Positions 1-44,609 of a stretch of DNA of 44,609 bases are shown here, piece after piece. How positions within the stretch are numbered: the first letter of the stretch is position 1; every line of letters starts with the position of its first letter. The DNA lies in contig JAEOTM010000113.1 of assembly GCA_016839815.1 (NCBI GenBank), positions 1-44,609 on the forward strand, in the 5' to 3' direction. The notes beneath the pieces are model-generated. The model saw only the letters and a list, made by a program, of their open reading frames with translations. It had not been told where the DNA came from and did not search any database. The translations under genes were made by a program, and so were the position numbers. The stretch comes from Candidatus Hodarchaeota archaeon (GTDB lineage Archaea; Asgardarchaeota; Heimdallarchaeia; Hodarchaeales; Hodarchaeaceae).

Positions 1-165
1 GCAGTCGGGAGTGCAAATGGTAAGAATCCAATTTCAATTGTTGTTCCATGTCATCGTGTCATTGGTAGTAGTGGGAAGTTGATTGGATACGGAGGAGGAT
101 TATGGAGAAAAGAATGGTTGATTAACCATGAGAAAGGTCTTCAGAAGCTAGACAGTTTTGTTTGA
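1..165 (+). CDS. ogt: Methylated-DNA--protein-cysteine methyltransferase, 3' end (partial)
   Basis: Frame 1 reads [40 protein letters not shown]..., containing the PCHRV active-site motif; TGA at 163-165. Confidence 0.95.
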
Positions 166-194
166 ATCCTCATTTACGCCCTTCGTCAAGGATT

Positions 195-602
195 TCATCT
201 TAAAAAACCCATAATTAGTAGACCGAAAAAAAGACAAACGAAAGCAGCCATTAATGCAGGCCAATCTTGCATTTGTCTAGAGATTATTTCATTAGAATAC
301 GAAACTGGGCCGTTGGATGATTTTCCCCATTGAGAAGTCATAATTGCTGTACTGGCATTCCGTTGAGAAGTAAATCCCAGCAGAATTAACATGATAAATC
401 CAGTTATTGCCAGCACCGATGCTGAAGTAAGTATTAGATTGCGAATATTTGATGAACTCACGAAATTCTGATAATCTGGTGATCCAAACAAGAAAAAAAC
501 TATTATTGAAACTAGTGCATCAATTACCAATAATTTACGAAGTACTTTTGCAACTAATTGCAAATTTGATCTGAAATCCCCATGAGGAGAAGTTAAATTC
601 AC
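195..602 (-). CDS. Hypothetical membrane protein (about 3 TM)
   Basis: 135-aa ORF with three hydrophobic segments. Confidence 0.6.
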   Translation of the reverse strand: MNLTSPHGDFRSNLQLVAKVLRKLLVIDALVSIIVFFLFGSPDYQNFVSSSNIRNLILTSASVLAITGFIMLILLGFTSQRNASTAIMTSQWGKSSNGPVSYSNEIISRQMQDWPALMAAFVCLFFGLLIMGFLR

Positions 603-698
603 TATAGCTCACTACCATCCAAGTAGAATTTCTGAATATATATAGTACTTTATATCAAAACTAAACAATACTAAAAACAGATCTCAAACTTTCAAATT

Positions 699-1067
699 CT
701 ATTCAAAGAAAAAAGCTTTGAATTCATTATCTTGCTGCAATAACTCTGTCACTTGGAGCCCTAATGGAGTTAATTGCCATCCTTTCTCACCCCGTTCGAC
801 TAATCCTATATCTAATAGGGAACGACTATACTTTCCAGTGCGAATGTGACTTCTTATAGTATCTAATCCGACCCCGATTATTTTACTCAATCGTTTATAG
901 CCTACAGAGTCACGATATAATTCAATCAAGATCCTTTTCTTCGTTCGTCCTAATCGTTCCATAATATCTTTAGGATCATGGCTGATAGTTGAAGGGTCAT
1001 CTTGGGGAAGCGCTTCGGTAGAATTAGAATTTAATAAATCATTTTTAGGGTCTTCTTTTTCCGCCAT
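699..1067 (-). CDS. Winged helix-turn-helix protein
   Basis: KRILIEL..VGYKRLSKIIGVGLDTIRSHI..LLDIGLVER..WQLTPLG is a wHTH pattern. Confidence 0.75.
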   Translation of the reverse strand: MAEKEDPKNDLLNSNSTEALPQDDPSTISHDPKDIMERLGRTKKRILIELYRDSVGYKRLSKIIGVGLDTIRSHIRTGKYSRSLLDIGLVERGEKGWQLTPLGLQVTELLQQDNEFKAFFFE

Positions 1068-1109
1068 ATTGAATTCCCAAGGATAGTATAAGTAGTCTAT
1101 TTACTGAAA

Positions 1110-1412
1110 TTAAGCTCTTTGAAGTTCAGATCTTCTTGCGCGAGGTCGGCTACGGATCCATTTCTTCCCACACTCGCCACAAGTAATACGAATATCAACT
1201 TTTTTGGTTGTTTTTGATGTCATATTTCGTGAAGCAATCGGTCGTCTTGAGTAACGTCCATGATTTCCTATTCGTGAAGTCCATCGAGCCATACGTCGGC
1301 TTCCTTGCCCCATTCCACCACCTCGTTGTTTTGCTTTTTCAAGTTTCACTGATTGAACAGTATGTTTGTTACAGTGTGGACAGAATGTACGCATTTTTGC
1401 GGGAATTTTCAC
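1110..1412 (-). CDS. rpl44e: 50S ribosomal protein L44e (eL42)
   Basis: MKIPAKMRTFCPHCNKHT ... KTTKKVDIRITCGECGK zinc-ribbon signature. Confidence 0.95.
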   Translation of the reverse strand: MKIPAKMRTFCPHCNKHTVQSVKLEKAKQRGGGMGQGSRRMARWTSRIGNHGRYSRRPIASRNMTSKTTKKVDIRITCGECGKKWIRSRPRARRSELQRA

Positions 1413-1602
1413 CTTATTTAGCTCCAGTCCGATTACCGTTATAAACCATCTTTAAATGTAAGAAGGTTGATAGTAACTCATTTTTTCCCCAATGTTAAAA
1501 ACTTCCTGCTTTTCTGCTGACCTTTCTGTAGGAATTCTTTATCCTTGCATCTTCTGCGATAGTCCTAAAAAGTTGATTTTGATCCACTGATTTTGAACTA
1601 AT

Positions 1603-2745
1603 TTGCGATTAGATAAGAAGTACAAATCATTAATTGAATCTGGTATTTTATTAGGATCTGCTGTACTACTAGCAATTTTTATATCTCTATCATTAGCAAA
1701 TTATCTCGGTAACTCATCCATGCCAAATGTTGCGGTATCTACGACCAGTATGATGCCTATTTATAGAGGCTATGAAGATTCATCATCCCTTCATCCTTTT
1801 CGTGGTGACATTTTATTAGTTAGAAAGGTTCCCGTGGATACTTTAGAGGTAGGAGATGTCATTGTATTTAATGCTACGAGAATGGGAGGTCCACCAGATC
1901 CAGTGGTACATAGAATCATAGCTCGCTGGCAAGATGAATCAAATAATTCTTTCTTTAAAACTAAGGGGGACAATTATAAATCTAATTTGAATCCTGATCC
2001 TACCCAATGGATAATTGAAGAACGCGACATCATAGGAATGGTCGTTATTCGTATTCCGCATGTCGGGTGGTTTTTATTAGCTTTACAAACTACTTTAGGA
2101 AAAATATTGATTTTAACCCTTGCTGTTTTAGTCCTTTTCGGAGAAGAAATATTCGACTATTTAGGGATTCGAAAGAAAGAGGATGAGAAAAAAGAGATCT
2201 CAAACGGAAATAATATTCAAAAAAGTGACAAAATTATCCTCAAAGAAAATTCTAAGCCACGGTTAAGCTTTTTGAGAAAGAAGGAATCGATTTACATTGT
2301 TATTGGCTTGAGTATTCTCCTTCTCTTTGTTACAAGTAATGTTCTCGCAAGCTTCACCCATACACCTACGATTGACTGTTTTGCACCAACTGACTCTTCA
2401 AGGAATCAAAGTCTTCTATCATCCTCAGAACAATCGATGATACATCTAACTTCAAGAAGTACAATATTGACTGGAAATATAACTACTTACTTCTATCCTA
2501 TTGTAATTGAGCTTAGATCCGGAGGATTTTTCAATAACATCGACTTTTTTGAAATTCATGTTAACGTTAGTTACGGATTTTATAGGTGGGATATTGTAAA
2601 TAACTATATTGGTACACATACCATTGGTGGTGGCATCATTTCCCAGATAACAGGAATAGTAGAGATTTCCATCACCCTAGCTTCGAGAGGCTTATTTGCT
2701 AGTGAACCGATATCACACAATTTTCTAATCAATCTTCAGGATTAG
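1603..2745 (+). CDS. sec11: Signal peptidase I (Sec11/S26B type) with a C-terminal TM and extra domain
   Basis: Ser motif STTSMMP, His motif VVHRI, TKGDN, GMVVIRIPHVG; about 200-aa extension. Confidence 0.9.
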   Translation: MRLDKKYKSLIESGILLGSAVLLAIFISLSLANYLGNSSMPNVAVSTTSMMPIYRGYEDSSSLHPFRGDILLVRKVPVDTLEVGDVIVFNATRMGGPPDPVVHRIIARWQDESNNSFFKTKGDNYKSNLNPDPTQWIIEERDIIGMVVIRIPHVGWFLLALQTTLGKILILTLAVLVLFGEEIFDYLGIRKKEDEKKEISNGNNIQKSDKIILKENSKPRLSFLRKKESIYIVIGLSILLLFVTSNVLASFTHTPTIDCFAPTDSSRNQSLLSSSEQSMIHLTSRSTILTGNITTYFYPIVIELRSGGFFNNIDFFEIHVNVSYGFYRWDIVNNYIGTHTIGGGIISQITGIVEISITLASRGLFASEPISHNFLINLQD

Positions 2746-2755
2746 TGATGCAATC

Positions 2756-3511
2756 GTGACAAATATTTGCTATTTAGTGGGTACTGCAGGTTCGGGGAAG
2801 ACTATGTTAATTTCATCCCTTCAGCAGTATTTAAAACAAAAAGGGGCAAGTCTAACCATCGTTAACCTGGATCCAGCAGTTCGACATATCCCGTATCAAG
2901 CTGATATCGATATAAGAGATTATATTGATTTTGATCAGCTTGTAGATGAATATAAACTTGGACCAAACGGAGCATTAATCGCCGCGACGGATCTAGTAGC
3001 CGATTATATTACGGATATTCGAGAAGACATAGATGAACTAGGAGAAAGTTCTGAAATTGTACTAGTTGACACTCCTGGACAAGTAGAACTTTTTGCTTAT
3101 CGTAATGCAAGTATACGTATTACAAGAAGCTTCCCTACAGATTCCTCCTTACTTACTTTCCTCTTCGATTCTTCTCTTGTATCAAATATAACAGGCTATC
3201 TTTCAGTTAACCTTCTTGCTACTTCTGTTCAAATCAGATTGAACTTACCAATTATTCATGTGATGTCAAAAACTGACTTATTAAAGCCTCACCAAATAGA
3301 TGAAATTTTGGATTGGCGAGAGAATCCCTACGACGCGATTGATCAATTGTACGGGATGAACCGTGAATTTGCTTTTAAAACTGGTCAAATCTTTGAAGAT
3401 ATGGGGGATATTCCATTGATACCTGTTAGTTCACTGTCTGGTGAAGGATTAGATCTTCTTAGTGCTCAACTTAGTAGGACGTTTTCCGCTGGAGATGACT
3501 GGTCAATATAG
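2756..3511 (+). CDS. GPN-loop GTPase
   Basis: GTAGSGKT P-loop, NLDPA, LGPNG loop, DTPGQVE, SKTD. Confidence 0.95.
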   Translation: MTNICYLVGTAGSGKTMLISSLQQYLKQKGASLTIVNLDPAVRHIPYQADIDIRDYIDFDQLVDEYKLGPNGALIAATDLVADYITDIREDIDELGESSEIVLVDTPGQVELFAYRNASIRITRSFPTDSSLLTFLFDSSLVSNITGYLSVNLLATSVQIRLNLPIIHVMSKTDLLKPHQIDEILDWRENPYDAIDQLYGMNREFAFKTGQIFEDMGDIPLIPVSSLSGEGLDLLSAQLSRTFSAGDDWSI

Positions 3512-3514
3512 AAA

Positions 3515-3928
3515 TTAAGGATACAAATCAAAATTCGGACCGGGTAACATCCAAATTAATGAAGTTATTACGATAAATAATAGTGTAAATGTAAATGTAC
3601 CTGAAAAAATTAATCGTTTCTGATCTACCTCGATTGGAGTTATCCTTAGACCCAGTCTAATGAACATAATACATATACTCAGACTAGAAAGCCAAAAAAG
3701 AAACCAAGAACCTGTAGAAATCTCTGGAAAAATGACAAACATACTTCCAGTAAAGAGACCACTAACTGCACCGAAAACTACTTTGGTATAATACATTCGA
3801 GTATTGGGAGAGAGTTCATTAAACCTGAAATTTGATTTTTTAACCTCAGGGCTAGAAACTTCATCCTCTGGCTTTTGACTTATCCTTCGTATTTTTCTTT
3901 GACTGATATTACGTCGTTCTCTTGACAT
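3515..3928 (-). CDS. EMC6/Rab5ip(OPTI)-like 3-TM membrane protein
   Basis: Charged N-terminus, then YYTKVVFGAVSGLFTG / WFLFWL / RLIFSGTFTFTLLFIVITSLIW, matching the EMC6-Rab5ip layout. Confidence 0.6.
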   Translation of the reverse strand: MSRERRNISQRKIRRISQKPEDEVSSPEVKKSNFRFNELSPNTRMYYTKVVFGAVSGLFTGSMFVIFPEISTGSWFLFWLSSLSICIMFIRLGLRITPIEVDQKRLIFSGTFTFTLLFIVITSLIWMLPGPNFDLYP

Positions 3929-4191
3929 GCTTGCTTCCTTCTTATTAAGATGTTATTAAACTCTGTTGAACCTAGAAATAACTGAAAAATTCATTTATTT
4001 ATACGTTTTTAAATACAAGAGGCTGATAAAAGAAGATTTGAAACAAGGATTTATTTTTTTTGAGATCGGATGGATACACTTTATGATGAATTTCTTAAAA
4101 CTGGTTAGTATTTTATGGAATCAGCTAGATAATAATGATCAAATTTTTATTGTTTTGCGTTTTGTCCAATTAAGAAAGTCAAGAGTGAGAG

Positions 4192-4818
4192 TTGATAGAT
4201 AATATGCAATATTCTGGGGAATATTTGGTAAAATTGGCTAGAAGAACCATTGAAACTTATTTAAAAAGCAAAATTAAGATCAAACCGCCAAGAGATGCAC
4301 CTAATAATCTTATGGATCAATCGGGAGTGTTTGTAACACTTCATCGTGTTGATCAAGGAGATAAACCTATATTAAGAGGATGTATAGGTAGAATACAGAG
4401 TCCAGGCAGTACTCTCATTCAATCAACAATTGATTCTGCAATAGATGCAACTATTCACGATTACCGATTTCCTAATGTCAATCTTTCTGAATTAGATAAG
4501 ATTACTGTCGAAGTAACAATTCTAACCGTACCTGAAAAAATCATTGTAAAGGATCCAAAGGAATACTTTGATATTATTCAGATTGGTCGTCATGGACTAC
4601 TTGCAGAACATGGTTCAATACAACGTGGATTGTTATTACCCCAGGTACCTGTTGAACAGGGGTGGAATAAAGAAATGTATTTAGATCATGTCTGTCAGAA
4701 AGCAGGATTATCCTCGAAAGCTTGGTATAATCTGGAAACCACAATTTATAAGTTTGAAGGCTTTATATTTTCAGAGCTTACCCCCAATGGAGAAATAAAA
4801 CTAAAATCAGAGCATTAA
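4192..4818 (+). CDS. AMMECR1/AmmeMemoRadiSam protein A family
   Basis: GVFVT, LRGCIG, DYRF, GLLLPQV, CQKAG motifs. Confidence 0.95.
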   Translation: MIDNMQYSGEYLVKLARRTIETYLKSKIKIKPPRDAPNNLMDQSGVFVTLHRVDQGDKPILRGCIGRIQSPGSTLIQSTIDSAIDATIHDYRFPNVNLSELDKITVEVTILTVPEKIIVKDPKEYFDIIQIGRHGLLAEHGSIQRGLLLPQVPVEQGWNKEMYLDHVCQKAGLSSKAWYNLETTIYKFEGFIFSELTPNGEIKLKSEH

Positions 4819-5924
4819 GCCTGAAATTCTTTTAAAAACTCCTCAATTTTCTTTTTATTTAGTTTAGCAGGGAGAAGGATCTCAACTCTTTGTTTATGAT
4901 CACAACAAGGAAGATCATCTATAGCATGGAATGACGGTTTAATTCCATGATAACCTAGTTGAATTGGTCGTAGGGTACTTAGACTAACCTCTGTTTCTAA
5001 TGCATTTAATGCATCAAGACTCATTAATTCATTATTTAAATTAAAACATGTAGGACTAATAAGCGCTTGAACGCTTCCGTTTAATATGTAATTCTTACTG
5101 ATTAATTCACAGATGAGCTGACAGTAGAAACACAGGGATTTTTCATTTTTAAACATTCTAAAAAATGGTTCTAAATTAATAAATGAATGTACAGAAGAAA
5201 AAATGAATTCCACAAGTCCGATGTGTTCCTCTTCAGCTTTTTTACCGGTTTTAAAGAATATAGGAATAATTTTTACTCCCCTTTTTTTCATAAGCCAAGC
5301 TGATAGGACTGAGTTCGTATTAGGACGGAATAAGGCAATTGCAGTCCCCTGTGAGGTAGAAGGTATACCATCAATCCCAGAAATAATATCTGAATAGATA
5401 AACGCTAAATCTCCACGTATATCAACGAAAATTTCCAGCTGAGGACTTGTGAGATCAACCTTGAGTCCATGTATGTCTGAATCTAAGATTTTACTTCCCA
5501 ATTTTGCAGCAATTTCCATTGAAGAATACGGATGAACCCCTTCACGACGAACCCTTACTGCAAAGCTACTGTTTGGTGAAAACAATCTTGTAGCCTCATT
5601 TACTCCATTCTTTAGAATGGCTTCTTCATCGCCTCTACAAACAAGGACAATACTTAACGAGGAAATCCCACTAATTTGTTGAGCAATCTGGGAAACAATA
5701 TCGTGGGAAATCAATGAAGAACTGAATTTGATTAAAAGACGTCCACGGAAGTCAAGAATTGAATGTGCAATATCTTGCTTGTGGAGAAGAGAATTAATAT
5801 TTGAACGGAGTAAACTAATCATACGACGTCTAGTTCGTCGACTTTTAATTCCTAATTCTCCTCCCAGTCGTAGGAGTAAGACAGATTTACCGATTAGGTT
5901 GGAGTGGGATTGCTTGTGTTCCAA
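4815..5924 (-). CDS. THUMP-domain ThiI-like protein with degenerate PP-loop
   Basis: GELGIKS, SFAVRVRR, VDLTSP THUMP motifs; SGGxDS replaced by RPNTNS. Confidence 0.85.
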   Translation of the reverse strand: MEHKQSHSNLIGKSVLLLRLGGELGIKSRRTRRRMISLLRSNINSLLHKQDIAHSILDFRGRLLIKFSSSLISHDIVSQIAQQISGISSLSIVLVCRGDEEAILKNGVNEATRLFSPNSSFAVRVRREGVHPYSSMEIAAKLGSKILDSDIHGLKVDLTSPQLEIFVDIRGDLAFIYSDIISGIDGIPSTSQGTAIALFRPNTNSVLSAWLMKKRGVKIIPIFFKTGKKAEEEHIGLVEFIFSSVHSFINLEPFFRMFKNEKSLCFYCQLICELISKNYILNGSVQALISPTCFNLNNELMSLDALNALETEVSLSTLRPIQLGYHGIKPSFHAIDDLPCCDHKQRVEILLPAKLNKKKIEEFLKEFQA

Positions 5925-5983
5925 TGTAAACCCAAGGGAATAATTAACAGGAGTTTTAAGAGGCTAAATAGCGAAGAAAATTC

Positions 5984-6057
5984 AATGAGCGATTCAGAGT
6001 AACTATAATCTATCATAGCAAAGCTCATACTTGTCAGGTTTCATCATTACGCTCATT
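5984..6057 (-). ncRNA. Box C/D guide RNA (dual guide, LSU H69 and H70/71)
   Basis: 8-bp terminal stem AATGAGCG/CGCTCATT; C ATGATGA; guide AACCTGACAAGT; D' ATGA; C' ATGATAG; guide TTATAGTTACT; D CTGA; both guides complementary to conserved 23S sequences. Confidence 0.9.
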
Positions 6058-6081
6058 ATATTATGAAAAGGAGGATTCTAC

Positions 6082-6498
6082 CTAATCCTCAAGTTCATCA
6101 TCATCTTCTTTAAGATCCTCTGAAGCTCTTATTAATTCAGCCATGGAGTATTGTTGGTCGAATTTTTTCCAAATTGCAGAAACTATCGCATCGTTCAATC
6201 CTTTAATCTTTTTAGCAACTACTTTCTTTGCTTCTTCACGTTTCTCTGGTAGCTCTGTGAATCCCCACATGGCCGCTGGAACTGCTTCTGGATTTTTCTC
6301 AATTATATATACGGTACCCTCTTGTTGTTGGAATGAAAAGAACTGAGGTTGAATGAGTGGACAATCAGATAATTTATGCAGTCCAGTCACAGTGAATAAA
6401 TGATTGCATCGAGTTTTATCAGGGGAAGTTGCTGAGGTTTTGAAAGCACAGTGACCTTTATCAAGGTATCTCCATGCTGTTATTAATTCAGTTTTCAT
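6082..6498 (-). CDS. mak16: Mak16/L28e-family 60S biogenesis factor homologue
   Basis: W..L..gHCAFK...RCNH..VTGL....CPL....F....G.VYIIEK..E..PAAMW...L follows the Mak16 N-domain; acidic tail. Confidence 0.8.
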   Translation of the reverse strand: MKTELITAWRYLDKGHCAFKTSATSPDKTRCNHLFTVTGLHKLSDCPLIQPQFFSFQQQEGTVYIIEKNPEAVPAAMWGFTELPEKREEAKKVVAKKIKGLNDAIVSAIWKKFDQQYSMAELIRASEDLKEDDDELED

Positions 6499-6554
6499 TA
6501 TTGATCACTTTATTATTCCGAAAGTAAATTTTATTTCCGATTTCTAGGGATAAC

Positions 6555-6627
6555 AGCCGCTGGTGGGACTTGAACCCACGGCCAACAGATTACAAGTCTG
6601 TCGCTCTACCAACTAAGCCACAGCGGC
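6555..6627 (-). tRNA. tRNA-Thr(TGT)
   Basis: Cloverleaf GCCGCTG...CAGCGGC; anticodon arm ACAGA-CTTGTAA-TCTGT; T-loop TTCAAGT; CCA not encoded. Confidence 0.97.
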
Positions 6628-6673
6628 AAATTTTCGGTTTTAAGCCAATGAAAGTTTCCCTTGTTGCTTTGAT

Positions 6674-6767
6674 TGAGGATCATTTCATTATTGTTAATCT
6701 TCAGTACGGATAACAACTTATGGTAAATCCTTTTCACCATTCAACCTGCAGGTGGCTTCAATCCCCA
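6674..6767 (-). ncRNA. Candidate structured RNA (four-way junction), family unknown
   Basis: Closing stem TGGGGATT/GATCCTCA plus three hairpins; G-U pairs form only on the minus strand. Confidence 0.45.
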
Positions 6768-6836
6768 CTCCTAAAAACTCCTCTTAAATTTGTTTCAAAC
6801 TCCCTGTATAAACCAAAGGATAATCTTAATACTCCC

Positions 6837-7307
6837 TTATTCGAGCATTAAATAGCTTTGATTCCGAATAAAAAGAGTTAGAAGTCCTTTTTTCCTTGCT
6901 AATCGTTTTAATTTTCGGTCATTTGTAGCAATTATGCCTTTAAATCTTTCCCCATACTCTAGAAGCACGAAATCAATATTTTTGTGTTCATAATTTGTAT
7001 CCCATATCTCACACTGTTTTTCTACATACTGAAGTGCAATCTGAGCTTGCCTTTCAACTTTTATTTTTCCACACTCATGAAGCTTATTTAGCTCATTGAG
7101 AATTGGTGTCAGGATGATCAATTTTCTATTTCCTGGAAAAACACGATCAAGCTCATAAGTTAAATTAAAGCCTTTCATTTGACTGATGGCCATTAAAAAA
7201 TTTGTGTCTAGGAAAATTACTCTATCAGAATCAATGAATGACGAGATTATTAGCCCGCCTGCTGTTCTTTTCCACCAGTTATTGTCCCCCAGCCGATTAA
7301 ACGCCAC
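6837..7307 (-). CDS. PIN-domain nuclease, Fcf1/Utp24-like (start uncertain)
   Basis: FLDTNFL, ILNEL, NIDFVL, IATNDRKLK; conserved position after aIF2-gamma. Confidence 0.9.
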   Translation of the reverse strand: MAFNRLGDNNWWKRTAGGLIISSFIDSDRVIFLDTNFLMAISQMKGFNLTYELDRVFPGNRKLIILTPILNELNKLHECGKIKVERQAQIALQYVEKQCEIWDTNYEHKNIDFVLLEYGERFKGIIATNDRKLKRLARKKGLLTLFIRNQSYLMLE

Positions 7308-8732
7308 CTTCTGTCAATCTGTCTACTAATTGCGATTCTTATTCCTGTTTCAGCACACACAGGTAACCGCAAACTCACTCCAACGTTACCTTTGGCTGAC
7401 ATTACTACTTTCCCTACCGTTTTAGCTGTTCCGACGCTTAACATCAGATTTTCATTCATTTCTATATTTTGAACAGTACTTTGAGATTCGCTTCCTACTA
7501 CTCGTTCCATTAAATGTGATTCAAATTCTAAGGTATCCCAGCTTGGAGGTAAAGACTCAGAATATCCAACAACATGGCCTACTAACATATCACTTTTTGT
7601 GAGTGCAGGATCAAGATTAGTTCCGATTCCGATTAAACCCCCTGGATGAGCTGTCTCCAGTTCTCCGAACCCAGAACGTAAGCTCACGACCTTTGTATTA
7701 AGAAATTTGTATCTATTTCCTCTCCTCACTCCAGGTCGAATCTGGATATCGTCTCCTACAGAGAATTTTCCTTGTATAATACTACCACCCACAACTCCAC
7801 CTTTTAATTTCTCTGGGGATTGGCCAGGTTTATTTACATCGAATGATCTTGCCACCAGCATTTGAGGTGGAAGATCAGCATCACGAGGAGGAGTAGGTAA
7901 ATTTTCCTCAATGCTTTGTATTAATAAATCAATATTAGAATGATGAACTGCGCTAATCGGGATAACTGGCGATTTTTTTGCTGATGTTGTCGAAATGAAC
8001 TTCTTAAGATCTTTGAAATTAGCAACAGCATCTTTTTCAGATACTAGTTCGATTTTATTTTGACAAACGATAACTTTTTCCATTCCGATGATATCCATGG
8101 CGGCTAAATGTTCACGGGTCTGAGGCATCGGTACTCGTTCATTTGTAGCTACTACTAGTATAGCTCCATCCATAATACTTGCACCAGAAAGCATTGTAGC
8201 CATTAAAACTTCGTGGCCAGGGGCATCAACAAAAGCTACACGTCTTAATAGTACGGTTTCTTTCTCACAATTGGGACATTCTTTTTTAGTTGTGTATTTT
8301 TTTGGTGCTTCACACTTTGGGCATTCACGAAATTCTGTTTCCGCATATCCAAGTCGGATAGAAATACCTCTACGTATTTCTTCGCTATGAGTATCAGGAA
8401 ATTTCCCTGTAAGCGCTTGAGTTAAGGTAGATTTTCCATGATCAACATGTCCAATCATACCCAAGCTAATTTCAGCCTGATTGGGAATCCCAGTAACTTT
8501 TTTTGCTTTTACAGAAGATTTTTTTGAGGTTTTGGTCGTTTTCTTCTTAGTAGATTTTGCTGCAGTAGTAGTTTTCTTTGTAGTAGTTTTCTTACTTTTT
8601 GCCGCGGTCTTTTTTGTTGTTTTTTTTTGTAGTGGATTTTGATGATTTTGTTGACTTTGTTGATTTTACCTCTTCTGTTTCTGAAGACGTAGATTTTTTC
8701 TTAGTTGATGTTTTTTTCTTTCGCGGCGACAT
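7250..8732 (-). CDS. eif2g: Translation initiation factor 2 gamma subunit with Lys/Thr/Ser-rich N-terminal extension; 1-nt frameshift at the A9 run 8620-8628
   Basis: GHVDHGKS, RGISIRLGY, Zn knuckle, DAPGHE, NKIE, WRLIGWG; conserved QAEISLG lies upstream of the ORF-track start; ATG at 8732 with GAGG upstream is one base out of frame. Confidence 0.9.
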
Positions 8733-8752
8733 AAGAATCCTCGAAATATAGT

Positions 8753-9127
8753 TTAAAGTAATTCCTCTATTGGGCTACTGCCTCTTTCAGTGATTTTCAA
8801 ATTAATTTGAAATATATCTTCACTAATCAGAGAACCCCGAACACGTTTTCTTCTTCTCCGTCCTTTCCTTTTTGGTTTATATCCAACTCCACGATGGCCA
8901 ATAAGTATCCGCTTTGGCATAGCCCCATCTACACCAGGAGCCATTGGAAAACCTGAATGATCAGAACCACCAGTGATTTTAAATTTATATCCTTCAAAAC
9001 CAATAGTTGAACCCTCAAGCTCGTCACCAACCGACATTCCGATTAATGGACGAGTCATAGCGTCCTCATCTATTTCTTTCTTGTAGCTCTGTTTCTCATC
9101 CGCTAAATTTAATTGAAATCGAACCAT
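8753..9127 (-). CDS. rps6e: 30S ribosomal protein S6e
   Basis: KITGGSDHSGFPM, RRRKRVRG, QINLKI. Confidence 0.97.
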   Translation of the reverse strand: MVRFQLNLADEKQSYKKEIDEDAMTRPLIGMSVGDELEGSTIGFEGYKFKITGGSDHSGFPMAPGVDGAMPKRILIGHRGVGYKPKRKGRRRRKRVRGSLISEDIFQINLKITERGSSPIEELL

Positions 9128-9365
9128 GTTCTCATCTCTAACCTTTTTAAATTACTACAAATGTGTGAATTAATGGGCACGAGTAGTAATATCGTTAACA
9201 GGTCAATGGTGTCATTAGGTGTTCTTAAGATTCAGATTCTTATTTCTTGTTATGAAAGATTTTAAGTCTTTACCGAGGAGCTTTTCCTACTGGGTTAGTT
9301 TGCTTGAGAAGTATAAATGTTAAATCACACTTTCGGGCATGATTTGCTGATGATGTGAATGCTCA

Positions 9366-11168
9366 TTAGAAAGCCCAATACTTATTGACAGTTCGTCTTT
9401 TTATTTCTATTAAATCGTTCAAAGCATCCATTTCTGAACCAGAAAGAATTTTATCAGCTAATATCTTACGAGCATGATTTTCTGGAACATTGACCCAGAG
9501 CTCATCATCTTCTTTAACTTGCCTACCAGCTGTAGGTCCTTTAATTGCTACAGCCACTTGATTCCCTACTTCTGCTTTAGGTAAATTATCCCCACGATCT
9601 TGAATTTGTAATAGATGACCTATTACTTTATTATCACGATTGACTAGATCAACTTTGGGAGTTAAAATTCCAGAAAGAACTTCTACACCCACAATACAGG
9701 GTTTACATTGTCTGAAAATAAAAGGAAGTACCTTGATTTTACTGGGTCTTATGATATCTTTAAGAGCTTCTTCTTCAAGCTCTTGTTGAACTTTGTATTG
9801 ATATTCTTGGTATTCCTCGCTTAATTGATAGATAATATCACTTTGAAGAATAGGTATCCCCAGTCGATTACCTTCCTCCAGAGCATCTTCCAAGACAGTT
9901 GTTCTAAATGCAAGAATAATACCAAAGGTCCTATCTTTCTCTTTAGCTAGAGAAGCTTGATAAATATCCTTTTTTGTAACATCCCCAACAGCTGCAAAAC
10001 GTATTTGTATACTCGAGTCCCTTAAAAAGTTTACAAGCGCTTCTAATGAACCTAATGCATCAGCTTTGACAATGACTCCAGCATCATCTGTTTCCACTAA
10101 GATACTAGCTAATTCGTCCTCAATTCTTTGAATTGCTTCAACTTCAGTCTTTTCTGTGACTACATATAATGAAGAACCTGCGATTGCATCCTCAAGTTCA
10201 GGAGCTACGATTTTAACTCCTATTGCAGCTATAGCTTCATCAACATTTTCAAATTTGTTCCGTGGGTCTCGTATTTCATCTAGATCTTTTGGAAGTAGAA
10301 GTGCTCGAACTTTTGTGGATATCACACCATTTTTACCAGCAAGTACTACTTGCGAACTATTACGAATTATCCCATCAAATAGGATTACATCAAGAGTGGT
10401 ACCGAGGCCTACTTCTTTTTTGACTTCTAATACTACTCCTTTTCCACTATCGAGATGAAGAGCTAGCTGGGTTTTTAGATATTGTTCGGTTAAGGTAGCT
10501 AAAACAAGAAATAATTCAGGTATACCTTCTCCTGTAACTGCGGATGTTGGAATGATCGCTATTTTCTTTGCAAAGTTCTTAATCTTGTCATACCTTTCAG
10601 GTTCTAACTTAAAATGGCTTAACTCACTCATAATTTCGTAGATGACTGATTGAAGAGCATCCTGGGTGCTTTTCGATTGTTTTTTCAGTGATTGAGCCAA
10701 AGATAATTTTGGATAACTCCGCCAACCAGGTAATCTATCAATTTTATTAGCAGCAATCAGAAAAGGGACTTTATTCCGAACTAGAATCCGTAAAGATTCC
10801 ACTGTCTGAGGTTGGATTCCCCTACGAACGTCTATTACAAGGATTGAAAAATTAGCCGTACTTGCTCCTCTCGATCTCAAATTCATAAAGGCAGCGTGAC
10901 CTGGTGTATCAATAATAAGAATTCCAGGAATATTAAGACTCTTTTTGCCATCTTCCAATAGTTTACCACATAATGCAGTAACAGTATCAATTGGAAAAAA
11001 ACTTGCGCCAATATGCTGGGTTATCCCTCCAGTTTCTCGCGCCTGTACAGCTGTTCCCCTTACTTTATCAAGCAGACTCGTCTTCCCAGAATCAACATGC
11101 CCTAAAATTACCGTAATTGGACTCCTCATCACTTCTTCAGAGTTGTTTTCTTCTGCCAATATAGTCAC
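9366..11168 (-). CDS. infB: Translation initiation factor aIF5B (IF-2)
   Basis: RSPI..LGHVDSGKT, GGITQHIGA, IDTPGHAAF, NKID, KADALGSLEA. Confidence 0.97.
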   Translation of the reverse strand: MTILAEENNSEEVMRSPITVILGHVDSGKTSLLDKVRGTAVQARETGGITQHIGASFFPIDTVTALCGKLLEDGKKSLNIPGILIIDTPGHAAFMNLRSRGASTANFSILVIDVRRGIQPQTVESLRILVRNKVPFLIAANKIDRLPGWRSYPKLSLAQSLKKQSKSTQDALQSVIYEIMSELSHFKLEPERYDKIKNFAKKIAIIPTSAVTGEGIPELFLVLATLTEQYLKTQLALHLDSGKGVVLEVKKEVGLGTTLDVILFDGIIRNSSQVVLAGKNGVISTKVRALLLPKDLDEIRDPRNKFENVDEAIAAIGVKIVAPELEDAIAGSSLYVVTEKTEVEAIQRIEDELASILVETDDAGVIVKADALGSLEALVNFLRDSSIQIRFAAVGDVTKKDIYQASLAKEKDRTFGIILAFRTTVLEDALEEGNRLGIPILQSDIIYQLSEEYQEYQYKVQQELEEEALKDIIRPSKIKVLPFIFRQCKPCIVGVEVLSGILTPKVDLVNRDNKVIGHLLQIQDRGDNLPKAEVGNQVAVAIKGPTAGRQVKEDDELWVNVPENHARKILADKILSGSEMDALNDLIEIKRRTVNKYWAF

Positions 11169-11441
11169 TCCAGTGCTATTTTTTCCCTTAGAAATCTCTT
11201 ATTGACTTAATCAGAGGAAATGACTGATGATCAAGTTTGAACCTTAATTTAAATTAAGATTAGATTGATAAACTTCTGTCTTTCTCAATTTCGTTAATAA
11301 ATACTAAATCGAGAAGCTTACAGGTCATGAAACAAAAAATGCTTACACATTGAATTACTTACCGTTGATAGAAAGCTAAAATTTATGACCGAATATGTAG
11401 AGACTCGATTCAAGTAAAAACAACACGGAGAATGTAAATCT

Positions 11442-11852
11442 TTGCGTAGGGACCATACACATTACTTTATTTACCCAGAATATTTTGATAAATCTCTTAA
11501 ACGTAGCGAAGGTCGAAGATTACCCATTAACGCTTCACTAGAGAATCCATCTCTATTAGAAATTAGATTAGCAGCAGAAAAATTAGGCCTTGATTATGAA
11601 ATTCGTGAATCTGGAAGTTATCCGCGCCAATGGTGGAACCCAAAAGGTTTGATTCTCATAGAAAAAAAAGAATCAAAATTAAAGACAATTCGACAATTAG
11701 GTTATGAAATCGATAAAACTATTAAACCTGCTCTTGAGAAAAAGAGAAAAGAGGTTAAGGAAGCAAAGAAAAAGAAGGGTACTAAAATAAAATATAAATC
11801 TGTTAAAAAAACAGCAAGTCAATCTGAATTTCGTCCAAAAAGACGTAGATAG
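11442..11852 (+). CDS. srp19: Signal recognition particle 19 kDa protein with basic C-tail
   Basis: IYPEYFD..LKRSEGRRLP, NPSL.EI, YPRQWW..G. Confidence 0.95.
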   Translation: MRRDHTHYFIYPEYFDKSLKRSEGRRLPINASLENPSLLEIRLAAEKLGLDYEIRESGSYPRQWWNPKGLILIEKKESKLKTIRQLGYEIDKTIKPALEKKRKEVKEAKKKKGTKIKYKSVKKTASQSEFRPKRRR

Positions 11853-11979
11853 CGGTATTAGAACGAATTGTGTGTTGTTACAAAGTGATTTAGGGGATGA
11901 AGCTCTAACCGAGTCTATTCTTCATCTAAGAAATATTCAAGGGTTAATCAATGATCAGATTTTGCCGGGGGAGGAATGA

Positions 11980-12621
11980 ATGAGAAAAAAACGGGATGTT
12001 TATACGAAACGTGCAAAACAGGAAGGTCATCGAAGTCGTGCGTACTATAAACTTCAACAGATAGATAAGAAATACAAAATTTTTGATTCTAAGCAAATTG
12101 TTATTGATCTTTGTGGAGCTCCTGGTGGATTTTCACAAGTGGCTCGAGACAGCACAAATGGAAAAGCTTCTATAATCCTTGTAGATCTTGCTAGAATCAA
12201 AACTATATATGGAGTCAAAACTATAATAAAAGGGGATATATCTCATCAATCCACCGTATTCCAAATACAAGAAACCGTGGAAAAATATCACTCCCCCAGT
12301 CAGAAAATTGTAGTTCTCGCGGATTGTTCACCGAATGTTTCAGGGAACTGGCCAACTGATCATGCAATCCAAATATGGTTATCTGAAGTTGCTCTTGGAA
12401 TCTCTAACTATTTTTTAGCCAATAAATTTGTCACCAAGGTGTTTCAAGGAGAACTATCTTCACAATTCATTGGAAAAATTAAACATTTTTATGAGGAAGT
12501 AAAGATCTACAAACCTCCTACCTCTAGGAAAGCGAGTGCAGAAGTCTATATTATTGCACAGAAGAGGAGCAATCTAAAATTGGAATTATATGATATAAAT
12601 TCGCTCCTCGCTGATGAATGA
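11980..12621 (+). CDS. rlmE: 23S rRNA Um2552 methyltransferase RlmE/FtsJ
   Basis: RSRAYYKL, DLCGAPGGF, ADCSP, TKVFQG, SAEVY (K-D-K-E tetrad). Confidence 0.93.
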   Translation: MRKKRDVYTKRAKQEGHRSRAYYKLQQIDKKYKIFDSKQIVIDLCGAPGGFSQVARDSTNGKASIILVDLARIKTIYGVKTIIKGDISHQSTVFQIQETVEKYHSPSQKIVVLADCSPNVSGNWPTDHAIQIWLSEVALGISNYFLANKFVTKVFQGELSSQFIGKIKHFYEEVKIYKPPTSRKASAEVYIIAQKRSNLKLELYDINSLLADE

Positions 12622-13817
12622 TATCTAATGTGATGCCAATGGATTTCACCACAACAATTGAAGGAGGGAGGGAGTATTTTATTCCTTCCCCTGTCATCAA
12701 TTCATCAGTTCCTAGGAAAGTAGATGAAGTGTTCTTTAATCCCTACCAGAAAGTTAACCGCGATCTTTCTGTGCTGGTTATAAGAGCTTTTTCTAATATA
12801 AATCGTAATGTGGATCTAAAGATTTGTGAACCATTCGGAGGAGTCGGTGTAAGAACATGTCGTTACGCTACTGAAGTTCCTTCCAGTAGGATTTATTATA
12901 ATGACGTAAATTCTAAAGCTGTCAAGATCACTAAGCGTAATATTTCTTCATTACCAGTGCAAATACAAGAAAAGATTAAGATTCAAAACAAAGAGTTCAC
13001 AGATTTCTTGAATTCACTATATCTAGAGCATCCAATTATGGATTTTGTGGATATTGATCCTTATGGTACTCCTATTCCCTATGTTCATAGATCTCTCAAA
13101 TTCGTCGCATTAAAGGGTCTACTAGCATTTACCGCCACTGATTTAGCAAGCTTATCTGGATTGTACCCACGAGCTATGTATGCAAAATACGGAATCGGAG
13201 TTTTTGAGAAACGGATCGGAAATATTCACGAACTTGCAGCTAGAATTTTAATTACAGGAATTCAACGAATAGGATTAATTCAGAACCAATCATTAATCCC
13301 AGTTTTTACATTCTATTATAGACATTTCATCCGGACATTTCTGATAAGAGTTCGTGGAGTGGATAAGGTTCTCGATCAAACAGGTTTTCTTCAAAGATGT
13401 CAGACGTGTAACACTATATCTCAGAGTTCGGTGAAATCAAAAGATAGGGGATGTTCCTCGTGTGGAAATAATCAACTCTGGAGAATAGGCCCCTTATACC
13501 TAGGAAAACTCCACGACGATTCATATCTGACTTCACTTATAGCAGATCCTCATATCAATGTTATCAATGGATCTAAAAGAATTTCAAGAATAATTAATCT
13601 AATAAACGAAGAAAATAAACCAAATATTCCTTGGTCTTATGATTTACAATCTGTAGCAAAAATTGTTAGCAGACCTATTCCCCCTATGGAGTCCATAATA
13701 GAAAAACTTAGTGATGCAGGCTATAAATGTTATAAGACTCATTATTCAGGAACTTCTCTAAAAACAAATGCAGGATTTAATGACCTTTCAGCAATTCTTA
13801 TGGGGGCAAATGAATAA
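12618..13817 (+). CDS. trm1: tRNA (guanine26-N2)-dimethyltransferase
   Basis: VFFNP..NRDLS, GVGVR, YNDVN, DIDPYG, TATD, CxxC/CxxC, GPLYLG. Confidence 0.95.
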   Translation: MISNVMPMDFTTTIEGGREYFIPSPVINSSVPRKVDEVFFNPYQKVNRDLSVLVIRAFSNINRNVDLKICEPFGGVGVRTCRYATEVPSSRIYYNDVNSKAVKITKRNISSLPVQIQEKIKIQNKEFTDFLNSLYLEHPIMDFVDIDPYGTPIPYVHRSLKFVALKGLLAFTATDLASLSGLYPRAMYAKYGIGVFEKRIGNIHELAARILITGIQRIGLIQNQSLIPVFTFYYRHFIRTFLIRVRGVDKVLDQTGFLQRCQTCNTISQSSVKSKDRGCSSCGNNQLWRIGPLYLGKLHDDSYLTSLIADPHINVINGSKRISRIINLINEENKPNIPWSYDLQSVAKIVSRPIPPMESIIEKLSDAGYKCYKTHYSGTSLKTNAGFNDLSAILMGANE

Positions 13818-13919
13818 TTCTTCTGAAAAAAGATTTATCCTGAAACCAAAAATCTCCATTCGGAAAAAGACTCATGTATAATTCATTTACAGGGTTGAAA
13901 TTGTATTCTTGAATCCATC

Positions 13920-14032
13920 AGGGACGTAGTCTAGCATGGTTTTAATTGTTTTCTGGAATAATACAGAATCAATGACTAGATGATTCTTGGTTTGGGACCA
14001 AGAGGTCGCGGGTTCGAATCCCGTCGTCCCTA
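13920..14032 (+). tRNA. tRNA-Pro(TGG) with about 36-nt D-loop intron (approx. 13944-13979)
   Basis: Acceptor AGGGACG/CGTCCCT; anticodon arm CTTGG-TTTGGGA-CCAAG; T-arm GCGGG-TTCGAAT-CCCGT; hairpin insert with relaxed BHB in the D-loop. Confidence 0.92.
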
Positions 14033-14104
14033 CTTTTCTTATCTTTCTTGAGTATTTTTTTATCAAATTGGAGACCCTAACGGATCTTAGCATGGTTTGA
14101 CACA

Positions 14105-14974
14105 ATGAAAGCTTCAATGAAAGGAAAAATTTGCCTGATTACAGGTGCAAATCGCGGTATAGGAAAAATAACTGCTTTTGAATTAGCAAAATTAGAAGCT
14201 CATGTTATTATGGTCTGTCGGGATCTTGAAAAGGGTACAAAGGCACAAAAAGAGATTATGGAACAATCTGGCAATCCTGATATTGATCTTTATATTGTAG
14301 ATTTAGCTTCTCAGTCATCAATTAGGAAATTTGCCAGTAATTTTAGTAATAAGTATAAGGAATTACACGTATTAATTAATAATGCAGGTACGATTACAAA
14401 AAAATGGACACTTACAGAAGATGGTATTGAAAAAACATTTGCTGTCAATCATCTCGGCCCCTTTCTTTTAACTAACCTTCTTCTTGATTTATTGATTGCA
14501 GGATCACCTTCAAGAATTATTACAGTCAGTTCTGGTATGCATCATAAGGAAGCCATAAACTTTGATGATCTCCATTCCAGAGATAAATATGGAAACCTGA
14601 AGATGTATTCAATCTCAAAACTAGCCAATATTCAGTTCACTTATCATCTAAATCAACAATTGAAGAATTCAGGAAAAAAGAACGTTACGGTTAATGTTGT
14701 TCATCCAGGTTTCACACGAACTAAATTTGGGAGAAAAGGTCTTTCATTACTTCAGAACATTGGATTACGGCTCATTCACCCAATCATGGCAATCTCTCCT
14801 GAAAAAGGAGCAGAAACAACAATTTATTTGGCAAGTTCTCCTGAAGTACGAGAGATTAGTGGAGAATATTTTGTAAAAAAGAAAATCGCTCAATCCTCTC
14901 CAATTTCTTACAATCGTAAGGAACAAGAACGTTTATGGACTATCAGTGAACAGATGACTGGATTCACCTCTTAA
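14105..14974 (+). CDS. Short-chain dehydrogenase/reductase (retinol dehydrogenase/WWOX-like)
   Basis: TGANRGIG, NNAG, VNHLGPFLL, YSISK, HPG. Confidence 0.95.
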   Translation: MKASMKGKICLITGANRGIGKITAFELAKLEAHVIMVCRDLEKGTKAQKEIMEQSGNPDIDLYIVDLASQSSIRKFASNFSNKYKELHVLINNAGTITKKWTLTEDGIEKTFAVNHLGPFLLTNLLLDLLIAGSPSRIITVSSGMHHKEAINFDDLHSRDKYGNLKMYSISKLANIQFTYHLNQQLKNSGKKNVTVNVVHPGFTRTKFGRKGLSLLQNIGLRLIHPIMAISPEKGAETTIYLASSPEVREISGEYFVKKKIAQSSPISYNRKEQERLWTISEQMTGFTS

Positions 14975-14989
14975 GACTCATCTAACAGT

Positions 14990-17125
14990 CTATTCCTGTA
15001 ATTCAGCCAGTAGTTCTTCACTAAGATTTTTGGGAGATGGAAATCGTATACGATTTACATACAGCTCCTGTCGTTGAACAGTTTCTTCTTGAACTTCTTG
15101 TGTTCGTAATTGAACCCGACCTTTAACTTGAACTGTCTTTCCTTCGGATTCTTGCTGCATCTCTTCAAATATCTGATCATCAGTCTTTCCTTCTTCCAGC
15201 ATTCGCTTAATATTTGTACTTTTAAATCCGGTTAATATTTCACCTGAAATTCCAAAAAAAGTTACTTTGATAGTCCCTGTACCATCATCTAATAATCCAC
15301 TCAACCTTACTCTAATGCTTGGATCTACATTTCCATGTTCACGACAGTTCCATTCTTGACCATCTTCATTTTGATCAACTTTTTTCTTACAAATCGAACA
15401 GCCCCAATAATATGGAGTTTGTTGGAACAGTCTGATAACTTTTCCAACAACTTCAATGGTATCTCCATCCGCCTCATTTGATAATTCTGCAAGATGAGTT
15501 TTGATATAATCAATAGAAGGTTGATCCGATTCAGGAGTTCGTTGTTTCTTTTGGATTTTCTGTAGTTTAGGGGGAATACTGCTTTCTGTCTGAATCTCAC
15601 TCTGGAAATTAAGATGTATTTCTTTACGTCCGTCCTGGTTTACTCGAATTCCACCGTATAAAACTTTGAGATACTGAATATTTTCGGAATCTAAACCGTC
15701 AAGTTTCGTGACGTTTTCATTCCAAGCAACAATCCGTGTGGAATCTGAATTGTCTTCTAGTTCAAGAGATTGAACCTTACCTGGACTACCATCTGATCGG
15801 TTAAATTCTCTAACTTCAGAAAGATATTGTACAATACCGTGTACACAAGCAATCCCTTTTTCAGGTTTAAGTTCTACAATCTCAGTCATGGGAGGATCTG
15901 ATCCGATTTCTTCTTCCAAAGCCTCAGAAAATGTTGTATTTGTGGTAGTATGAAGTTCAATAGTATTAAATTTTGAAAGTGAAACACGCAGATTTTTAAT
16001 TTGAATAGGTTGATCTTTAAAGGCTTCAAAATCGGAACTTGTCTCATTCCAGAGGACTAGAGATACAACTCCAGTGTTATCAAATACAATTCCACGACAT
16101 ACGCTTCCTGTTGACCCATCTTTCCGAGCGAATTCACGAATTTTACCAGTAGGTCCTTTTTTCACAGAAATGGAAACAAATTCATCTTGTGAGTTAATTG
16201 TATCGATTGTTTTGATGGGAGTGGTTTGTTGAGTTCCTTCTACCACTGATGACTCCTCTAAGGGTGGTAAGGTAGTGTGACCAATCTTGGTTATATAGGT
16301 TGAACGGGTAGAATGGAGTTCTGGATTACCATCACGATCAAGCTTAACATTCACACCCTGTATCAAAAGTTGGTCACCACGAGTAAAGTTAAACGCTTCC
16401 TCTGCTCTTTGATCCCAAAAAACAATTCTTCTACTTACCCTTTTTCCTTTTATGAAAATATTAGCTACACGTCCTTCTGTCCCATCCGCTCTATTGAATG
16501 TAACAAGCCGTCCAAGTTTTGTTACAGTTCCTTCAGTATCAATATCCTGAGTTTCTTCGTCTAATACGTCAAGATCCATCAACTCATTATTTGGATCTGG
16601 GTACTGTTCTTTATTGGCATCCACTAGAATATTGACAAATCCTCTGTCACCTAGATGAAGTTCTAAATCTCCAGTCCGTCCCAATTTAGTATAACCCTGT
16701 TTAAAATTTACAATTGATCCACGTTGAATCTGATTCTCTGAGACCTGTCGAGCTTTACTGCCCCAGAGAATTGTCCTAATACTGTCAGACCCATCGTGTA
16801 AGAGGATTGGAGCTAACAAGCTCTTTCCACCTTCACGAGTAAATTCTATTGGATTATAAACTCGTAAAATTATACCTGTTATATTTACTCCTGATAATCC
16901 AGGTTCCATCTGTTTTAAACTCTTAATTGTCAATTCAGGTCGTTTTTTAGAATCTGGTCTACCTATTGGAACATTATAATCTTTTGCGATGATATGAGCT
17001 GCAGCGTTATCATTGATTAGAAATTCAAGTTCTTCCTTCTTTTTATCAATTTTTTGTTTAATCTCGGCCCGTGAGAGCCCTGTGTGTTTAGAAATCTTCT
17101 GAATCAAATCTTCGATGTTGGTCAC
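14990..17125 (-). CDS. rpa: Replication protein A large subunit (multiple OB folds and Zn finger)
   Basis: Repeated F.R.DG..G.V....L.D.TG....V.W OB motifs; CSICKK...CREHG; DDGTG. Confidence 0.92.
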   Translation of the reverse strand: MTNIEDLIQKISKHTGLSRAEIKQKIDKKKEELEFLINDNAAAHIIAKDYNVPIGRPDSKKRPELTIKSLKQMEPGLSGVNITGIILRVYNPIEFTREGGKSLLAPILLHDGSDSIRTILWGSKARQVSENQIQRGSIVNFKQGYTKLGRTGDLELHLGDRGFVNILVDANKEQYPDPNNELMDLDVLDEETQDIDTEGTVTKLGRLVTFNRADGTEGRVANIFIKGKRVSRRIVFWDQRAEEAFNFTRGDQLLIQGVNVKLDRDGNPELHSTRSTYITKIGHTTLPPLEESSVVEGTQQTTPIKTIDTINSQDEFVSISVKKGPTGKIREFARKDGSTGSVCRGIVFDNTGVVSLVLWNETSSDFEAFKDQPIQIKNLRVSLSKFNTIELHTTTNTTFSEALEEEIGSDPPMTEIVELKPEKGIACVHGIVQYLSEVREFNRSDGSPGKVQSLELEDNSDSTRIVAWNENVTKLDGLDSENIQYLKVLYGGIRVNQDGRKEIHLNFQSEIQTESSIPPKLQKIQKKQRTPESDQPSIDYIKTHLAELSNEADGDTIEVVGKVIRLFQQTPYYWGCSICKKKVDQNEDGQEWNCREHGNVDPSIRVRLSGLLDDGTGTIKVTFFGISGEILTGFKSTNIKRMLEEGKTDDQIFEEMQQESEGKTVQVKGRVQLRTQEVQEETVQRQELYVNRIRFPSPKNLSEELLAELQE

Positions 17126-17376
17126 AGTATTTCAATCCATTTATTTTCTGAATGATTACTCTTAGACGTTATATTACTAGTTTGTGTAATCCTTAAACTA
17201 ATACCGAGGGGGAATAGTGTGATTAATTTGTTATGTGAAAAAGTGATTTTTTCAATTATTATCATCATAATATATTCTAGATGTTGTTTAAATATTCATA
17301 ATAATTAGTTAATTTTCTAGTACTGGCTTAAAACTACCAAAATATGACCTCAATGGTTTTAACCAAAGAACATTAG

Positions 17377-17967
17377 TTACCAATTCTGATATTTAACCCC
17401 AAATTCTTTTACAATTATACTTCTAATCGTATTACGGAATTCACGACATCCATCCTTGGTTTTAAATGAAGTAGGCATGATTTCAATTTTTGGAATGTTA
17501 TACGTTGAGAGAATATCTACGTTACGGTTAAATAAGGGGGCACGCACTTTATCTATCTTGTTCATTAGCACTATTGGAGGTTTAGTAGTCGTTTCTCCTA
17601 AGAATTGTATCATTTCAATATCAATGGGTATGATTCCTTTCCTTTCTAACCTTTCAGTCACAACATGAAAAGTTGAAGAGTCAATAATATGGATACCAAA
17701 GATGATTGAGCTATTTGGATCTTCAAGAAATTGAACAATTTGATCTTTAATTTTCTCTTCAAGAGATTTCGACCTTTTCGTGATTCTCCCAAATCCAGGT
17801 AAATCTACTAAGAAAATATCATGAATTAACTGCACAGGGGCGATTCGTAGTGTTGTTCCAGCTTTTTTTCCAACTGGGCGTCTAGAAGGAGTTAGATAAT
17901 TAATTACCGTCGTTTTACCTGCATTAGGTCTTCCAGTCACTGGAATATTGTATCTAGCTTTCATCAT
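17377..17967 (-). CDS. engB: EngB/YihA-family GTP-binding protein
   Basis: GRPNAGKT, GTT, DLPGFG, IPIDIEM, NKID. Confidence 0.9.
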   Translation of the reverse strand: MMKARYNIPVTGRPNAGKTTVINYLTPSRRPVGKKAGTTLRIAPVQLIHDIFLVDLPGFGRITKRSKSLEEKIKDQIVQFLEDPNSSIIFGIHIIDSSTFHVVTERLERKGIIPIDIEMIQFLGETTTKPPIVLMNKIDKVRAPLFNRNVDILSTYNIPKIEIMPTSFKTKDGCREFRNTIRSIIVKEFGVKYQNW

Positions 17968-18623
17968 CAGAACTTTAACAATACTGTAAATAGGATACCA
18001 GATATAATGGGAACTGTTAAATTATCATTTAATTTATCGCCAGTAGTTAACTCAATAATGGCTGATATTAGGCAAATTAGGAGATTTATGAGTAAAAAGT
18101 AGTATCCATTCAATTTTTGTGGATCCTTAATTGAAAAAATTTCAAGAAACGGCGAAAATTCAGGATTTACACCAACCAAAACGAAAAGGAAGGAACTACT
18201 AATGAAAGCTGCAATCAAAAATGCTGTAAAGCCTTCTAAACTCTTATTCTGAAAACGCTCATATCTATGCCTTCCAAATCTTGAGCCAATGACATTTGCA
18301 AATCCATCTCCAAATGCCATTATACAAAATACTGATGCTGCAATTCGTAGATCGAGAAATGTCACTGAAATCATCACCATCAGGATATACAAAAGGGGGC
18401 CATATAAATAGCCAGTTTTTACATCTCTTTCGCGCGATGCCATTGCTTCAAAACCCTTTTTCCACCTAGTAGGACGAGCAATAACTATAATAAAAAATAG
18501 GGCAATTAACGTAATTAAAATTAATATTAAACGAGGTAAAACAGCAATGAGAGGGGTTAAGAATCCAAATCCAATGTGAATAGTTTTTCTCTTAGTTTCT
18601 TGATCCAACAAGTTCACTTCCAA
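17967..18623 (-). CDS. Dolichol/phytol kinase-like (CTP-dependent polyprenol kinase family)
   Basis: RKTIH, FGDGFANVIG..FG, KSLEG, DNLTVP. Confidence 0.9.
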   Translation of the reverse strand: MEVNLLDQETKRKTIHIGFGFLTPLIAVLPRLILILITLIALFFIIVIARPTRWKKGFEAMASRERDVKTGYLYGPLLYILMVMISVTFLDLRIAASVFCIMAFGDGFANVIGSRFGRHRYERFQNKSLEGFTAFLIAAFISSSFLFVLVGVNPEFSPFLEIFSIKDPQKLNGYYFLLINLLICLISAIIELTTGDKLNDNLTVPIISGILFTVLLKF

Positions 18624-18657
18624 CTTTTCGAATCAAAGATTTTTCTTCCCCTTAGAG

Positions 18658-18948
18658 CTATTCAGTTATATTTGATCCTTCTGTTGATATAGGAGGCTCC
18701 TGATCTTGTTCAGATTCCTCAACCAAAGCATCTAACCAATCACCAAAGACATCAACTCTTTCTTCAATGGGACGAACTGGTTTAGTTGTTTGAATTTTAC
18801 ACTTTCCGCAAAAAATAACTGCAGTACGAATTTTTCGGTTAATATCAATATTAATCGAATTCGTTGTACCACAGATTGGACAGTCAAATACTGTAGGTAA
18901 TGTTGGGATTGGTTTTGTCCTTACTATTCGTTTTCTTTTACGTCCCAT
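18658..18948 (-). CDS. elf1: Transcription elongation factor Elf1
   Basis: MGRKRK..LPTVFDCPIC..CGKC..VDVFGDWLD. Confidence 0.93.
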   Translation of the reverse strand: MGRKRKRIVRTKPIPTLPTVFDCPICGTTNSINIDINRKIRTAVIFCGKCKIQTTKPVRPIEERVDVFGDWLDALVEESEQDQEPPISTEGSNITE

Positions 18949-18953
18949 ATTAT

Positions 18954-20114
18954 TTACTTCCTTTTGCTACTTTTAGTATGCTTTTGAATTTGTTGTAGAC
19001 GTCTATCACGCTTAGATTGTTTTGGGGAACCTGGAATAGGCTTATCCTTCGATTCCTCTTTAAAATCTTTGTCTTCCACTGCTTGTTTCACTTTCAGGAC
19101 TGTAACTTGTTGTCCTGAACCAATCATAAATAGTGTGATTCCTCCAATTAAGAAAATGATAGCAAGTACTGTTATACTGAGTAAAAATGGAATGTATGGA
19201 CCATCATCAGGTGTTGGAATATTATCTTCCTGAATCTCAGCACTTAGCCATTTAAGGACATTTCTCCACAGCTTTGAATTATCTGCAGCTTCATACCACG
19301 TAGTACCTAAGTGAGGATCCATAAGATCGCTGAACATCGTGGAAGATCCACCCATTGCTACCCGTCCATTGAAATTTTCAGCTCTACCACCAATTGCAAA
19401 AACTGCTATGTTGGTCGAAAACGTGTGGGGATCTCCATAAGGAGGATCTGCATATGCTTCAGTTGAACCGACAACTAATTCATCTCTTGCATTCCGAATT
19501 GAGCAAGTTGTTGTGATAATTGTGCTGACATTCTCATAATCCGTAAAGATTTCATGTTCAGTATTGTTTATTTCAAGGATTAAATATTCAGGCTTTCCAG
19601 CGTTTACGAAATCATTTTTAACAACATCACTGGGTTTTCGGAGTTGAGGTGAAATATCCTCTGTCCAATATCGAGCTAGTATACCAAATTCCTGTTCATT
19701 CAAGATATAGTTTAGGTAATCACCATGTCCATCAAGTGTGTCGTTTGTCTCAGCTAAAGGATTCGCTAAGAGGAGCATTGATTTCTCTTCGAGAAGATAA
19801 TCACGAACGTGAATGCGTTCCTTAAATGATATTGACTCCTGAGGATCAGTTATAATTAGAATATCCACTCCCTCGAAAGTTGTTGCATTAAATTCTGCTT
19901 TATTGAATACAACTGTCATACCTAAATCTTCGAGATCCGCGATTGCCTGACTGTATAATGTCCGATTAAAAAATTGGCCATGAGATTCATCAAAGAGTAC
20001 TATTGGAGGATCTTCAGCCTCGAAAATTGTACCATTCACTCCTACAACGTAGTTAACTGTTACTAAAACGCATAGAAATGAACAAAATAATATATGTTTA
20101 ATGCTAATTGACAA
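18954..20114 (-). CDS. Secreted single-pass protein with DUF4350/GIFT (GldG/IFT52)-like domain
   Basis: Signal peptide; VLFDESHGQ..DILIITDP..E...YL....LL; GRV..GGS.MFSD; N..LW.N...WL; TM and basic tail. Confidence 0.7.
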   Translation of the reverse strand: MSISIKHILFCSFLCVLVTVNYVVGVNGTIFEAEDPPIVLFDESHGQFFNRTLYSQAIADLEDLGMTVVFNKAEFNATTFEGVDILIITDPQESISFKERIHVRDYLLEEKSMLLLANPLAETNDTLDGHGDYLNYILNEQEFGILARYWTEDISPQLRKPSDVVKNDFVNAGKPEYLILEINNTEHEIFTDYENVSTIITTTCSIRNARDELVVGSTEAYADPPYGDPHTFSTNIAVFAIGGRAENFNGRVAMGGSSTMFSDLMDPHLGTTWYEAADNSKLWRNVLKWLSAEIQEDNIPTPDDGPYIPFLLSITVLAIIFLIGGITLFMIGSGQQVTVLKVKQAVEDKDFKEESKDKPIPGSPKQSKRDRRLQQIQKHTKSSKRK

Positions 20115-20387
20115 CGTCTTTTCCTCAATACAATAGGCACTACTAGAATTACTAAAACTAGCAATCTGGGTAGAATTTTCAAAAAAGAGGGAATTTGTGA
20201 TTATCTTTTGTGTCTTTCCCGAAGAACGCTACAACTAAAAACCTCAAGGAATTTCTTCCTAATTGGTTTAAGAGAAGAATTCGATTGAAAATCGAACAGC
20301 TTACAAGAAATAAAGGTAAATCTTTACTATTAAGCATATCTTATCCGAACTATGTAACCTGGAGAATAAATCATGGTTTCCGCATAG

Positions 20388-20819
20388 ATGGTCCCCAGTG
20401 AGTTTCTAATAGAAGTCATTGCTGAGGAACTAAGAGCAAATGAAAAAGTATTTCAACCACCGACCTGGGCTGAGTATGTTAAAACTGGCGTTTCAAGAGA
20501 AAATGCTCCCGAAAACAGGAAAGACTGGTGGTATACACGCGTAGCCTCTATATTAAGAAAAATTTATATCAAGGGTCCAATAGGAGTTATCCATCTAAAG
20601 AAATCATATGGGGGTCGTAAAAATAGGGGAAGCAAACCAGAGCATTCAAAAGCCGGATCAGGGGCGATTATCAGGTTAGCAATTCACCAACTTGAGAAAG
20701 CTGGATATGTAACCATCGCTAATACCAGTGGAAGAATTGTTACACCCGCTGGACGTAGTTTTGTAGACAAATTAGCAATGAAAGCAAAAGACGAAATTCC
20801 AGAACTAGCAAACTACTAG
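20388..20819 (+). CDS. rps19e: 30S ribosomal protein S19e
   Basis: PTWAEYVKTG, DWWYTRVASILRK, YGG, GSGAIIR. Confidence 0.97.
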   Translation: MVPSEFLIEVIAEELRANEKVFQPPTWAEYVKTGVSRENAPENRKDWWYTRVASILRKIYIKGPIGVIHLKKSYGGRKNRGSKPEHSKAGSGAIIRLAIHQLEKAGYVTIANTSGRIVTPAGRSFVDKLAMKAKDEIPELANY

Positions 20820-20946
20820 AATTGTGTCTGAACAGTAAAATAGACAATTTCCAAGAAGAGAAACGATGGAAGTATTTTGTACCCTCTTCACACGTAAAAT
20901 TTAATAATACTAATTCCCAACAATTACTCAAAAAGGGGTATAATCA

Positions 20947-21300
20947 ATGGTTGATGATGATCGTGAATTAGAAGAACTTCGTAAAAAACGTGCTGCTCAG
21001 CTCCAAAATGACCAAATCGAGCAACAACAATTGCAAAAGCAGCAAGAAGAACAACTTCGACAGATTGAGCATCAACGTCAAATGGTTTTAAAGAGTATTC
21101 TGACAGATGAAGCACGTGAGCGCCTTGGTCGGATTAAACTAGCAAAACCTGAATATGCCACCTCATTAGAAAATCAATTAATTCAACTTGCTTCAACTCG
21201 CAGGATTTCAGAGAAAATTACAGATGAACAGTTAAAATCTCTCCTCCAACAAATGACACAATCGAAGAGAGAAAGCAAAATTACTTTTAAAAGACGATAA
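20947..21300 (+). CDS. PDCD5-like DNA-binding protein
   Basis: ELEELRKKR, ILTDEARERL..IKLAKPE, ENQLIQL; usual neighbour of S19e. Confidence 0.95.
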   Translation: MVDDDRELEELRKKRAAQLQNDQIEQQQLQKQQEEQLRQIEHQRQMVLKSILTDEARERLGRIKLAKPEYATSLENQLIQLASTRRISEKITDEQLKSLLQQMTQSKRESKITFKRR

Positions 21301-21761
21301 TGGGTTTTTACATGAGTACTATATCACGATTCTCTTGGACACGCATGGAGGGTGTAGGGTTAATCCTCTCCTCCCTCGGGATTGCCTTAATCTCTCAGAT
21401 CCCCCCAACCTTCTTTACTCTCTATTCATTAGAATTCAATCTTGAGGAATATTTCTTAACAATGGCTGGTGTAATCTTTGGAACGATTATTCTTATATCA
21501 GCTATCTCTTGTTCAGTTACAGAAGACTGGGATAATTCTAGATCTCCTACTCTCAAATCAATTGTTAACTCTTCTCTTATATATAGTTTTCTTTTTATTT
21601 TGGGCTTTTTTGTTTTTTTCATACTGCAATCAAATTTCCCCCCGGAAATGCGAGAACTTAATACAAATCAACGGTATTTAGCTGCATATACCACAAGTTT
21701 GAGCCTTATCGGAATTCTAACCGCAATTTTCTACAGAGGAAGAGCGTTTTTCAGCAGATAG
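21300..21761 (+). CDS. Hypothetical membrane protein (about 4 TM)
   Basis: TAATG coupling to the upstream gene; four hydrophobic segments. Confidence 0.7.
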   Translation: MGFYMSTISRFSWTRMEGVGLILSSLGIALISQIPPTFFTLYSLEFNLEEYFLTMAGVIFGTIILISAISCSVTEDWDNSRSPTLKSIVNSSLIYSFLFILGFFVFFILQSNFPPEMRELNTNQRYLAAYTTSLSLIGILTAIFYRGRAFFSR

Positions 21762-21888
21762 GAGATGAAATTTCCAAGGAAATTAGATTCCTAATATAAA
21801 AAAACAGTCAACTAAGATCTAATAATACTCATGATTTTAAACAGAAGAACCAAATTCTCTTGTAGAAATAACAAGGAAGGTTTTTCAA

Positions 21889-22665
21889 TTGTCTGATTTG
21901 CTTAAAAAAACATATTGTGATTCAGCTCTTATTTCAACTATTTATCATTATTTAGAATTGGGTTCCACAAATAATATCGCTAAACAAATGGTTTTACAAG
22001 ATAAAGAACAAAATTTTGGTATTATTTCGAAAACACAGACAGCAGGATATGGTCAACGTGGACATTTTTGGGAATCTCCTTCAGGAGGTTTATGGTGCTC
22101 GTTAGCACTCAAACCTGAAATCAATCCCCGTAGAATGGGATTAATCCCAATTTTATGCGCTTTAAGTGTAGCAAAGGCACTGAAATCATACCACATTTCA
22201 ACACGATTAAAATGGCCTAATGATATATTACATTCAACAGATAATAAAAAGCTGGGAGGAATCATTGTTGAGGGAAAAGTTTCTCGGAAAGACGTCGAAT
22301 ATCTAATCATTGGTATTGGAATCAATATAAATACATATCTCAAACAGTACTCTCTTCCTTTAAGGAAAGACATAACTTCGACTCTAGAAATCACAAAAAC
22401 CCATATAGAATTAGAGCCTCTATTACATAAAATTATAAACAGTCTTGAAAGGGGATTTAATAATATGGCGAGAGGTGAAGAAGGAGATATTCTCTTAGAA
22501 TGGAAGAAATGGGATAACATTTTAGGAAGAAAGATTACAATCACTTCTAATAATATTGAATTCGAAGGAATAGCCAAAGATCTCACTAAATATGGGCAAA
22601 TAATATTAGAGCTTGATGATGGAAGAGAAATTTCCTTTGCATCAGGAAATTTATCCCTCTTATGA
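21889..22665 (+). CDS. birA: Biotin--protein ligase
   Basis: STNN, QTAGYGQRG..W.SP.GGL, LKWPND, KKLGGI. Confidence 0.95.
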   Translation: MSDLLKKTYCDSALISTIYHYLELGSTNNIAKQMVLQDKEQNFGIISKTQTAGYGQRGHFWESPSGGLWCSLALKPEINPRRMGLIPILCALSVAKALKSYHISTRLKWPNDILHSTDNKKLGGIIVEGKVSRKDVEYLIIGIGININTYLKQYSLPLRKDITSTLEITKTHIELEPLLHKIINSLERGFNNMARGEEGDILLEWKKWDNILGRKITITSNNIEFEGIAKDLTKYGQIILELDDGREISFASGNLSLL

Positions 22666-22712
22666 GATATTTTCAGATTTAATGAACGTCTAATAGTAGG
22701 AAAAGGTGAAAA

Positions 22713-23273
22713 ACGGTAGTATATAACTTAAAAACGGGATCTAATACTGTTCTAAGAGGATTAATTGCAGAAGAATTTTCTCGTTATGTTCTTTGTCAAC
22801 GTTATCCAATAATTGTCCTTAGACCAACCAAGGTTTTAGAAATATTATCAGAAAATGAAACTGAAGGGCCTCATTATGATTTCCTAGTTCAATATCAACA
22901 AACGATGGATTTTATAGGCTTTGGCCCTATTGAAGATCCTGAAACCACTATTCCACAATCTACCCCTGATTTAGTACAAACTTTTTTCTTTCAACAAGAT
23001 GGTTTGACGCGCTATTTACATCCTAATCAAAAATATATTAATCTAAAAGGATACATAATTGAGGTTAAGTCACGATCAACTCAAAACCATTGGAAACCTT
23101 TTACATACTCGTTTTCTCCGAACCAAGAGGATATGTTTGCAAAAGCAATGAAATATCGATTCAAAGTAGTGATATGTGGGATTACACTTGCAAATGATTG
23201 GGAGATTTCAATGGTACTCACAAATCCTCAAGGAAAAGTTCTCTCTCAAGATTTCTTCAATTCAGATCAATGA
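22713..23273 (+). CDS. PD-(D/E)XK nuclease-like protein; open frame extends 64 codons upstream of ATG 22905
   Basis: RGLIAEE (motif I), MDFIG, IIEVKS, FSPNQ; GGTGA at 22705. Confidence 0.6.
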   Translation, partial: TVVYNLKTGSNTVLRGLIAEEFSRYVLCQRYPIIVLRPTKVLEILSENETEGPHYDFLVQYQQTMDFIGFGPIEDPETTIPQSTPDLVQTFFFQQDGLTRYLHPNQKYINLKGYIIEVKSRSTQNHWKPFTYSFSPNQEDMFAKAMKYRFKVVICGITLANDWEISMVLTNPQGKVLSQDFFNSDQ

Positions 23274-24417
23274 ATATTGGTTCTGCATTTGTAAGGACTT
23301 TGGGTCCATTACGGGTAATAAGAACATCATTCTCTAATCTAAATCCTCCGACATCCTTCTCATATATACCAGGCTCGATAGTAACAATCATTCCCTCTTC
23401 GATAGGTGTAGGAGTCCAATATTTTAGCATAGACTCATGAGTGGGTTCCTTTCTAAGTAAAGGGGCATCATGCACAGTTAAACCGATTCCATGACCTAAA
23501 GAATGAGGCATTTGATACCCTTGCTTCTCAATAATATTATAAGCTACTTCAGCAACTTCGTGTAAGTATTGTGATTCTGATATTGCATCAATTGAATTAT
23601 CATGAGCGGATTTCACAGTTTCTACTATTGTTTTCATTTTATCATTCATTGGCCCCATTATAAAGGGAAGGGTAACATCCGACGTTAAATCTACAGCTTG
23701 TACTCCAAAATCTATGAGTGCAAGTCCTTTTTGATACATAGATTGTTTTGGATCTGCACGTGGATAAGTATGGATTTGCCAAGATCGAGCACTACTAGCA
23801 ACAAGTGATTCGAATCCCACCGCAAAGGCTCCTAATTCTCGCATTCTACTTTCTACGAAGATTGCTAAATCCATTTCAGTTTTTATTTTTGATTGTGTAA
23901 TAATTATTTCTTCGATTTCTTTAACGAGTTGATTACTAATATCAACAGACTTTTGCATTAGAGTTATTTCGTGCTCTGATTTTGTGGATCGTAGATCTGC
24001 TAGTAGACTATCAATAATCAATGGATTATAGATGATCTCTGTATTTGGAACCTTTTCTGTAATAAGGTGCACGCTATCATAGGGAATTCCTCTTGGGATC
24101 CCCACTTTCGGAGTAGAGGAGGAGGATTCTGAAAAAACTTCAATTGTAGCTGCTATTAAACCTTGATAGTCAGCCATATTGACTATTCTATCGGCTTCTG
24201 AAGTAATTCTAGCAAGCTGATAGTCCCAGGGAATAAGTATTGTTTGACGATTCTTGATATCAACAAAGAGAGAGGCATCTTCTGGATGACCAGTTAAGTA
24301 TTTTACATTCACATCTCTATGTGCTTCAGAATCGGTGAGAAAGAGAAAATCTAGATTGTGAGTATGCAGTGAATCGTATAATTTGTCTAATTTTTCTTGA
24401 GAAATGAATCGTGCCAC
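23257..24417 (-). CDS. Xaa-Pro aminopeptidase (M24B)
   Basis: IDFG, SDVT, HSLGHGIGL.VHD, TIEPGIY, RLEND. Confidence 0.95.
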   Translation of the reverse strand: MARFISQEKLDKLYDSLHTHNLDFLFLTDSEAHRDVNVKYLTGHPEDASLFVDIKNRQTILIPWDYQLARITSEADRIVNMADYQGLIAATIEVFSESSSSTPKVGIPRGIPYDSVHLITEKVPNTEIIYNPLIIDSLLADLRSTKSEHEITLMQKSVDISNQLVKEIEEIIITQSKIKTEMDLAIFVESRMRELGAFAVGFESLVASSARSWQIHTYPRADPKQSMYQKGLALIDFGVQAVDLTSDVTLPFIMGPMNDKMKTIVETVKSAHDNSIDAISESQYLHEVAEVAYNIIEKQGYQMPHSLGHGIGLTVHDAPLLRKEPTHESMLKYWTPTPIEEGMIVTIEPGIYEKDVGGFRLENDVLITRNGPKVLTNAEPIFIDLN

Positions 24418-24662
24418 AAGAAACCACCTGAACGTTAATTAAGGGTGTTGGAAAAAGCAAATGGAGAATTTTAAAAATCTGCTCTTCTTTAATATTACTA
24501 TAGGATTAGAATAAAAAGTAACTATTTAATGTCAAAAACATTGTTTTCCAATTTAGATCGTAAAATGCAAAAAAAAAATACCAAAAAATTTGATTTAAAA
24601 CTCACTCAACCAAGAAATTCGAATTTAAATCCAAAAACATGCGATAATAGTGGATTATGGGG

Positions 24663-24893
24663 TTATTCTACCTTAATTTTGTGCCATTTCTTTTTTGAGG
24701 AAGTCGCGCGTTGGGTTTTTCTTGGAGTTTTACGCATGTGTTGTGATTTTTGTTGTTTAAGGAGATTTCTATGAGTCATTTGTGCAATTTTATTTGTTAT
24801 CAACTGCAATTCAGAATTATTTGGGCGATACGACTTTAATAACTTCTGAAATTCAAGAAGGAGTGCATTGACCTTTTCTTTATCTATAGCCAT
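24663..24893 (-). CDS. Small basic hypothetical protein
   Basis: 76-aa ORF with AGG upstream in an otherwise empty 700-bp gap. Confidence 0.4.
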   Translation of the reverse strand: MAIDKEKVNALLLEFQKLLKSYRPNNSELQLITNKIAQMTHRNLLKQQKSQHMRKTPRKTQRATSSKKKWHKIKVE

Positions 24894-25134
24894 CCTATTT
24901 TACCTTTAAAATTACTTAAAATAAATATTTGGGAACGATTAGAATCCTCATAGAGTAATTCTATTCTGTTCAAATCATTGTTAAAGTAAATATATTAAAT
25001 TCAAAATTTCCAGAATGAAGATCTACATGCTTTCTGGCACCTAATTTTTCACTACACGGGAAAAGAAAGTTAATTATCTATTTAAATAGTTAGTACCCAT
25101 TTATCACAGTTATATTGTTACGGAGTAGTATTAA

Positions 25135-27570
25135 ATGCCTAAATTTACTATCGAAGAAGCACAAAAACTCCTCGTTAATCGAAAAAATGTACGAAACTTG
25201 GGAGTAATTGCTCATATCGATCACGGGAAAAGTACACTGACTGATTCGCTTCTTGCTGCAAGTGGATTGTTAGCTGAAAAGGTAGCTGGAGAAGCCAGAG
25301 CAACAGACACACGAGAAGATGAACAAGAACGTGGAATTACTATCAAAACGACAGGAATTTCTTTAGTTCATGAATTAAAAGAAAAAACCTATCTTGTAAA
25401 CCTCCAGGATACACCAGGACACGTAGATTTCTCGGGTGAAGTTACATCGGCTCTACGAGTTGTAGATGGAGCACTTGTCGTAGTTGATGCTGTAGAAGGA
25501 GTTATGGTTCAAACTGAAGTTGTAACACAGCAAGCTCTAGCCGAACGTGTTCGTCCCGTTTTAATTATTAACAAAGTAGATCGGTTAATAACTGAAATGA
25601 GAATGAGTCCCGATAATGCCTATGAGCAGTTTAAAAAGATTATTAGCGACTTCAACCTACTTATTGAAACATATGCTCCACCTGAATTTAAGAAAATATG
25701 GAGAGTCGATCCTAGACAGGGAACAGTTGCATTTGGATCTGCTATTCATAGATTTGGATTGACAATTCCGGCACTCGCAGAGATTTGGCACGAAAAAACT
25801 GGCCAACCAGTCGAAAAGTTAATTAAAAACTTGTGGATGAAAAATAATTTTGTTAATGGTGTTCTCAAACCAACCTACGAGATTTATCAAAAAGCGGAAG
25901 AAAGCGATACTGAATCATTGAAAAAGGTTGCAGAGCAATTAACATTACGAATAGATGAAAGTGTGTGGTTAGAACCTCCTAAAAGAATAGCAAAGGCATT
26001 ACTAGAAAAATGGCTCCCTGTCGAGAAAGCTGTACTTGATATGGTAATCAATTTCTGTCCCTCTCCACTCGAAGCACAGAAATACAGATTTAAAAGCTTC
26101 TGGTCTGGAGATATGGAATCTCTAGAAGGAAAAGGACTCCTGAACTGTGATATTGATGCACCCACAATGATATCAATATCTAAAATGATCCCAGGAAGAG
26201 CAAAACGAATTATTGCCATGGGAAGAGTTTTTTCCGGAACAGTAAAAGCAGGACAAAAGATAACTGCCCTTCTACCAGGATATAAGCCTGGATCTAAGGA
26301 AAGAATGTTTACTACAAATATTCAGCAAGTATCGATGTTAATGGGTGCTAAAGCAGAAAAAGTTGATTTAATTCCTGCTGGGAACATTGTTGCTTTGCAG
26401 GGACTACGGGGAGCGACTGCAAGTAGTACTATCACAAGTTTAGAGACCACTCTTCCATTTAAAGCATTAAGCTACGCAGTGGAACCTGTAGTTACCATTG
26501 CAATTGAAGCTAAATCTCCTAGTGAGCTACCTAAACTTGCAGAAGGACTTCAGCTCATGGAATTGGTAGATCCATCACTAAAAACTAAGGTTAATGAAGA
26601 AACTGGAGAATTCTTATTATCTGGAACAGGAGAACTTCATCTTGAAATAGCTGTTAAAGATCTCCAAGACTTGCAGAATATTGAAGTAACTCAAAGTGAG
26701 CCTATTGTAGTCTTCCGAGAATCAGTTGCTGCTGAATCTACTCAACAAGCTCTCGCAAAATCACCCAATAAACATAATAGATTATGGGTGCGAGCTGCTC
26801 CTCTTGAAAAAGATGTCATAAAAATTATTGAATCTGGAAAGATTCACCAATACACTGATCGAAAAGAGATGGGACAGATTCTCCGAGATGATGCTGGTTG
26901 GGATGCTAAAGTTGGTCGTAAAGTTTGGGGTATGGGTCCCGAGGAAACAGACCCAAACTTCTATATTGATGCAACTAAAGGTGTTCAATACCTTCGTGAA
27001 GTAAAGGATTATCTTATCCAAGGATTCCGATGGGCTGGTAAAGAAGGTCCATTATGTGGTGAACCATTTTACGGGATAAAATTCTTATTAGAAGATGTTA
27101 AACTTCATGAGGATCCAGTACATAGAGGCGCGGGTCAAACAATGCCTGTATCGAGAAGAGCCTGCTTCGGTGCAGTTTTATTAGCGTCTCCTATACTTCT
27201 TGAGCCCGTTTATAAGGTACAAGTTCAAGTTCCTGAACAGTACCTAGGAAATGTCTATAAGGTTCTTACAAAACGAAGAGGACGTGTTGTTGATACACAA
27301 AAACGCGAAGGGACTCCTTTAAATGTAATTATTGCAGAGGTTCCTGTTACTGAATCCTTCGGAATTACCACCGATTTACGTTCTGAAACTTCAGGATTCG
27401 CATTTTCACAGATGGTCTTTGATCATTGGGAAAAAGTACCTGGAAATCCCACTAAAGAAGAAGAACTAGGCGGTGGGTTAGCTCGTAAGTTTGTCATGGA
27501 AACTAGAAAACGGAAAGGATTCCATAACCCCAATCCTCCAAAACCTGAAGATTATTACGATAAACTCTAA
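25135..27570 (+). CDS. fusA: Translation elongation factor 2 (diphthamide-type) with eukaryote-like G' insertion
   Basis: AHIDHGKS, RGITI, DTPGHVDF, NKVDR, GELHLE, KSPNKHNR, HEDPVHRG. Confidence 0.97.
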   Translation: MPKFTIEEAQKLLVNRKNVRNLGVIAHIDHGKSTLTDSLLAASGLLAEKVAGEARATDTREDEQERGITIKTTGISLVHELKEKTYLVNLQDTPGHVDFSGEVTSALRVVDGALVVVDAVEGVMVQTEVVTQQALAERVRPVLIINKVDRLITEMRMSPDNAYEQFKKIISDFNLLIETYAPPEFKKIWRVDPRQGTVAFGSAIHRFGLTIPALAEIWHEKTGQPVEKLIKNLWMKNNFVNGVLKPTYEIYQKAEESDTESLKKVAEQLTLRIDESVWLEPPKRIAKALLEKWLPVEKAVLDMVINFCPSPLEAQKYRFKSFWSGDMESLEGKGLLNCDIDAPTMISISKMIPGRAKRIIAMGRVFSGTVKAGQKITALLPGYKPGSKERMFTTNIQQVSMLMGAKAEKVDLIPAGNIVALQGLRGATASSTITSLETTLPFKALSYAVEPVVTIAIEAKSPSELPKLAEGLQLMELVDPSLKTKVNEETGEFLLSGTGELHLEIAVKDLQDLQNIEVTQSEPIVVFRESVAAESTQQALAKSPNKHNRLWVRAAPLEKDVIKIIESGKIHQYTDRKEMGQILRDDAGWDAKVGRKVWGMGPEETDPNFYIDATKGVQYLREVKDYLIQGFRWAGKEGPLCGEPFYGIKFLLEDVKLHEDPVHRGAGQTMPVSRRACFGAVLLASPILLEPVYKVQVQVPEQYLGNVYKVLTKRRGRVVDTQKREGTPLNVIIAEVPVTESFGITTDLRSETSGFAFSQMVFDHWEKVPGNPTKEEELGGGLARKFVMETRKRKGFHNPNPPKPEDYYDKL

Positions 27571-27668
27571 TTAATTTGAGTTTATCCATAATTTCTTCTC
27601 TTTTTCCTCTTAATTATATTAATATAGCATCGTAGAAATCTTTCGGGAATATTAACAAAAAAAATTTA

Positions 27669-27743
27669 CGGATCCGGAGGGATTTGAACCCACGACATTC
27701 TGCTCCGAAGGCAGACGCTCTATCCATGCTGAGCCACGGATCC
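27669..27743 (-). tRNA. tRNA-Arg(TCG)
   Basis: GGATCCG/CGGATCC acceptor; TCTGC-CTTCGGA-GCAGA; TTCAAAT T-loop. Confidence 0.97.
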
Positions 27744-28018
27744 AGTGATTTAAATTCTCTGTGATTTATTATTAGTGATTTCTAGAGTGAATTACAAAAC
27801 AATTATTTGATTAATAAGAATTTATTGGAAACTGATTTTAGAGGATAATTTCACATTTTCTTGTTAATGATAAGAAATAAAGCATCCCTTTTACCTGAAT
27901 CAGCTTCTAGAATGATTTTCTGCTTTTGTTTTATTTCTATCAACAGAGATAGAAAACTTGTGGAGGTATCACACGACTGATGACCTTTATTAAGTCCTCT
28001 TTTCAGAGGAGTATTGGA

Positions 28019-28294
28019 TCATCTTGTTTTACGTTCAGAAGCCGATCGAATCTTTACTTGATGTCTGTGAATTGCGCATGAAACGCAGAAATATCGAACA
28101 TATGGGATTCGTGCAATTCTTGTTCCAGATTGCCGTAGTTCCTTTCCAATTGTAAAATCAACTAAATTTTTATAGCTTGTTTTCCGCTTGGCCTTATCTC
28201 TTGGAACCAGTCGTCCACATGAAGAGCATTGAACTTGACCTAAGTTACCTTTCCCGCCTTTACTTCGGCCACCTGATTTTCGTTTTTTACCCAT
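28019..28294 (-). CDS. rps26e: 30S ribosomal protein S26e
   Basis: MGKKRKSGGRSK..VQCSSCGRLVPRDKA..CVSCAIH; start moved to ATG 28294 (GGTG upstream). Confidence 0.95.
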   Translation of the reverse strand: MGKKRKSGGRSKGGKGNLGQVQCSSCGRLVPRDKAKRKTSYKNLVDFTIGKELRQSGTRIARIPYVRYFCVSCAIHRHQVKIRSASERKTR

Positions 28295-28370
28295 TACGAG
28301 TACACCTTTAAAATATGAAAGTAAGTTAAAAAAATTGATTAAAGTCAATATTACCTTCATTTACATGTTT

Positions 28371-29042
28371 TTAGAGGTCGTTTTTAATCTCTCCCATGAC
28401 TGGAGGAATAGCATTCTTCGTCACGAAAAGGGCTAAATATTCCAAATTTAAATGATAAGCTTTATCCAAATCGAAAAATGAAGACGTTTGGGGAAATTCT
28501 CCAACCAAATACTCATGGATGCTTTTTCTTATAATATCCAATTGTTTAAAATAAGCATCAGAATACCTTTGAACTTTTGTTAGGAGCTCGCTTGTTAAGA
28601 AGACGAAATCTGGTGCCTCATTAGAGGAAAGTATTCTTTTCGACATCATTTCATATAACTGTTCCTGATTTTTCCCATTCAAGAGAAAAAGAAGAAATCC
28701 AGGCATTGGTAGGAAAAATAAAATCATAATAGAGGAAAATGGACCGAACTGTAAATCAAATCGAGAAATTGATTCATCTGAAATAATCATGGCGGAAAGA
28801 ATTAGGTTTAATGACGCGATTAATGTCGCCTGAAAGGATCCTCTTCCGATCCAATAAAGCTTGCCCGAGTATTGATGAATCGGGTCTTTATTCGTAAAAC
28901 TAATTCCTTTAAAGCTCAAAATCGCATAAAAAATAATAGTCCAAGGTATAATGCATAACAACAAAAGGTAGCTATCGTAGAATCCTAAACTGAAGATAAA
29001 TAGAAAATTGAGTAAAGAAAGAATAAAAAAAAGGGAGGGCAC
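28371..29042 (-). CDS. Hypothetical membrane protein (4 TM and soluble tail)
   Basis: 223-aa ORF between the roadblock and S26e genes. Confidence 0.65.
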   Translation of the reverse strand: MPSLFFILSLLNFLFIFSLGFYDSYLLLLCIIPWTIIFYAILSFKGISFTNKDPIHQYSGKLYWIGRGSFQATLIASLNLILSAMIISDESISRFDLQFGPFSSIMILFFLPMPGFLLFLLNGKNQEQLYEMMSKRILSSNEAPDFVFLTSELLTKVQRYSDAYFKQLDIIRKSIHEYLVGEFPQTSSFFDLDKAYHLNLEYLALFVTKNAIPPVMGEIKNDL

Positions 29043-29075
29043 AGAATTGCATTCCTGTATTAATTCTTGTGTAGA

Positions 29076-29510
29076 TCAGCTTAAAAGATCTTTTAGCTCG
29101 GAAACCAAGCTAGAAATATCTTTTTCCTCTTCCTTGAATATTTCAGGGATTTTATGACTATAACGTCTGAGAACACGAATGGCTAGTCCTAAAGAATGTG
29201 CTTCGTTTGATGCACCAATTAAGATAAAGTCTTCTGCGGAACTTAATACTGTATAACCCTTCTCTCCCCGAACTAAGACTTCCCACAATTGTCCATGATC
29301 CATTCTGTCTACAACCATTCCACCTGTAGAAAGAACTGCTGCTGAAAGGGCAGAAAATAGATCTGGATCTGCATCTTTTTCTGAAAAGAATGCAACACTC
29401 ATCCCAGTACGAGTGACTAGTGCAAGCGCTTCTAAATCAGCATAACGTACAATTTCTTGTAATAATTTGATTAATTTCTTTTTTTGCTCAACTGTAAGTG
29501 CAAAGGCCAT
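29076..29510 (-). CDS. Roadblock/LC7 domain protein
   Basis: ALVTRTG...D.FSALSAA....G....L.EVLVRGEKG...LG roadblock pattern. Confidence 0.9.
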   Translation of the reverse strand: MAFALTVEQKKKLIKLLQEIVRYADLEALALVTRTGMSVAFFSEKDADPDLFSALSAAVLSTGGMVVDRMDHGQLWEVLVRGEKGYTVLSSAEDFILIGASNEAHSLGLAIRVLRRYSHKIPEIFKEEEKDISSLVSELKDLLS

Positions 29511-29815
29511 TTTTTCACCTTCAGAAAGGTTCTCACAATATTAGATGTTGCTTTTTAATATGAGATAAGAATCTAGATTGTGATAATTGTCATTACGAAT
29601 CATATGCTCTATTTAGGTAATAATCATCGGGTAATGATTTAAACCTTACTAAACCAAGAATCAGCAGAAAATGATATTCACATTTATTGACACAGAATTA
29701 TCAACCTTCATCTTAAGATGGATTCATAGAAAATCCTAAAAATTCCTAAATTGACGTACAGATTTTATCTTTCATTACCAGAAAGGATCTGGATGATTTA
29801 TTAAAGTGGTTAAGA

Positions 29816-30805
29816 ATGGACACTTCCCGTGAGAAGGTTATTCTCGGATTATTTGTATTAGATAGGATAATCACTTCAAAATCAAGAGAATCTACTTCAA
29901 ATGACTCAGAACATACGAATCTTACACTTGGAGGACCTCCAACCTTCATGTTATTCATATCCGAAATTTTGAGAGAGATCTTCCCAATTATGAAGAAACC
30001 TACTATATTTTCGTTCATATCTAAGCAAACTAAGAGTTTATTGGAAAAGTTATCATATAGCAATCACATTGATATCTGTTTGAGACATCTTAATACAAGT
30101 CCTAAATTCATATTAGACTACTCCCAACCAACCACTGAAAGAAAACTGACATTATTCAATCCACCAGAAGTATTTCATTGTGACTCATTTGACTGGCAGT
30201 TCCCACATCCTCCAATTTTTATTATTAGTTCTGTACACCACGAGTTTGATTCAATCCAGGTCTTTTCTTTTCTGCGAAAAATCGGGAGTTTTGTAGCTTT
30301 CGACCCTCAAGGTTGCTTTAGAACAGTTGTTAAAGATGGAAAAGTATCTTATTCAGAATGGTTTTCTCAAAAGATCTTAGCACAAACAGATTGTATAAAA
30401 CTTTCGGATAATGAGACAAAACTTCTTGGATTAGGGAGTGATGAAGAGAAGATTATTTGTTATTTATTATCGATTTCTCCGAGATATGTTTTAGTAACAA
30501 AGGGAGGGAAGGGAGCCTTATTCGGTGTGAAAGATCAGAATTCTAATCGTTGTCATATATATTCGGTTCCTGCATATACCGTAGAGAAGGTGACGAACGA
30601 AACTGGAGCAGGAGATGTATTTTTATACGGCTTTATTAGCTTCTTACAACTCCTTGGGGATGAATTAGATGCTATCGCATATGCAACTAGTCTAGCATCA
30701 CTACTAATTGAATATGGTTTTGATAAGGAGAAATTCACATTACACGAAATCAAGTACAGACAGAAAACCGTTCATTCGCAAATTAGGAAGATTTACGTTG
30801 ATTAA
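29816..30805 (+). CDS. PfkB-family carbohydrate kinase
   Basis: LGGPP, FDPQG, VTKGGKG, TGAGDVF. Confidence 0.9.
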   Translation: MDTSREKVILGLFVLDRIITSKSRESTSNDSEHTNLTLGGPPTFMLFISEILREIFPIMKKPTIFSFISKQTKSLLEKLSYSNHIDICLRHLNTSPKFILDYSQPTTERKLTLFNPPEVFHCDSFDWQFPHPPIFIISSVHHEFDSIQVFSFLRKIGSFVAFDPQGCFRTVVKDGKVSYSEWFSQKILAQTDCIKLSDNETKLLGLGSDEEKIICYLLSISPRYVLVTKGGKGALFGVKDQNSNRCHIYSVPAYTVEKVTNETGAGDVFLYGFISFLQLLGDELDAIAYATSLASLLIEYGFDKEKFTLHEIKYRQKTVHSQIRKIYVD

Positions 30806-30859
30806 GCAATCATTGTAAAGAGAATTTTCTCCCTTTCCAGCATTTTTAAATCTAGAAAA

Positions 30860-31078
30860 CTAATCAACCTTTATATAAAGGATGTTATTCCCCCGAAGAA
30901 ACGCACGGCCATATCGCTTAGTTATTTTCCCGTCCTCCATTTCAGAACAGTTTTCTAGTATTAAATTCATATATTGGTCAGTTATTTTTAATCGTCCTGT
31001 ATAAGATTGATTACTTTTGAGTGTAACAGTAATTGTTTTGCCAACGGATTTTTCTAAAGTTTGTAATGGATTGGACAT
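30860..31078 (-). CDS. Sm/Lsm RNA-binding protein (SmAP)
   Basis: Sm1 G.L...DQYMNLIL and Sm2 LRGNNI. Confidence 0.95.
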   Translation of the reverse strand: MSNPLQTLEKSVGKTITVTLKSNQSYTGRLKITDQYMNLILENCSEMEDGKITKRYGRAFLRGNNILYIKVD

Positions 31079-31177
31079 GGTACTCGTTCCTTAAAATTCA
31101 GGTATATCAAGAATAAGCTTAATTTCAACTCAATTTGATAAATTCTAAAAATGTTTCTTCACCTATTCTGAGATACA

Positions 31178-33382
31178 TTATTCTTCTTCTGAATAAAATT
31201 CATGTAATATTTCTAAATCTGGAGATTGATACAAAGCAATATATTCTTCTTTAAAGTCATTCAGTAATCTTTCTATTGTAAAATCAGCTACCTGAGACTC
31301 TTTCAGAGCAATTTTCTTTTCAATAAGTAAAGACATACGTTTTCGTCTCAATTTCTCCTCTAATCGCAATTCCTGCTTCCTAATCTCCTCCTTAACCGAA
31401 ATATCTGTTAGATATAGCTCCTCATATACCCAAATTTCTAATGGAGGATCGATAGAAGTTCGATCTCTTTCTGTATAGTTCCCCAGTGGTAATTCAATAC
31501 AAGGTATACAATTCTCATTAAAAACTTGGAGAGCTTGATCAGAAAATTTTGGAGTTCCCTCTGGAGTAAGCACTCCTCGTATCCCATAATTAATTAGTGT
31601 GAGGGCAGTTTGGGCACCTCCACCGCTAGGATCTAGCACTAAAACAATATCACCCTCATGTAATCCATAATTTATATTAGTATCCCGAATTGCTGAGTCA
31701 GAGAAGGAGTTAAGGGGTTTTAAAGGGAATTCATGACCTTGAACCCAAAAATTCTTTATTTCTTTTAACTTTCTTAATTCTGATTCATTCTTTTTTATCT
31801 TGTGTTTAAGTAATCGATTTTCCTCTTTGATTTGTCCTACTTCTCTTTCAACAACATTCGATACTTTCTTTCGAGTTTGTTGGGAATTTTTGACTCTTGC
31901 TTTTTCTAATAGATTGCTTAACCTCTTTATTTCAAGAGTTTGATCTCGAGATCGATCCCTCCAATATTTGACTTCCTGGTCAATTTTATGCATTTCCTCT
32001 GATATGGTGTCAAATTTCGCTTGCCATTGTATATTTTCGTTTTTTAAGGAATTTACTAGATGTTTAAAATCAGTTTCTTTTATCTCAGTGACGTGAGGAT
32101 CCTCTCTTCCATGAATTAAAGATATAGCATTTGTAATACTATTCCCAGCAAGAACTAAGCGTTGGATTTCAGCAAGATGCGGAATTAATGTGGAATGAGA
32201 TTCCTCAATTATCCTTTTGACTTTTTGAAATTGAGGTTTAAGGAGATTATATCCCTTTAAAGCTCCAAATAATGCATCTCTTTCATGAGAGTTCAAATGA
32301 CTATAATTTACCGTTAAATCAGAATAATCTTGAAGGTAATTTCTTTTTTGAGCGGCTGTAGTAAGCACTGAAGGGGTTAATAATTTAGCTCCTGTAATTT
32401 TCGCAACACGTTCAACCATAGCAGGTGCAGGAATGACATCCGCAGCAACACAGCTCACTTTCCCAAATTTTGTTGAAATGCGGATAATTTCTGATATTCC
32501 ACATTCACGTTTTGAGCCCAAATAAAGTACATTTCCACGATTGCAATCTAGTATCGCAATCCCAGTAGTTGTTCCTGGATCTAATCCCAAAATCACATTT
32601 TTTAGCGATTTAGCTGAAGGAGCCATAGCAACGTCTAGTGGCTTAAAGTCTAGGGTCGATCTAGTGATTCTTTGTAGAGTTACTTTTACTAAATCAGTGT
32701 TTAGAGGTTTAATCTTGATTTGTACAGAGGATATCAGCTCATTTTCTAATTGAACTAAATAAACACGTTTTTGTGGATATTTAAATACATCCCACTTAAG
32801 ATTTTGATCTTTGAGAATAGCTACTACTTCTCTTGAAGCTTGTTGAACAGCTGTTCCACTGATCCGTTCATATCGAGGAGCGGACCATCCTCCCTTTCCA
32901 TGGGATTTTTTCCGGGTTATCCGAATTTTAATTTCTTCTTCGAACGCTTCAACTATAAATCCTACTCTTTTTATACATAATCGCGCTGCTACTTCCGCTG
33001 TTTCCACAGCTGACAATTTTTTAGCCTTATAAGTAAAACTTATTGATTTTCTGAGGTTATGTTTAGTGATCAGTTGGGAAAGTTTTTCCATCCCTGTTCG
33101 TGGATTTCCAGTCACCTGTACCAAGAGTGAAGTTGGAGGGATCAATTCGAGTAGTCGAATTATTCCTTGTGCGTTTGGTGCTAATTCAAAGATATTATCT
33201 ATAGCAATATAATCTGGTTTAATATCCTGAATTTTCTTTAATAGTTGACGTTTATTCAGTTTCACGTGTTTTTCAAGGTGATCGTTGTTTATGATCACTA
33301 ATGAATAGATGCGAGAGGTTTTTTTCCCTCTTTCTTTAAATGCTAAAACATCAATGCCAAATATGATAAGTGAGCTCTTCAT
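31178..33382 (-). CDS. DUF460 protein (RNase H-like fold and coiled coil)
   Basis: AIDNIFEL, LVQVTG, GGWSAPRY, GLDPGTTTG, HERDAL. Confidence 0.9.
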   Translation of the reverse strand: MKSSLIIFGIDVLAFKERGKKTSRIYSLVIINNDHLEKHVKLNKRQLLKKIQDIKPDYIAIDNIFELAPNAQGIIRLLELIPPTSLLVQVTGNPRTGMEKLSQLITKHNLRKSISFTYKAKKLSAVETAEVAARLCIKRVGFIVEAFEEEIKIRITRKKSHGKGGWSAPRYERISGTAVQQASREVVAILKDQNLKWDVFKYPQKRVYLVQLENELISSVQIKIKPLNTDLVKVTLQRITRSTLDFKPLDVAMAPSAKSLKNVILGLDPGTTTGIAILDCNRGNVLYLGSKRECGISEIIRISTKFGKVSCVAADVIPAPAMVERVAKITGAKLLTPSVLTTAAQKRNYLQDYSDLTVNYSHLNSHERDALFGALKGYNLLKPQFQKVKRIIEESHSTLIPHLAEIQRLVLAGNSITNAISLIHGREDPHVTEIKETDFKHLVNSLKNENIQWQAKFDTISEEMHKIDQEVKYWRDRSRDQTLEIKRLSNLLEKARVKNSQQTRKKVSNVVEREVGQIKEENRLLKHKIKKNESELRKLKEIKNFWVQGHEFPLKPLNSFSDSAIRDTNINYGLHEGDIVLVLDPSGGGAQTALTLINYGIRGVLTPEGTPKFSDQALQVFNENCIPCIELPLGNYTERDRTSIDPPLEIWVYEELYLTDISVKEEIRKQELRLEEKLRRKRMSLLIEKKIALKESQVADFTIERLLNDFKEEYIALYQSPDLEILHEFYSEEE

Positions 33383-33397
33383 AATTAGAAAACCATT

Positions 33398-34306
33398 TCA
33401 GTTCTGGGGTCGATCCAACATTTTAAGTATCTCAGAAATGTCATAATGAGTTTTTACTGAAAATTTTTTCTCAAAATAATTCAGAATATTCTGACAGTCA
33501 CGCGATAAGATTTCTATGGCCTGAGGTTCCTCTGTCGTGACATATTGGGGCCAATCAATTAATACAGGGTAATCTTCCTCATTTAAGCGGATATTGTACT
33601 CACTTAAATCTCCGTGGATATATCCGTGGAGAACACTATTTTTGATTTCTTGGATAATATTGTGAAAGAGCAACGCAATTTCCTGTTCGGTTCCAAGGTC
33701 ACTTTTTTTCATGCGATAGAGATCTTGTCCTTTTACAATTTCCATAACAACTAGATGTCGATTCTGAGCAATGGGTTTTGGAACACTGGTACTAGCTTTA
33801 TAAAGATCCTTAAGAACTTTATACTCTCTTCCAGCAGATAATCTGCTTTCGTACAAAGGAGAAAGATGTCTTTTTTCTGCAATAAATGCACGACTCTTTC
33901 TAGTGGCACGAAAATCGAGTTTTCCCAGTCGATGGAACTTGATGATAAATTCATTTGCATTATCATCCATTCCAAGATGGATAGTACTTTCCTTACCTGC
34001 ACCGATTTCAGGGCCAATTTGAGCCAAGATGCCTTTCTCAACCAGTGCTTTAAGAGCGAGAGCATCATATCCAATAAAGGTGAGAGCTGTACCAAGGTAA
34101 TGACGTTGTGCAAGTAAAACAAGCTTCATTTTTCTTAATCGTTTTAATCGAATTTCAACCTTCTTTTCGGCATATTTTATAAATCGAGCAATCTCTTCTA
34201 GAGGTACAAATTCATGTTTAGCCATAAGGATTTCAATAACGGAAAGAATTCGAAAATCAAGTGGTTCGAGTTTACGAAAGTATTGAGTAATGGATAAACG
34301 CGCCAT
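33398..34306 (-). CDS. rio2: RIO2 kinase (SSU maturation)
   Basis: N-terminal wHTH (DFRIL..IE..HEFVP), GKES, KFHRLG, HGDLSEYNI, IDWPQ. Confidence 0.95.
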   Translation of the reverse strand: MARLSITQYFRKLEPLDFRILSVIEILMAKHEFVPLEEIARFIKYAEKKVEIRLKRLRKMKLVLLAQRHYLGTALTFIGYDALALKALVEKGILAQIGPEIGAGKESTIHLGMDDNANEFIIKFHRLGKLDFRATRKSRAFIAEKRHLSPLYESRLSAGREYKVLKDLYKASTSVPKPIAQNRHLVVMEIVKGQDLYRMKKSDLGTEQEIALLFHNIIQEIKNSVLHGYIHGDLSEYNIRLNEEDYPVLIDWPQYVTTEEPQAIEILSRDCQNILNYFEKKFSVKTHYDISEILKMLDRPQN

Positions 34307-34330
34307 AATTTTCGCTCATACAAAGCTAAT

Positions 34331-34422
34331 TGGTCAGTAAGTGCAACTGTCGTCATCAGCAATATGAATTAAAAATTATTAATTCAATTAGCCTCCGTAG
34401 ACCGTCTTTTTCATCATCAGGG
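34331..34422 (-). ncRNA. Box C/D guide RNA (targets peptidyl-transferase-centre H93 region)
   Basis: C ATGATGA (34417-11); guide GACGGTCTA; D' CGGA; AT hairpin; C' TGATGA; guide CGACAGTTGCACTTA; D CTGA (34337-34). Confidence 0.8.
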
Positions 34423-34590
34423 ATAATGAGAATTACAAAACCCATTTTATCCCCTCAAAGACTTAAGTAAACATAGATAGTTCGCATTAATTTTCTTTTC
34501 CAACCTAATGATAATATGATTTTTCCAGCTGTATAACCGAATTACAAGTCTAGTAAAATATTTGAATAACTTTCAGAACTTCGAGTCGAA

Positions 34591-36123
34591 ATGAAATCAA
34601 TTCAAAATGGCATTTTACTGATTTTAGTGGTGGGATTCTCCATTGGATTTTTTCCACTTATCGTGGAAGCACAGTACACGGAAACTCGAGCTGAAGAGTC
34701 ACAATTAGTACTATTAAGACCTTCGTTTGCCAATCCAGTAATCGTTGAGGAAGGAGTGGTGTTTGAGATTCATGTAAAATCTGTAAACGAGATCCATCCT
34801 ATTGAGATACAATTAATTTCATTTTTTATCACCTATAATCTTTCTATCAACGAATGGAGATTTAAGGATGAAACTATGAATTATTCTGTATTAACGCCAG
34901 AAGGAATTATCCCTCAAATATATGGAATTATCCTAGTATTCCCAACGGATACGATATTTCAGCCAAATTCAGTGATGGTTACTTCTCAAGAAAGGCAGGA
35001 TAAATCGACAATTGATTTCATCCACATAACAGATACACAACTTGATGGAGTACCAGAGCGAACTGAACAAGCGGAAATTTTGATCTCGGAAATTAATCTT
35101 TTACGACCAGATCTTGTTTTAGTTACAGGTGACCTAATTGAGGGTTTAGCTACCGTTGATGGCCAACCAATGGGAGGAAATGAGCAATATCCAATAATTT
35201 ACAATACATTGAAGGAATTAAAGGTACCTGCTTTGATCTGTAATGGTAATCACGATTTCTATATCAATGATTACGGAAATGGTGTAGAACTTTGGGAAAA
35301 ATACTTCCTTCCAATCGAATACATTAGCCAACTCTCTTACAAGAATGCATTATTTGTGGGGGCTTCAACTTATGATTACGATGGATTAACTCCCGAGCAA
35401 AGTAATTCAATCATTAATATATTTAATCAAAATATAAATAGAGTAAATCTTTTTTTTGCCCATTCTGACTATGCTTCACAATTTGAAACAATCTATTCAC
35501 AAGGAAATGTCATTGCATCATTCTTAGGACATGAACATATAGGATCTGTTCATACCGTAGGTTCTACACTTGAAATAATTACTGATAATTCAATTCCGTT
35601 TCCTCTTCATACAAGTGCACCAGGACATTTTCGTATGTGCCAAATAAATAATACTACACTGGAGTATTATGACGAAATTGAGAGCCTTAAGCTTTCATCA
35701 ACTTTAAATGAAACACAACTCGAAGAAAATGTCACATTAGTTGAGGGCACGCTTAATAATGACCATACAAACTATAATTTCTCACAAATAACTGAAGAAA
35801 TTGTACTTACAGGGATGTGGGAAACTTTCTCATCTGAAAATATTTCCAATATTGTACCATACTATAATTCAACTCACACTATGCTTGAAATTCAGTTAGT
35901 AAATATAACACAAGGACTACATAGTTTTAAGGTGAATCTGTCAAAAAAAGAAGACTATACTACTGACATTGAGACCTCCGCGCAAAGTTCCTCTCCCTCA
36001 TCAAAGACTAGTTCTCAGGTTGATACTTCATCTGAAAAATCATCTGGACTACAGTACCTCACTTTTTCTGCCAGCATTTTATTTGTACTAGTAAAAAAGA
36101 GAAAAAAAGAGGATAGAAACTAG
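34591..36123 (+). CDS. Secreted, C-terminally anchored calcineurin-like metallophosphoesterase
   Basis: Signal peptide; DTQ, TGD, GNHD, AH, GHEH; Ser-rich linker, TM, KKRKK. Confidence 0.88.
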   Translation: MKSIQNGILLILVVGFSIGFFPLIVEAQYTETRAEESQLVLLRPSFANPVIVEEGVVFEIHVKSVNEIHPIEIQLISFFITYNLSINEWRFKDETMNYSVLTPEGIIPQIYGIILVFPTDTIFQPNSVMVTSQERQDKSTIDFIHITDTQLDGVPERTEQAEILISEINLLRPDLVLVTGDLIEGLATVDGQPMGGNEQYPIIYNTLKELKVPALICNGNHDFYINDYGNGVELWEKYFLPIEYISQLSYKNALFVGASTYDYDGLTPEQSNSIINIFNQNINRVNLFFAHSDYASQFETIYSQGNVIASFLGHEHIGSVHTVGSTLEIITDNSIPFPLHTSAPGHFRMCQINNTTLEYYDEIESLKLSSTLNETQLEENVTLVEGTLNNDHTNYNFSQITEEIVLTGMWETFSSENISNIVPYYNSTHTMLEIQLVNITQGLHSFKVNLSKKEDYTTDIETSAQSSSPSSKTSSQVDTSSEKSSGLQYLTFSASILFVLVKKRKKEDRN

Positions 36124-36137
36124 AATCTATCCATTTT

Positions 36138-38186
36138 TTATTTCGGTTTCGACCGTCTAAACATAAGAACCACTGGAATTAATACTAATAATTCCAAAAA
36201 TACATAACTAGTTGATGAACTTGTGGTGGTAGTTGTAGGCTCAGGAGTATCTGTTGTGGTTGTTGTAGTTGTAGTTGTGGGTTCAGGAGTATCTGTTGTG
36301 GTTGTAGGTAGTTCCCCCACCTTCGTAATGGTCACGGATTGAGTAGTATTTGTACCTACGCTTACTCGAACATCAACAAATGTTGTACTACCTTCAGTAA
36401 ATTGATTCTCAATTTCACCTACATCTGAGTCATAGACCCCTGATACCATGTGAAAGCGTACATGAGCTTCAGATAGGGAGTGAGCTAAAGTATTATTGAT
36501 TGTAGCACTTAAACTTGTTAGAGAACCATCATTTACATCAGAATAAGCCAGTGAAACATTATTGATTGGATTGGATGGAGCATAATACATCGCACCATAG
36601 TTTGTTTGTACATAGTCTAGATCAGGAGGATTTGGAGTATCATAGAGGTACTTCGTAATATTATCATTCTCCACCTCAATCAAGCGGTACCCTGGAAAAT
36701 CTCCTACTGTTTCAGTTGTACCAATGTGTAAAAAATCTCCCAGCTCAGTATATACATTTGCATGATAATGTCCATGGAAAAAGGCATCTGCACCAATTGT
36801 TTGAAGTTTATTAACGATCGCTGTACTTTCAGTCGATGAAAGAATGGGTTCAGGATCAGGTTCCCCATACGTTACTAAAGGATGATGAAGCATGAGAAAC
36901 TTCATATCGGCTGAGCTTATTTCATCTAGAGAATTCATAACGAAATTGTAGGCATTGATTCCTGCTCCAACATCAAATTGACGATCAGAACTATCACCAC
37001 GTACAAATGCATGAGTTCCATACCTGAAAATCCCTGATGATGGGCCTATAATATTATTCCACATTCCCCTGCCACTTCCCCACTCCCAGATTCCCAGTGA
37101 GGCCGTACCTTCCCAGTCACCATGATTTCCCATTACCGAAACGACAGGTATGTCATCTAAATATAGATTACACCATCTTTTGAAGTTAGATAAAGCAATT
37201 TCGTCGGTCCACTCGGTTAAATCCCCTGCAACCAGGATAAACTCAGGATTGACAATATTTACTTCTTCTAAAACATGTGTAAAATTCCCAATACCTGTTT
37301 TTTGACTTCGAAAATCATGACCTGCTGAACCATCACGATGGAACTGGGGATCTGCGAACACAACAAACCGATAAGACGATTTGAATTCTTCAACCACTTT
37401 AATAGCGTTTGGTTCCCAATCAAATTGGGTATTTCCATCAATTAAGGCTGAAACATTCATATCATAAAGCCCTATTGCTGCTGGTAAATTGAAAGTAATT
37501 TCCCATAATTCAGTACTAAATATAGAACTTATTACAGGTTCTATTGAGTTACCTACTCCACTTAGAGATATATGCCAGTTTGATGCAGATTCCGATGCAT
37601 TGACTTTAACAGTAACTTGTGATGATTGGAGTAAAATTTGTGGTTCAGCAAATGTAGGACTCAAAACAGTGACTCTATCCTCCAAGAGTTGAGAATTGAT
37701 TAGCCAGTAATTATTATTATTCTTGTCTTGATTTCCAACGCCGTCAACAAAATAACAGGCAAGATAATCAGGTTTATCATTGAGTATAATTGAGAGGGAC
37801 CAAATTCCTGAACTTCCATTCTTGGACATTGGAGACTTCGCGAATCGATAAGGAGCAACCACTTCTGTATCCTCTGGCCACATTTCGGGAGAGGGGGGAA
37901 CAGCACCAAACGGTTTATTGGTTAAAAGTTGGTTACCTCGCAGATACATTCCCCACATTAGAGAGATATTTTCTGCACTAGGAGTAAGAACTGCATTAGT
38001 TGCTGATGGATCGTAAAATATCGTGACTTCTTCTCCAACATTGGGAATTGAAGGAGTCCAGCTTACAGGATCATCCGCAGAAGTTCCTCCACTTATACCT
38101 TGAGTATTAGAACTTCCAGTCAATAAGAGCAAAATTAGGCCAATAATAATCAATGTTTTAATTTTATTTACATTTCCTATTCTCAT
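36138..38186 (-). CDS. Secreted CBM-like + metallophosphoesterase surface protein
   Basis: N-domain VTIFYDP..WG..PM..W....FVDG..DKNNNNYW; DPQ, AGD, GNHG, HHP, GHYH; Thr-rich linker, TM, basic tail. Confidence 0.88.
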   Translation of the reverse strand: MRIGNVNKIKTLIIIGLILLLLTGSSNTQGISGGTSADDPVSWTPSIPNVGEEVTIFYDPSATNAVLTPSAENISLMWGMYLRGNQLLTNKPFGAVPPSPEMWPEDTEVVAPYRFAKSPMSKNGSSGIWSLSIILNDKPDYLACYFVDGVGNQDKNNNNYWLINSQLLEDRVTVLSPTFAEPQILLQSSQVTVKVNASESASNWHISLSGVGNSIEPVISSIFSTELWEITFNLPAAIGLYDMNVSALIDGNTQFDWEPNAIKVVEEFKSSYRFVVFADPQFHRDGSAGHDFRSQKTGIGNFTHVLEEVNIVNPEFILVAGDLTEWTDEIALSNFKRWCNLYLDDIPVVSVMGNHGDWEGTASLGIWEWGSGRGMWNNIIGPSSGIFRYGTHAFVRGDSSDRQFDVGAGINAYNFVMNSLDEISSADMKFLMLHHPLVTYGEPDPEPILSSTESTAIVNKLQTIGADAFFHGHYHANVYTELGDFLHIGTTETVGDFPGYRLIEVENDNITKYLYDTPNPPDLDYVQTNYGAMYYAPSNPINNVSLAYSDVNDGSLTSLSATINNTLAHSLSEAHVRFHMVSGVYDSDVGEIENQFTEGSTTFVDVRVSVGTNTTQSVTITKVGELPTTTTDTPEPTTTTTTTTTDTPEPTTTTTSSSTSYVFLELLVLIPVVLMFRRSKPK
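36241..36305. repeat. 23-bp direct repeat in the Thr-rich linker (TTTDTPE x2)
   Basis: tcaggagtatctgttgtggttgt at 36241 and 36283. Confidence 0.85.
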
Positions 38187-38467
38187 CAGAAGTATTCACC
38201 TTTCAAATTAAGTCAAATCTGGATTTTGAGATGTTTCAAAGATCTGAGATTAAAATTTTTTTGGTTAAGTAGAACGGAATTTAACTCTAAAAATCGCTTC
38301 AATTCCTCATTTTATGAATTTTTATACCTAAAATGGATCAACAGAAGAATTTCAATTAATTTAATATAAAAATATTGGTAATTTTCAATCTGTTACTCTT
38401 TCCCCATAATGTTTAAGAAGATCTAGGAAAATTGAGGGATAAAGAGAAAAATTTCTTCTGTTAAAAA

Positions 38468-40513
38468 TTGGATACGATTTTTATGAGAGTTAATGATAGG
38501 TATACCCACTTTTTCTTATTAGTAATGTTGAGCGGGTTAATTATAACCTCTTCATTCACTAATCAACGGATTATGAGTAATGATGTTCCCTCGAAAGAAA
38601 AAGGCTCAAATTCAGTGATGAAATCTAATGAAGTAATAACAATTCTTTATGATATTTCCCATGGATTAGAGGTTTTTATTCCTGCAAAAGTTTCCCCAAT
38701 GGGGGGAATGCTTGAAGGAACAGGGGAGTTCGTAGTCAAAACAACCACAATGAAGCAATCTTTCACCGAATCAGACTTTGTAGGTGTAGATATTTTTGTC
38801 ATTATGTTCCCAGATTACGATTTTCCCTATTCTGCACAGGAAATTCAAATTGTGAAAGATTTCTGGAACAGTGGGGGGAGTATCTTATTCGTAGGAGGTT
38901 TAACTTATGGAGAAACTCATTTCAATAATACAGTACTTAATAATGTGATCTCCACCTTGGGGTTTAATCTCGCTTTTAGCACCCTTCAAGATACCGCAGT
39001 AACAAGACTCTCAGGAAATCTCCCCAATCATGATATTTTCTATAACATGGATACATTTGGTACTCTCAAGAACCCAGTTGCATCCGTTCCTGTCCTTAAC
39101 AGCGATCCAAATATTGAGAATCTAACCTTTAGCAATTCTGGAAGAACGAGCTTCGCTGTTTTTGATAACGATTCTCATAGGGCTGCTTTTATTGGTACTT
39201 ATAATCCTTTTCTTGAATTAAAAGCATGGGATGGCGACCCCTATCTTTCCAATCATTATCAATTTCAGTATAACCTAATGAATTGGTTGGGATTTCAACC
39301 TTCCAAGGAACTCACAGACATCTTTCCAATAAACGTATACACTGGAATCGAAAGTCCTCATACAATAACAGAAATAAAACAATTACTATACTATCAGGGT
39401 ATTTGCCATTTTCACACGGAATTAAGCAGCGTTGTTGCACCATACGATGAAATGGTTAATAATTTCGACTCTCTAGGTCATCAATTTGTCGTTGTAACTG
39501 ATTATAATACAGTAGCAGGAGGACCAGCCTTGAGAGCGTATCTAGATTCTCAAGGAAGAGACGATATAGCTGTGATTGATGGTTTGGAGTTAACAGGAGA
39601 AAATCAAACCCATAATATTGGATGGTTCAATCCAGGGAATGGAACCTTAATCTCGGAGTTTGCAGGTCAAAGTGCAAGAATTGGTCTATTTCATGACGCA
39701 GGAAGCCCAATATTCTTAGCTCATCCGAGTTGGTTAATAGACCCTAACTACCCTCGTATATGGGATCATGATCTCTATCCTTTCGACGGTTATGAACTCG
39801 TTAATTCTGCTTTCATGCAAGGAGGAGGAAACTTAGCCATGTATCCATTCTATGGTGCTGCTGATATGTCAGGTGATGAATCAGCGATGTTTCGCGTTTG
39901 GAATTATGTATTCACTGAAGAAATTAGTGATGATCCTGATTGGTGGACAGAAGCGGTTATGAATCGTAAACTTGTAATCTATGTTAGCATGGGTGACTAT
40001 TTTGTTGGAGACAAACTCCTTGTAGACGAGATTGTAGGTAGATTGAATGATGAACATTCTCCCGAAATTCTCATAACATCACCAACAACAATAACTCCCA
40101 ATTCGGAAGTTACTCTTGATGCCACTATTACAGATGCCTCTCGAATTTTTACTGTAAATTTATCAGTAACAGTGAACGAAGGTAGCCCCGAGACATATAC
40201 ACTTGACTCAGCTGTCGATGATTATTCACACTACGTAAAAAATCTGGGTAGTTTTTCTGTAGGTGATTCTGTTATGTTAGCACTCAATGCAACTGATGAA
40301 TTAGGGTACTCTGCGGAACAAGTAGTGGAATTTTTTGTCGAACCCGAAACCACAACTACCGAACCAGTCACAACTACTCCCCAGATCACCCAGACCACCA
40401 CTACGACGACTCCAGAAACTGATGGATCTGCACCCTGGCTTACATTGCCAATATTTATAGCAAGTATAAGTACGTTCGTAATTGTTATCAAAAAACGAAG
40501 GATTTTTTTCTGA
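38468..40513 (+). CDS. Secreted DUF4350-like + PHP-domain surface protein (partly degenerate metal site)
   Basis: ILYDISHG domain; CHFHT, VTDYN, GLE, AHP, ELVNS, GAADMS; Ig-like region, Thr linker, TM, KKRR. Confidence 0.8.
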   Translation: MDTIFMRVNDRYTHFFLLVMLSGLIITSSFTNQRIMSNDVPSKEKGSNSVMKSNEVITILYDISHGLEVFIPAKVSPMGGMLEGTGEFVVKTTTMKQSFTESDFVGVDIFVIMFPDYDFPYSAQEIQIVKDFWNSGGSILFVGGLTYGETHFNNTVLNNVISTLGFNLAFSTLQDTAVTRLSGNLPNHDIFYNMDTFGTLKNPVASVPVLNSDPNIENLTFSNSGRTSFAVFDNDSHRAAFIGTYNPFLELKAWDGDPYLSNHYQFQYNLMNWLGFQPSKELTDIFPINVYTGIESPHTITEIKQLLYYQGICHFHTELSSVVAPYDEMVNNFDSLGHQFVVVTDYNTVAGGPALRAYLDSQGRDDIAVIDGLELTGENQTHNIGWFNPGNGTLISEFAGQSARIGLFHDAGSPIFLAHPSWLIDPNYPRIWDHDLYPFDGYELVNSAFMQGGGNLAMYPFYGAADMSGDESAMFRVWNYVFTEEISDDPDWWTEAVMNRKLVIYVSMGDYFVGDKLLVDEIVGRLNDEHSPEILITSPTTITPNSEVTLDATITDASRIFTVNLSVTVNEGSPETYTLDSAVDDYSHYVKNLGSFSVGDSVMLALNATDELGYSAEQVVEFFVEPETTTTEPVTTTPQITQTTTTTTPETDGSAPWLTLPIFIASISTFVIVIKKRRIFF

Positions 40514-40717
40514 ATTAGTGAAAAAATTAATTCTCCTCCTTTTATTTTCTTTTTTGGTAGCAGGTGACATTGTAATACTAATTACAATTCATGTTGCTAC
40601 TTTTTAGCCATTTTTTACTAGCTTTATCTAGGAAAATTATATAATAATGTGAATGTCCTGAATATCCCCTAAATTATCTAATTAAGAATAACAGAAAATT
40701 ACCGAAGTGAAAAGTGA

Positions 40718-42715
40718 ATGAAAAAGAATACATCCAAAATATTGCTAATAGCATTAATTTTTTTTATAACATCAATGACCGTAGGATTAAGACAAGTGGG
40801 GGCCTCTATCTCTGATACTGTAACAGTTACTCCTACAAATCCAAATGTGGGGGATATAATTATTATTCAGTATGACACAAGTACGGGTACACTTGATACA
40901 GCAAGTTCTACCATTTACCTCCACTGGGCCTTCATCTTTTTTGGAAATTTTGATGAAAATCAGCAGGCATTAACTCCAGTTCCACCTAGTAAAGCTTGGT
41001 ATGTAAATAATACTGGAGAAGGGTATGCTGGGCGATTTCTATCTTCTCCTATGACTAATATATCTGCTACTGTTTGGGAGATATCGATTGAAGCGAAAGA
41101 TGACCTCCCGGATCGAATTCAATTTTTCTTCGCTGATACTGCTGATGGACTTAGTAATAAGGATAGAAATAATAACGATTATTGGTTTATTGATCCCCAG
41201 TTTGCAGCTGATTATGTCTATATTATTGATCCAAACTTTGCTGAAACAAATTTCTATCTTCCAGGCGGGTCAATCACTATTACTGCTCGTGGAAATGCTG
41301 CATCTACAGATTGGAAAGTTCAATTAACTGATAGAACAGACGAACCAATCGACTTAAGTGTTACTAGCTCCAGTCATGATGCTGGAACAGAATTATGGAC
41401 ACTAACGGCTGCTATCCCAGCTGTTATCGACGAGGGACTTTATGATTTAGAAGTATCTGCGTCAGTTTCTGGATTTTTAACAACAGATATTGAAGAAAAT
41501 TCTATTCAAATCACAGCAGAATATAAAAATAATTATACCATCGTACTCCTTGGAGATCAAGAAATGAATGCTTATGCGGGAGTAAACTATGCGGTTGATG
41601 GTGGATTACATCAAGGCCATAATTTGTCCGCTTTCCTAACAGAAATGTCAATTGTTAATGCAGATCTATTTGTAAATCTTGGATCAGCAACATTCTGGGG
41701 TGATATCGAAACAATGCAACAATATCGGGAGTATGTAGGTCTTTTCTATAATCTACCCCATGTTTACGTCTCTTCTCATCGTGATAGGTTTATGGGATCT
41801 GAAGCTGATTGGGAATATCGAGGAGCAGGAATTGGAGCTCTAGATAAAATTGTAGGGATTAGACATAAAGAATGGACATATGGTGATCATTATTACGTAA
41901 GTATTTTCACTGGTGATCATCGGATGGATGATTCAGAAATTGCATGGTTTGATGCTGCAATGAGTGCTTCTACTGGTGATGCGAAATTTGGTATGATTCA
42001 TGATCCGATTGGCTATGAAACAGACTATAATCCAGGAGAAATTAATGCCATTGATGTTGATGGACGCACGCAATTAGCTCCGATATGTCAAAGTAATGGT
42101 TTAGACTACTGGATTCACACCTCTGCTGGTATAGATGGATCTCAAGCTGTGACTGAAACGGGTGCATTCCATATTGGAATGGCAGGAGCGATTAGTGGTT
42201 ATCGAATTCTCCAAATTTCAGGAGATGTAATCACAGAATGGGGATATAATGATAGCACAGATGGTCTCTATCCGTTTTACAAAGTCAAAGCCAACTACAC
42301 CGGGTTGAATGACGGTACAGAAACAACGACTTCTGTAATACTTACTAATGATCTATTAGAAGACCTTCCAGCTGCACGTGCTGTCTTTAAAATGGTTCCT
42401 GGTATATATTCAACCGATAAAGGGTCAATTTACTCCCAGTATACCAAAAATGGAATAACCTTTGTCGAAGTTAATATCCTGGTGTCTTCTGGAACAAATG
42501 AAACAGTTACTGTTACAAAAACCGCAGATCTTCCAGTATCGACTACTGAAGAACCATCAACTACTCCTACCACAACTGATACACCTGAATCCACATCAAC
42601 TACTCCTACCACAACCACAACAACTACTGAGGATTCAGCTGTTTTCGAATTCTATATGTTCGCACTTGGATTAATTGTGATCACGGCCGTAAAAAGAAAG
42701 AGATTTCGTAAATAA
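40718..42715 (+). CDS. Paralogue of 36138-38186 with degenerate phosphoesterase motifs
   Basis: Same CBM-like N-domain (DRNNNDYW) and C-domain; motifs read GDQE, LGS, SSHRD, HDP, HTSA. Confidence 0.85.
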   Translation: MKKNTSKILLIALIFFITSMTVGLRQVGASISDTVTVTPTNPNVGDIIIIQYDTSTGTLDTASSTIYLHWAFIFFGNFDENQQALTPVPPSKAWYVNNTGEGYAGRFLSSPMTNISATVWEISIEAKDDLPDRIQFFFADTADGLSNKDRNNNDYWFIDPQFAADYVYIIDPNFAETNFYLPGGSITITARGNAASTDWKVQLTDRTDEPIDLSVTSSSHDAGTELWTLTAAIPAVIDEGLYDLEVSASVSGFLTTDIEENSIQITAEYKNNYTIVLLGDQEMNAYAGVNYAVDGGLHQGHNLSAFLTEMSIVNADLFVNLGSATFWGDIETMQQYREYVGLFYNLPHVYVSSHRDRFMGSEADWEYRGAGIGALDKIVGIRHKEWTYGDHYYVSIFTGDHRMDDSEIAWFDAAMSASTGDAKFGMIHDPIGYETDYNPGEINAIDVDGRTQLAPICQSNGLDYWIHTSAGIDGSQAVTETGAFHIGMAGAISGYRILQISGDVITEWGYNDSTDGLYPFYKVKANYTGLNDGTETTTSVILTNDLLEDLPAARAVFKMVPGIYSTDKGSIYSQYTKNGITFVEVNILVSSGTNETVTVTKTADLPVSTTEEPSTTPTTTDTPESTSTTPTTTTTTTEDSAVFEFYMFALGLIVITAVKRKRFRK

Positions 42716-42973
42716 GGAGTAAGTAAATTCTCCTCTTCCTTTTTTTCATTTTTAAAGAAAAACAAATGAATATTTTTTAGAACTATATTTGTTTTCAAAA
42801 TACCTATCATTGCCAATAATTCTGAGTTTAATTAGTTCTAATTTGAGGATTTGAAAGGATGCACACCAATATCTAGTGAGAATTGATTATTATAAAGATA
42901 CTTCAAAGTATCATTCCGACAAAAATGAGTATCCAAAAAGATAAAAAAACTTCCAGATGAGCACTAATTACTG

Positions 42974-42993
42974 GTTTTCAGTTAACTGAAAAC
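42974..42993. promoter_or_regulatory. Perfect 20-bp palindrome, candidate operator
   Basis: GTTTTCAGTTAACTGAAAAC is its own reverse complement, about 100 bp upstream of the last gene. Confidence 0.4.
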
Positions 42994-43089
42994 TCTGGAA
43001 ATAGTTTATCTCTAATGATAAGAAACTTTCAGATACTTGTTATTAGAAACAACCCCGAAATATTATCTATTTTGGATGTGAATGAATTT

Positions 43090-44609
43090 TTGAAAACTAC
43101 ACGAAAAATGAGTATAATCCTACTTGCCATGGCATTAACTCTAGGTGTAATTGCTAGTCAACCCGCATCAGTATCGGCTACCTCCATTATGAGCACAAGG
43201 ATGCCAAGAATTGTGGTCTTTAATGGAAATGGTGCATACCACACTGATGTATCTGGTTTTGTCACCAATGCTTCTACATGGGGATATGAAGTTTTTACAA
43301 CAAATGTCCTCGATGAAGGTGCTTTGAGTGCAGCCAGTATGCTTATTCTTAATGGAAATGATTTCCTCACACAAGGGGAAATGGATACCGTTGAAGCATG
43401 GTGGGATTCAGGCGATTATACAATATGGTTTGCTGGAGAAAGCGATTATGGCGGTCTCTGGAATCCTGCAAGTATGAACGTTTTATCAGTAAATCTCGGC
43501 TTGAACGTTATTATCCAAGACGATGCATTGAATGATCCAATCTGGAATGATGGACAGACTGCTTACCGACCCATTCCAAATGTTCCTAACCCAGCTCTTA
43601 GTGGAGACATTACTGCTGGTGTAGAAAACATCAGTATGCACGGACCTACCGTTGTGGCTCCTTATTCAGGAGGCGTTGACGGTGTAAATACCATGCCTAC
43701 ATGGGATAGCTTAGCTACTGCTACCTGGTTCATTAACAGCTCTGATACTGGAAATATCCAAGACCAAGACTTCGATGACGACAATGTCTGGGAAGGTTAT
43801 CCATTATTAACTAATGGTAGCTGGTCTATGGGTGCCGTTGAATGGGGCGCTGGTCCAAACAGTGGTTCAAACGCTATCTGGACTGGTGAAAGCATCTTCT
43901 CTGAATACAAGAACATGTTCAGTGATGCAGCTCGTTATACCAACGATACTGGTCTCCAAAACATAGTGGTTACACATAACCTTCTTGATTGGGCTGTTGG
44001 AAACACTCCAGTTGATGTTGAGGAATTTGAAAGAACTGTTTATGTTACCGTTTTCAATGGTAATGGTGCATACCACACTGATGTTTCTGGTTTAATTACC
44101 AATGCTTCAGCCTGGGGTTACTATGTGCACACTACCAATATCCTAACAGCAGAAACAATTGCTCTAACAGATATTTTGATTTTGAATGGTAATGATTTCC
44201 TTACTGCAGAACAAATGACAGCTGTTGTTGATTGGTGGAATGCTGGTGATCGTACAATCTGGTTTGCTGGAGAAAGCGATTATGGCGGTCTCTGGAATCC
44301 TGCAAGTATGAACCTATTGTCTTTAGACCTCGGTTTGAACGTTATTATTCAAGACGATGCATTAAATGATCCAATCTGGAATGATGGGCAAACTGCTTAC
44401 CGACCTATTCCAAATGTTCCTAATCCAGCTCTTAGTGGAGACATTACTGCTGGTGTAGAAAACATCAGTATGCACGGACCTACCGTTGTGGCTCCTTACA
44501 ATGGAAGCGTTGACGGTATAAACGACATGCCTACATGGGATAGCTTAGCTACTGCTACCTGGTTCATTAACAGCTCTGATACTGGAAATATCCAAGACCA
44601 AGACTTCGA
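43090..44609 (+). CDS. Large secreted surface protein with 278-aa tandem DUF4350/GATase-like domains (3' partial; absent from the ORF track)
   Basis: TTG start MKTTRKMSIILLAMALTLGVIASQPASVSA; open to the window end; VFNGNGAYHTDVSG..WFAGESDYGG..MHGP occurs twice. Confidence 0.88.
   Translation, partial: MKTTRKMSIILLAMALTLGVIASQPASVSATSIMSTRMPRIVVFNGNGAYHTDVSGFVTNASTWGYEVFTTNVLDEGALSAASMLILNGNDFLTQGEMDTVEAWWDSGDYTIWFAGESDYGGLWNPASMNVLSVNLGLNVIIQDDALNDPIWNDGQTAYRPIPNVPNPALSGDITAGVENISMHGPTVVAPYSGGVDGVNTMPTWDSLATATWFINSSDTGNIQDQDFDDDNVWEGYPLLTNGSWSMGAVEWGAGPNSGSNAIWTGESIFSEYKNMFSDAARYTNDTGLQNIVVTHNLLDWAVGNTPVDVEEFERTVYVTVFNGNGAYHTDVSGLITNASAWGYYVHTTNILTAETIALTDILILNGNDFLTAEQMTAVVDWWNAGDRTIWFAGESDYGGLWNPASMNLLSLDLGLNVIIQDDALNDPIWNDGQTAYRPIPNVPNPALSGDITAGVENISMHGPTVVAPYNGSVDGINDMPTWDSLATATWFINSSDTGNIQDQDF
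43213..44609 (+). repeat. Intragenic tandem duplication, period 834 nt
   Basis: ggtgcataccacactgatg at 43231 and 44065; long identical blocks run to the window end. Confidence 0.95.

Follow-up and report, generated by a model that had tools for sequence, protein, structure and literature searches.

A predicted box C/D RNA of Hodarchaeales guiding A1913 and G1945 of 23S rRNA and its putative relatives in Asgard and Thermoproteota archaea

Results

Genes and features at the locus

The window (the whole stretch of DNA that was analysed, 44,609 nucleotides from a Candidatus Hodarchaeota archaeon) carries on its minus strand, read from 6057 to 5984, a box C/D RNA of 74 nt as delimited from the sequence (the true ends may differ). 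It lies between an upstream gene of the L28e/Mak16 family (mak16) and a downstream gene of the ThiI/THUMP type (Table 1). The RUGAUGA/CUGA boxes at the ends, the internal D'/C' boxes with a GA/GA core and the spacers of about 12 nt are those of archaeal box C/D sRNAs, and the terminal stem, of 8 bp in the host copy, permits a kink-turn. An earlier note on this DNA had reported four boxes and a perfect 8-bp terminal stem, and both were found, on the minus strand. It had also placed the RNA 25 nt 3' of mak16: the RNA is indeed on the same strand and directly behind the gene, but the measured gap between the mak16 stop (6082) and the stem is 24 nt.

Table 1. Features of the guide RNA and its neighbourhood in the window.
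Feature	Position	Strand	Evidence
ThiI/THUMP-type gene, downstream neighbour	4815..5924	-	Pfam THUMP and ThiI_fer
Box C/D guide RNA gene	5984..6057	-	sequence; present in each of 22 genomes of the genus
3' arm of terminal stem, CGCTCATT	5984..5991	-	pairs with 6050-6057
Box D, CTGA	5994..5997	-	invariant in genus copies
D guide, 12-nt spacer	5998..6009	-	invariant in genus; 11 Watson-Crick pairs with genus 23S
Box C', ATGATAG, core ATGA	6010..6016	-	ATGA invariant; final three bases vary
Inner stem of 2 bp with a loop of 3 nt, closes the C'/D' motif	6017..6024	-	21 genus copies
Box D', ATGA, first base non-consensus	6025..6028	-	GA in 19/21 copies; 2 are GAAA
D' guide, 12-nt spacer	6029..6040	-	invariant in genus; 10 Watson-Crick pairs with genus 23S
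Box C, ATGATGA	6041..6047	-	TGATGA invariant, genus alignment
5' arm of terminal stem, AATGAGCG	6050..6057	-	8 Watson-Crick pairs with 5984-5991
Hairpin, 7 bp, spanning the mak16 stop codon, then a short T run	6071..6090	-	sequence
L28e/Mak16-family gene, 138 aa, upstream neighbour	6082..6498	-	Pfam PF01778, E 3.5e-8
tRNA-Thr(TGT), upstream of mak16	6555..6627	-	context

In each of the 21 further genomes of the genus (22/22 with the host), the RNA stands directly behind the same L28e/Mak16 gene. The 21 distinct genus copies agree fully in both guides and in boxes C and D, and the stem arms and flanks drift. The conservation in relatives that the earlier note had proposed to check is thus borne out, the guides being identical across all 22 genomes. 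The inner stem has its G-C pair in 21/21 copies, and its second pair is C-G in 19, A-T in one and unpaired in one. Cognate flanks of the terminal stem fold with a mean of -11.65 kcal/mol, against -7.66 for non-cognate and -4.49 for shuffled flanks (21 genus copies); in a column-wise covariation analysis, the register of this stem shifts between copies. Folding energy by itself gives no significant signal (z -1.05); C/D RNAs usually behave in this way.

When the 4.24-Mb genome was scanned for boxes plus guides against the 16S and 23S rRNA of the genus, this RNA was the only locus with both guides of at least 9 bp, and each of the controls (reversed genome, reversed rRNA and antisense rRNA) gave no such locus. 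Two weaker box C/D candidates, at 34334-34417 (-) of the window and at G000:C176:10863-10915 (+), each have an 11-bp D-guide match to genus 23S; they are at the level of the controls and possibly due to chance. An Rfam search returned no family at the gathering score, only generic C/D matches with E of 0.2-10. A look-up of sequencing runs listed no RNA run that contains it, which speaks neither for nor against expression. The exact pattern of the two guides is found in 21 records among 185,579 species. Most of these have the label Hodarchaeota or Heimdallarchaeota, and one is Ca. Hodarchaeum mangrovi; we take the host to be a Hodarchaeales archaeon of the Hodarchaeum type. In several records named Thor-, Hermod- or Promethearchaeota or Bathyarchaeia (L053, L057, L051, L355) the NCBI label looks unreliable, their RNA copies being of the kind seen in Hodarchaeum or in Heimdallarchaeia family f4. 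The genome also encodes the proteins that the earlier note had wished to see confirmed: the fibrillarin and Nop5 genes are adjacent on contig C6 and L7Ae-family genes lie on C47 and C32.

The neighbourhood of the RNA is less constant outside the genus. In an order-mate (G022) mak16 and the RNA are on separate contigs, and other lineages have different neighbours; the linkage of the RNA to mak16 is confined to the genus, i.e., it is a Hodarchaeum arrangement. A tRNA-Thr is at the equivalent place in 9/22 genus loci (within the 1.5 kb examined), and the ThiI/THUMP neighbour is also downstream in L006 and L008. A homologue of the latter adjoins the RNA in two Thermoproteota genomes (L323, L325), in a different orientation. 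In seven other Thermoproteota (L185, L197, L198, L320, L326, L329, L331) the RNA divergently adjoins one and the same gene, which, judged by its N-terminus, we take to be an ATP-dependent DNA ligase. The hairpin at the mak16 stop has comparably stable counterparts in only some relatives and weak ones in most. No TATA-like motif directly precedes the RNA in the host locus, and such a motif is found in only 6/22 genus loci, mostly overlapping the stop codon; T-rich tracts are often present 3' of the 3' stem arm. The missing motif and the T-rich tracts fit a tRNA-Thr/mak16 transcript from whose 3' end the RNA would be released, a plausible route. On the other side, the RNA may have a promoter of its own, and the host genome has the hairpin with its T run at the mak16 stop.

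Pairing of the guides with 23S rRNA

The 23S rRNA is absent from the host assembly (89.5% complete), and the 23S of congeners was used as a stand-in, the target region being present in three of them (G004, G016, G001:C38). A full-length 23S in G001 (C57:307-3242, L025) was set aside: it is archaeal, yet its identity with the remaining genus copies is just around 65%, and its contig is a probable contaminant. On the congeners' rRNA, the D guide forms its 11 Watson-Crick pairs with positions 1909-1919 (E. coli numbering) in the loop of helix 69, with the +5 base, 6002, opposite A1913. The D' guide pairs through 6030-6039 with positions 1942-1951, CUUGUCAGGU in the genus, with the +5 base, 6033, opposite G1945, 32 nt from A1913. 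Each target is present once in the congener 23S, and both guides reach the complementarity of about 10 bp expected of archaeal box C/D sRNAs, the +5 pair being Watson-Crick. The complementarity to 23S whose lack was to refute the earlier note is therefore perfect for both guides in the three congeners, as a proxy for the unassembled host rRNA, and the assignment of D+5 to A1913 and of D'+5 to G1945 stands. One detail changes: the note counted one G-U pair in the D' guide, because E. coli rRNA had served as the target, and the genus 23S gives none.

We then compared guides and targets in the 13 Asgard genomes that hold both the RNA and a 23S rRNA. Guides form Watson-Crick pairs with their own rRNA at 242 of 260 positions; over 50,000 permutations of guides and targets the mean was 218 and the highest value 236, to which no p-value is attached because kin are not independent. 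At +5, each of the 26 guides forms a Watson-Crick pair, and wobbles and mismatches are more frequent in D' than in D guides. This covariation shows that guides change along with the rRNA across these genomes.

The earlier note had equated the two sites with yeast Am2256 (snR63) and Gm2288 (snR75). Yeast carries in this region Am2256, m5C2278, Am2281 and Gm2288 (PMC5199042), which project onto A, C, A and G at +0, +22, +25 and +32 of the genus 23S. As all four offsets land on the expected base, the equivalences of A1913 with Am2256 and of G1945 with Gm2288 hold.

Isolated copies of the 3' end of 23S rRNA, of about 310 nt, occur at unrelated intergenic sites in Hodarchaeum-genus genomes (G000:C192:6031-6380 and C62:2564-2844, outside the window; L029-L033, L036, L038, L041, L043, L046). 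They are 75-83% identical to genus 23S, the sarcin-ricin loop is intact in most, and most start at one 23S position, 30 nt before this loop. In G000, the two long copies are accompanied by about 11 shorter ones that are truncated at the 5' end, five of them on C196. Several copies adjoin genes that resemble, by eye, PIN/VapC or AbiE toxin-antitoxin genes. The copies could stem from attachment sites left by elements with 23S as their integration target, or represent a cassette repeat or a decoy RNA.

Distribution of the double guide across archaea

We searched Asgard genomes with a covariance model of the genus RNA and counted matches after inspection by eye. The A1913/G1945 double guide was found in families f10, f13, f14, f20, f21, f22, f23, f24 and f25. 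A wider covariance model added both genomes of a second Hodarchaeales family and gave full-length matches in 10/12 genomes of Heimdallarchaeia family f4. The double guide is present in at least 11 Asgard families, and the named records that carry it include Baldrarchaeum, Njordarchaeota, Helarchaeota and Promethearchaeota CR_4. In Heimdallarchaeia family f3 the scores are weak in all 31 genomes; the 10 genomes inspected keep the A1913 D guide and have a different D' guide, mostly moved 5 nt upstream. In a set of f3 loci (L300-L307, L314, L317-L319) the D' guide has mostly slid to the equivalent of E. coli 1940, and similarly shifted D' guides are present in Thermoproteota. Two copies of family f8, in genomes of 1.3-1.4 Mb (L267:100-173, L268:99-172), keep the A1913 D guide, and their D' spacer, shortened to about 7 nt, has no match to helix 71; these copies are probably a single-guide remnant.

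The double guide also occurs in 13/151 sampled Thermoproteota genomes, one of which is the seed of the model, and about 14 more keep the A1913 guide only. Records of Desulfurococcales and Ignisphaera carry it as well. These results do not uphold a reading of the double guide as a speciality of Asgard archaea and eukaryotes. At E<=0.005 the wider model matched none of 101 genomes from the phylum of Methanoperedens and none of 38 genomes from another archaeal phylum, two sets without a positive control. Exact patterns searched in 185,579 species found two further archaeal records with the double guide and found none in named Thermococci, methanogens or halophiles, which is not a proof of absence. 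Candidate C/D RNAs that appear to combine an A1913 D guide with unrelated D' guides were seen in L094, L103, L105 and L131 (Methanoperedens, a Thermoplasmatota archaeon and another archaeon). With the guide order swapped, we found no plausible match in 301 Asgard genomes and a single, off-by-one case (C1914 and G1945) in 301 Thermoproteota genomes.

Discussion

The boxes, the stems and the pairing described above indicate that the RNA is very probably a canonical archaeal dual-guide box C/D sRNA, its D' half being less certain than the rest. The established mechanism of such RNAs has been reviewed (PMC7994747). By analogy, L7Ae would bind at two places, the kink-turn of C/D and the C'/D' motif; a Nop5 dimer would bridge both, and two fibrillarins would be positioned. 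During assembly of the large subunit, the loop of helix 69 would then be bound by the D guide and, 32 nt further downstream, the 5' strand of helix 71 by the D' guide, as the pairing on the rRNA of congeners suggests; following the +5 rule, SAM-dependent fibrillarin would 2'-O-methylate A1913 and G1945 on pre-23S rRNA before helices 69 and 71 close. The binding of two close segments may also aid local folding of the rRNA, as has been proposed for closely spaced guide targets (Lui et al. 2018).

The same pair of targets is known from a published RNA. In the alignment of Dennis et al. 2015 (PMC4644070), where E. coli A1912 is position 2178 and G1945 is placed at 2211, the sRNA sR91 of Ignicoccus hospitalis (IHOsR91), identified by RNA-seq with 770 reads, has A2179 and G2211, i.e., A1913 and G1945, as predicted targets (Additional files 1 and 3). 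Like the Hodarchaeales RNA, sR91 carries the guide for G1945 in front of D' and the one for A1913 in front of D, and it has a similar length (69 nt) and a short internal hairpin between D' and C'. The two differ in guide bases where the rRNA diverges and in the boxes D' (CCGA in sR91) and C' (GTGAGGA); moreover, the host of sR91 is a hyperthermophilic crenarchaeon and no linkage to L28e/Mak16 is described for it. The same study predicts G2211 guides in Pyrobaculum calidifontis (sR54) and Thermoproteus tenax (sR30). The sR54 guide is likewise placed before D', but the second guide of both RNAs aims at U2233 instead of A1913. The earlier note had stated that novelty falls if both sites are routinely guided in non-Asgard archaea; the comparison with published target maps hence removes the novelty with respect to Thermoproteota, although across the seven species that Dennis et al. 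covered the A2179 target has a single occurrence. The Hodarchaeales RNA combines in one molecule, as sR91 does, a D guide to A1913 and a D' guide to G1945; it is newly described here, and the double guide itself was already known from Ignicoccus. Our literature search, which covered few subscription journals, found no study that catalogues Asgard C/D RNAs.

The RNA probably belongs to an old family common to Asgard and Thermoproteota archaea, with sR91 as a published member. The target dictates the guide sequence, and thus a resemblance in sequence is by itself no proof that the RNAs of the two phyla have a common origin; the wide distribution with a constant guide order favours such an origin without proving it. 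One could instead propose that the Asgard and Thermoproteota double guides converged on a methylation hotspot and that there is no single old family. Helices 68-71 are indeed such a hotspot in all archaea examined (Dennis et al. 2015), guides are reportedly seldom kept beyond the genus (Lui et al. 2018), neighbour genes vary by lineage with no neighbourhood common to both phyla, and an RNA of reverse order for C1914 and G1945 exists in one Thermoproteota genome. Yet 11 or more families of Asgard archaea and several groups of Thermoproteota have the same pair in the same order. The near-complete lack of the swapped order in the 301 genomes searched on either side also speaks against convergence, given that both polarities are known among other archaeal dual guides, and several Thermoproteota copies have one divergent upstream gene in common. 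We consider independent origins unlikely.

A second question is whether both halves of the RNA are active. The D'/C' boxes are non-consensus and two congeners have GAAA as box D', so the G1945 half may be the less active one. In the extreme, only the D guide would direct methylation, of A1913, and the D' guide would mainly anchor or chaperone helix 70/71, with G1945 methylated poorly or not at all. The degenerate D'/C' boxes point that way, as do the more common wobbles and mismatches in D' guides and the retention of the D guide in family f3 and many Thermoproteota, where D' has moved about 5 nt upstream or is altered. Against this, the D' guide is invariant and perfectly paired in the genus and is Watson-Crick at +5 in 13/13 genomes, and the GA/GA core and the inner G-C pair are retained. 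A D' guide that mainly anchors or chaperones seems to us decidedly unlikely, and we retain the reading in which both guides would direct methylation.

A reading that takes up the emphasis of the earlier note, of an Asgard-specific eukaryote-like snoRNA that marks a link between Hodarchaeales and eukaryotes and whose processing from a ribosome-biogenesis transcript is the ancestral arrangement, fares much worse. Yeast and Dictyostelium do methylate both sites, Njord- and Hodarchaeales are the only groups with a report of L28e/Mak16 (Eme et al.), and the adjacency to mak16 is retained throughout the genus. But sR91 and the Thermoproteota copies contradict an Asgard-specific RNA, mak16 is unlinked already in another Hodarchaeales family, and the Rfam models SNORD46 and SNORD15 do not match the RNA (SNORD46 had no match at E<=1, SNORD15 had matches only away from the locus and below the cut-off, and neither is among the Rfam matches to the RNA at E<=10), which makes this reading highly improbable. 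That the sequence arose by chance, or is part of the mak16 UTR or its terminator, would agree with the unremarkable folding energy and has next to no probability given the invariant boxes and guides, the guide-target covariation and the lack of any match in the controls.

What the family may tell about eukaryotes is a separate matter from an Asgard-specific origin. In yeast and Dictyostelium, separate snoRNAs serve the two sites. The counterparts for A1913 are yeast snR63 (Am2256), human SNORD46 (U46; Am3739), Neurospora CD33 (Am2218) and Dictyostelium CD4 (Am2522), and the Rfam snoR442 consensus terminates in the same guide followed by CUGA. Those for G1945 are yeast snR75 (Gm2288), plant U15 (Gm2278), Neurospora CD7 (Gm2250) and Dictyostelium CD14 (Gm2554). 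The snR63/SNORD46 group differs from the archaeal RNA in being listed with the A1913-equivalent target alone, in being longer and in using Snu13 and Nop56/Nop58; in the snR75/U15 group, the gene is separate from the A1913 guide, and U15 couples the G1945-equivalent site with Am2281. In Neurospora, the snR63/U46 orthologue (CD33) uses the D guide and the snR75/U15 orthologue (CD7) the D' guide (PMC2780460), the same slots as in the Hodarchaeales RNA. This match fits the split of one ancestral double guide. [quoted passage not shown] We hold this as a possibility to be doubted rather than assumed: agreement of both slots is expected by chance in one case out of four, a conserved target means that guides must resemble one another regardless of descent, and the RNA goes unrecognised by the Rfam models SNORD46 and SNORD15. 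If true, two named snoRNAs trace to one archaeal gene.

Archaeal guides and their sites are reportedly seldom retained over long times or beyond the genus (Lui et al. 2018). Taken as a single gene, the RNA is ordinary; its probable conservation across two phyla is unusual among archaeal guides, and the family would be a counter-example to that view, with one target pair at the subunit interface and one box order in two phyla. Hodarchaeales are now in culture (Imachi et al., bioRxiv 2025.02.26.640444). One target pair and one box order in two phyla, together with eukaryotes that methylate both sites, make the methylations of A1913 and G1945 good candidates for inheritance from the archaeal host.

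Follow-up and report, generated by a model that had tools for sequence, protein, structure and literature searches.

Introduction

The described archaeal guide RNA most similar in targets to those reported here is Ignicoccus hospitalis sR91 (Dennis et al. 2015, PMC4644070, Additional file 1), whose D guide is assigned to alignment position A2179 (E. coli A1913) and whose D' guide is assigned to G2211 (G1945). Archaeal sRNAs mostly abut open reading frames (PMC7994747). On the eukaryotic side, the choice of snoRNA host genes has been attributed to constraints on expression combined with continuing mobility, no host position is traceable to LECA, and only 1-3 ancient methylation sites have been matched to an archaeal guide (Hoeppner and Poole, PMC3511168). 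No catalog of Asgard C/D sRNAs was found in a literature search.

Here, we analyze a 44,609-nucleotide stretch of DNA (the window; contig JAEOTM010000113.1) from a Hodarchaeum (Asgard) genome. The initial annotation had described two guide RNAs in it, with all assignable guides aimed at yeast-methylated positions, and had proposed that both the target repertoire and its arrangement beside ribosome-assembly genes predate eukaryotes. We find that both RNAs, termed sR-A and sR-B, are genuine box C/D guide RNAs, and we place their targets and neighbors within a genome-wide repertoire and a survey of other archaea.

Results

Both RNAs lie on the minus strand. sR-A (5984-6057) is a compact box C/D sRNA with two guides and a terminal stem, and carries boxes C (6047-6041), D' (6028-6025), C' (6016-6010) and D (5997-5994). 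Its D' guide (6029-6040) forms 10 Watson-Crick pairs at 23S G1945 (E. coli numbering), the equivalent of yeast Gm2288, and its D guide (5998-6009) forms 11 at A1913 in helix 69, the equivalent of yeast Am2256. sR-B (34334-34417) is a double-guide box C/D RNA in which a long hairpin separates D' from C'; its boxes are C (34417-34411), D' (34397-34394), C' (34359/34356-34350) and D (34337-34334). The D' guide (34398-34410) pairs over 9 bp at 23S position 2590 (E. coli), corresponding to yeast Cm2959, and the D guide (34338-34349) pairs over 11 bp with the helix-35 loop at yeast U879 (about E. coli U747), a target that rules out classifying this guide as an orphan. Three of the four guides thus address yeast-methylated nucleotides as initially proposed, but the fourth does not: U879 is absent from the yeast and plant methylation lists.

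Several observations establish the identity of these RNAs. All four boxes occur in the order C, D', C', D with guides of 9-16 nt, and each of the four guides, which form 9-11 bp with rRNA of the genus, is Watson-Crick paired at N+5, i.e., the target nucleotide facing the fifth base upstream of box D or D'. The scan scores are 6.0 for sR-A and 4.9 for sR-B compared to a decoy maximum of 0.8 in the reversed genome. Boxes and guides are invariant in 22/22 genus genomes while the linkers vary, and the same genome encodes fibrillarin next to nop5 (contig C6). The terminal stem of sR-A comprises 5-11 bp in every genus sequence (mean 7.0 bp versus 3.5 in the control); stems were counted sequence by sequence, since a shifting stem register left RNAalifold without a useful consensus. 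The terminal stem of sR-B is weak (2-6 bp), and its internal hairpin varies in sequence among the 22 genomes and is short in two. An Rfam search of the window returned no snoRNA family match at E<=1, and similarity to eukaryotic snoRNA families in Rfam does not extend beyond the boxes and the target-dictated guides. Relatives of sR-A are present in four metatranscriptome assemblies, contigs that cannot show RNA ends or transcription; under the same restriction, a 62-nt contig from one run corresponds exactly to positions 5986-6047, and contigs from two other runs connect sR-A to the 3' end of the eL28 gene.

Since no rRNA was found in the assembly itself, guides were paired with rRNA from the genus (L008/L141, L140, L142). 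A full-length 23S sequence in one genome (L001 in G001) that is only ~65% identical to the other genus 23S sequences was treated as foreign. Yeast numbering was confirmed with an rDNA contig of S. cerevisiae (38/38 and 18/18 bases identical). MAFFT placed the helix-35 loop and the region near 18S A28 one base off, which was fixed by eye, and alignment columns for all species were hand-counted from the published alignment.

A genome-wide C/D scan yielded seven sRNAs with 11 assigned guides. Candidates C6, C9, C98, C72 and C44 were dropped as lying within apparent coding sequence, C22 as antisense over a gene start and not a full four-box RNA, and C17 as not conserved. Yeast-methylated sites are addressed by 9/11 assigned guides, and 10/11 sites are methylated in yeast or in plants/human; nine of these ten appear in the cross-eukaryote table of conserved sites in PMC3511168. 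A relaxed half-guide scan produced seven hits on yeast sites and none on 39 common non-yeast archaeal hotspots.

The predicted excess over other archaea held clearly in one comparison and was borderline in another. The overlap of 9/11 clearly exceeds the 4-14% of thermophilic archaea with Sulfolobus/Pyrobaculum-type maps (p<1e-3), for which the figures for Methanopyrus (~9/230) and Ignicoccus (~14/190) were roughly counted by hand. Mesophiles with small repertoires, in contrast, reach 33% (3/9) in Methanococcus and 2/3 in Bathyarchaeia, and against pooled mesophiles (5/13) the difference is borderline (Fisher p 0.047; 0.11-0.12 with other tallies). Because small repertoires favor core positions, an excess specific to Asgard archaea is unproven.

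The repertoire is also not eukaryote-specific, in that 10/11 Hodarchaeum sites are targeted by guides outside Asgard archaea too. The Am2256, Gm2288 and Cm2959 sites are all already predicted targets in crenarchaea. Further non-Asgard guides address G2446 together with C2510 (Methanopyrus sR7), G2251 (three species) and the 16S pair equivalent to yeast G1428 and G1271 (about 12/251 Thermoproteota). Bathyarchaeia guides cover C1402 and U879, the latter in two Bathyarchaeia; the helix-35 column contains no target in the seven-species table of PMC4644070. Among relatives, distribution is patchy: the sR-A guides recur in 1/59 other Heimdallarchaeia, the sR-B guides in 0/59, and the G1271 guide was not found in any other class of Asgard archaea.

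The eleventh site, 16S U531 (yeast Um578, human Um627), stands apart. A guide to this nucleotide occurs in 23/78 Heimdallarchaeia, comprising 14/22 Hodarchaeum and 9/28 genomes of a second family, compared to 1/223 other Asgard genomes and 0/~570 other archaea, counts obtained with exact patterns that miss variants, in samples without Thermoplasmatota and most DPANN. Thermoproteota matches nearby use the register of the neighboring A532. In the samples surveyed, U531 is the only eukaryotic methylation site of the set for which archaea outside Asgard lack a guide, and its guide is all but limited to Heimdallarchaeia.

The reported positions beside ribosome-assembly genes were confirmed. sR-A lies 35 nt after the stop codon of a co-oriented eL28/Mak16-family gene with an acidic tail (6082-6498, minus strand; PF01778, E 3.5e-8), itself preceded by a co-oriented tRNA-Thr(UGU) gene (6555-6627, minus strand), and is followed by a THUMP/ThiI-like tRNA modification gene (4815-5924, minus strand). 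The 3' end of sR-B lies 28 nt before the start of the co-oriented rio2 kinase gene (33398-34306, minus strand; PF09202 and PF01163, Rio2_N and RIO1). Both flanks of sR-A and the rio2 gene downstream of sR-B are retained in 22/22 genus genomes. Genome-wide, 5/7 sRNAs and 6-7/14 flanks have a translation or RNA-processing neighbor, an enrichment with p of about 1e-4 to 1e-3 under the assumed background that such genes make up 6-10% of the genome. This arrangement is, however, confined to a single genus. Equivalent guides elsewhere adjoin CBS/malic-enzyme, peptidase C69 or phosphoribosyltransferase genes. Moreover, sR-A and sR-B are intergenic, so that the relationship is one of adjacency only. 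Inheritance of a host arrangement therefore finds no support, the RNAs not being intronic and their neighbors differing outside the genus.

Discussion

Individually, sR-A and sR-B are ordinary, and the host-gene idea fails. The account we consider probable is that Hodarchaeum carries about seven ordinary archaeal double guides, these two among them, in a small repertoire reduced to core rRNA sites of an old shared pool. Each RNA would be excised from a housekeeping transcript and bound by L7Ae, Nop5 and fibrillarin, and the resulting particle would pair with pre-rRNA and methylate the ribose that faces the fifth base upstream of D or D'. As in other mesophiles, the repertoire may have contracted onto functionally central rRNA positions. 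We infer that most of the yeast overlap arises because these positions belong to a pool used by eukaryotes and many other archaea. Within the genus, the genes may be kept beside translation genes for suitable operon expression and not as a host arrangement later passed on to eukaryotes. Invariant boxes and guides, the fibrillarin-nop5 pair, non-Asgard guides at 10/11 sites, the overlap in other small repertoires and neighbor turnover argue for this account. Less easily accommodated are the higher overlap than in pooled mesophiles, the empty count at 39 hotspots, the confinement of the U531 guide and the derivation of targets from relatives' rRNA.

A second, more doubtful possibility is that the Heimdallarchaeial or Hodarchaeal set is a reduced copy of the one present in the archaeon from which eukaryotes descend, with Um531 as a shared derived feature and host genes excluded. 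Tentatively, Heimdallarchaeia might then aim their few guides at LECA-type sites beyond what repertoire size predicts, sharing Um531 with eukaryotes only. The ten eukaryote-methylated sites, nine of them broadly conserved, and the near-confinement of the U531-register guide are consistent with vertical inheritance. Ten sites are, however, found outside Asgard archaea as well, and the patchy guides allow repeated gain. Because the target dictates the guide, sequence cannot prove homology, and the U531 counts come from related genomes that are not independent, with the pattern and sampling limits given above.

A main role for the RNAs as chaperones of rRNA folding, in which they would bridge two neighboring strands and methylation would be missing or only secondary at certain sites, is unlikely. 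The sR-A targets are 32 nt apart, two other Hodarchaeum RNAs form bridges at helix 34 and the peptidyl-transferase loop, an N+6 mismatch occurs in one invariant guide of the repertoire, and conserved non-methylating duplexes have been described (PMC6009581). Yet all four window guides are paired at N+5, in a register that falls exactly on known methylated nucleotides, and chaperoning would be compatible with the shared-pool account rather than exclusive of it. The full original proposal, in which eukaryotes inherited both the target set and its hosting by ribosome-assembly genes, is largely refuted and highly improbable, since the neighbor enrichment and the restriction of eL28/Mak16 to Hodarchaeales and Njordarchaeales (PMC10307638) are outweighed by intergenic RNAs with genus-only adjacency, 2/7 RNAs without a translation neighbor, a non-Asgard Bathyarchaeon guide RNA immediately before an eL22 gene, and the general placement of archaeal sRNAs and eukaryotic hosts noted at the outset.

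One archaeon matches ten ancient eukaryotic sites, and related guides occur in TACK lineages; however this overlap arose, a large part of the core methylation map of eukaryotes therefore has counterparts in archaea. Tabulating the presence of each guide across archaea would directly test the origin of eukaryotic snoRNA targets, independently of the protein trees that are disputed for Hodarchaeales.

Compared with known systems, sR-A has exactly the target pair of Ignicoccus hospitalis sR91 but comes from a different phylum, has a long terminal stem and lies 3' of eL28/Mak16. The sR-B D' guide shares C2864 (E. coli 2590) with Pyrobaculum sR30, Thermoproteus sR52 and Ignicoccus sR27/sR124, whose partner guides point elsewhere; unlike these RNAs, sR-B combines a helix-35 partner guide with an internal hairpin. 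Eukaryotic snoRNAs hosted in introns of ribosomal-protein and ribosome-biogenesis genes likewise are located in or close to translation genes with broad expression, whereas the Hodarchaeum RNAs are intergenic, involve no splicing and keep their neighbors within the genus only. The nucleotides Am2256, Gm2288, Cm2959 and Um578 are shared with yeast snR63, snR75, snR73 and snR77 and their plant/human equivalents. Yeast, however, serves these sites with separate snoRNAs, while those of Hodarchaeum are addressed by short double guides of the archaeal type.

Results

The two minus-strand box C/D sRNAs of the window are real RNAs of an ordinary class, and the site calls are correct for three of their four guides. 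sR-A (boxes 6047 to 5994) combines four boxes with a terminal stem, and its two guides form 11- and 10-nt duplexes with 23S rRNA of its genus, Hodarchaeum, placing N+5 (the fifth base before box D or D') at E. coli A1913 and G1945, i.e., yeast Am2256 and Gm2288. In sR-B (boxes 34417 to 34334), D' and C' are separated by a hairpin; the D' guide forms a 9-nt duplex at 23S 2590 (yeast Cm2959), and an 11-nt pairing with the 23S helix-35 loop rules out that its D guide is an orphan. As this guide is assignable to yeast U879, which lies three bases from Am876 and is absent from the yeast site list, the initial annotation that all assignable guides reach yeast-methylated sites holds for 3/4. Both RNAs occur in 22/22 Hodarchaeum genomes, sR-A always flanked by eL28/Mak16 and thiI-like genes and sR-B always preceding rio2; in an exact-pattern search of 59 other Heimdallarchaeia, the sR-A guide pattern appeared once and that of sR-B never.

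Fibrillarin and Nop5 genes lie side by side on host contig C6. In the established mechanism, L7Ae sits on the C/D and C'/D' motifs and is joined by Nop5 and fibrillarin; methylation falls on the ribose that faces N+5. sR-A would be cut out of a tRNA-Thr/eL28/thiI transcript and sR-B out of the rio2 leader; sR-A may also keep helices 69 and 71 together while the rRNA folds. Upstream of sR-A (6555-11168, minus strand) lies a translation cluster with genes for an aIF5B-like GTPase, eS6, aIF2-gamma, an Fcf1-like PIN protein and tRNA-Thr. A weak tmRNA-model match with tRNA-like ends (13920-14035, plus strand) is probably an intron-containing tRNA. An FtsJ/RlmE-like methyltransferase (11980-12621, plus strand; PF01728, E 5e-43) could methylate U2552 guide-free, which would fit with no U2552 guide here; 5/7 archaea have one (PMC4644070).

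The host (4.24 Mb, 89.5% complete, with the window as contig C64) belongs to the Hodarchaeum group of Asgard archaea, as judged from its eL28/Mak16 and Rio2 proteins, which match records from Hodarchaeota, Ca. Hodarchaeum mangrovi among them. A search for rRNA in its assembly found none assembled, and guides were paired with 16S and 23S of same-genus genomes. Position references were E. coli rrnB and an S. cerevisiae rDNA contig, whose numbering gave the expected base at yeast methylation sites in 38/38 and 18/18; the yeast site list was cross-checked with PMC11542601 Table 2. Yeast-type rDNA on 38 contigs of the prokaryote genome collection (L146-L183), most with exact S. cerevisiae numbering, is contamination of bacterial assemblies. 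One full-length Hodarchaeum-binned 23S (L001, G001:C57), about 65% identical to the others, likely sits on a mis-binned contig. Heimdallarchaeia 16S and 23S genes also carry probable rRNA introns, seen as insertions of about 750-880 nt (L020, G007:C9; L004), the 23S one at helix 69.

The host was scanned for C/D sRNAs blind to yeast sites, with the best reversed-genome decoy as cutoff. Seven candidates ranked above it, of which C17 was dropped for lack of conservation; C122, lower-ranking, at the rpp14 end and conserved in relatives, was kept, giving a final repertoire of seven RNAs. In yeast numbers, their targets are A2256, G2288, C2959, U879, G2815, C2879 and G2619 in the large subunit and U578, G1271, G1428 and C1639 in the small. 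Yeast sites account for 9/11; C2879, outside the yeast list, is methylated in plants and humans. The fraction becomes 8/10 without the C1639 (16S C1402) guide (C149:6499-6554; L187:2000-2055), an invariant guide whose single A-C mismatch at N+6 is constant across six genomes, and 9/12 with a weak 6-7 bp helix-18 guide added. A relaxed half-guide scan gave seven yeast-site matches (one a coding false positive), where about 0.4 would be expected; the 39 common non-yeast archaeal hotspots received no match. The host also has a tRNA-Sec candidate (ARAGORN; C32:37975-38111).

Discussion

The claim that overlap with eukaryotic sites exceeds that of other archaea stands against thermophiles and is borderline against small repertoires. 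Exact-column overlap with yeast in published tables (Dennis 2015, PMC4644070), diluted because the species lists contain secondary predictions, is 5/55 in Sulfolobus, 3/68 in Thermoproteus, 5/116 in Pyrobaculum and 4/28 in Nanoarchaeum (Fisher p < 1e-3 each versus Hodarchaeum), and 3/9 in Methanococcus. In a like-for-like control (same pipeline, pattern matches), two Bathyarchaeia yielded C1639, A876 and U879, 2/3 yeast sites, and a euryarchaeote one non-yeast target; pooled small repertoires reach 5/13 (p 0.047 to 0.12 by tally). The window's sites are not eukaryote-specific: by column counting in the same study's alignment, A1913 corresponds to column 2179, G1945 to 2211 and 2590 to 2864, all archaeal targets (2179 and 2211 in Ignicoccus, 2211 also in Thermoproteus and Pyrobaculum, 2864 in three species), and archaeal hotspots have been published for 23S helices 68-71 and 90-93. 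We favor, as the probable explanation of a repertoire strikingly focused on eukaryote-conserved sites, a small set that keeps core sites.

Additional vertical inheritance is a possible but less likely contributor, supported mainly by the 16S U531 (yeast Um578) guide (C45:36727-36794; L185:2028-2095). Guides in Thermoproteota, Methanopyrus, Ignicoccus and others cover 10/11 sites outside Asgard, including a G1428+G1271 double guide (19/22 Hodarchaeum; about 12/251 Thermoproteota); U531 is the exception. Exact-pattern searches found its register in Hodarchaeum (14/22 genomes), a second Heimdallarchaeia family (9/28; kin are not independent), 1/223 other sampled Asgard and 0/~570 sampled Thermoproteota, Halobacteriota, Thermococci-group and assorted genomes; the register one base over, A532, is used instead in about nine Thermoproteota. 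The RNA's second guide is kept across Heimdallarchaeia, with only 6-8 nt pairing, in registers that differ, to the other strand of 16S helix 18.

An inherited host-gene arrangement, also proposed initially, is very improbable: translation or RNA genes flank 5/7 RNAs (eL28/thiI; rio2; uL16/pth2, then pelota-like; rpp14, 3' overlap; TtuA-like; the others adjoin TPR/cofE and a hypothetical), an enrichment at an assumed genomic background of 6-10% for genes of this kind, but neighbors of equivalents differ outside the genus, namely CBS and malic-enzyme genes around sR-A's in another family, peptidase C69 beside the U531 RNA and a phosphoribosyltransferase beside the helix-34 RNA of Thermoproteota. 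In the non-Asgard Bathyarchaeia genome G302, a C1402 guide RNA lies just before an eL22-family gene (L463:845-1120; PF01776, E 1.6e-5). Most archaeal sRNAs adjoin ORFs and are processed out of longer transcripts (PMC7994747). Among eukaryotes, none of the intronic snoRNA positions goes back to LECA, and expression governs host choice (PMC3511168).

Downstream of a TFS gene, G302 also has two C/D sRNAs in tandem (L459:800-1020) that target yeast-equivalent A876 and U879 and contain internal hairpins, as sR-B does. At C1402, where the host guide mismatches at N+6, Pyrobaculum sR25 has a mismatch at N+5. Methanopyrus sR7 shares the host's G2815+C2879 guide pair, and Ignicoccus sR91, aimed at both columns 2179 and 2211 (Dennis 2015, PMC4644070), has the same target pair as sR-A.

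What the first reader, a model, noticed from the sequence alone, without database searches (positions are those of the whole stretch)
34331..34422. Second box C/D RNA, upstream of rio2, aimed at the yeast Cm2959-equivalent site
Seen: C ATGATGA, guide GACGGTCTA, D' CGGA, an internal hairpin (TGAATTAA/TTAATTCA), C' TGATGA, a 15-nt guide and D CTGA, ending about 27 nt before the rio2 start. Known consensus: archaeal/eukaryotic LSU GGGUUUAGACCGUCGUG contains UAGACCGUC, a 9-bp match. D+5 lands on the first C (E. coli 2590; yeast Cm2959, snR73; vertebrate U35). At about 90 nt with a long D'-C' insert it is longer than compact 50-60-nt archaeal sRNAs and closer to snoRNA size. I could not confidently assign the second guide (CGACAGTTGCACTTA); it may be an orphan or non-rRNA guide.
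Basis: partly seen in the sequence, partly recalled or inferred. Interest (0 to 1): 0.78.

Follow-up and report, generated by a model that had tools for sequence, protein, structure and literature searches.

The report
Hodarchaeal rRNA methylation guide RNA
This is a real small guide RNA (box C/D type) just upstream of the rio2 gene in an Asgard (Hodarchaeales) archaeon; both of its guides match the large ribosomal RNA, so it is a well-supported new example of an already known kind of RNA.

Summary
The motifs are all present, on the minus strand. The D box ends exactly 27 nt before the rio2 start codon.

A covariance model finds the RNA in all 22 genomes of the genus, 23 copies in total, always about 15-30 nt upstream of rio2. 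Only the four boxes and the two guide cores are invariant. The stretch between D' and C' varies in sequence but always folds as a hairpin.

The D spacer is therefore the canonical 12 nt, not 15.
- The "orphan" D guide has a perfect 10-11 bp match to the genus's own LSU rRNA, in the helix-35 loop. The predicted methylated base is the equivalent of E. coli U746.

**D' guide.** It pairs with UAGACCGUC, and the +5 rule selects the equivalent of E. coli 2590. That site corresponds to yeast Cm2959 and human Cm4506, as claimed.

**Limits on novelty**
- The same guide is already catalogued in Ignicoccus hospitalis sR27.
- It also occurs in two other Asgard families, there upstream of purA.
- The snoRNA-like length comes from a hairpin insert that two species lack.

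**Gaps.** The host's own LSU exons are not assembled, and no RNA data were available.

The scan noted the same family in another genome (e1-5553564).

**Verdict:** new member of a known kind.

The parts
34411..34417 (-). Box C (AUGAUGA)
   Evidence: UGAUGA is invariant in 19 aligned homologues. It is present in all 23 copies.
34398..34410 (-). D' spacer and guide AAAAGACGGUCUA. The core GACGGUCU is invariant. The fifth nt upstream of D' is G34402.
   Evidence: The guide is complementary to LSU UAGACCGUC (E. coli 2586-2594). That target is intact in the same-genus LSU of G004 and G007. The +5 rule gives C2590 (numbering checked).
34394..34397 (-). Box D' (CGGA)
   Evidence: C, G and A at positions 1, 3 and 4 are invariant. 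Position 2 is G, C, A or U across the genus: CGGA, CCGA, CAGA, CUGA.
34358..34393 (-). Internal hairpin that closes the C'/D' motif. Outer stem is GGC/GCU; inner stem is UGAAUUAA/UUAAUUCA.
   Evidence: The sequence varies, but every copy folds as a hairpin that starts right after D' and ends right before C' (z -1.7 to -4.9). It is a 13-nt mini-hairpin in G001 and G016. The outer 4 bp show compensatory changes: GC to AU twice, UA to CG three times, CG to UA five times.
34350..34356 (-).
   Evidence: AUGA.GA is invariant. The fifth position is C, U or A.
34338..34349 (-). D spacer and guide CAGUUGCACUUA (12 nt). The core AGUUGCACUU is invariant. The fifth nt upstream of D is A34342.
   Evidence: The core has a perfect match to AAGUGCAACU in the LSU of G001, G016, G007 and G002. 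This aligns to the E. coli 743-752 helix-35 loop, so the predicted methylated U corresponds to E. coli U746.
34334..34337 (-). Box D (CUGA)
   Evidence: Invariant in all copies.
34307..34333 (-). 27-nt spacer between box D and the rio2 start codon
   Evidence: The spacer is about 15-30 nt in all 23 loci. That is too short for a separate promoter. In most species it holds a GGG about 8-12 nt before the ATG.
33398..34306 (-). rio2 (302 aa), the co-oriented downstream gene
   Evidence: Pfam RIO domain 1.2e-45 and Rio2_N 3.3e-21. The sRNA-rio2 order is kept in all 22 genus genomes.
34419..34454 (-). Hairpin directly 5' of box C (GGGGAUAA...UUAUCCCU). It overlaps a GATAA(A/T) TATA-like motif. Its role is unresolved.
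   Evidence: It folds in the window. It is significantly stable (z<=-2) in 11 of 22 loci and absent in about 4-5.

Best explanation
The feature is a dual-guide archaeal box C/D sRNA, 84 nt from box C to box D.

**Proposed mechanism (inferred from family knowledge).** L7Ae binds the C/D and C'/D' kink-turn motifs, and Nop5 and fibrillarin complete the particle. Each guide then pairs with pre-23S rRNA, and fibrillarin 2'-O-methylates the nucleotide paired to the fifth guide position upstream of D' or D.
- The D' guide would modify the C equivalent to E. coli 2590, in helix 93 of the peptidyl-transferase region. This is the same site as yeast Cm2959.
- The D guide would modify the U equivalent to E. 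coli 746, in the helix-35 loop, a modification hot spot in bacteria near the exit tunnel.

**Relation to rio2 (inferred).** Only about 15-30 nt separate box D from the rio2 start codon in every species. The RNA is therefore most likely transcribed with rio2 and cut out of its 5' leader.

**Shown here:** the boxes, the spacer lengths, conservation, hairpin covariation, guide-target complementarity in same-genus rRNA, and the presence of the protein genes.

**Inferred only:** expression as a small RNA, methylation itself, and co-transcription.
For: 1. **Layout.** All 23 copies read C box, 13-nt spacer, D', hairpin, C', 12-nt spacer, D. The invariant columns are exactly the boxes and the two guide cores.
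2. **Distribution.** The model finds it in 22 of 22 genus genomes at 73-108 bits. It is also found in three named GenBank MAG contigs (JAEOTC010000038.1, JBHLKY010000014.1, JBHLKC010000007.1), each about 20-25 nt before rio2.
3. **D' guide target.** UAGACCGUC is intact in the same-genus LSU of G004 and G007.
4. **D guide target.** The match is 10/10 in four same-genus LSUs. Five LSUs from other families of the class differ there at 2-3 positions (ACGUGCAAUU, AUAUGCAAUU). The guide therefore tracks the genus's own helix-35 sequence.
5. **Chance estimate (my arithmetic).** A fixed 10-mer and a fixed 9-mer both matching about 4.4 kb of rRNA has a joint probability of roughly 7e-5.
6. **Hairpin.** The internal stem shows compensatory changes, and every copy folds.
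7. **Machinery.** The genome encodes fibrillarin (272 bits) next to Nop5 (223 bits), plus two L7Ae-family proteins.
8. **Precedent.** The same D' guide (ACGACGGUCUC + CUGA) is in the RNA-seq-supported Ignicoccus hospitalis sR27 (PMC4644070 supplement).
Against: - There is no expression or methylation data. No RNA run was listed for this DNA.
- The window's own genome lacks the two LSU exons in its assembly, so targets are shown only in congeners.
- There is no conserved terminal stem flanking C and D.
- The D' box is non-consensus at position 2.
- The D' spacer is 13 nt rather than 12.
- One LSU contig binned with G001 (C57) reads UACACCGUC at the site. It is only about 65% identical to every other LSU piece of the genus, against about 83% among those pieces, so it is probably misbinned.
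Confidence: 0.86

Rival explanations
1. The element is mainly a cis-acting leader of the rio2 mRNA. Its kink-turns bind L7Ae or a full C/D particle to control rio2 translation or stability, and trans methylation is secondary or absent.
For: - It sits a fixed 15-30 nt before the rio2 ATG in 23 loci.
- There is no room for a separate rio2 promoter.
- Most species have a GGG (Shine-Dalgarno-like) 8-12 nt before the ATG, so rio2 seems to have a leader.
- L7Ae binding to mRNA 5' UTR k-turns is reported in archaea (PMC5539422, abstract seen).
- sRNAs co-transcribed at the 5' ends of genes are known (PMC6009581).
Against: - A pure protein-binding leader would not need two invariant spacers that each match LSU rRNA. 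One of them tracks a genus-specific rRNA sequence.
- An sRNA with the same D' guide sits by purA, not rio2, in two other families.
Confidence: 0.06
2. It is a box C/D particle that acts chiefly as an rRNA folding chaperone. It would hold helix 35 (domain II) and helix 93 (domain V) together during assembly, with methylation dispensable.
For: - Both guides are conserved together in 22 species and target LSU regions about 1,850 nt apart.
- From my own knowledge of 50S structure, both regions lie near the peptidyl-transferase centre and tunnel entrance.
- The Pyrobaculum sRNA study says orphan guides of dual-guide sRNAs may still help rRNA folding and that dual guides are strongly implicated in ribosome assembly (PMC6009581). 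Dennis et al. report 23S methylation hot spots mostly close to the peptidyl-transferase centre (PMC4644070).
Against: - Nothing here separates chaperoning from methylation.
- The box and spacer geometry is exactly what methylation requires.
- In f13 and f27 the partner D guide is not conserved.
Confidence: 0.05
3. It is a DNA-level element: a conserved divergent promoter or operator between rio2 and the metallophosphoesterase gene that resembles a C/D RNA by chance.
For: - It lies in a 284-bp divergent intergenic region.
- A TATA-like GATAA(A/T) motif and inverted repeats lie just upstream.
Against: - Four boxes in the correct order with 13/12-nt spacing and two rRNA-complementary spacers are invariant.
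- The intervening sequence varies while keeping base-pairing. That is the signature of an RNA, not an operator.
Confidence: 0.02

Closest known systems
Ignicoccus hospitalis C/D box sRNA sR27 (IHOsR27; Dennis et al. 2015, PMC4644070, Additional file 1)
   Same: The D' guide is ACGACGGUCUC followed by D' CUGA. That is the same register on UAGACCGUCGU, so the predicted target is the same (E. coli 2590 equivalent). It has the dual-box archaeal layout and RNA-seq support.
   Different: It comes from a crenarchaeon and is about 62 nt long with no D'-C' hairpin. Its D guide (CUCUUCUCUCAAG) is different. I did not examine its genomic context. Common ancestry versus convergence was not tested.
Yeast snR73, human SNORD35 (U35A/B), Arabidopsis AtU35
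   Same: They guide 2'-O-methylation of the same LSU nucleotide: yeast Cm2959, human Cm4506, Arabidopsis Cm2949 (PMC8817022; PMC2656528).
   Different: They are eukaryotic snoRNAs. No match to their Rfam models appears even at E<=10. From my own knowledge, they have weak or absent C'/D' motifs. The similarity is limited to the guide dictated by the target.
C/D sRNAs with the same D' guide in two other families of the same GTDB phylum (f13 5/5 genomes, f27 4/4)
   Same: They have C box, (U)ACGACGGUCU(U/C), then CCGA or CUGA, a short GC-closed loop, C' AUGAGGA, a spacer of about 11-14 nt and D CUGA. They are likely orthologues of the D' half.
   Different: They are compact, about 60-65 nt. The D guide is not conserved and is unrelated to AGUUGCACUU. 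They lie upstream of adenylosuccinate synthetase, not rio2. The full-length model R1 was run only on the class (83 genomes), which does not include these families.
Thermoproteus tenax sR152 (PMC4644070)
   Same: It targets helix 93. Its D guide hits the E. coli C2606 equivalent. Its D' spacer contains ACGGUCUA, complementary to 2586-2593.
   Different: Its D' box is degenerate, so methylation of 2590 is uncertain. Its partner guide is on the opposite strand of the same helix, not in helix 35.

Membership tests
Archaeal box C/D sRNA (2'-O-methylation guide) | Terminal box C (RUGAUGA) and box D (CUGA) | tested here: met
   AUGAUGA and CUGA are present. UGAUGA and CUGA are invariant in 23 copies.
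Archaeal box C/D sRNA (2'-O-methylation guide) | Internal C' and D' boxes in the order C-D'-C'-D | tested here: met
   D' is C(N)GA and C' is AUGA(N)GA. Both are invariant at their G.A-forming positions.
Archaeal box C/D sRNA (2'-O-methylation guide) | Guide spacers of about 10-12 nt between C and D' and between C' and D (PMC7994747) | tested here: met
   The spacers are 13 nt and 12 nt in every copy. The D' spacer is one nt over the usual range.
Archaeal box C/D sRNA (2'-O-methylation guide) | At least 8-9 bp of complementarity to rRNA or tRNA, placing a nucleotide opposite position +5 | tested here: met
   The D' guide makes 9 bp with LSU 2586-2594. The D guide makes 10-11 bp with the LSU helix-35 loop. 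This was shown in same-genus rRNAs. The host's own exons are not in the assembly.
Archaeal box C/D sRNA (2'-O-methylation guide) | Terminal stem juxtaposing C and D for the kink-turn | tested here: inconclusive
   No conserved complementary flanks lie directly outside C and D. From my own knowledge, many archaeal sRNAs have minimal stems or are circular.
Archaeal box C/D sRNA (2'-O-methylation guide) | Length about 50-70 nt (PMC7994747) | tested here: not met
   It is 80-84 nt from C to D in 21 copies because of a D'-C' hairpin. It is 61 nt in G001 and G016. Length is typical of the family, not defining.
Archaeal box C/D sRNA (2'-O-methylation guide) | Host encodes L7Ae, Nop5 and fibrillarin | tested here: met
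   All three are found in the genome.
Archaeal box C/D sRNA (2'-O-methylation guide) | Expressed as a discrete small RNA, with the target actually methylated | not testable with these tools
   No RNA run was listed for this DNA.
SNORD35 / snR73 snoRNA family (homology) | Match to the family's covariance model | tested here: not met
   A cmscan of 34280-34470 at E<=10 lists only sub-threshold, unrelated C/D families. The best is sR11 at 17 bits against a cut-off of 39.
SNORD35 / snR73 snoRNA family (homology) | Guides methylation of the LSU C equivalent to yeast C2959 | tested here: met
   Position 2590 by E. coli numbering lies 38 nt after U2552. The same offset holds for yeast 2921 to 2959 and human 4468 to 4506.

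The most novel reading that the evidence does not exclude
The guide RNA is made from the 5' leader of the rio2 mRNA. Assembly of the C/D particle on that leader would couple production of a large-subunit methylation guide to the output of a small-subunit maturation kinase. This would be an archaeal forerunner of eukaryotic snoRNAs hosted in ribosome-related genes. The semi-conserved hairpin just 5' of box C would be part of the processing or control signal.
Probability: 0.12. Interest if true: 0.55.

Novelty: new member of a known kind. Interest (0 to 1): 0.33.

Why it matters
- **Catalogue gap.** My full-text searches for Asgard with box C/D, fibrillarin and sRNA terms, and for Hodarchaeales with snoRNA, returned no paper that lists C/D guide RNAs of Asgard archaea. 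This gives a secure example with both targets assigned, plus a covariance model that recovers it across the genus.
- **Ancestry of a eukaryotic site.** A methylation site found across eukaryotes (yeast Cm2959, human Cm4506) is also guide-targeted in Hodarchaeales, in two other Asgard families and in a crenarchaeon. The site is therefore probably ancient in archaea, not an Asgard-eukaryote novelty.
- **Co-evolution.** The second guide tracks a genus-specific helix-35 loop sequence, which is a clear case of guide and target evolving together.
- **A testable question.** The strict linkage to rio2 invites a test of whether the RNA is co-transcribed with and processed from the rio2 leader.

Tried and rejected
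- **Own rRNA.** Family searches found no LSU or SSU in G000. The three other TAGACCGTC sites in the genome are not rRNA. The only LSU-like piece, C192, is a 3'-terminal fragment that starts after the target. Targets had to be read from congeners.
- **L001 (G001:C57).** This LSU has UACACCGUC with a compensating C2606G. I first saw it as a possible refutation. I rejected it as probably misbinned because it is about 65% identical to all other LSU pieces of the genus, against about 83% among those pieces.
- **Rfam.** There is no match at gathering thresholds in the window apart from two tRNAs. A permissive scan of the locus gave only sub-threshold C/D families.
- **Model outside the genus.** Hits of 28 bits or less in the class proved to be unrelated or coding sequence.
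- **tRNA and mRNA targets.** Among the 15 tRNA genes ARAGORN finds in the MAG there is no match better than one mismatch to the D' target and none to the D target. Genome-wide counts of both target words are at or below the chance expectation.
- **Yeast equivalent of the D-guide site.** Papers gave no helix or sequence for Um898, and no yeast 25S sequence was available. I leave any eukaryotic counterpart of the helix-35 site undetermined.
- **CCC/GGG stem.** I considered a stem between CCC 5' of box C and GGG before the rio2 ATG. It is present in many species but not all, and not in the window, so I did not pursue it.
- **Promoter.** A GATAA(A/T) motif lies 20-36 nt before box C, but the distance is not constant and the motif is also one arm of the 5' hairpin. 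The transcription start cannot be placed from sequence.

Full report
**What is in the sequence**

The feature lies on the minus strand. Reading 5' to 3':

| Element | Sequence | Coordinates |
|---|---|---|
| Box C | AUGAUGA | 34417-34411 |
| D' spacer (13 nt) | AAAAGACGGUCUA | 34410-34398 |
| Box D' | CGGA | 34397-34394 |
| Internal hairpin (36 nt) | - | 34393-34358 |
| Box C' | AUGACGA | 34356-34350 |
| D spacer (12 nt) | CAGUUGCACUUA | 34349-34338 |
| Box D | CUGA | 34337-34334 |
| Spacer to rio2 (27 nt) | - | 34333-34307 |

The next feature is the ATG of ORF 34306..33398. That ORF is Rio2, with Pfam RIO domain E=1.2e-45 and Rio2_N E=3.3e-21. Its C' box TGATGA and 15-nt guide are one possible reading of the letters, but comparison with homologues shows the register is 3 nt off.

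**Conservation**

- A DNA search of the 22 genomes of the same GTDB genus found 73-87% identical stretches in 16 of them, counting the window's own, plus shorter partial matches in three more.
- An alignment of 19 copies (A1) has these invariant columns: UGAUGA, GACGGUCU, C.GA, AUGA.GA, AGUUGCACUU and CUGA. These are the four boxes and the cores of the two spacers. The rest varies.
- A covariance model built from that alignment (R1) finds one copy in each of the 22 genomes (two in G005) at 73-108 bits. In 61 other genomes of the class nothing scores above 28 bits, and those weak hits are unrelated sequence.
- All 23 copies parse as C, 13 nt, D', hairpin, C', 12 nt, D.
- D' is CGGA, CCGA, CAGA or CUGA. 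C' is AUGACGA, AUGAUGA or AUGAAGA. Only the positions that do not form the sheared G.A pairs vary (the G.A-pair assignment is from general knowledge of k-turns).
- The D'-C' segment differs in sequence between species but always folds into a hairpin that starts right after D' and ends right before C' (z -1.7 to -4.9). Its four outermost pairs show compensatory changes.
- G001 and G016 carry a 61-nt version with only a 13-nt mini-hairpin. The extra length of the window's copy is therefore an insertion into an otherwise compact archaeal sRNA.

**Organism and machinery**

- Named GenBank contigs that carry close Rio2 relatives are labelled Candidatus Hodarchaeota (two) and Hermodarchaeota (one) MAGs. 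Each has the sRNA about 20-25 nt before rio2.
- The window's genome encodes fibrillarin next to Nop5, and two L7Ae-family proteins.

**Target of the D' guide**

- GACGGUCUA is complementary to UAGACCGUC, and the +5 rule selects the first C.
- In the E. coli rrlH sequence the corresponding letters are U2586 to C2594, with A2590 at that place.
- The host MAG has no assembled LSU exon that covers this site.
- Two congeners do have it. G004 (L014) and G007 (L056) both read GCUGGGUUUAGACCGUCGUGAGACAGGUC.
- A third LSU contig, binned with G001, reads UACACCGUC with a compensating change on the other strand. It is only about 65% identical to all other LSU pieces of the genus, while those are about 83% identical to each other. 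I treat it as misbinned.
- A published table equates yeast Cm2959 (snR73), human Cm4506 (U35A/B), Arabidopsis Cm2949 (AtU35) and Dictyostelium Cm3292. It anchors Um2921 = Um4468 38 nt upstream (PMC8817022). The offset from U2552 to 2590 is also 38.

**Target of the D guide**

- The invariant core AGUUGCACUU is complementary to AAGUGCAACU.
- That word occurs once, perfectly, in the LSU 5' parts of G001, G016, G007 and G002.
- In the window's copy the match extends to 11 bp.
- In an alignment with E. coli 23S it falls on positions 743-752, the loop of helix 35. The predicted methylated U aligns with U746. From my own knowledge, E. coli carries m1G745, pseudouridine 746 and m5U747 there.
- LSUs from other families of the class read ACGUGCAAUU or AUAUGCAAUU at this place. 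The guide thus matches the genus's own version of a variable loop. This argues for real pairing and explains why the two-guide RNA as a whole is confined to the genus.
- No tRNA or other genomic target stands out.
- I could not establish whether eukaryotes methylate the equivalent nucleotide.

**How widespread the D' guide is**

- The pattern UGAUGA, 4-7 nt, ACGGUCU, N, CNGA occurs in 33 of 400 genomes of the phylum. Its reversed control occurs in 1.
- Apart from the genus, the hits are all five genomes of one family (f13), all four of another (f27), and two singletons that look like chance.
- The f13 and f27 hits are compact sRNAs of about 60-65 nt with the same D' guide but unrelated, non-conserved D guides.
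- In one genome checked from each of these families the RNA lies upstream of adenylosuccinate synthetase, not rio2.
- The RNA-seq-based catalogue of Dennis et al. contains Ignicoccus hospitalis sR27, with ACGACGGUCUC followed by CUGA. This is the same guide in the same register (PMC4644070 supplement).
- That paper also reports helix 93 as a methylation hot spot in thermophiles.
- The site is therefore guide-targeted in distant archaea as well as in eukaryotes.
- Rfam models of snR73 and SNORD35 do not match the locus even at E<=10. Shared ancestry with the eukaryotic snoRNAs is not shown.

**Relation to rio2**

- Box D ends about 15-30 nt before the rio2 ATG in all 23 loci.
- That leaves no room for a BRE/TATA promoter between them.
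- Most species have a GGG 8-12 nt before the ATG, which suggests an mRNA with a leader.
- The simplest reading is one transcript from a promoter upstream of the sRNA, with the sRNA excised from the rio2 leader. This is an inference.
- Such co-transcription at the 5' ends of genes has been described for archaeal sRNAs (PMC6009581). There, the overlapping guides usually lose their targets. Here both guides keep theirs.
- Upstream of box C there is a hairpin (34454-34419). It is significantly stable in about half of the species and missing in some. It overlaps a TATA-like motif, and I cannot tell which role matters.

**Verdict**

This is a genuine, conserved dual-guide archaeal box C/D sRNA. Confidence is about 0.86 without RNA data. 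Both targets lie in LSU rRNA. It is a new member of a known kind.

The eukaryote-like aspects (size, Cm2959 site) do not set it apart from other archaeal guides. The rio2 linkage is specific to this genus.

An earlier first-stage note on another genome (e1-5553564) describes what appears to be the same family 23 nt upstream of rio2, with a D guide of CGAAAGTTGCACTTA. That note left the guide unassigned, and the assignment made here applies to it.

Noticed in passing
G007:C8 (L155:13938-14757, L155:6368-6670, L154:1760-2069, all minus); G002:C65; G012; G020; G010:C12:515019-515329; own genome G000:C192:6317-6367: Genomes of this genus carry several stand-alone copies of the last roughly 250-310 nt of 23S rRNA (Rfam LSU positions 2721-2973, including the sarcin-ricin loop). 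They are 75-83% identical to the LSU 3' end of congener G004. In G007 two such copies lie 8 and 26 kb downstream of the real 3' end on the same strand. This could be the footprint of integrative elements that target the 3' end of the 23S gene.
   Followed up: partly
G007:C8:54309-54628 (L056/L155): A roughly 320-nt insertion, intron-like, interrupts the 23S gene between the E. coli 2577 and 2578 equivalents. That is only 8 nt upstream of the D' guide's target duplex.
   Followed up: partly
L001 = G001:C57:307-3242: This is a complete LSU rRNA on a 4.7-kb contig. It is only about 65% identical to the other LSU pieces of the genus and has a G2588C/C2606G swap in helix 93. It is probably a misbinned contig from another organism.
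   Followed up: partly
window 34419-34454 (minus strand): A hairpin GGGGAUAA...UUAUCCCU lies directly 5' of box C. Stem sequences differ between species, and it is significantly stable in 11 of 22 loci. It overlaps a TATA-like GATAA(A/T) motif. It could be a precursor structure, a control element or a coincidence.
   Followed up: partly
L134-L141 (families f13 and f27 of the same phylum): These are compact C/D sRNAs with the same D' guide. In one genome checked from each family (L137, L139) the RNA is co-oriented with and upstream of adenylosuccinate synthetase. An unrelated conserved sequence follows the sRNA in f13.
   Followed up: partly
whole genome G000: ARAGORN finds only 15 tRNA genes in this 89.5%-complete, 4.2-Mb MAG. 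Many tRNAs may be missed, for example intron-containing or split genes, or they may be unassembled.
   Followed up: no
window 31178-33382 (minus) and 34591-38186: Downstream of rio2 is a 734-aa DUF460 protein. Divergent from the sRNA are two large calcineurin-like phosphoesterase proteins.
   Followed up: no
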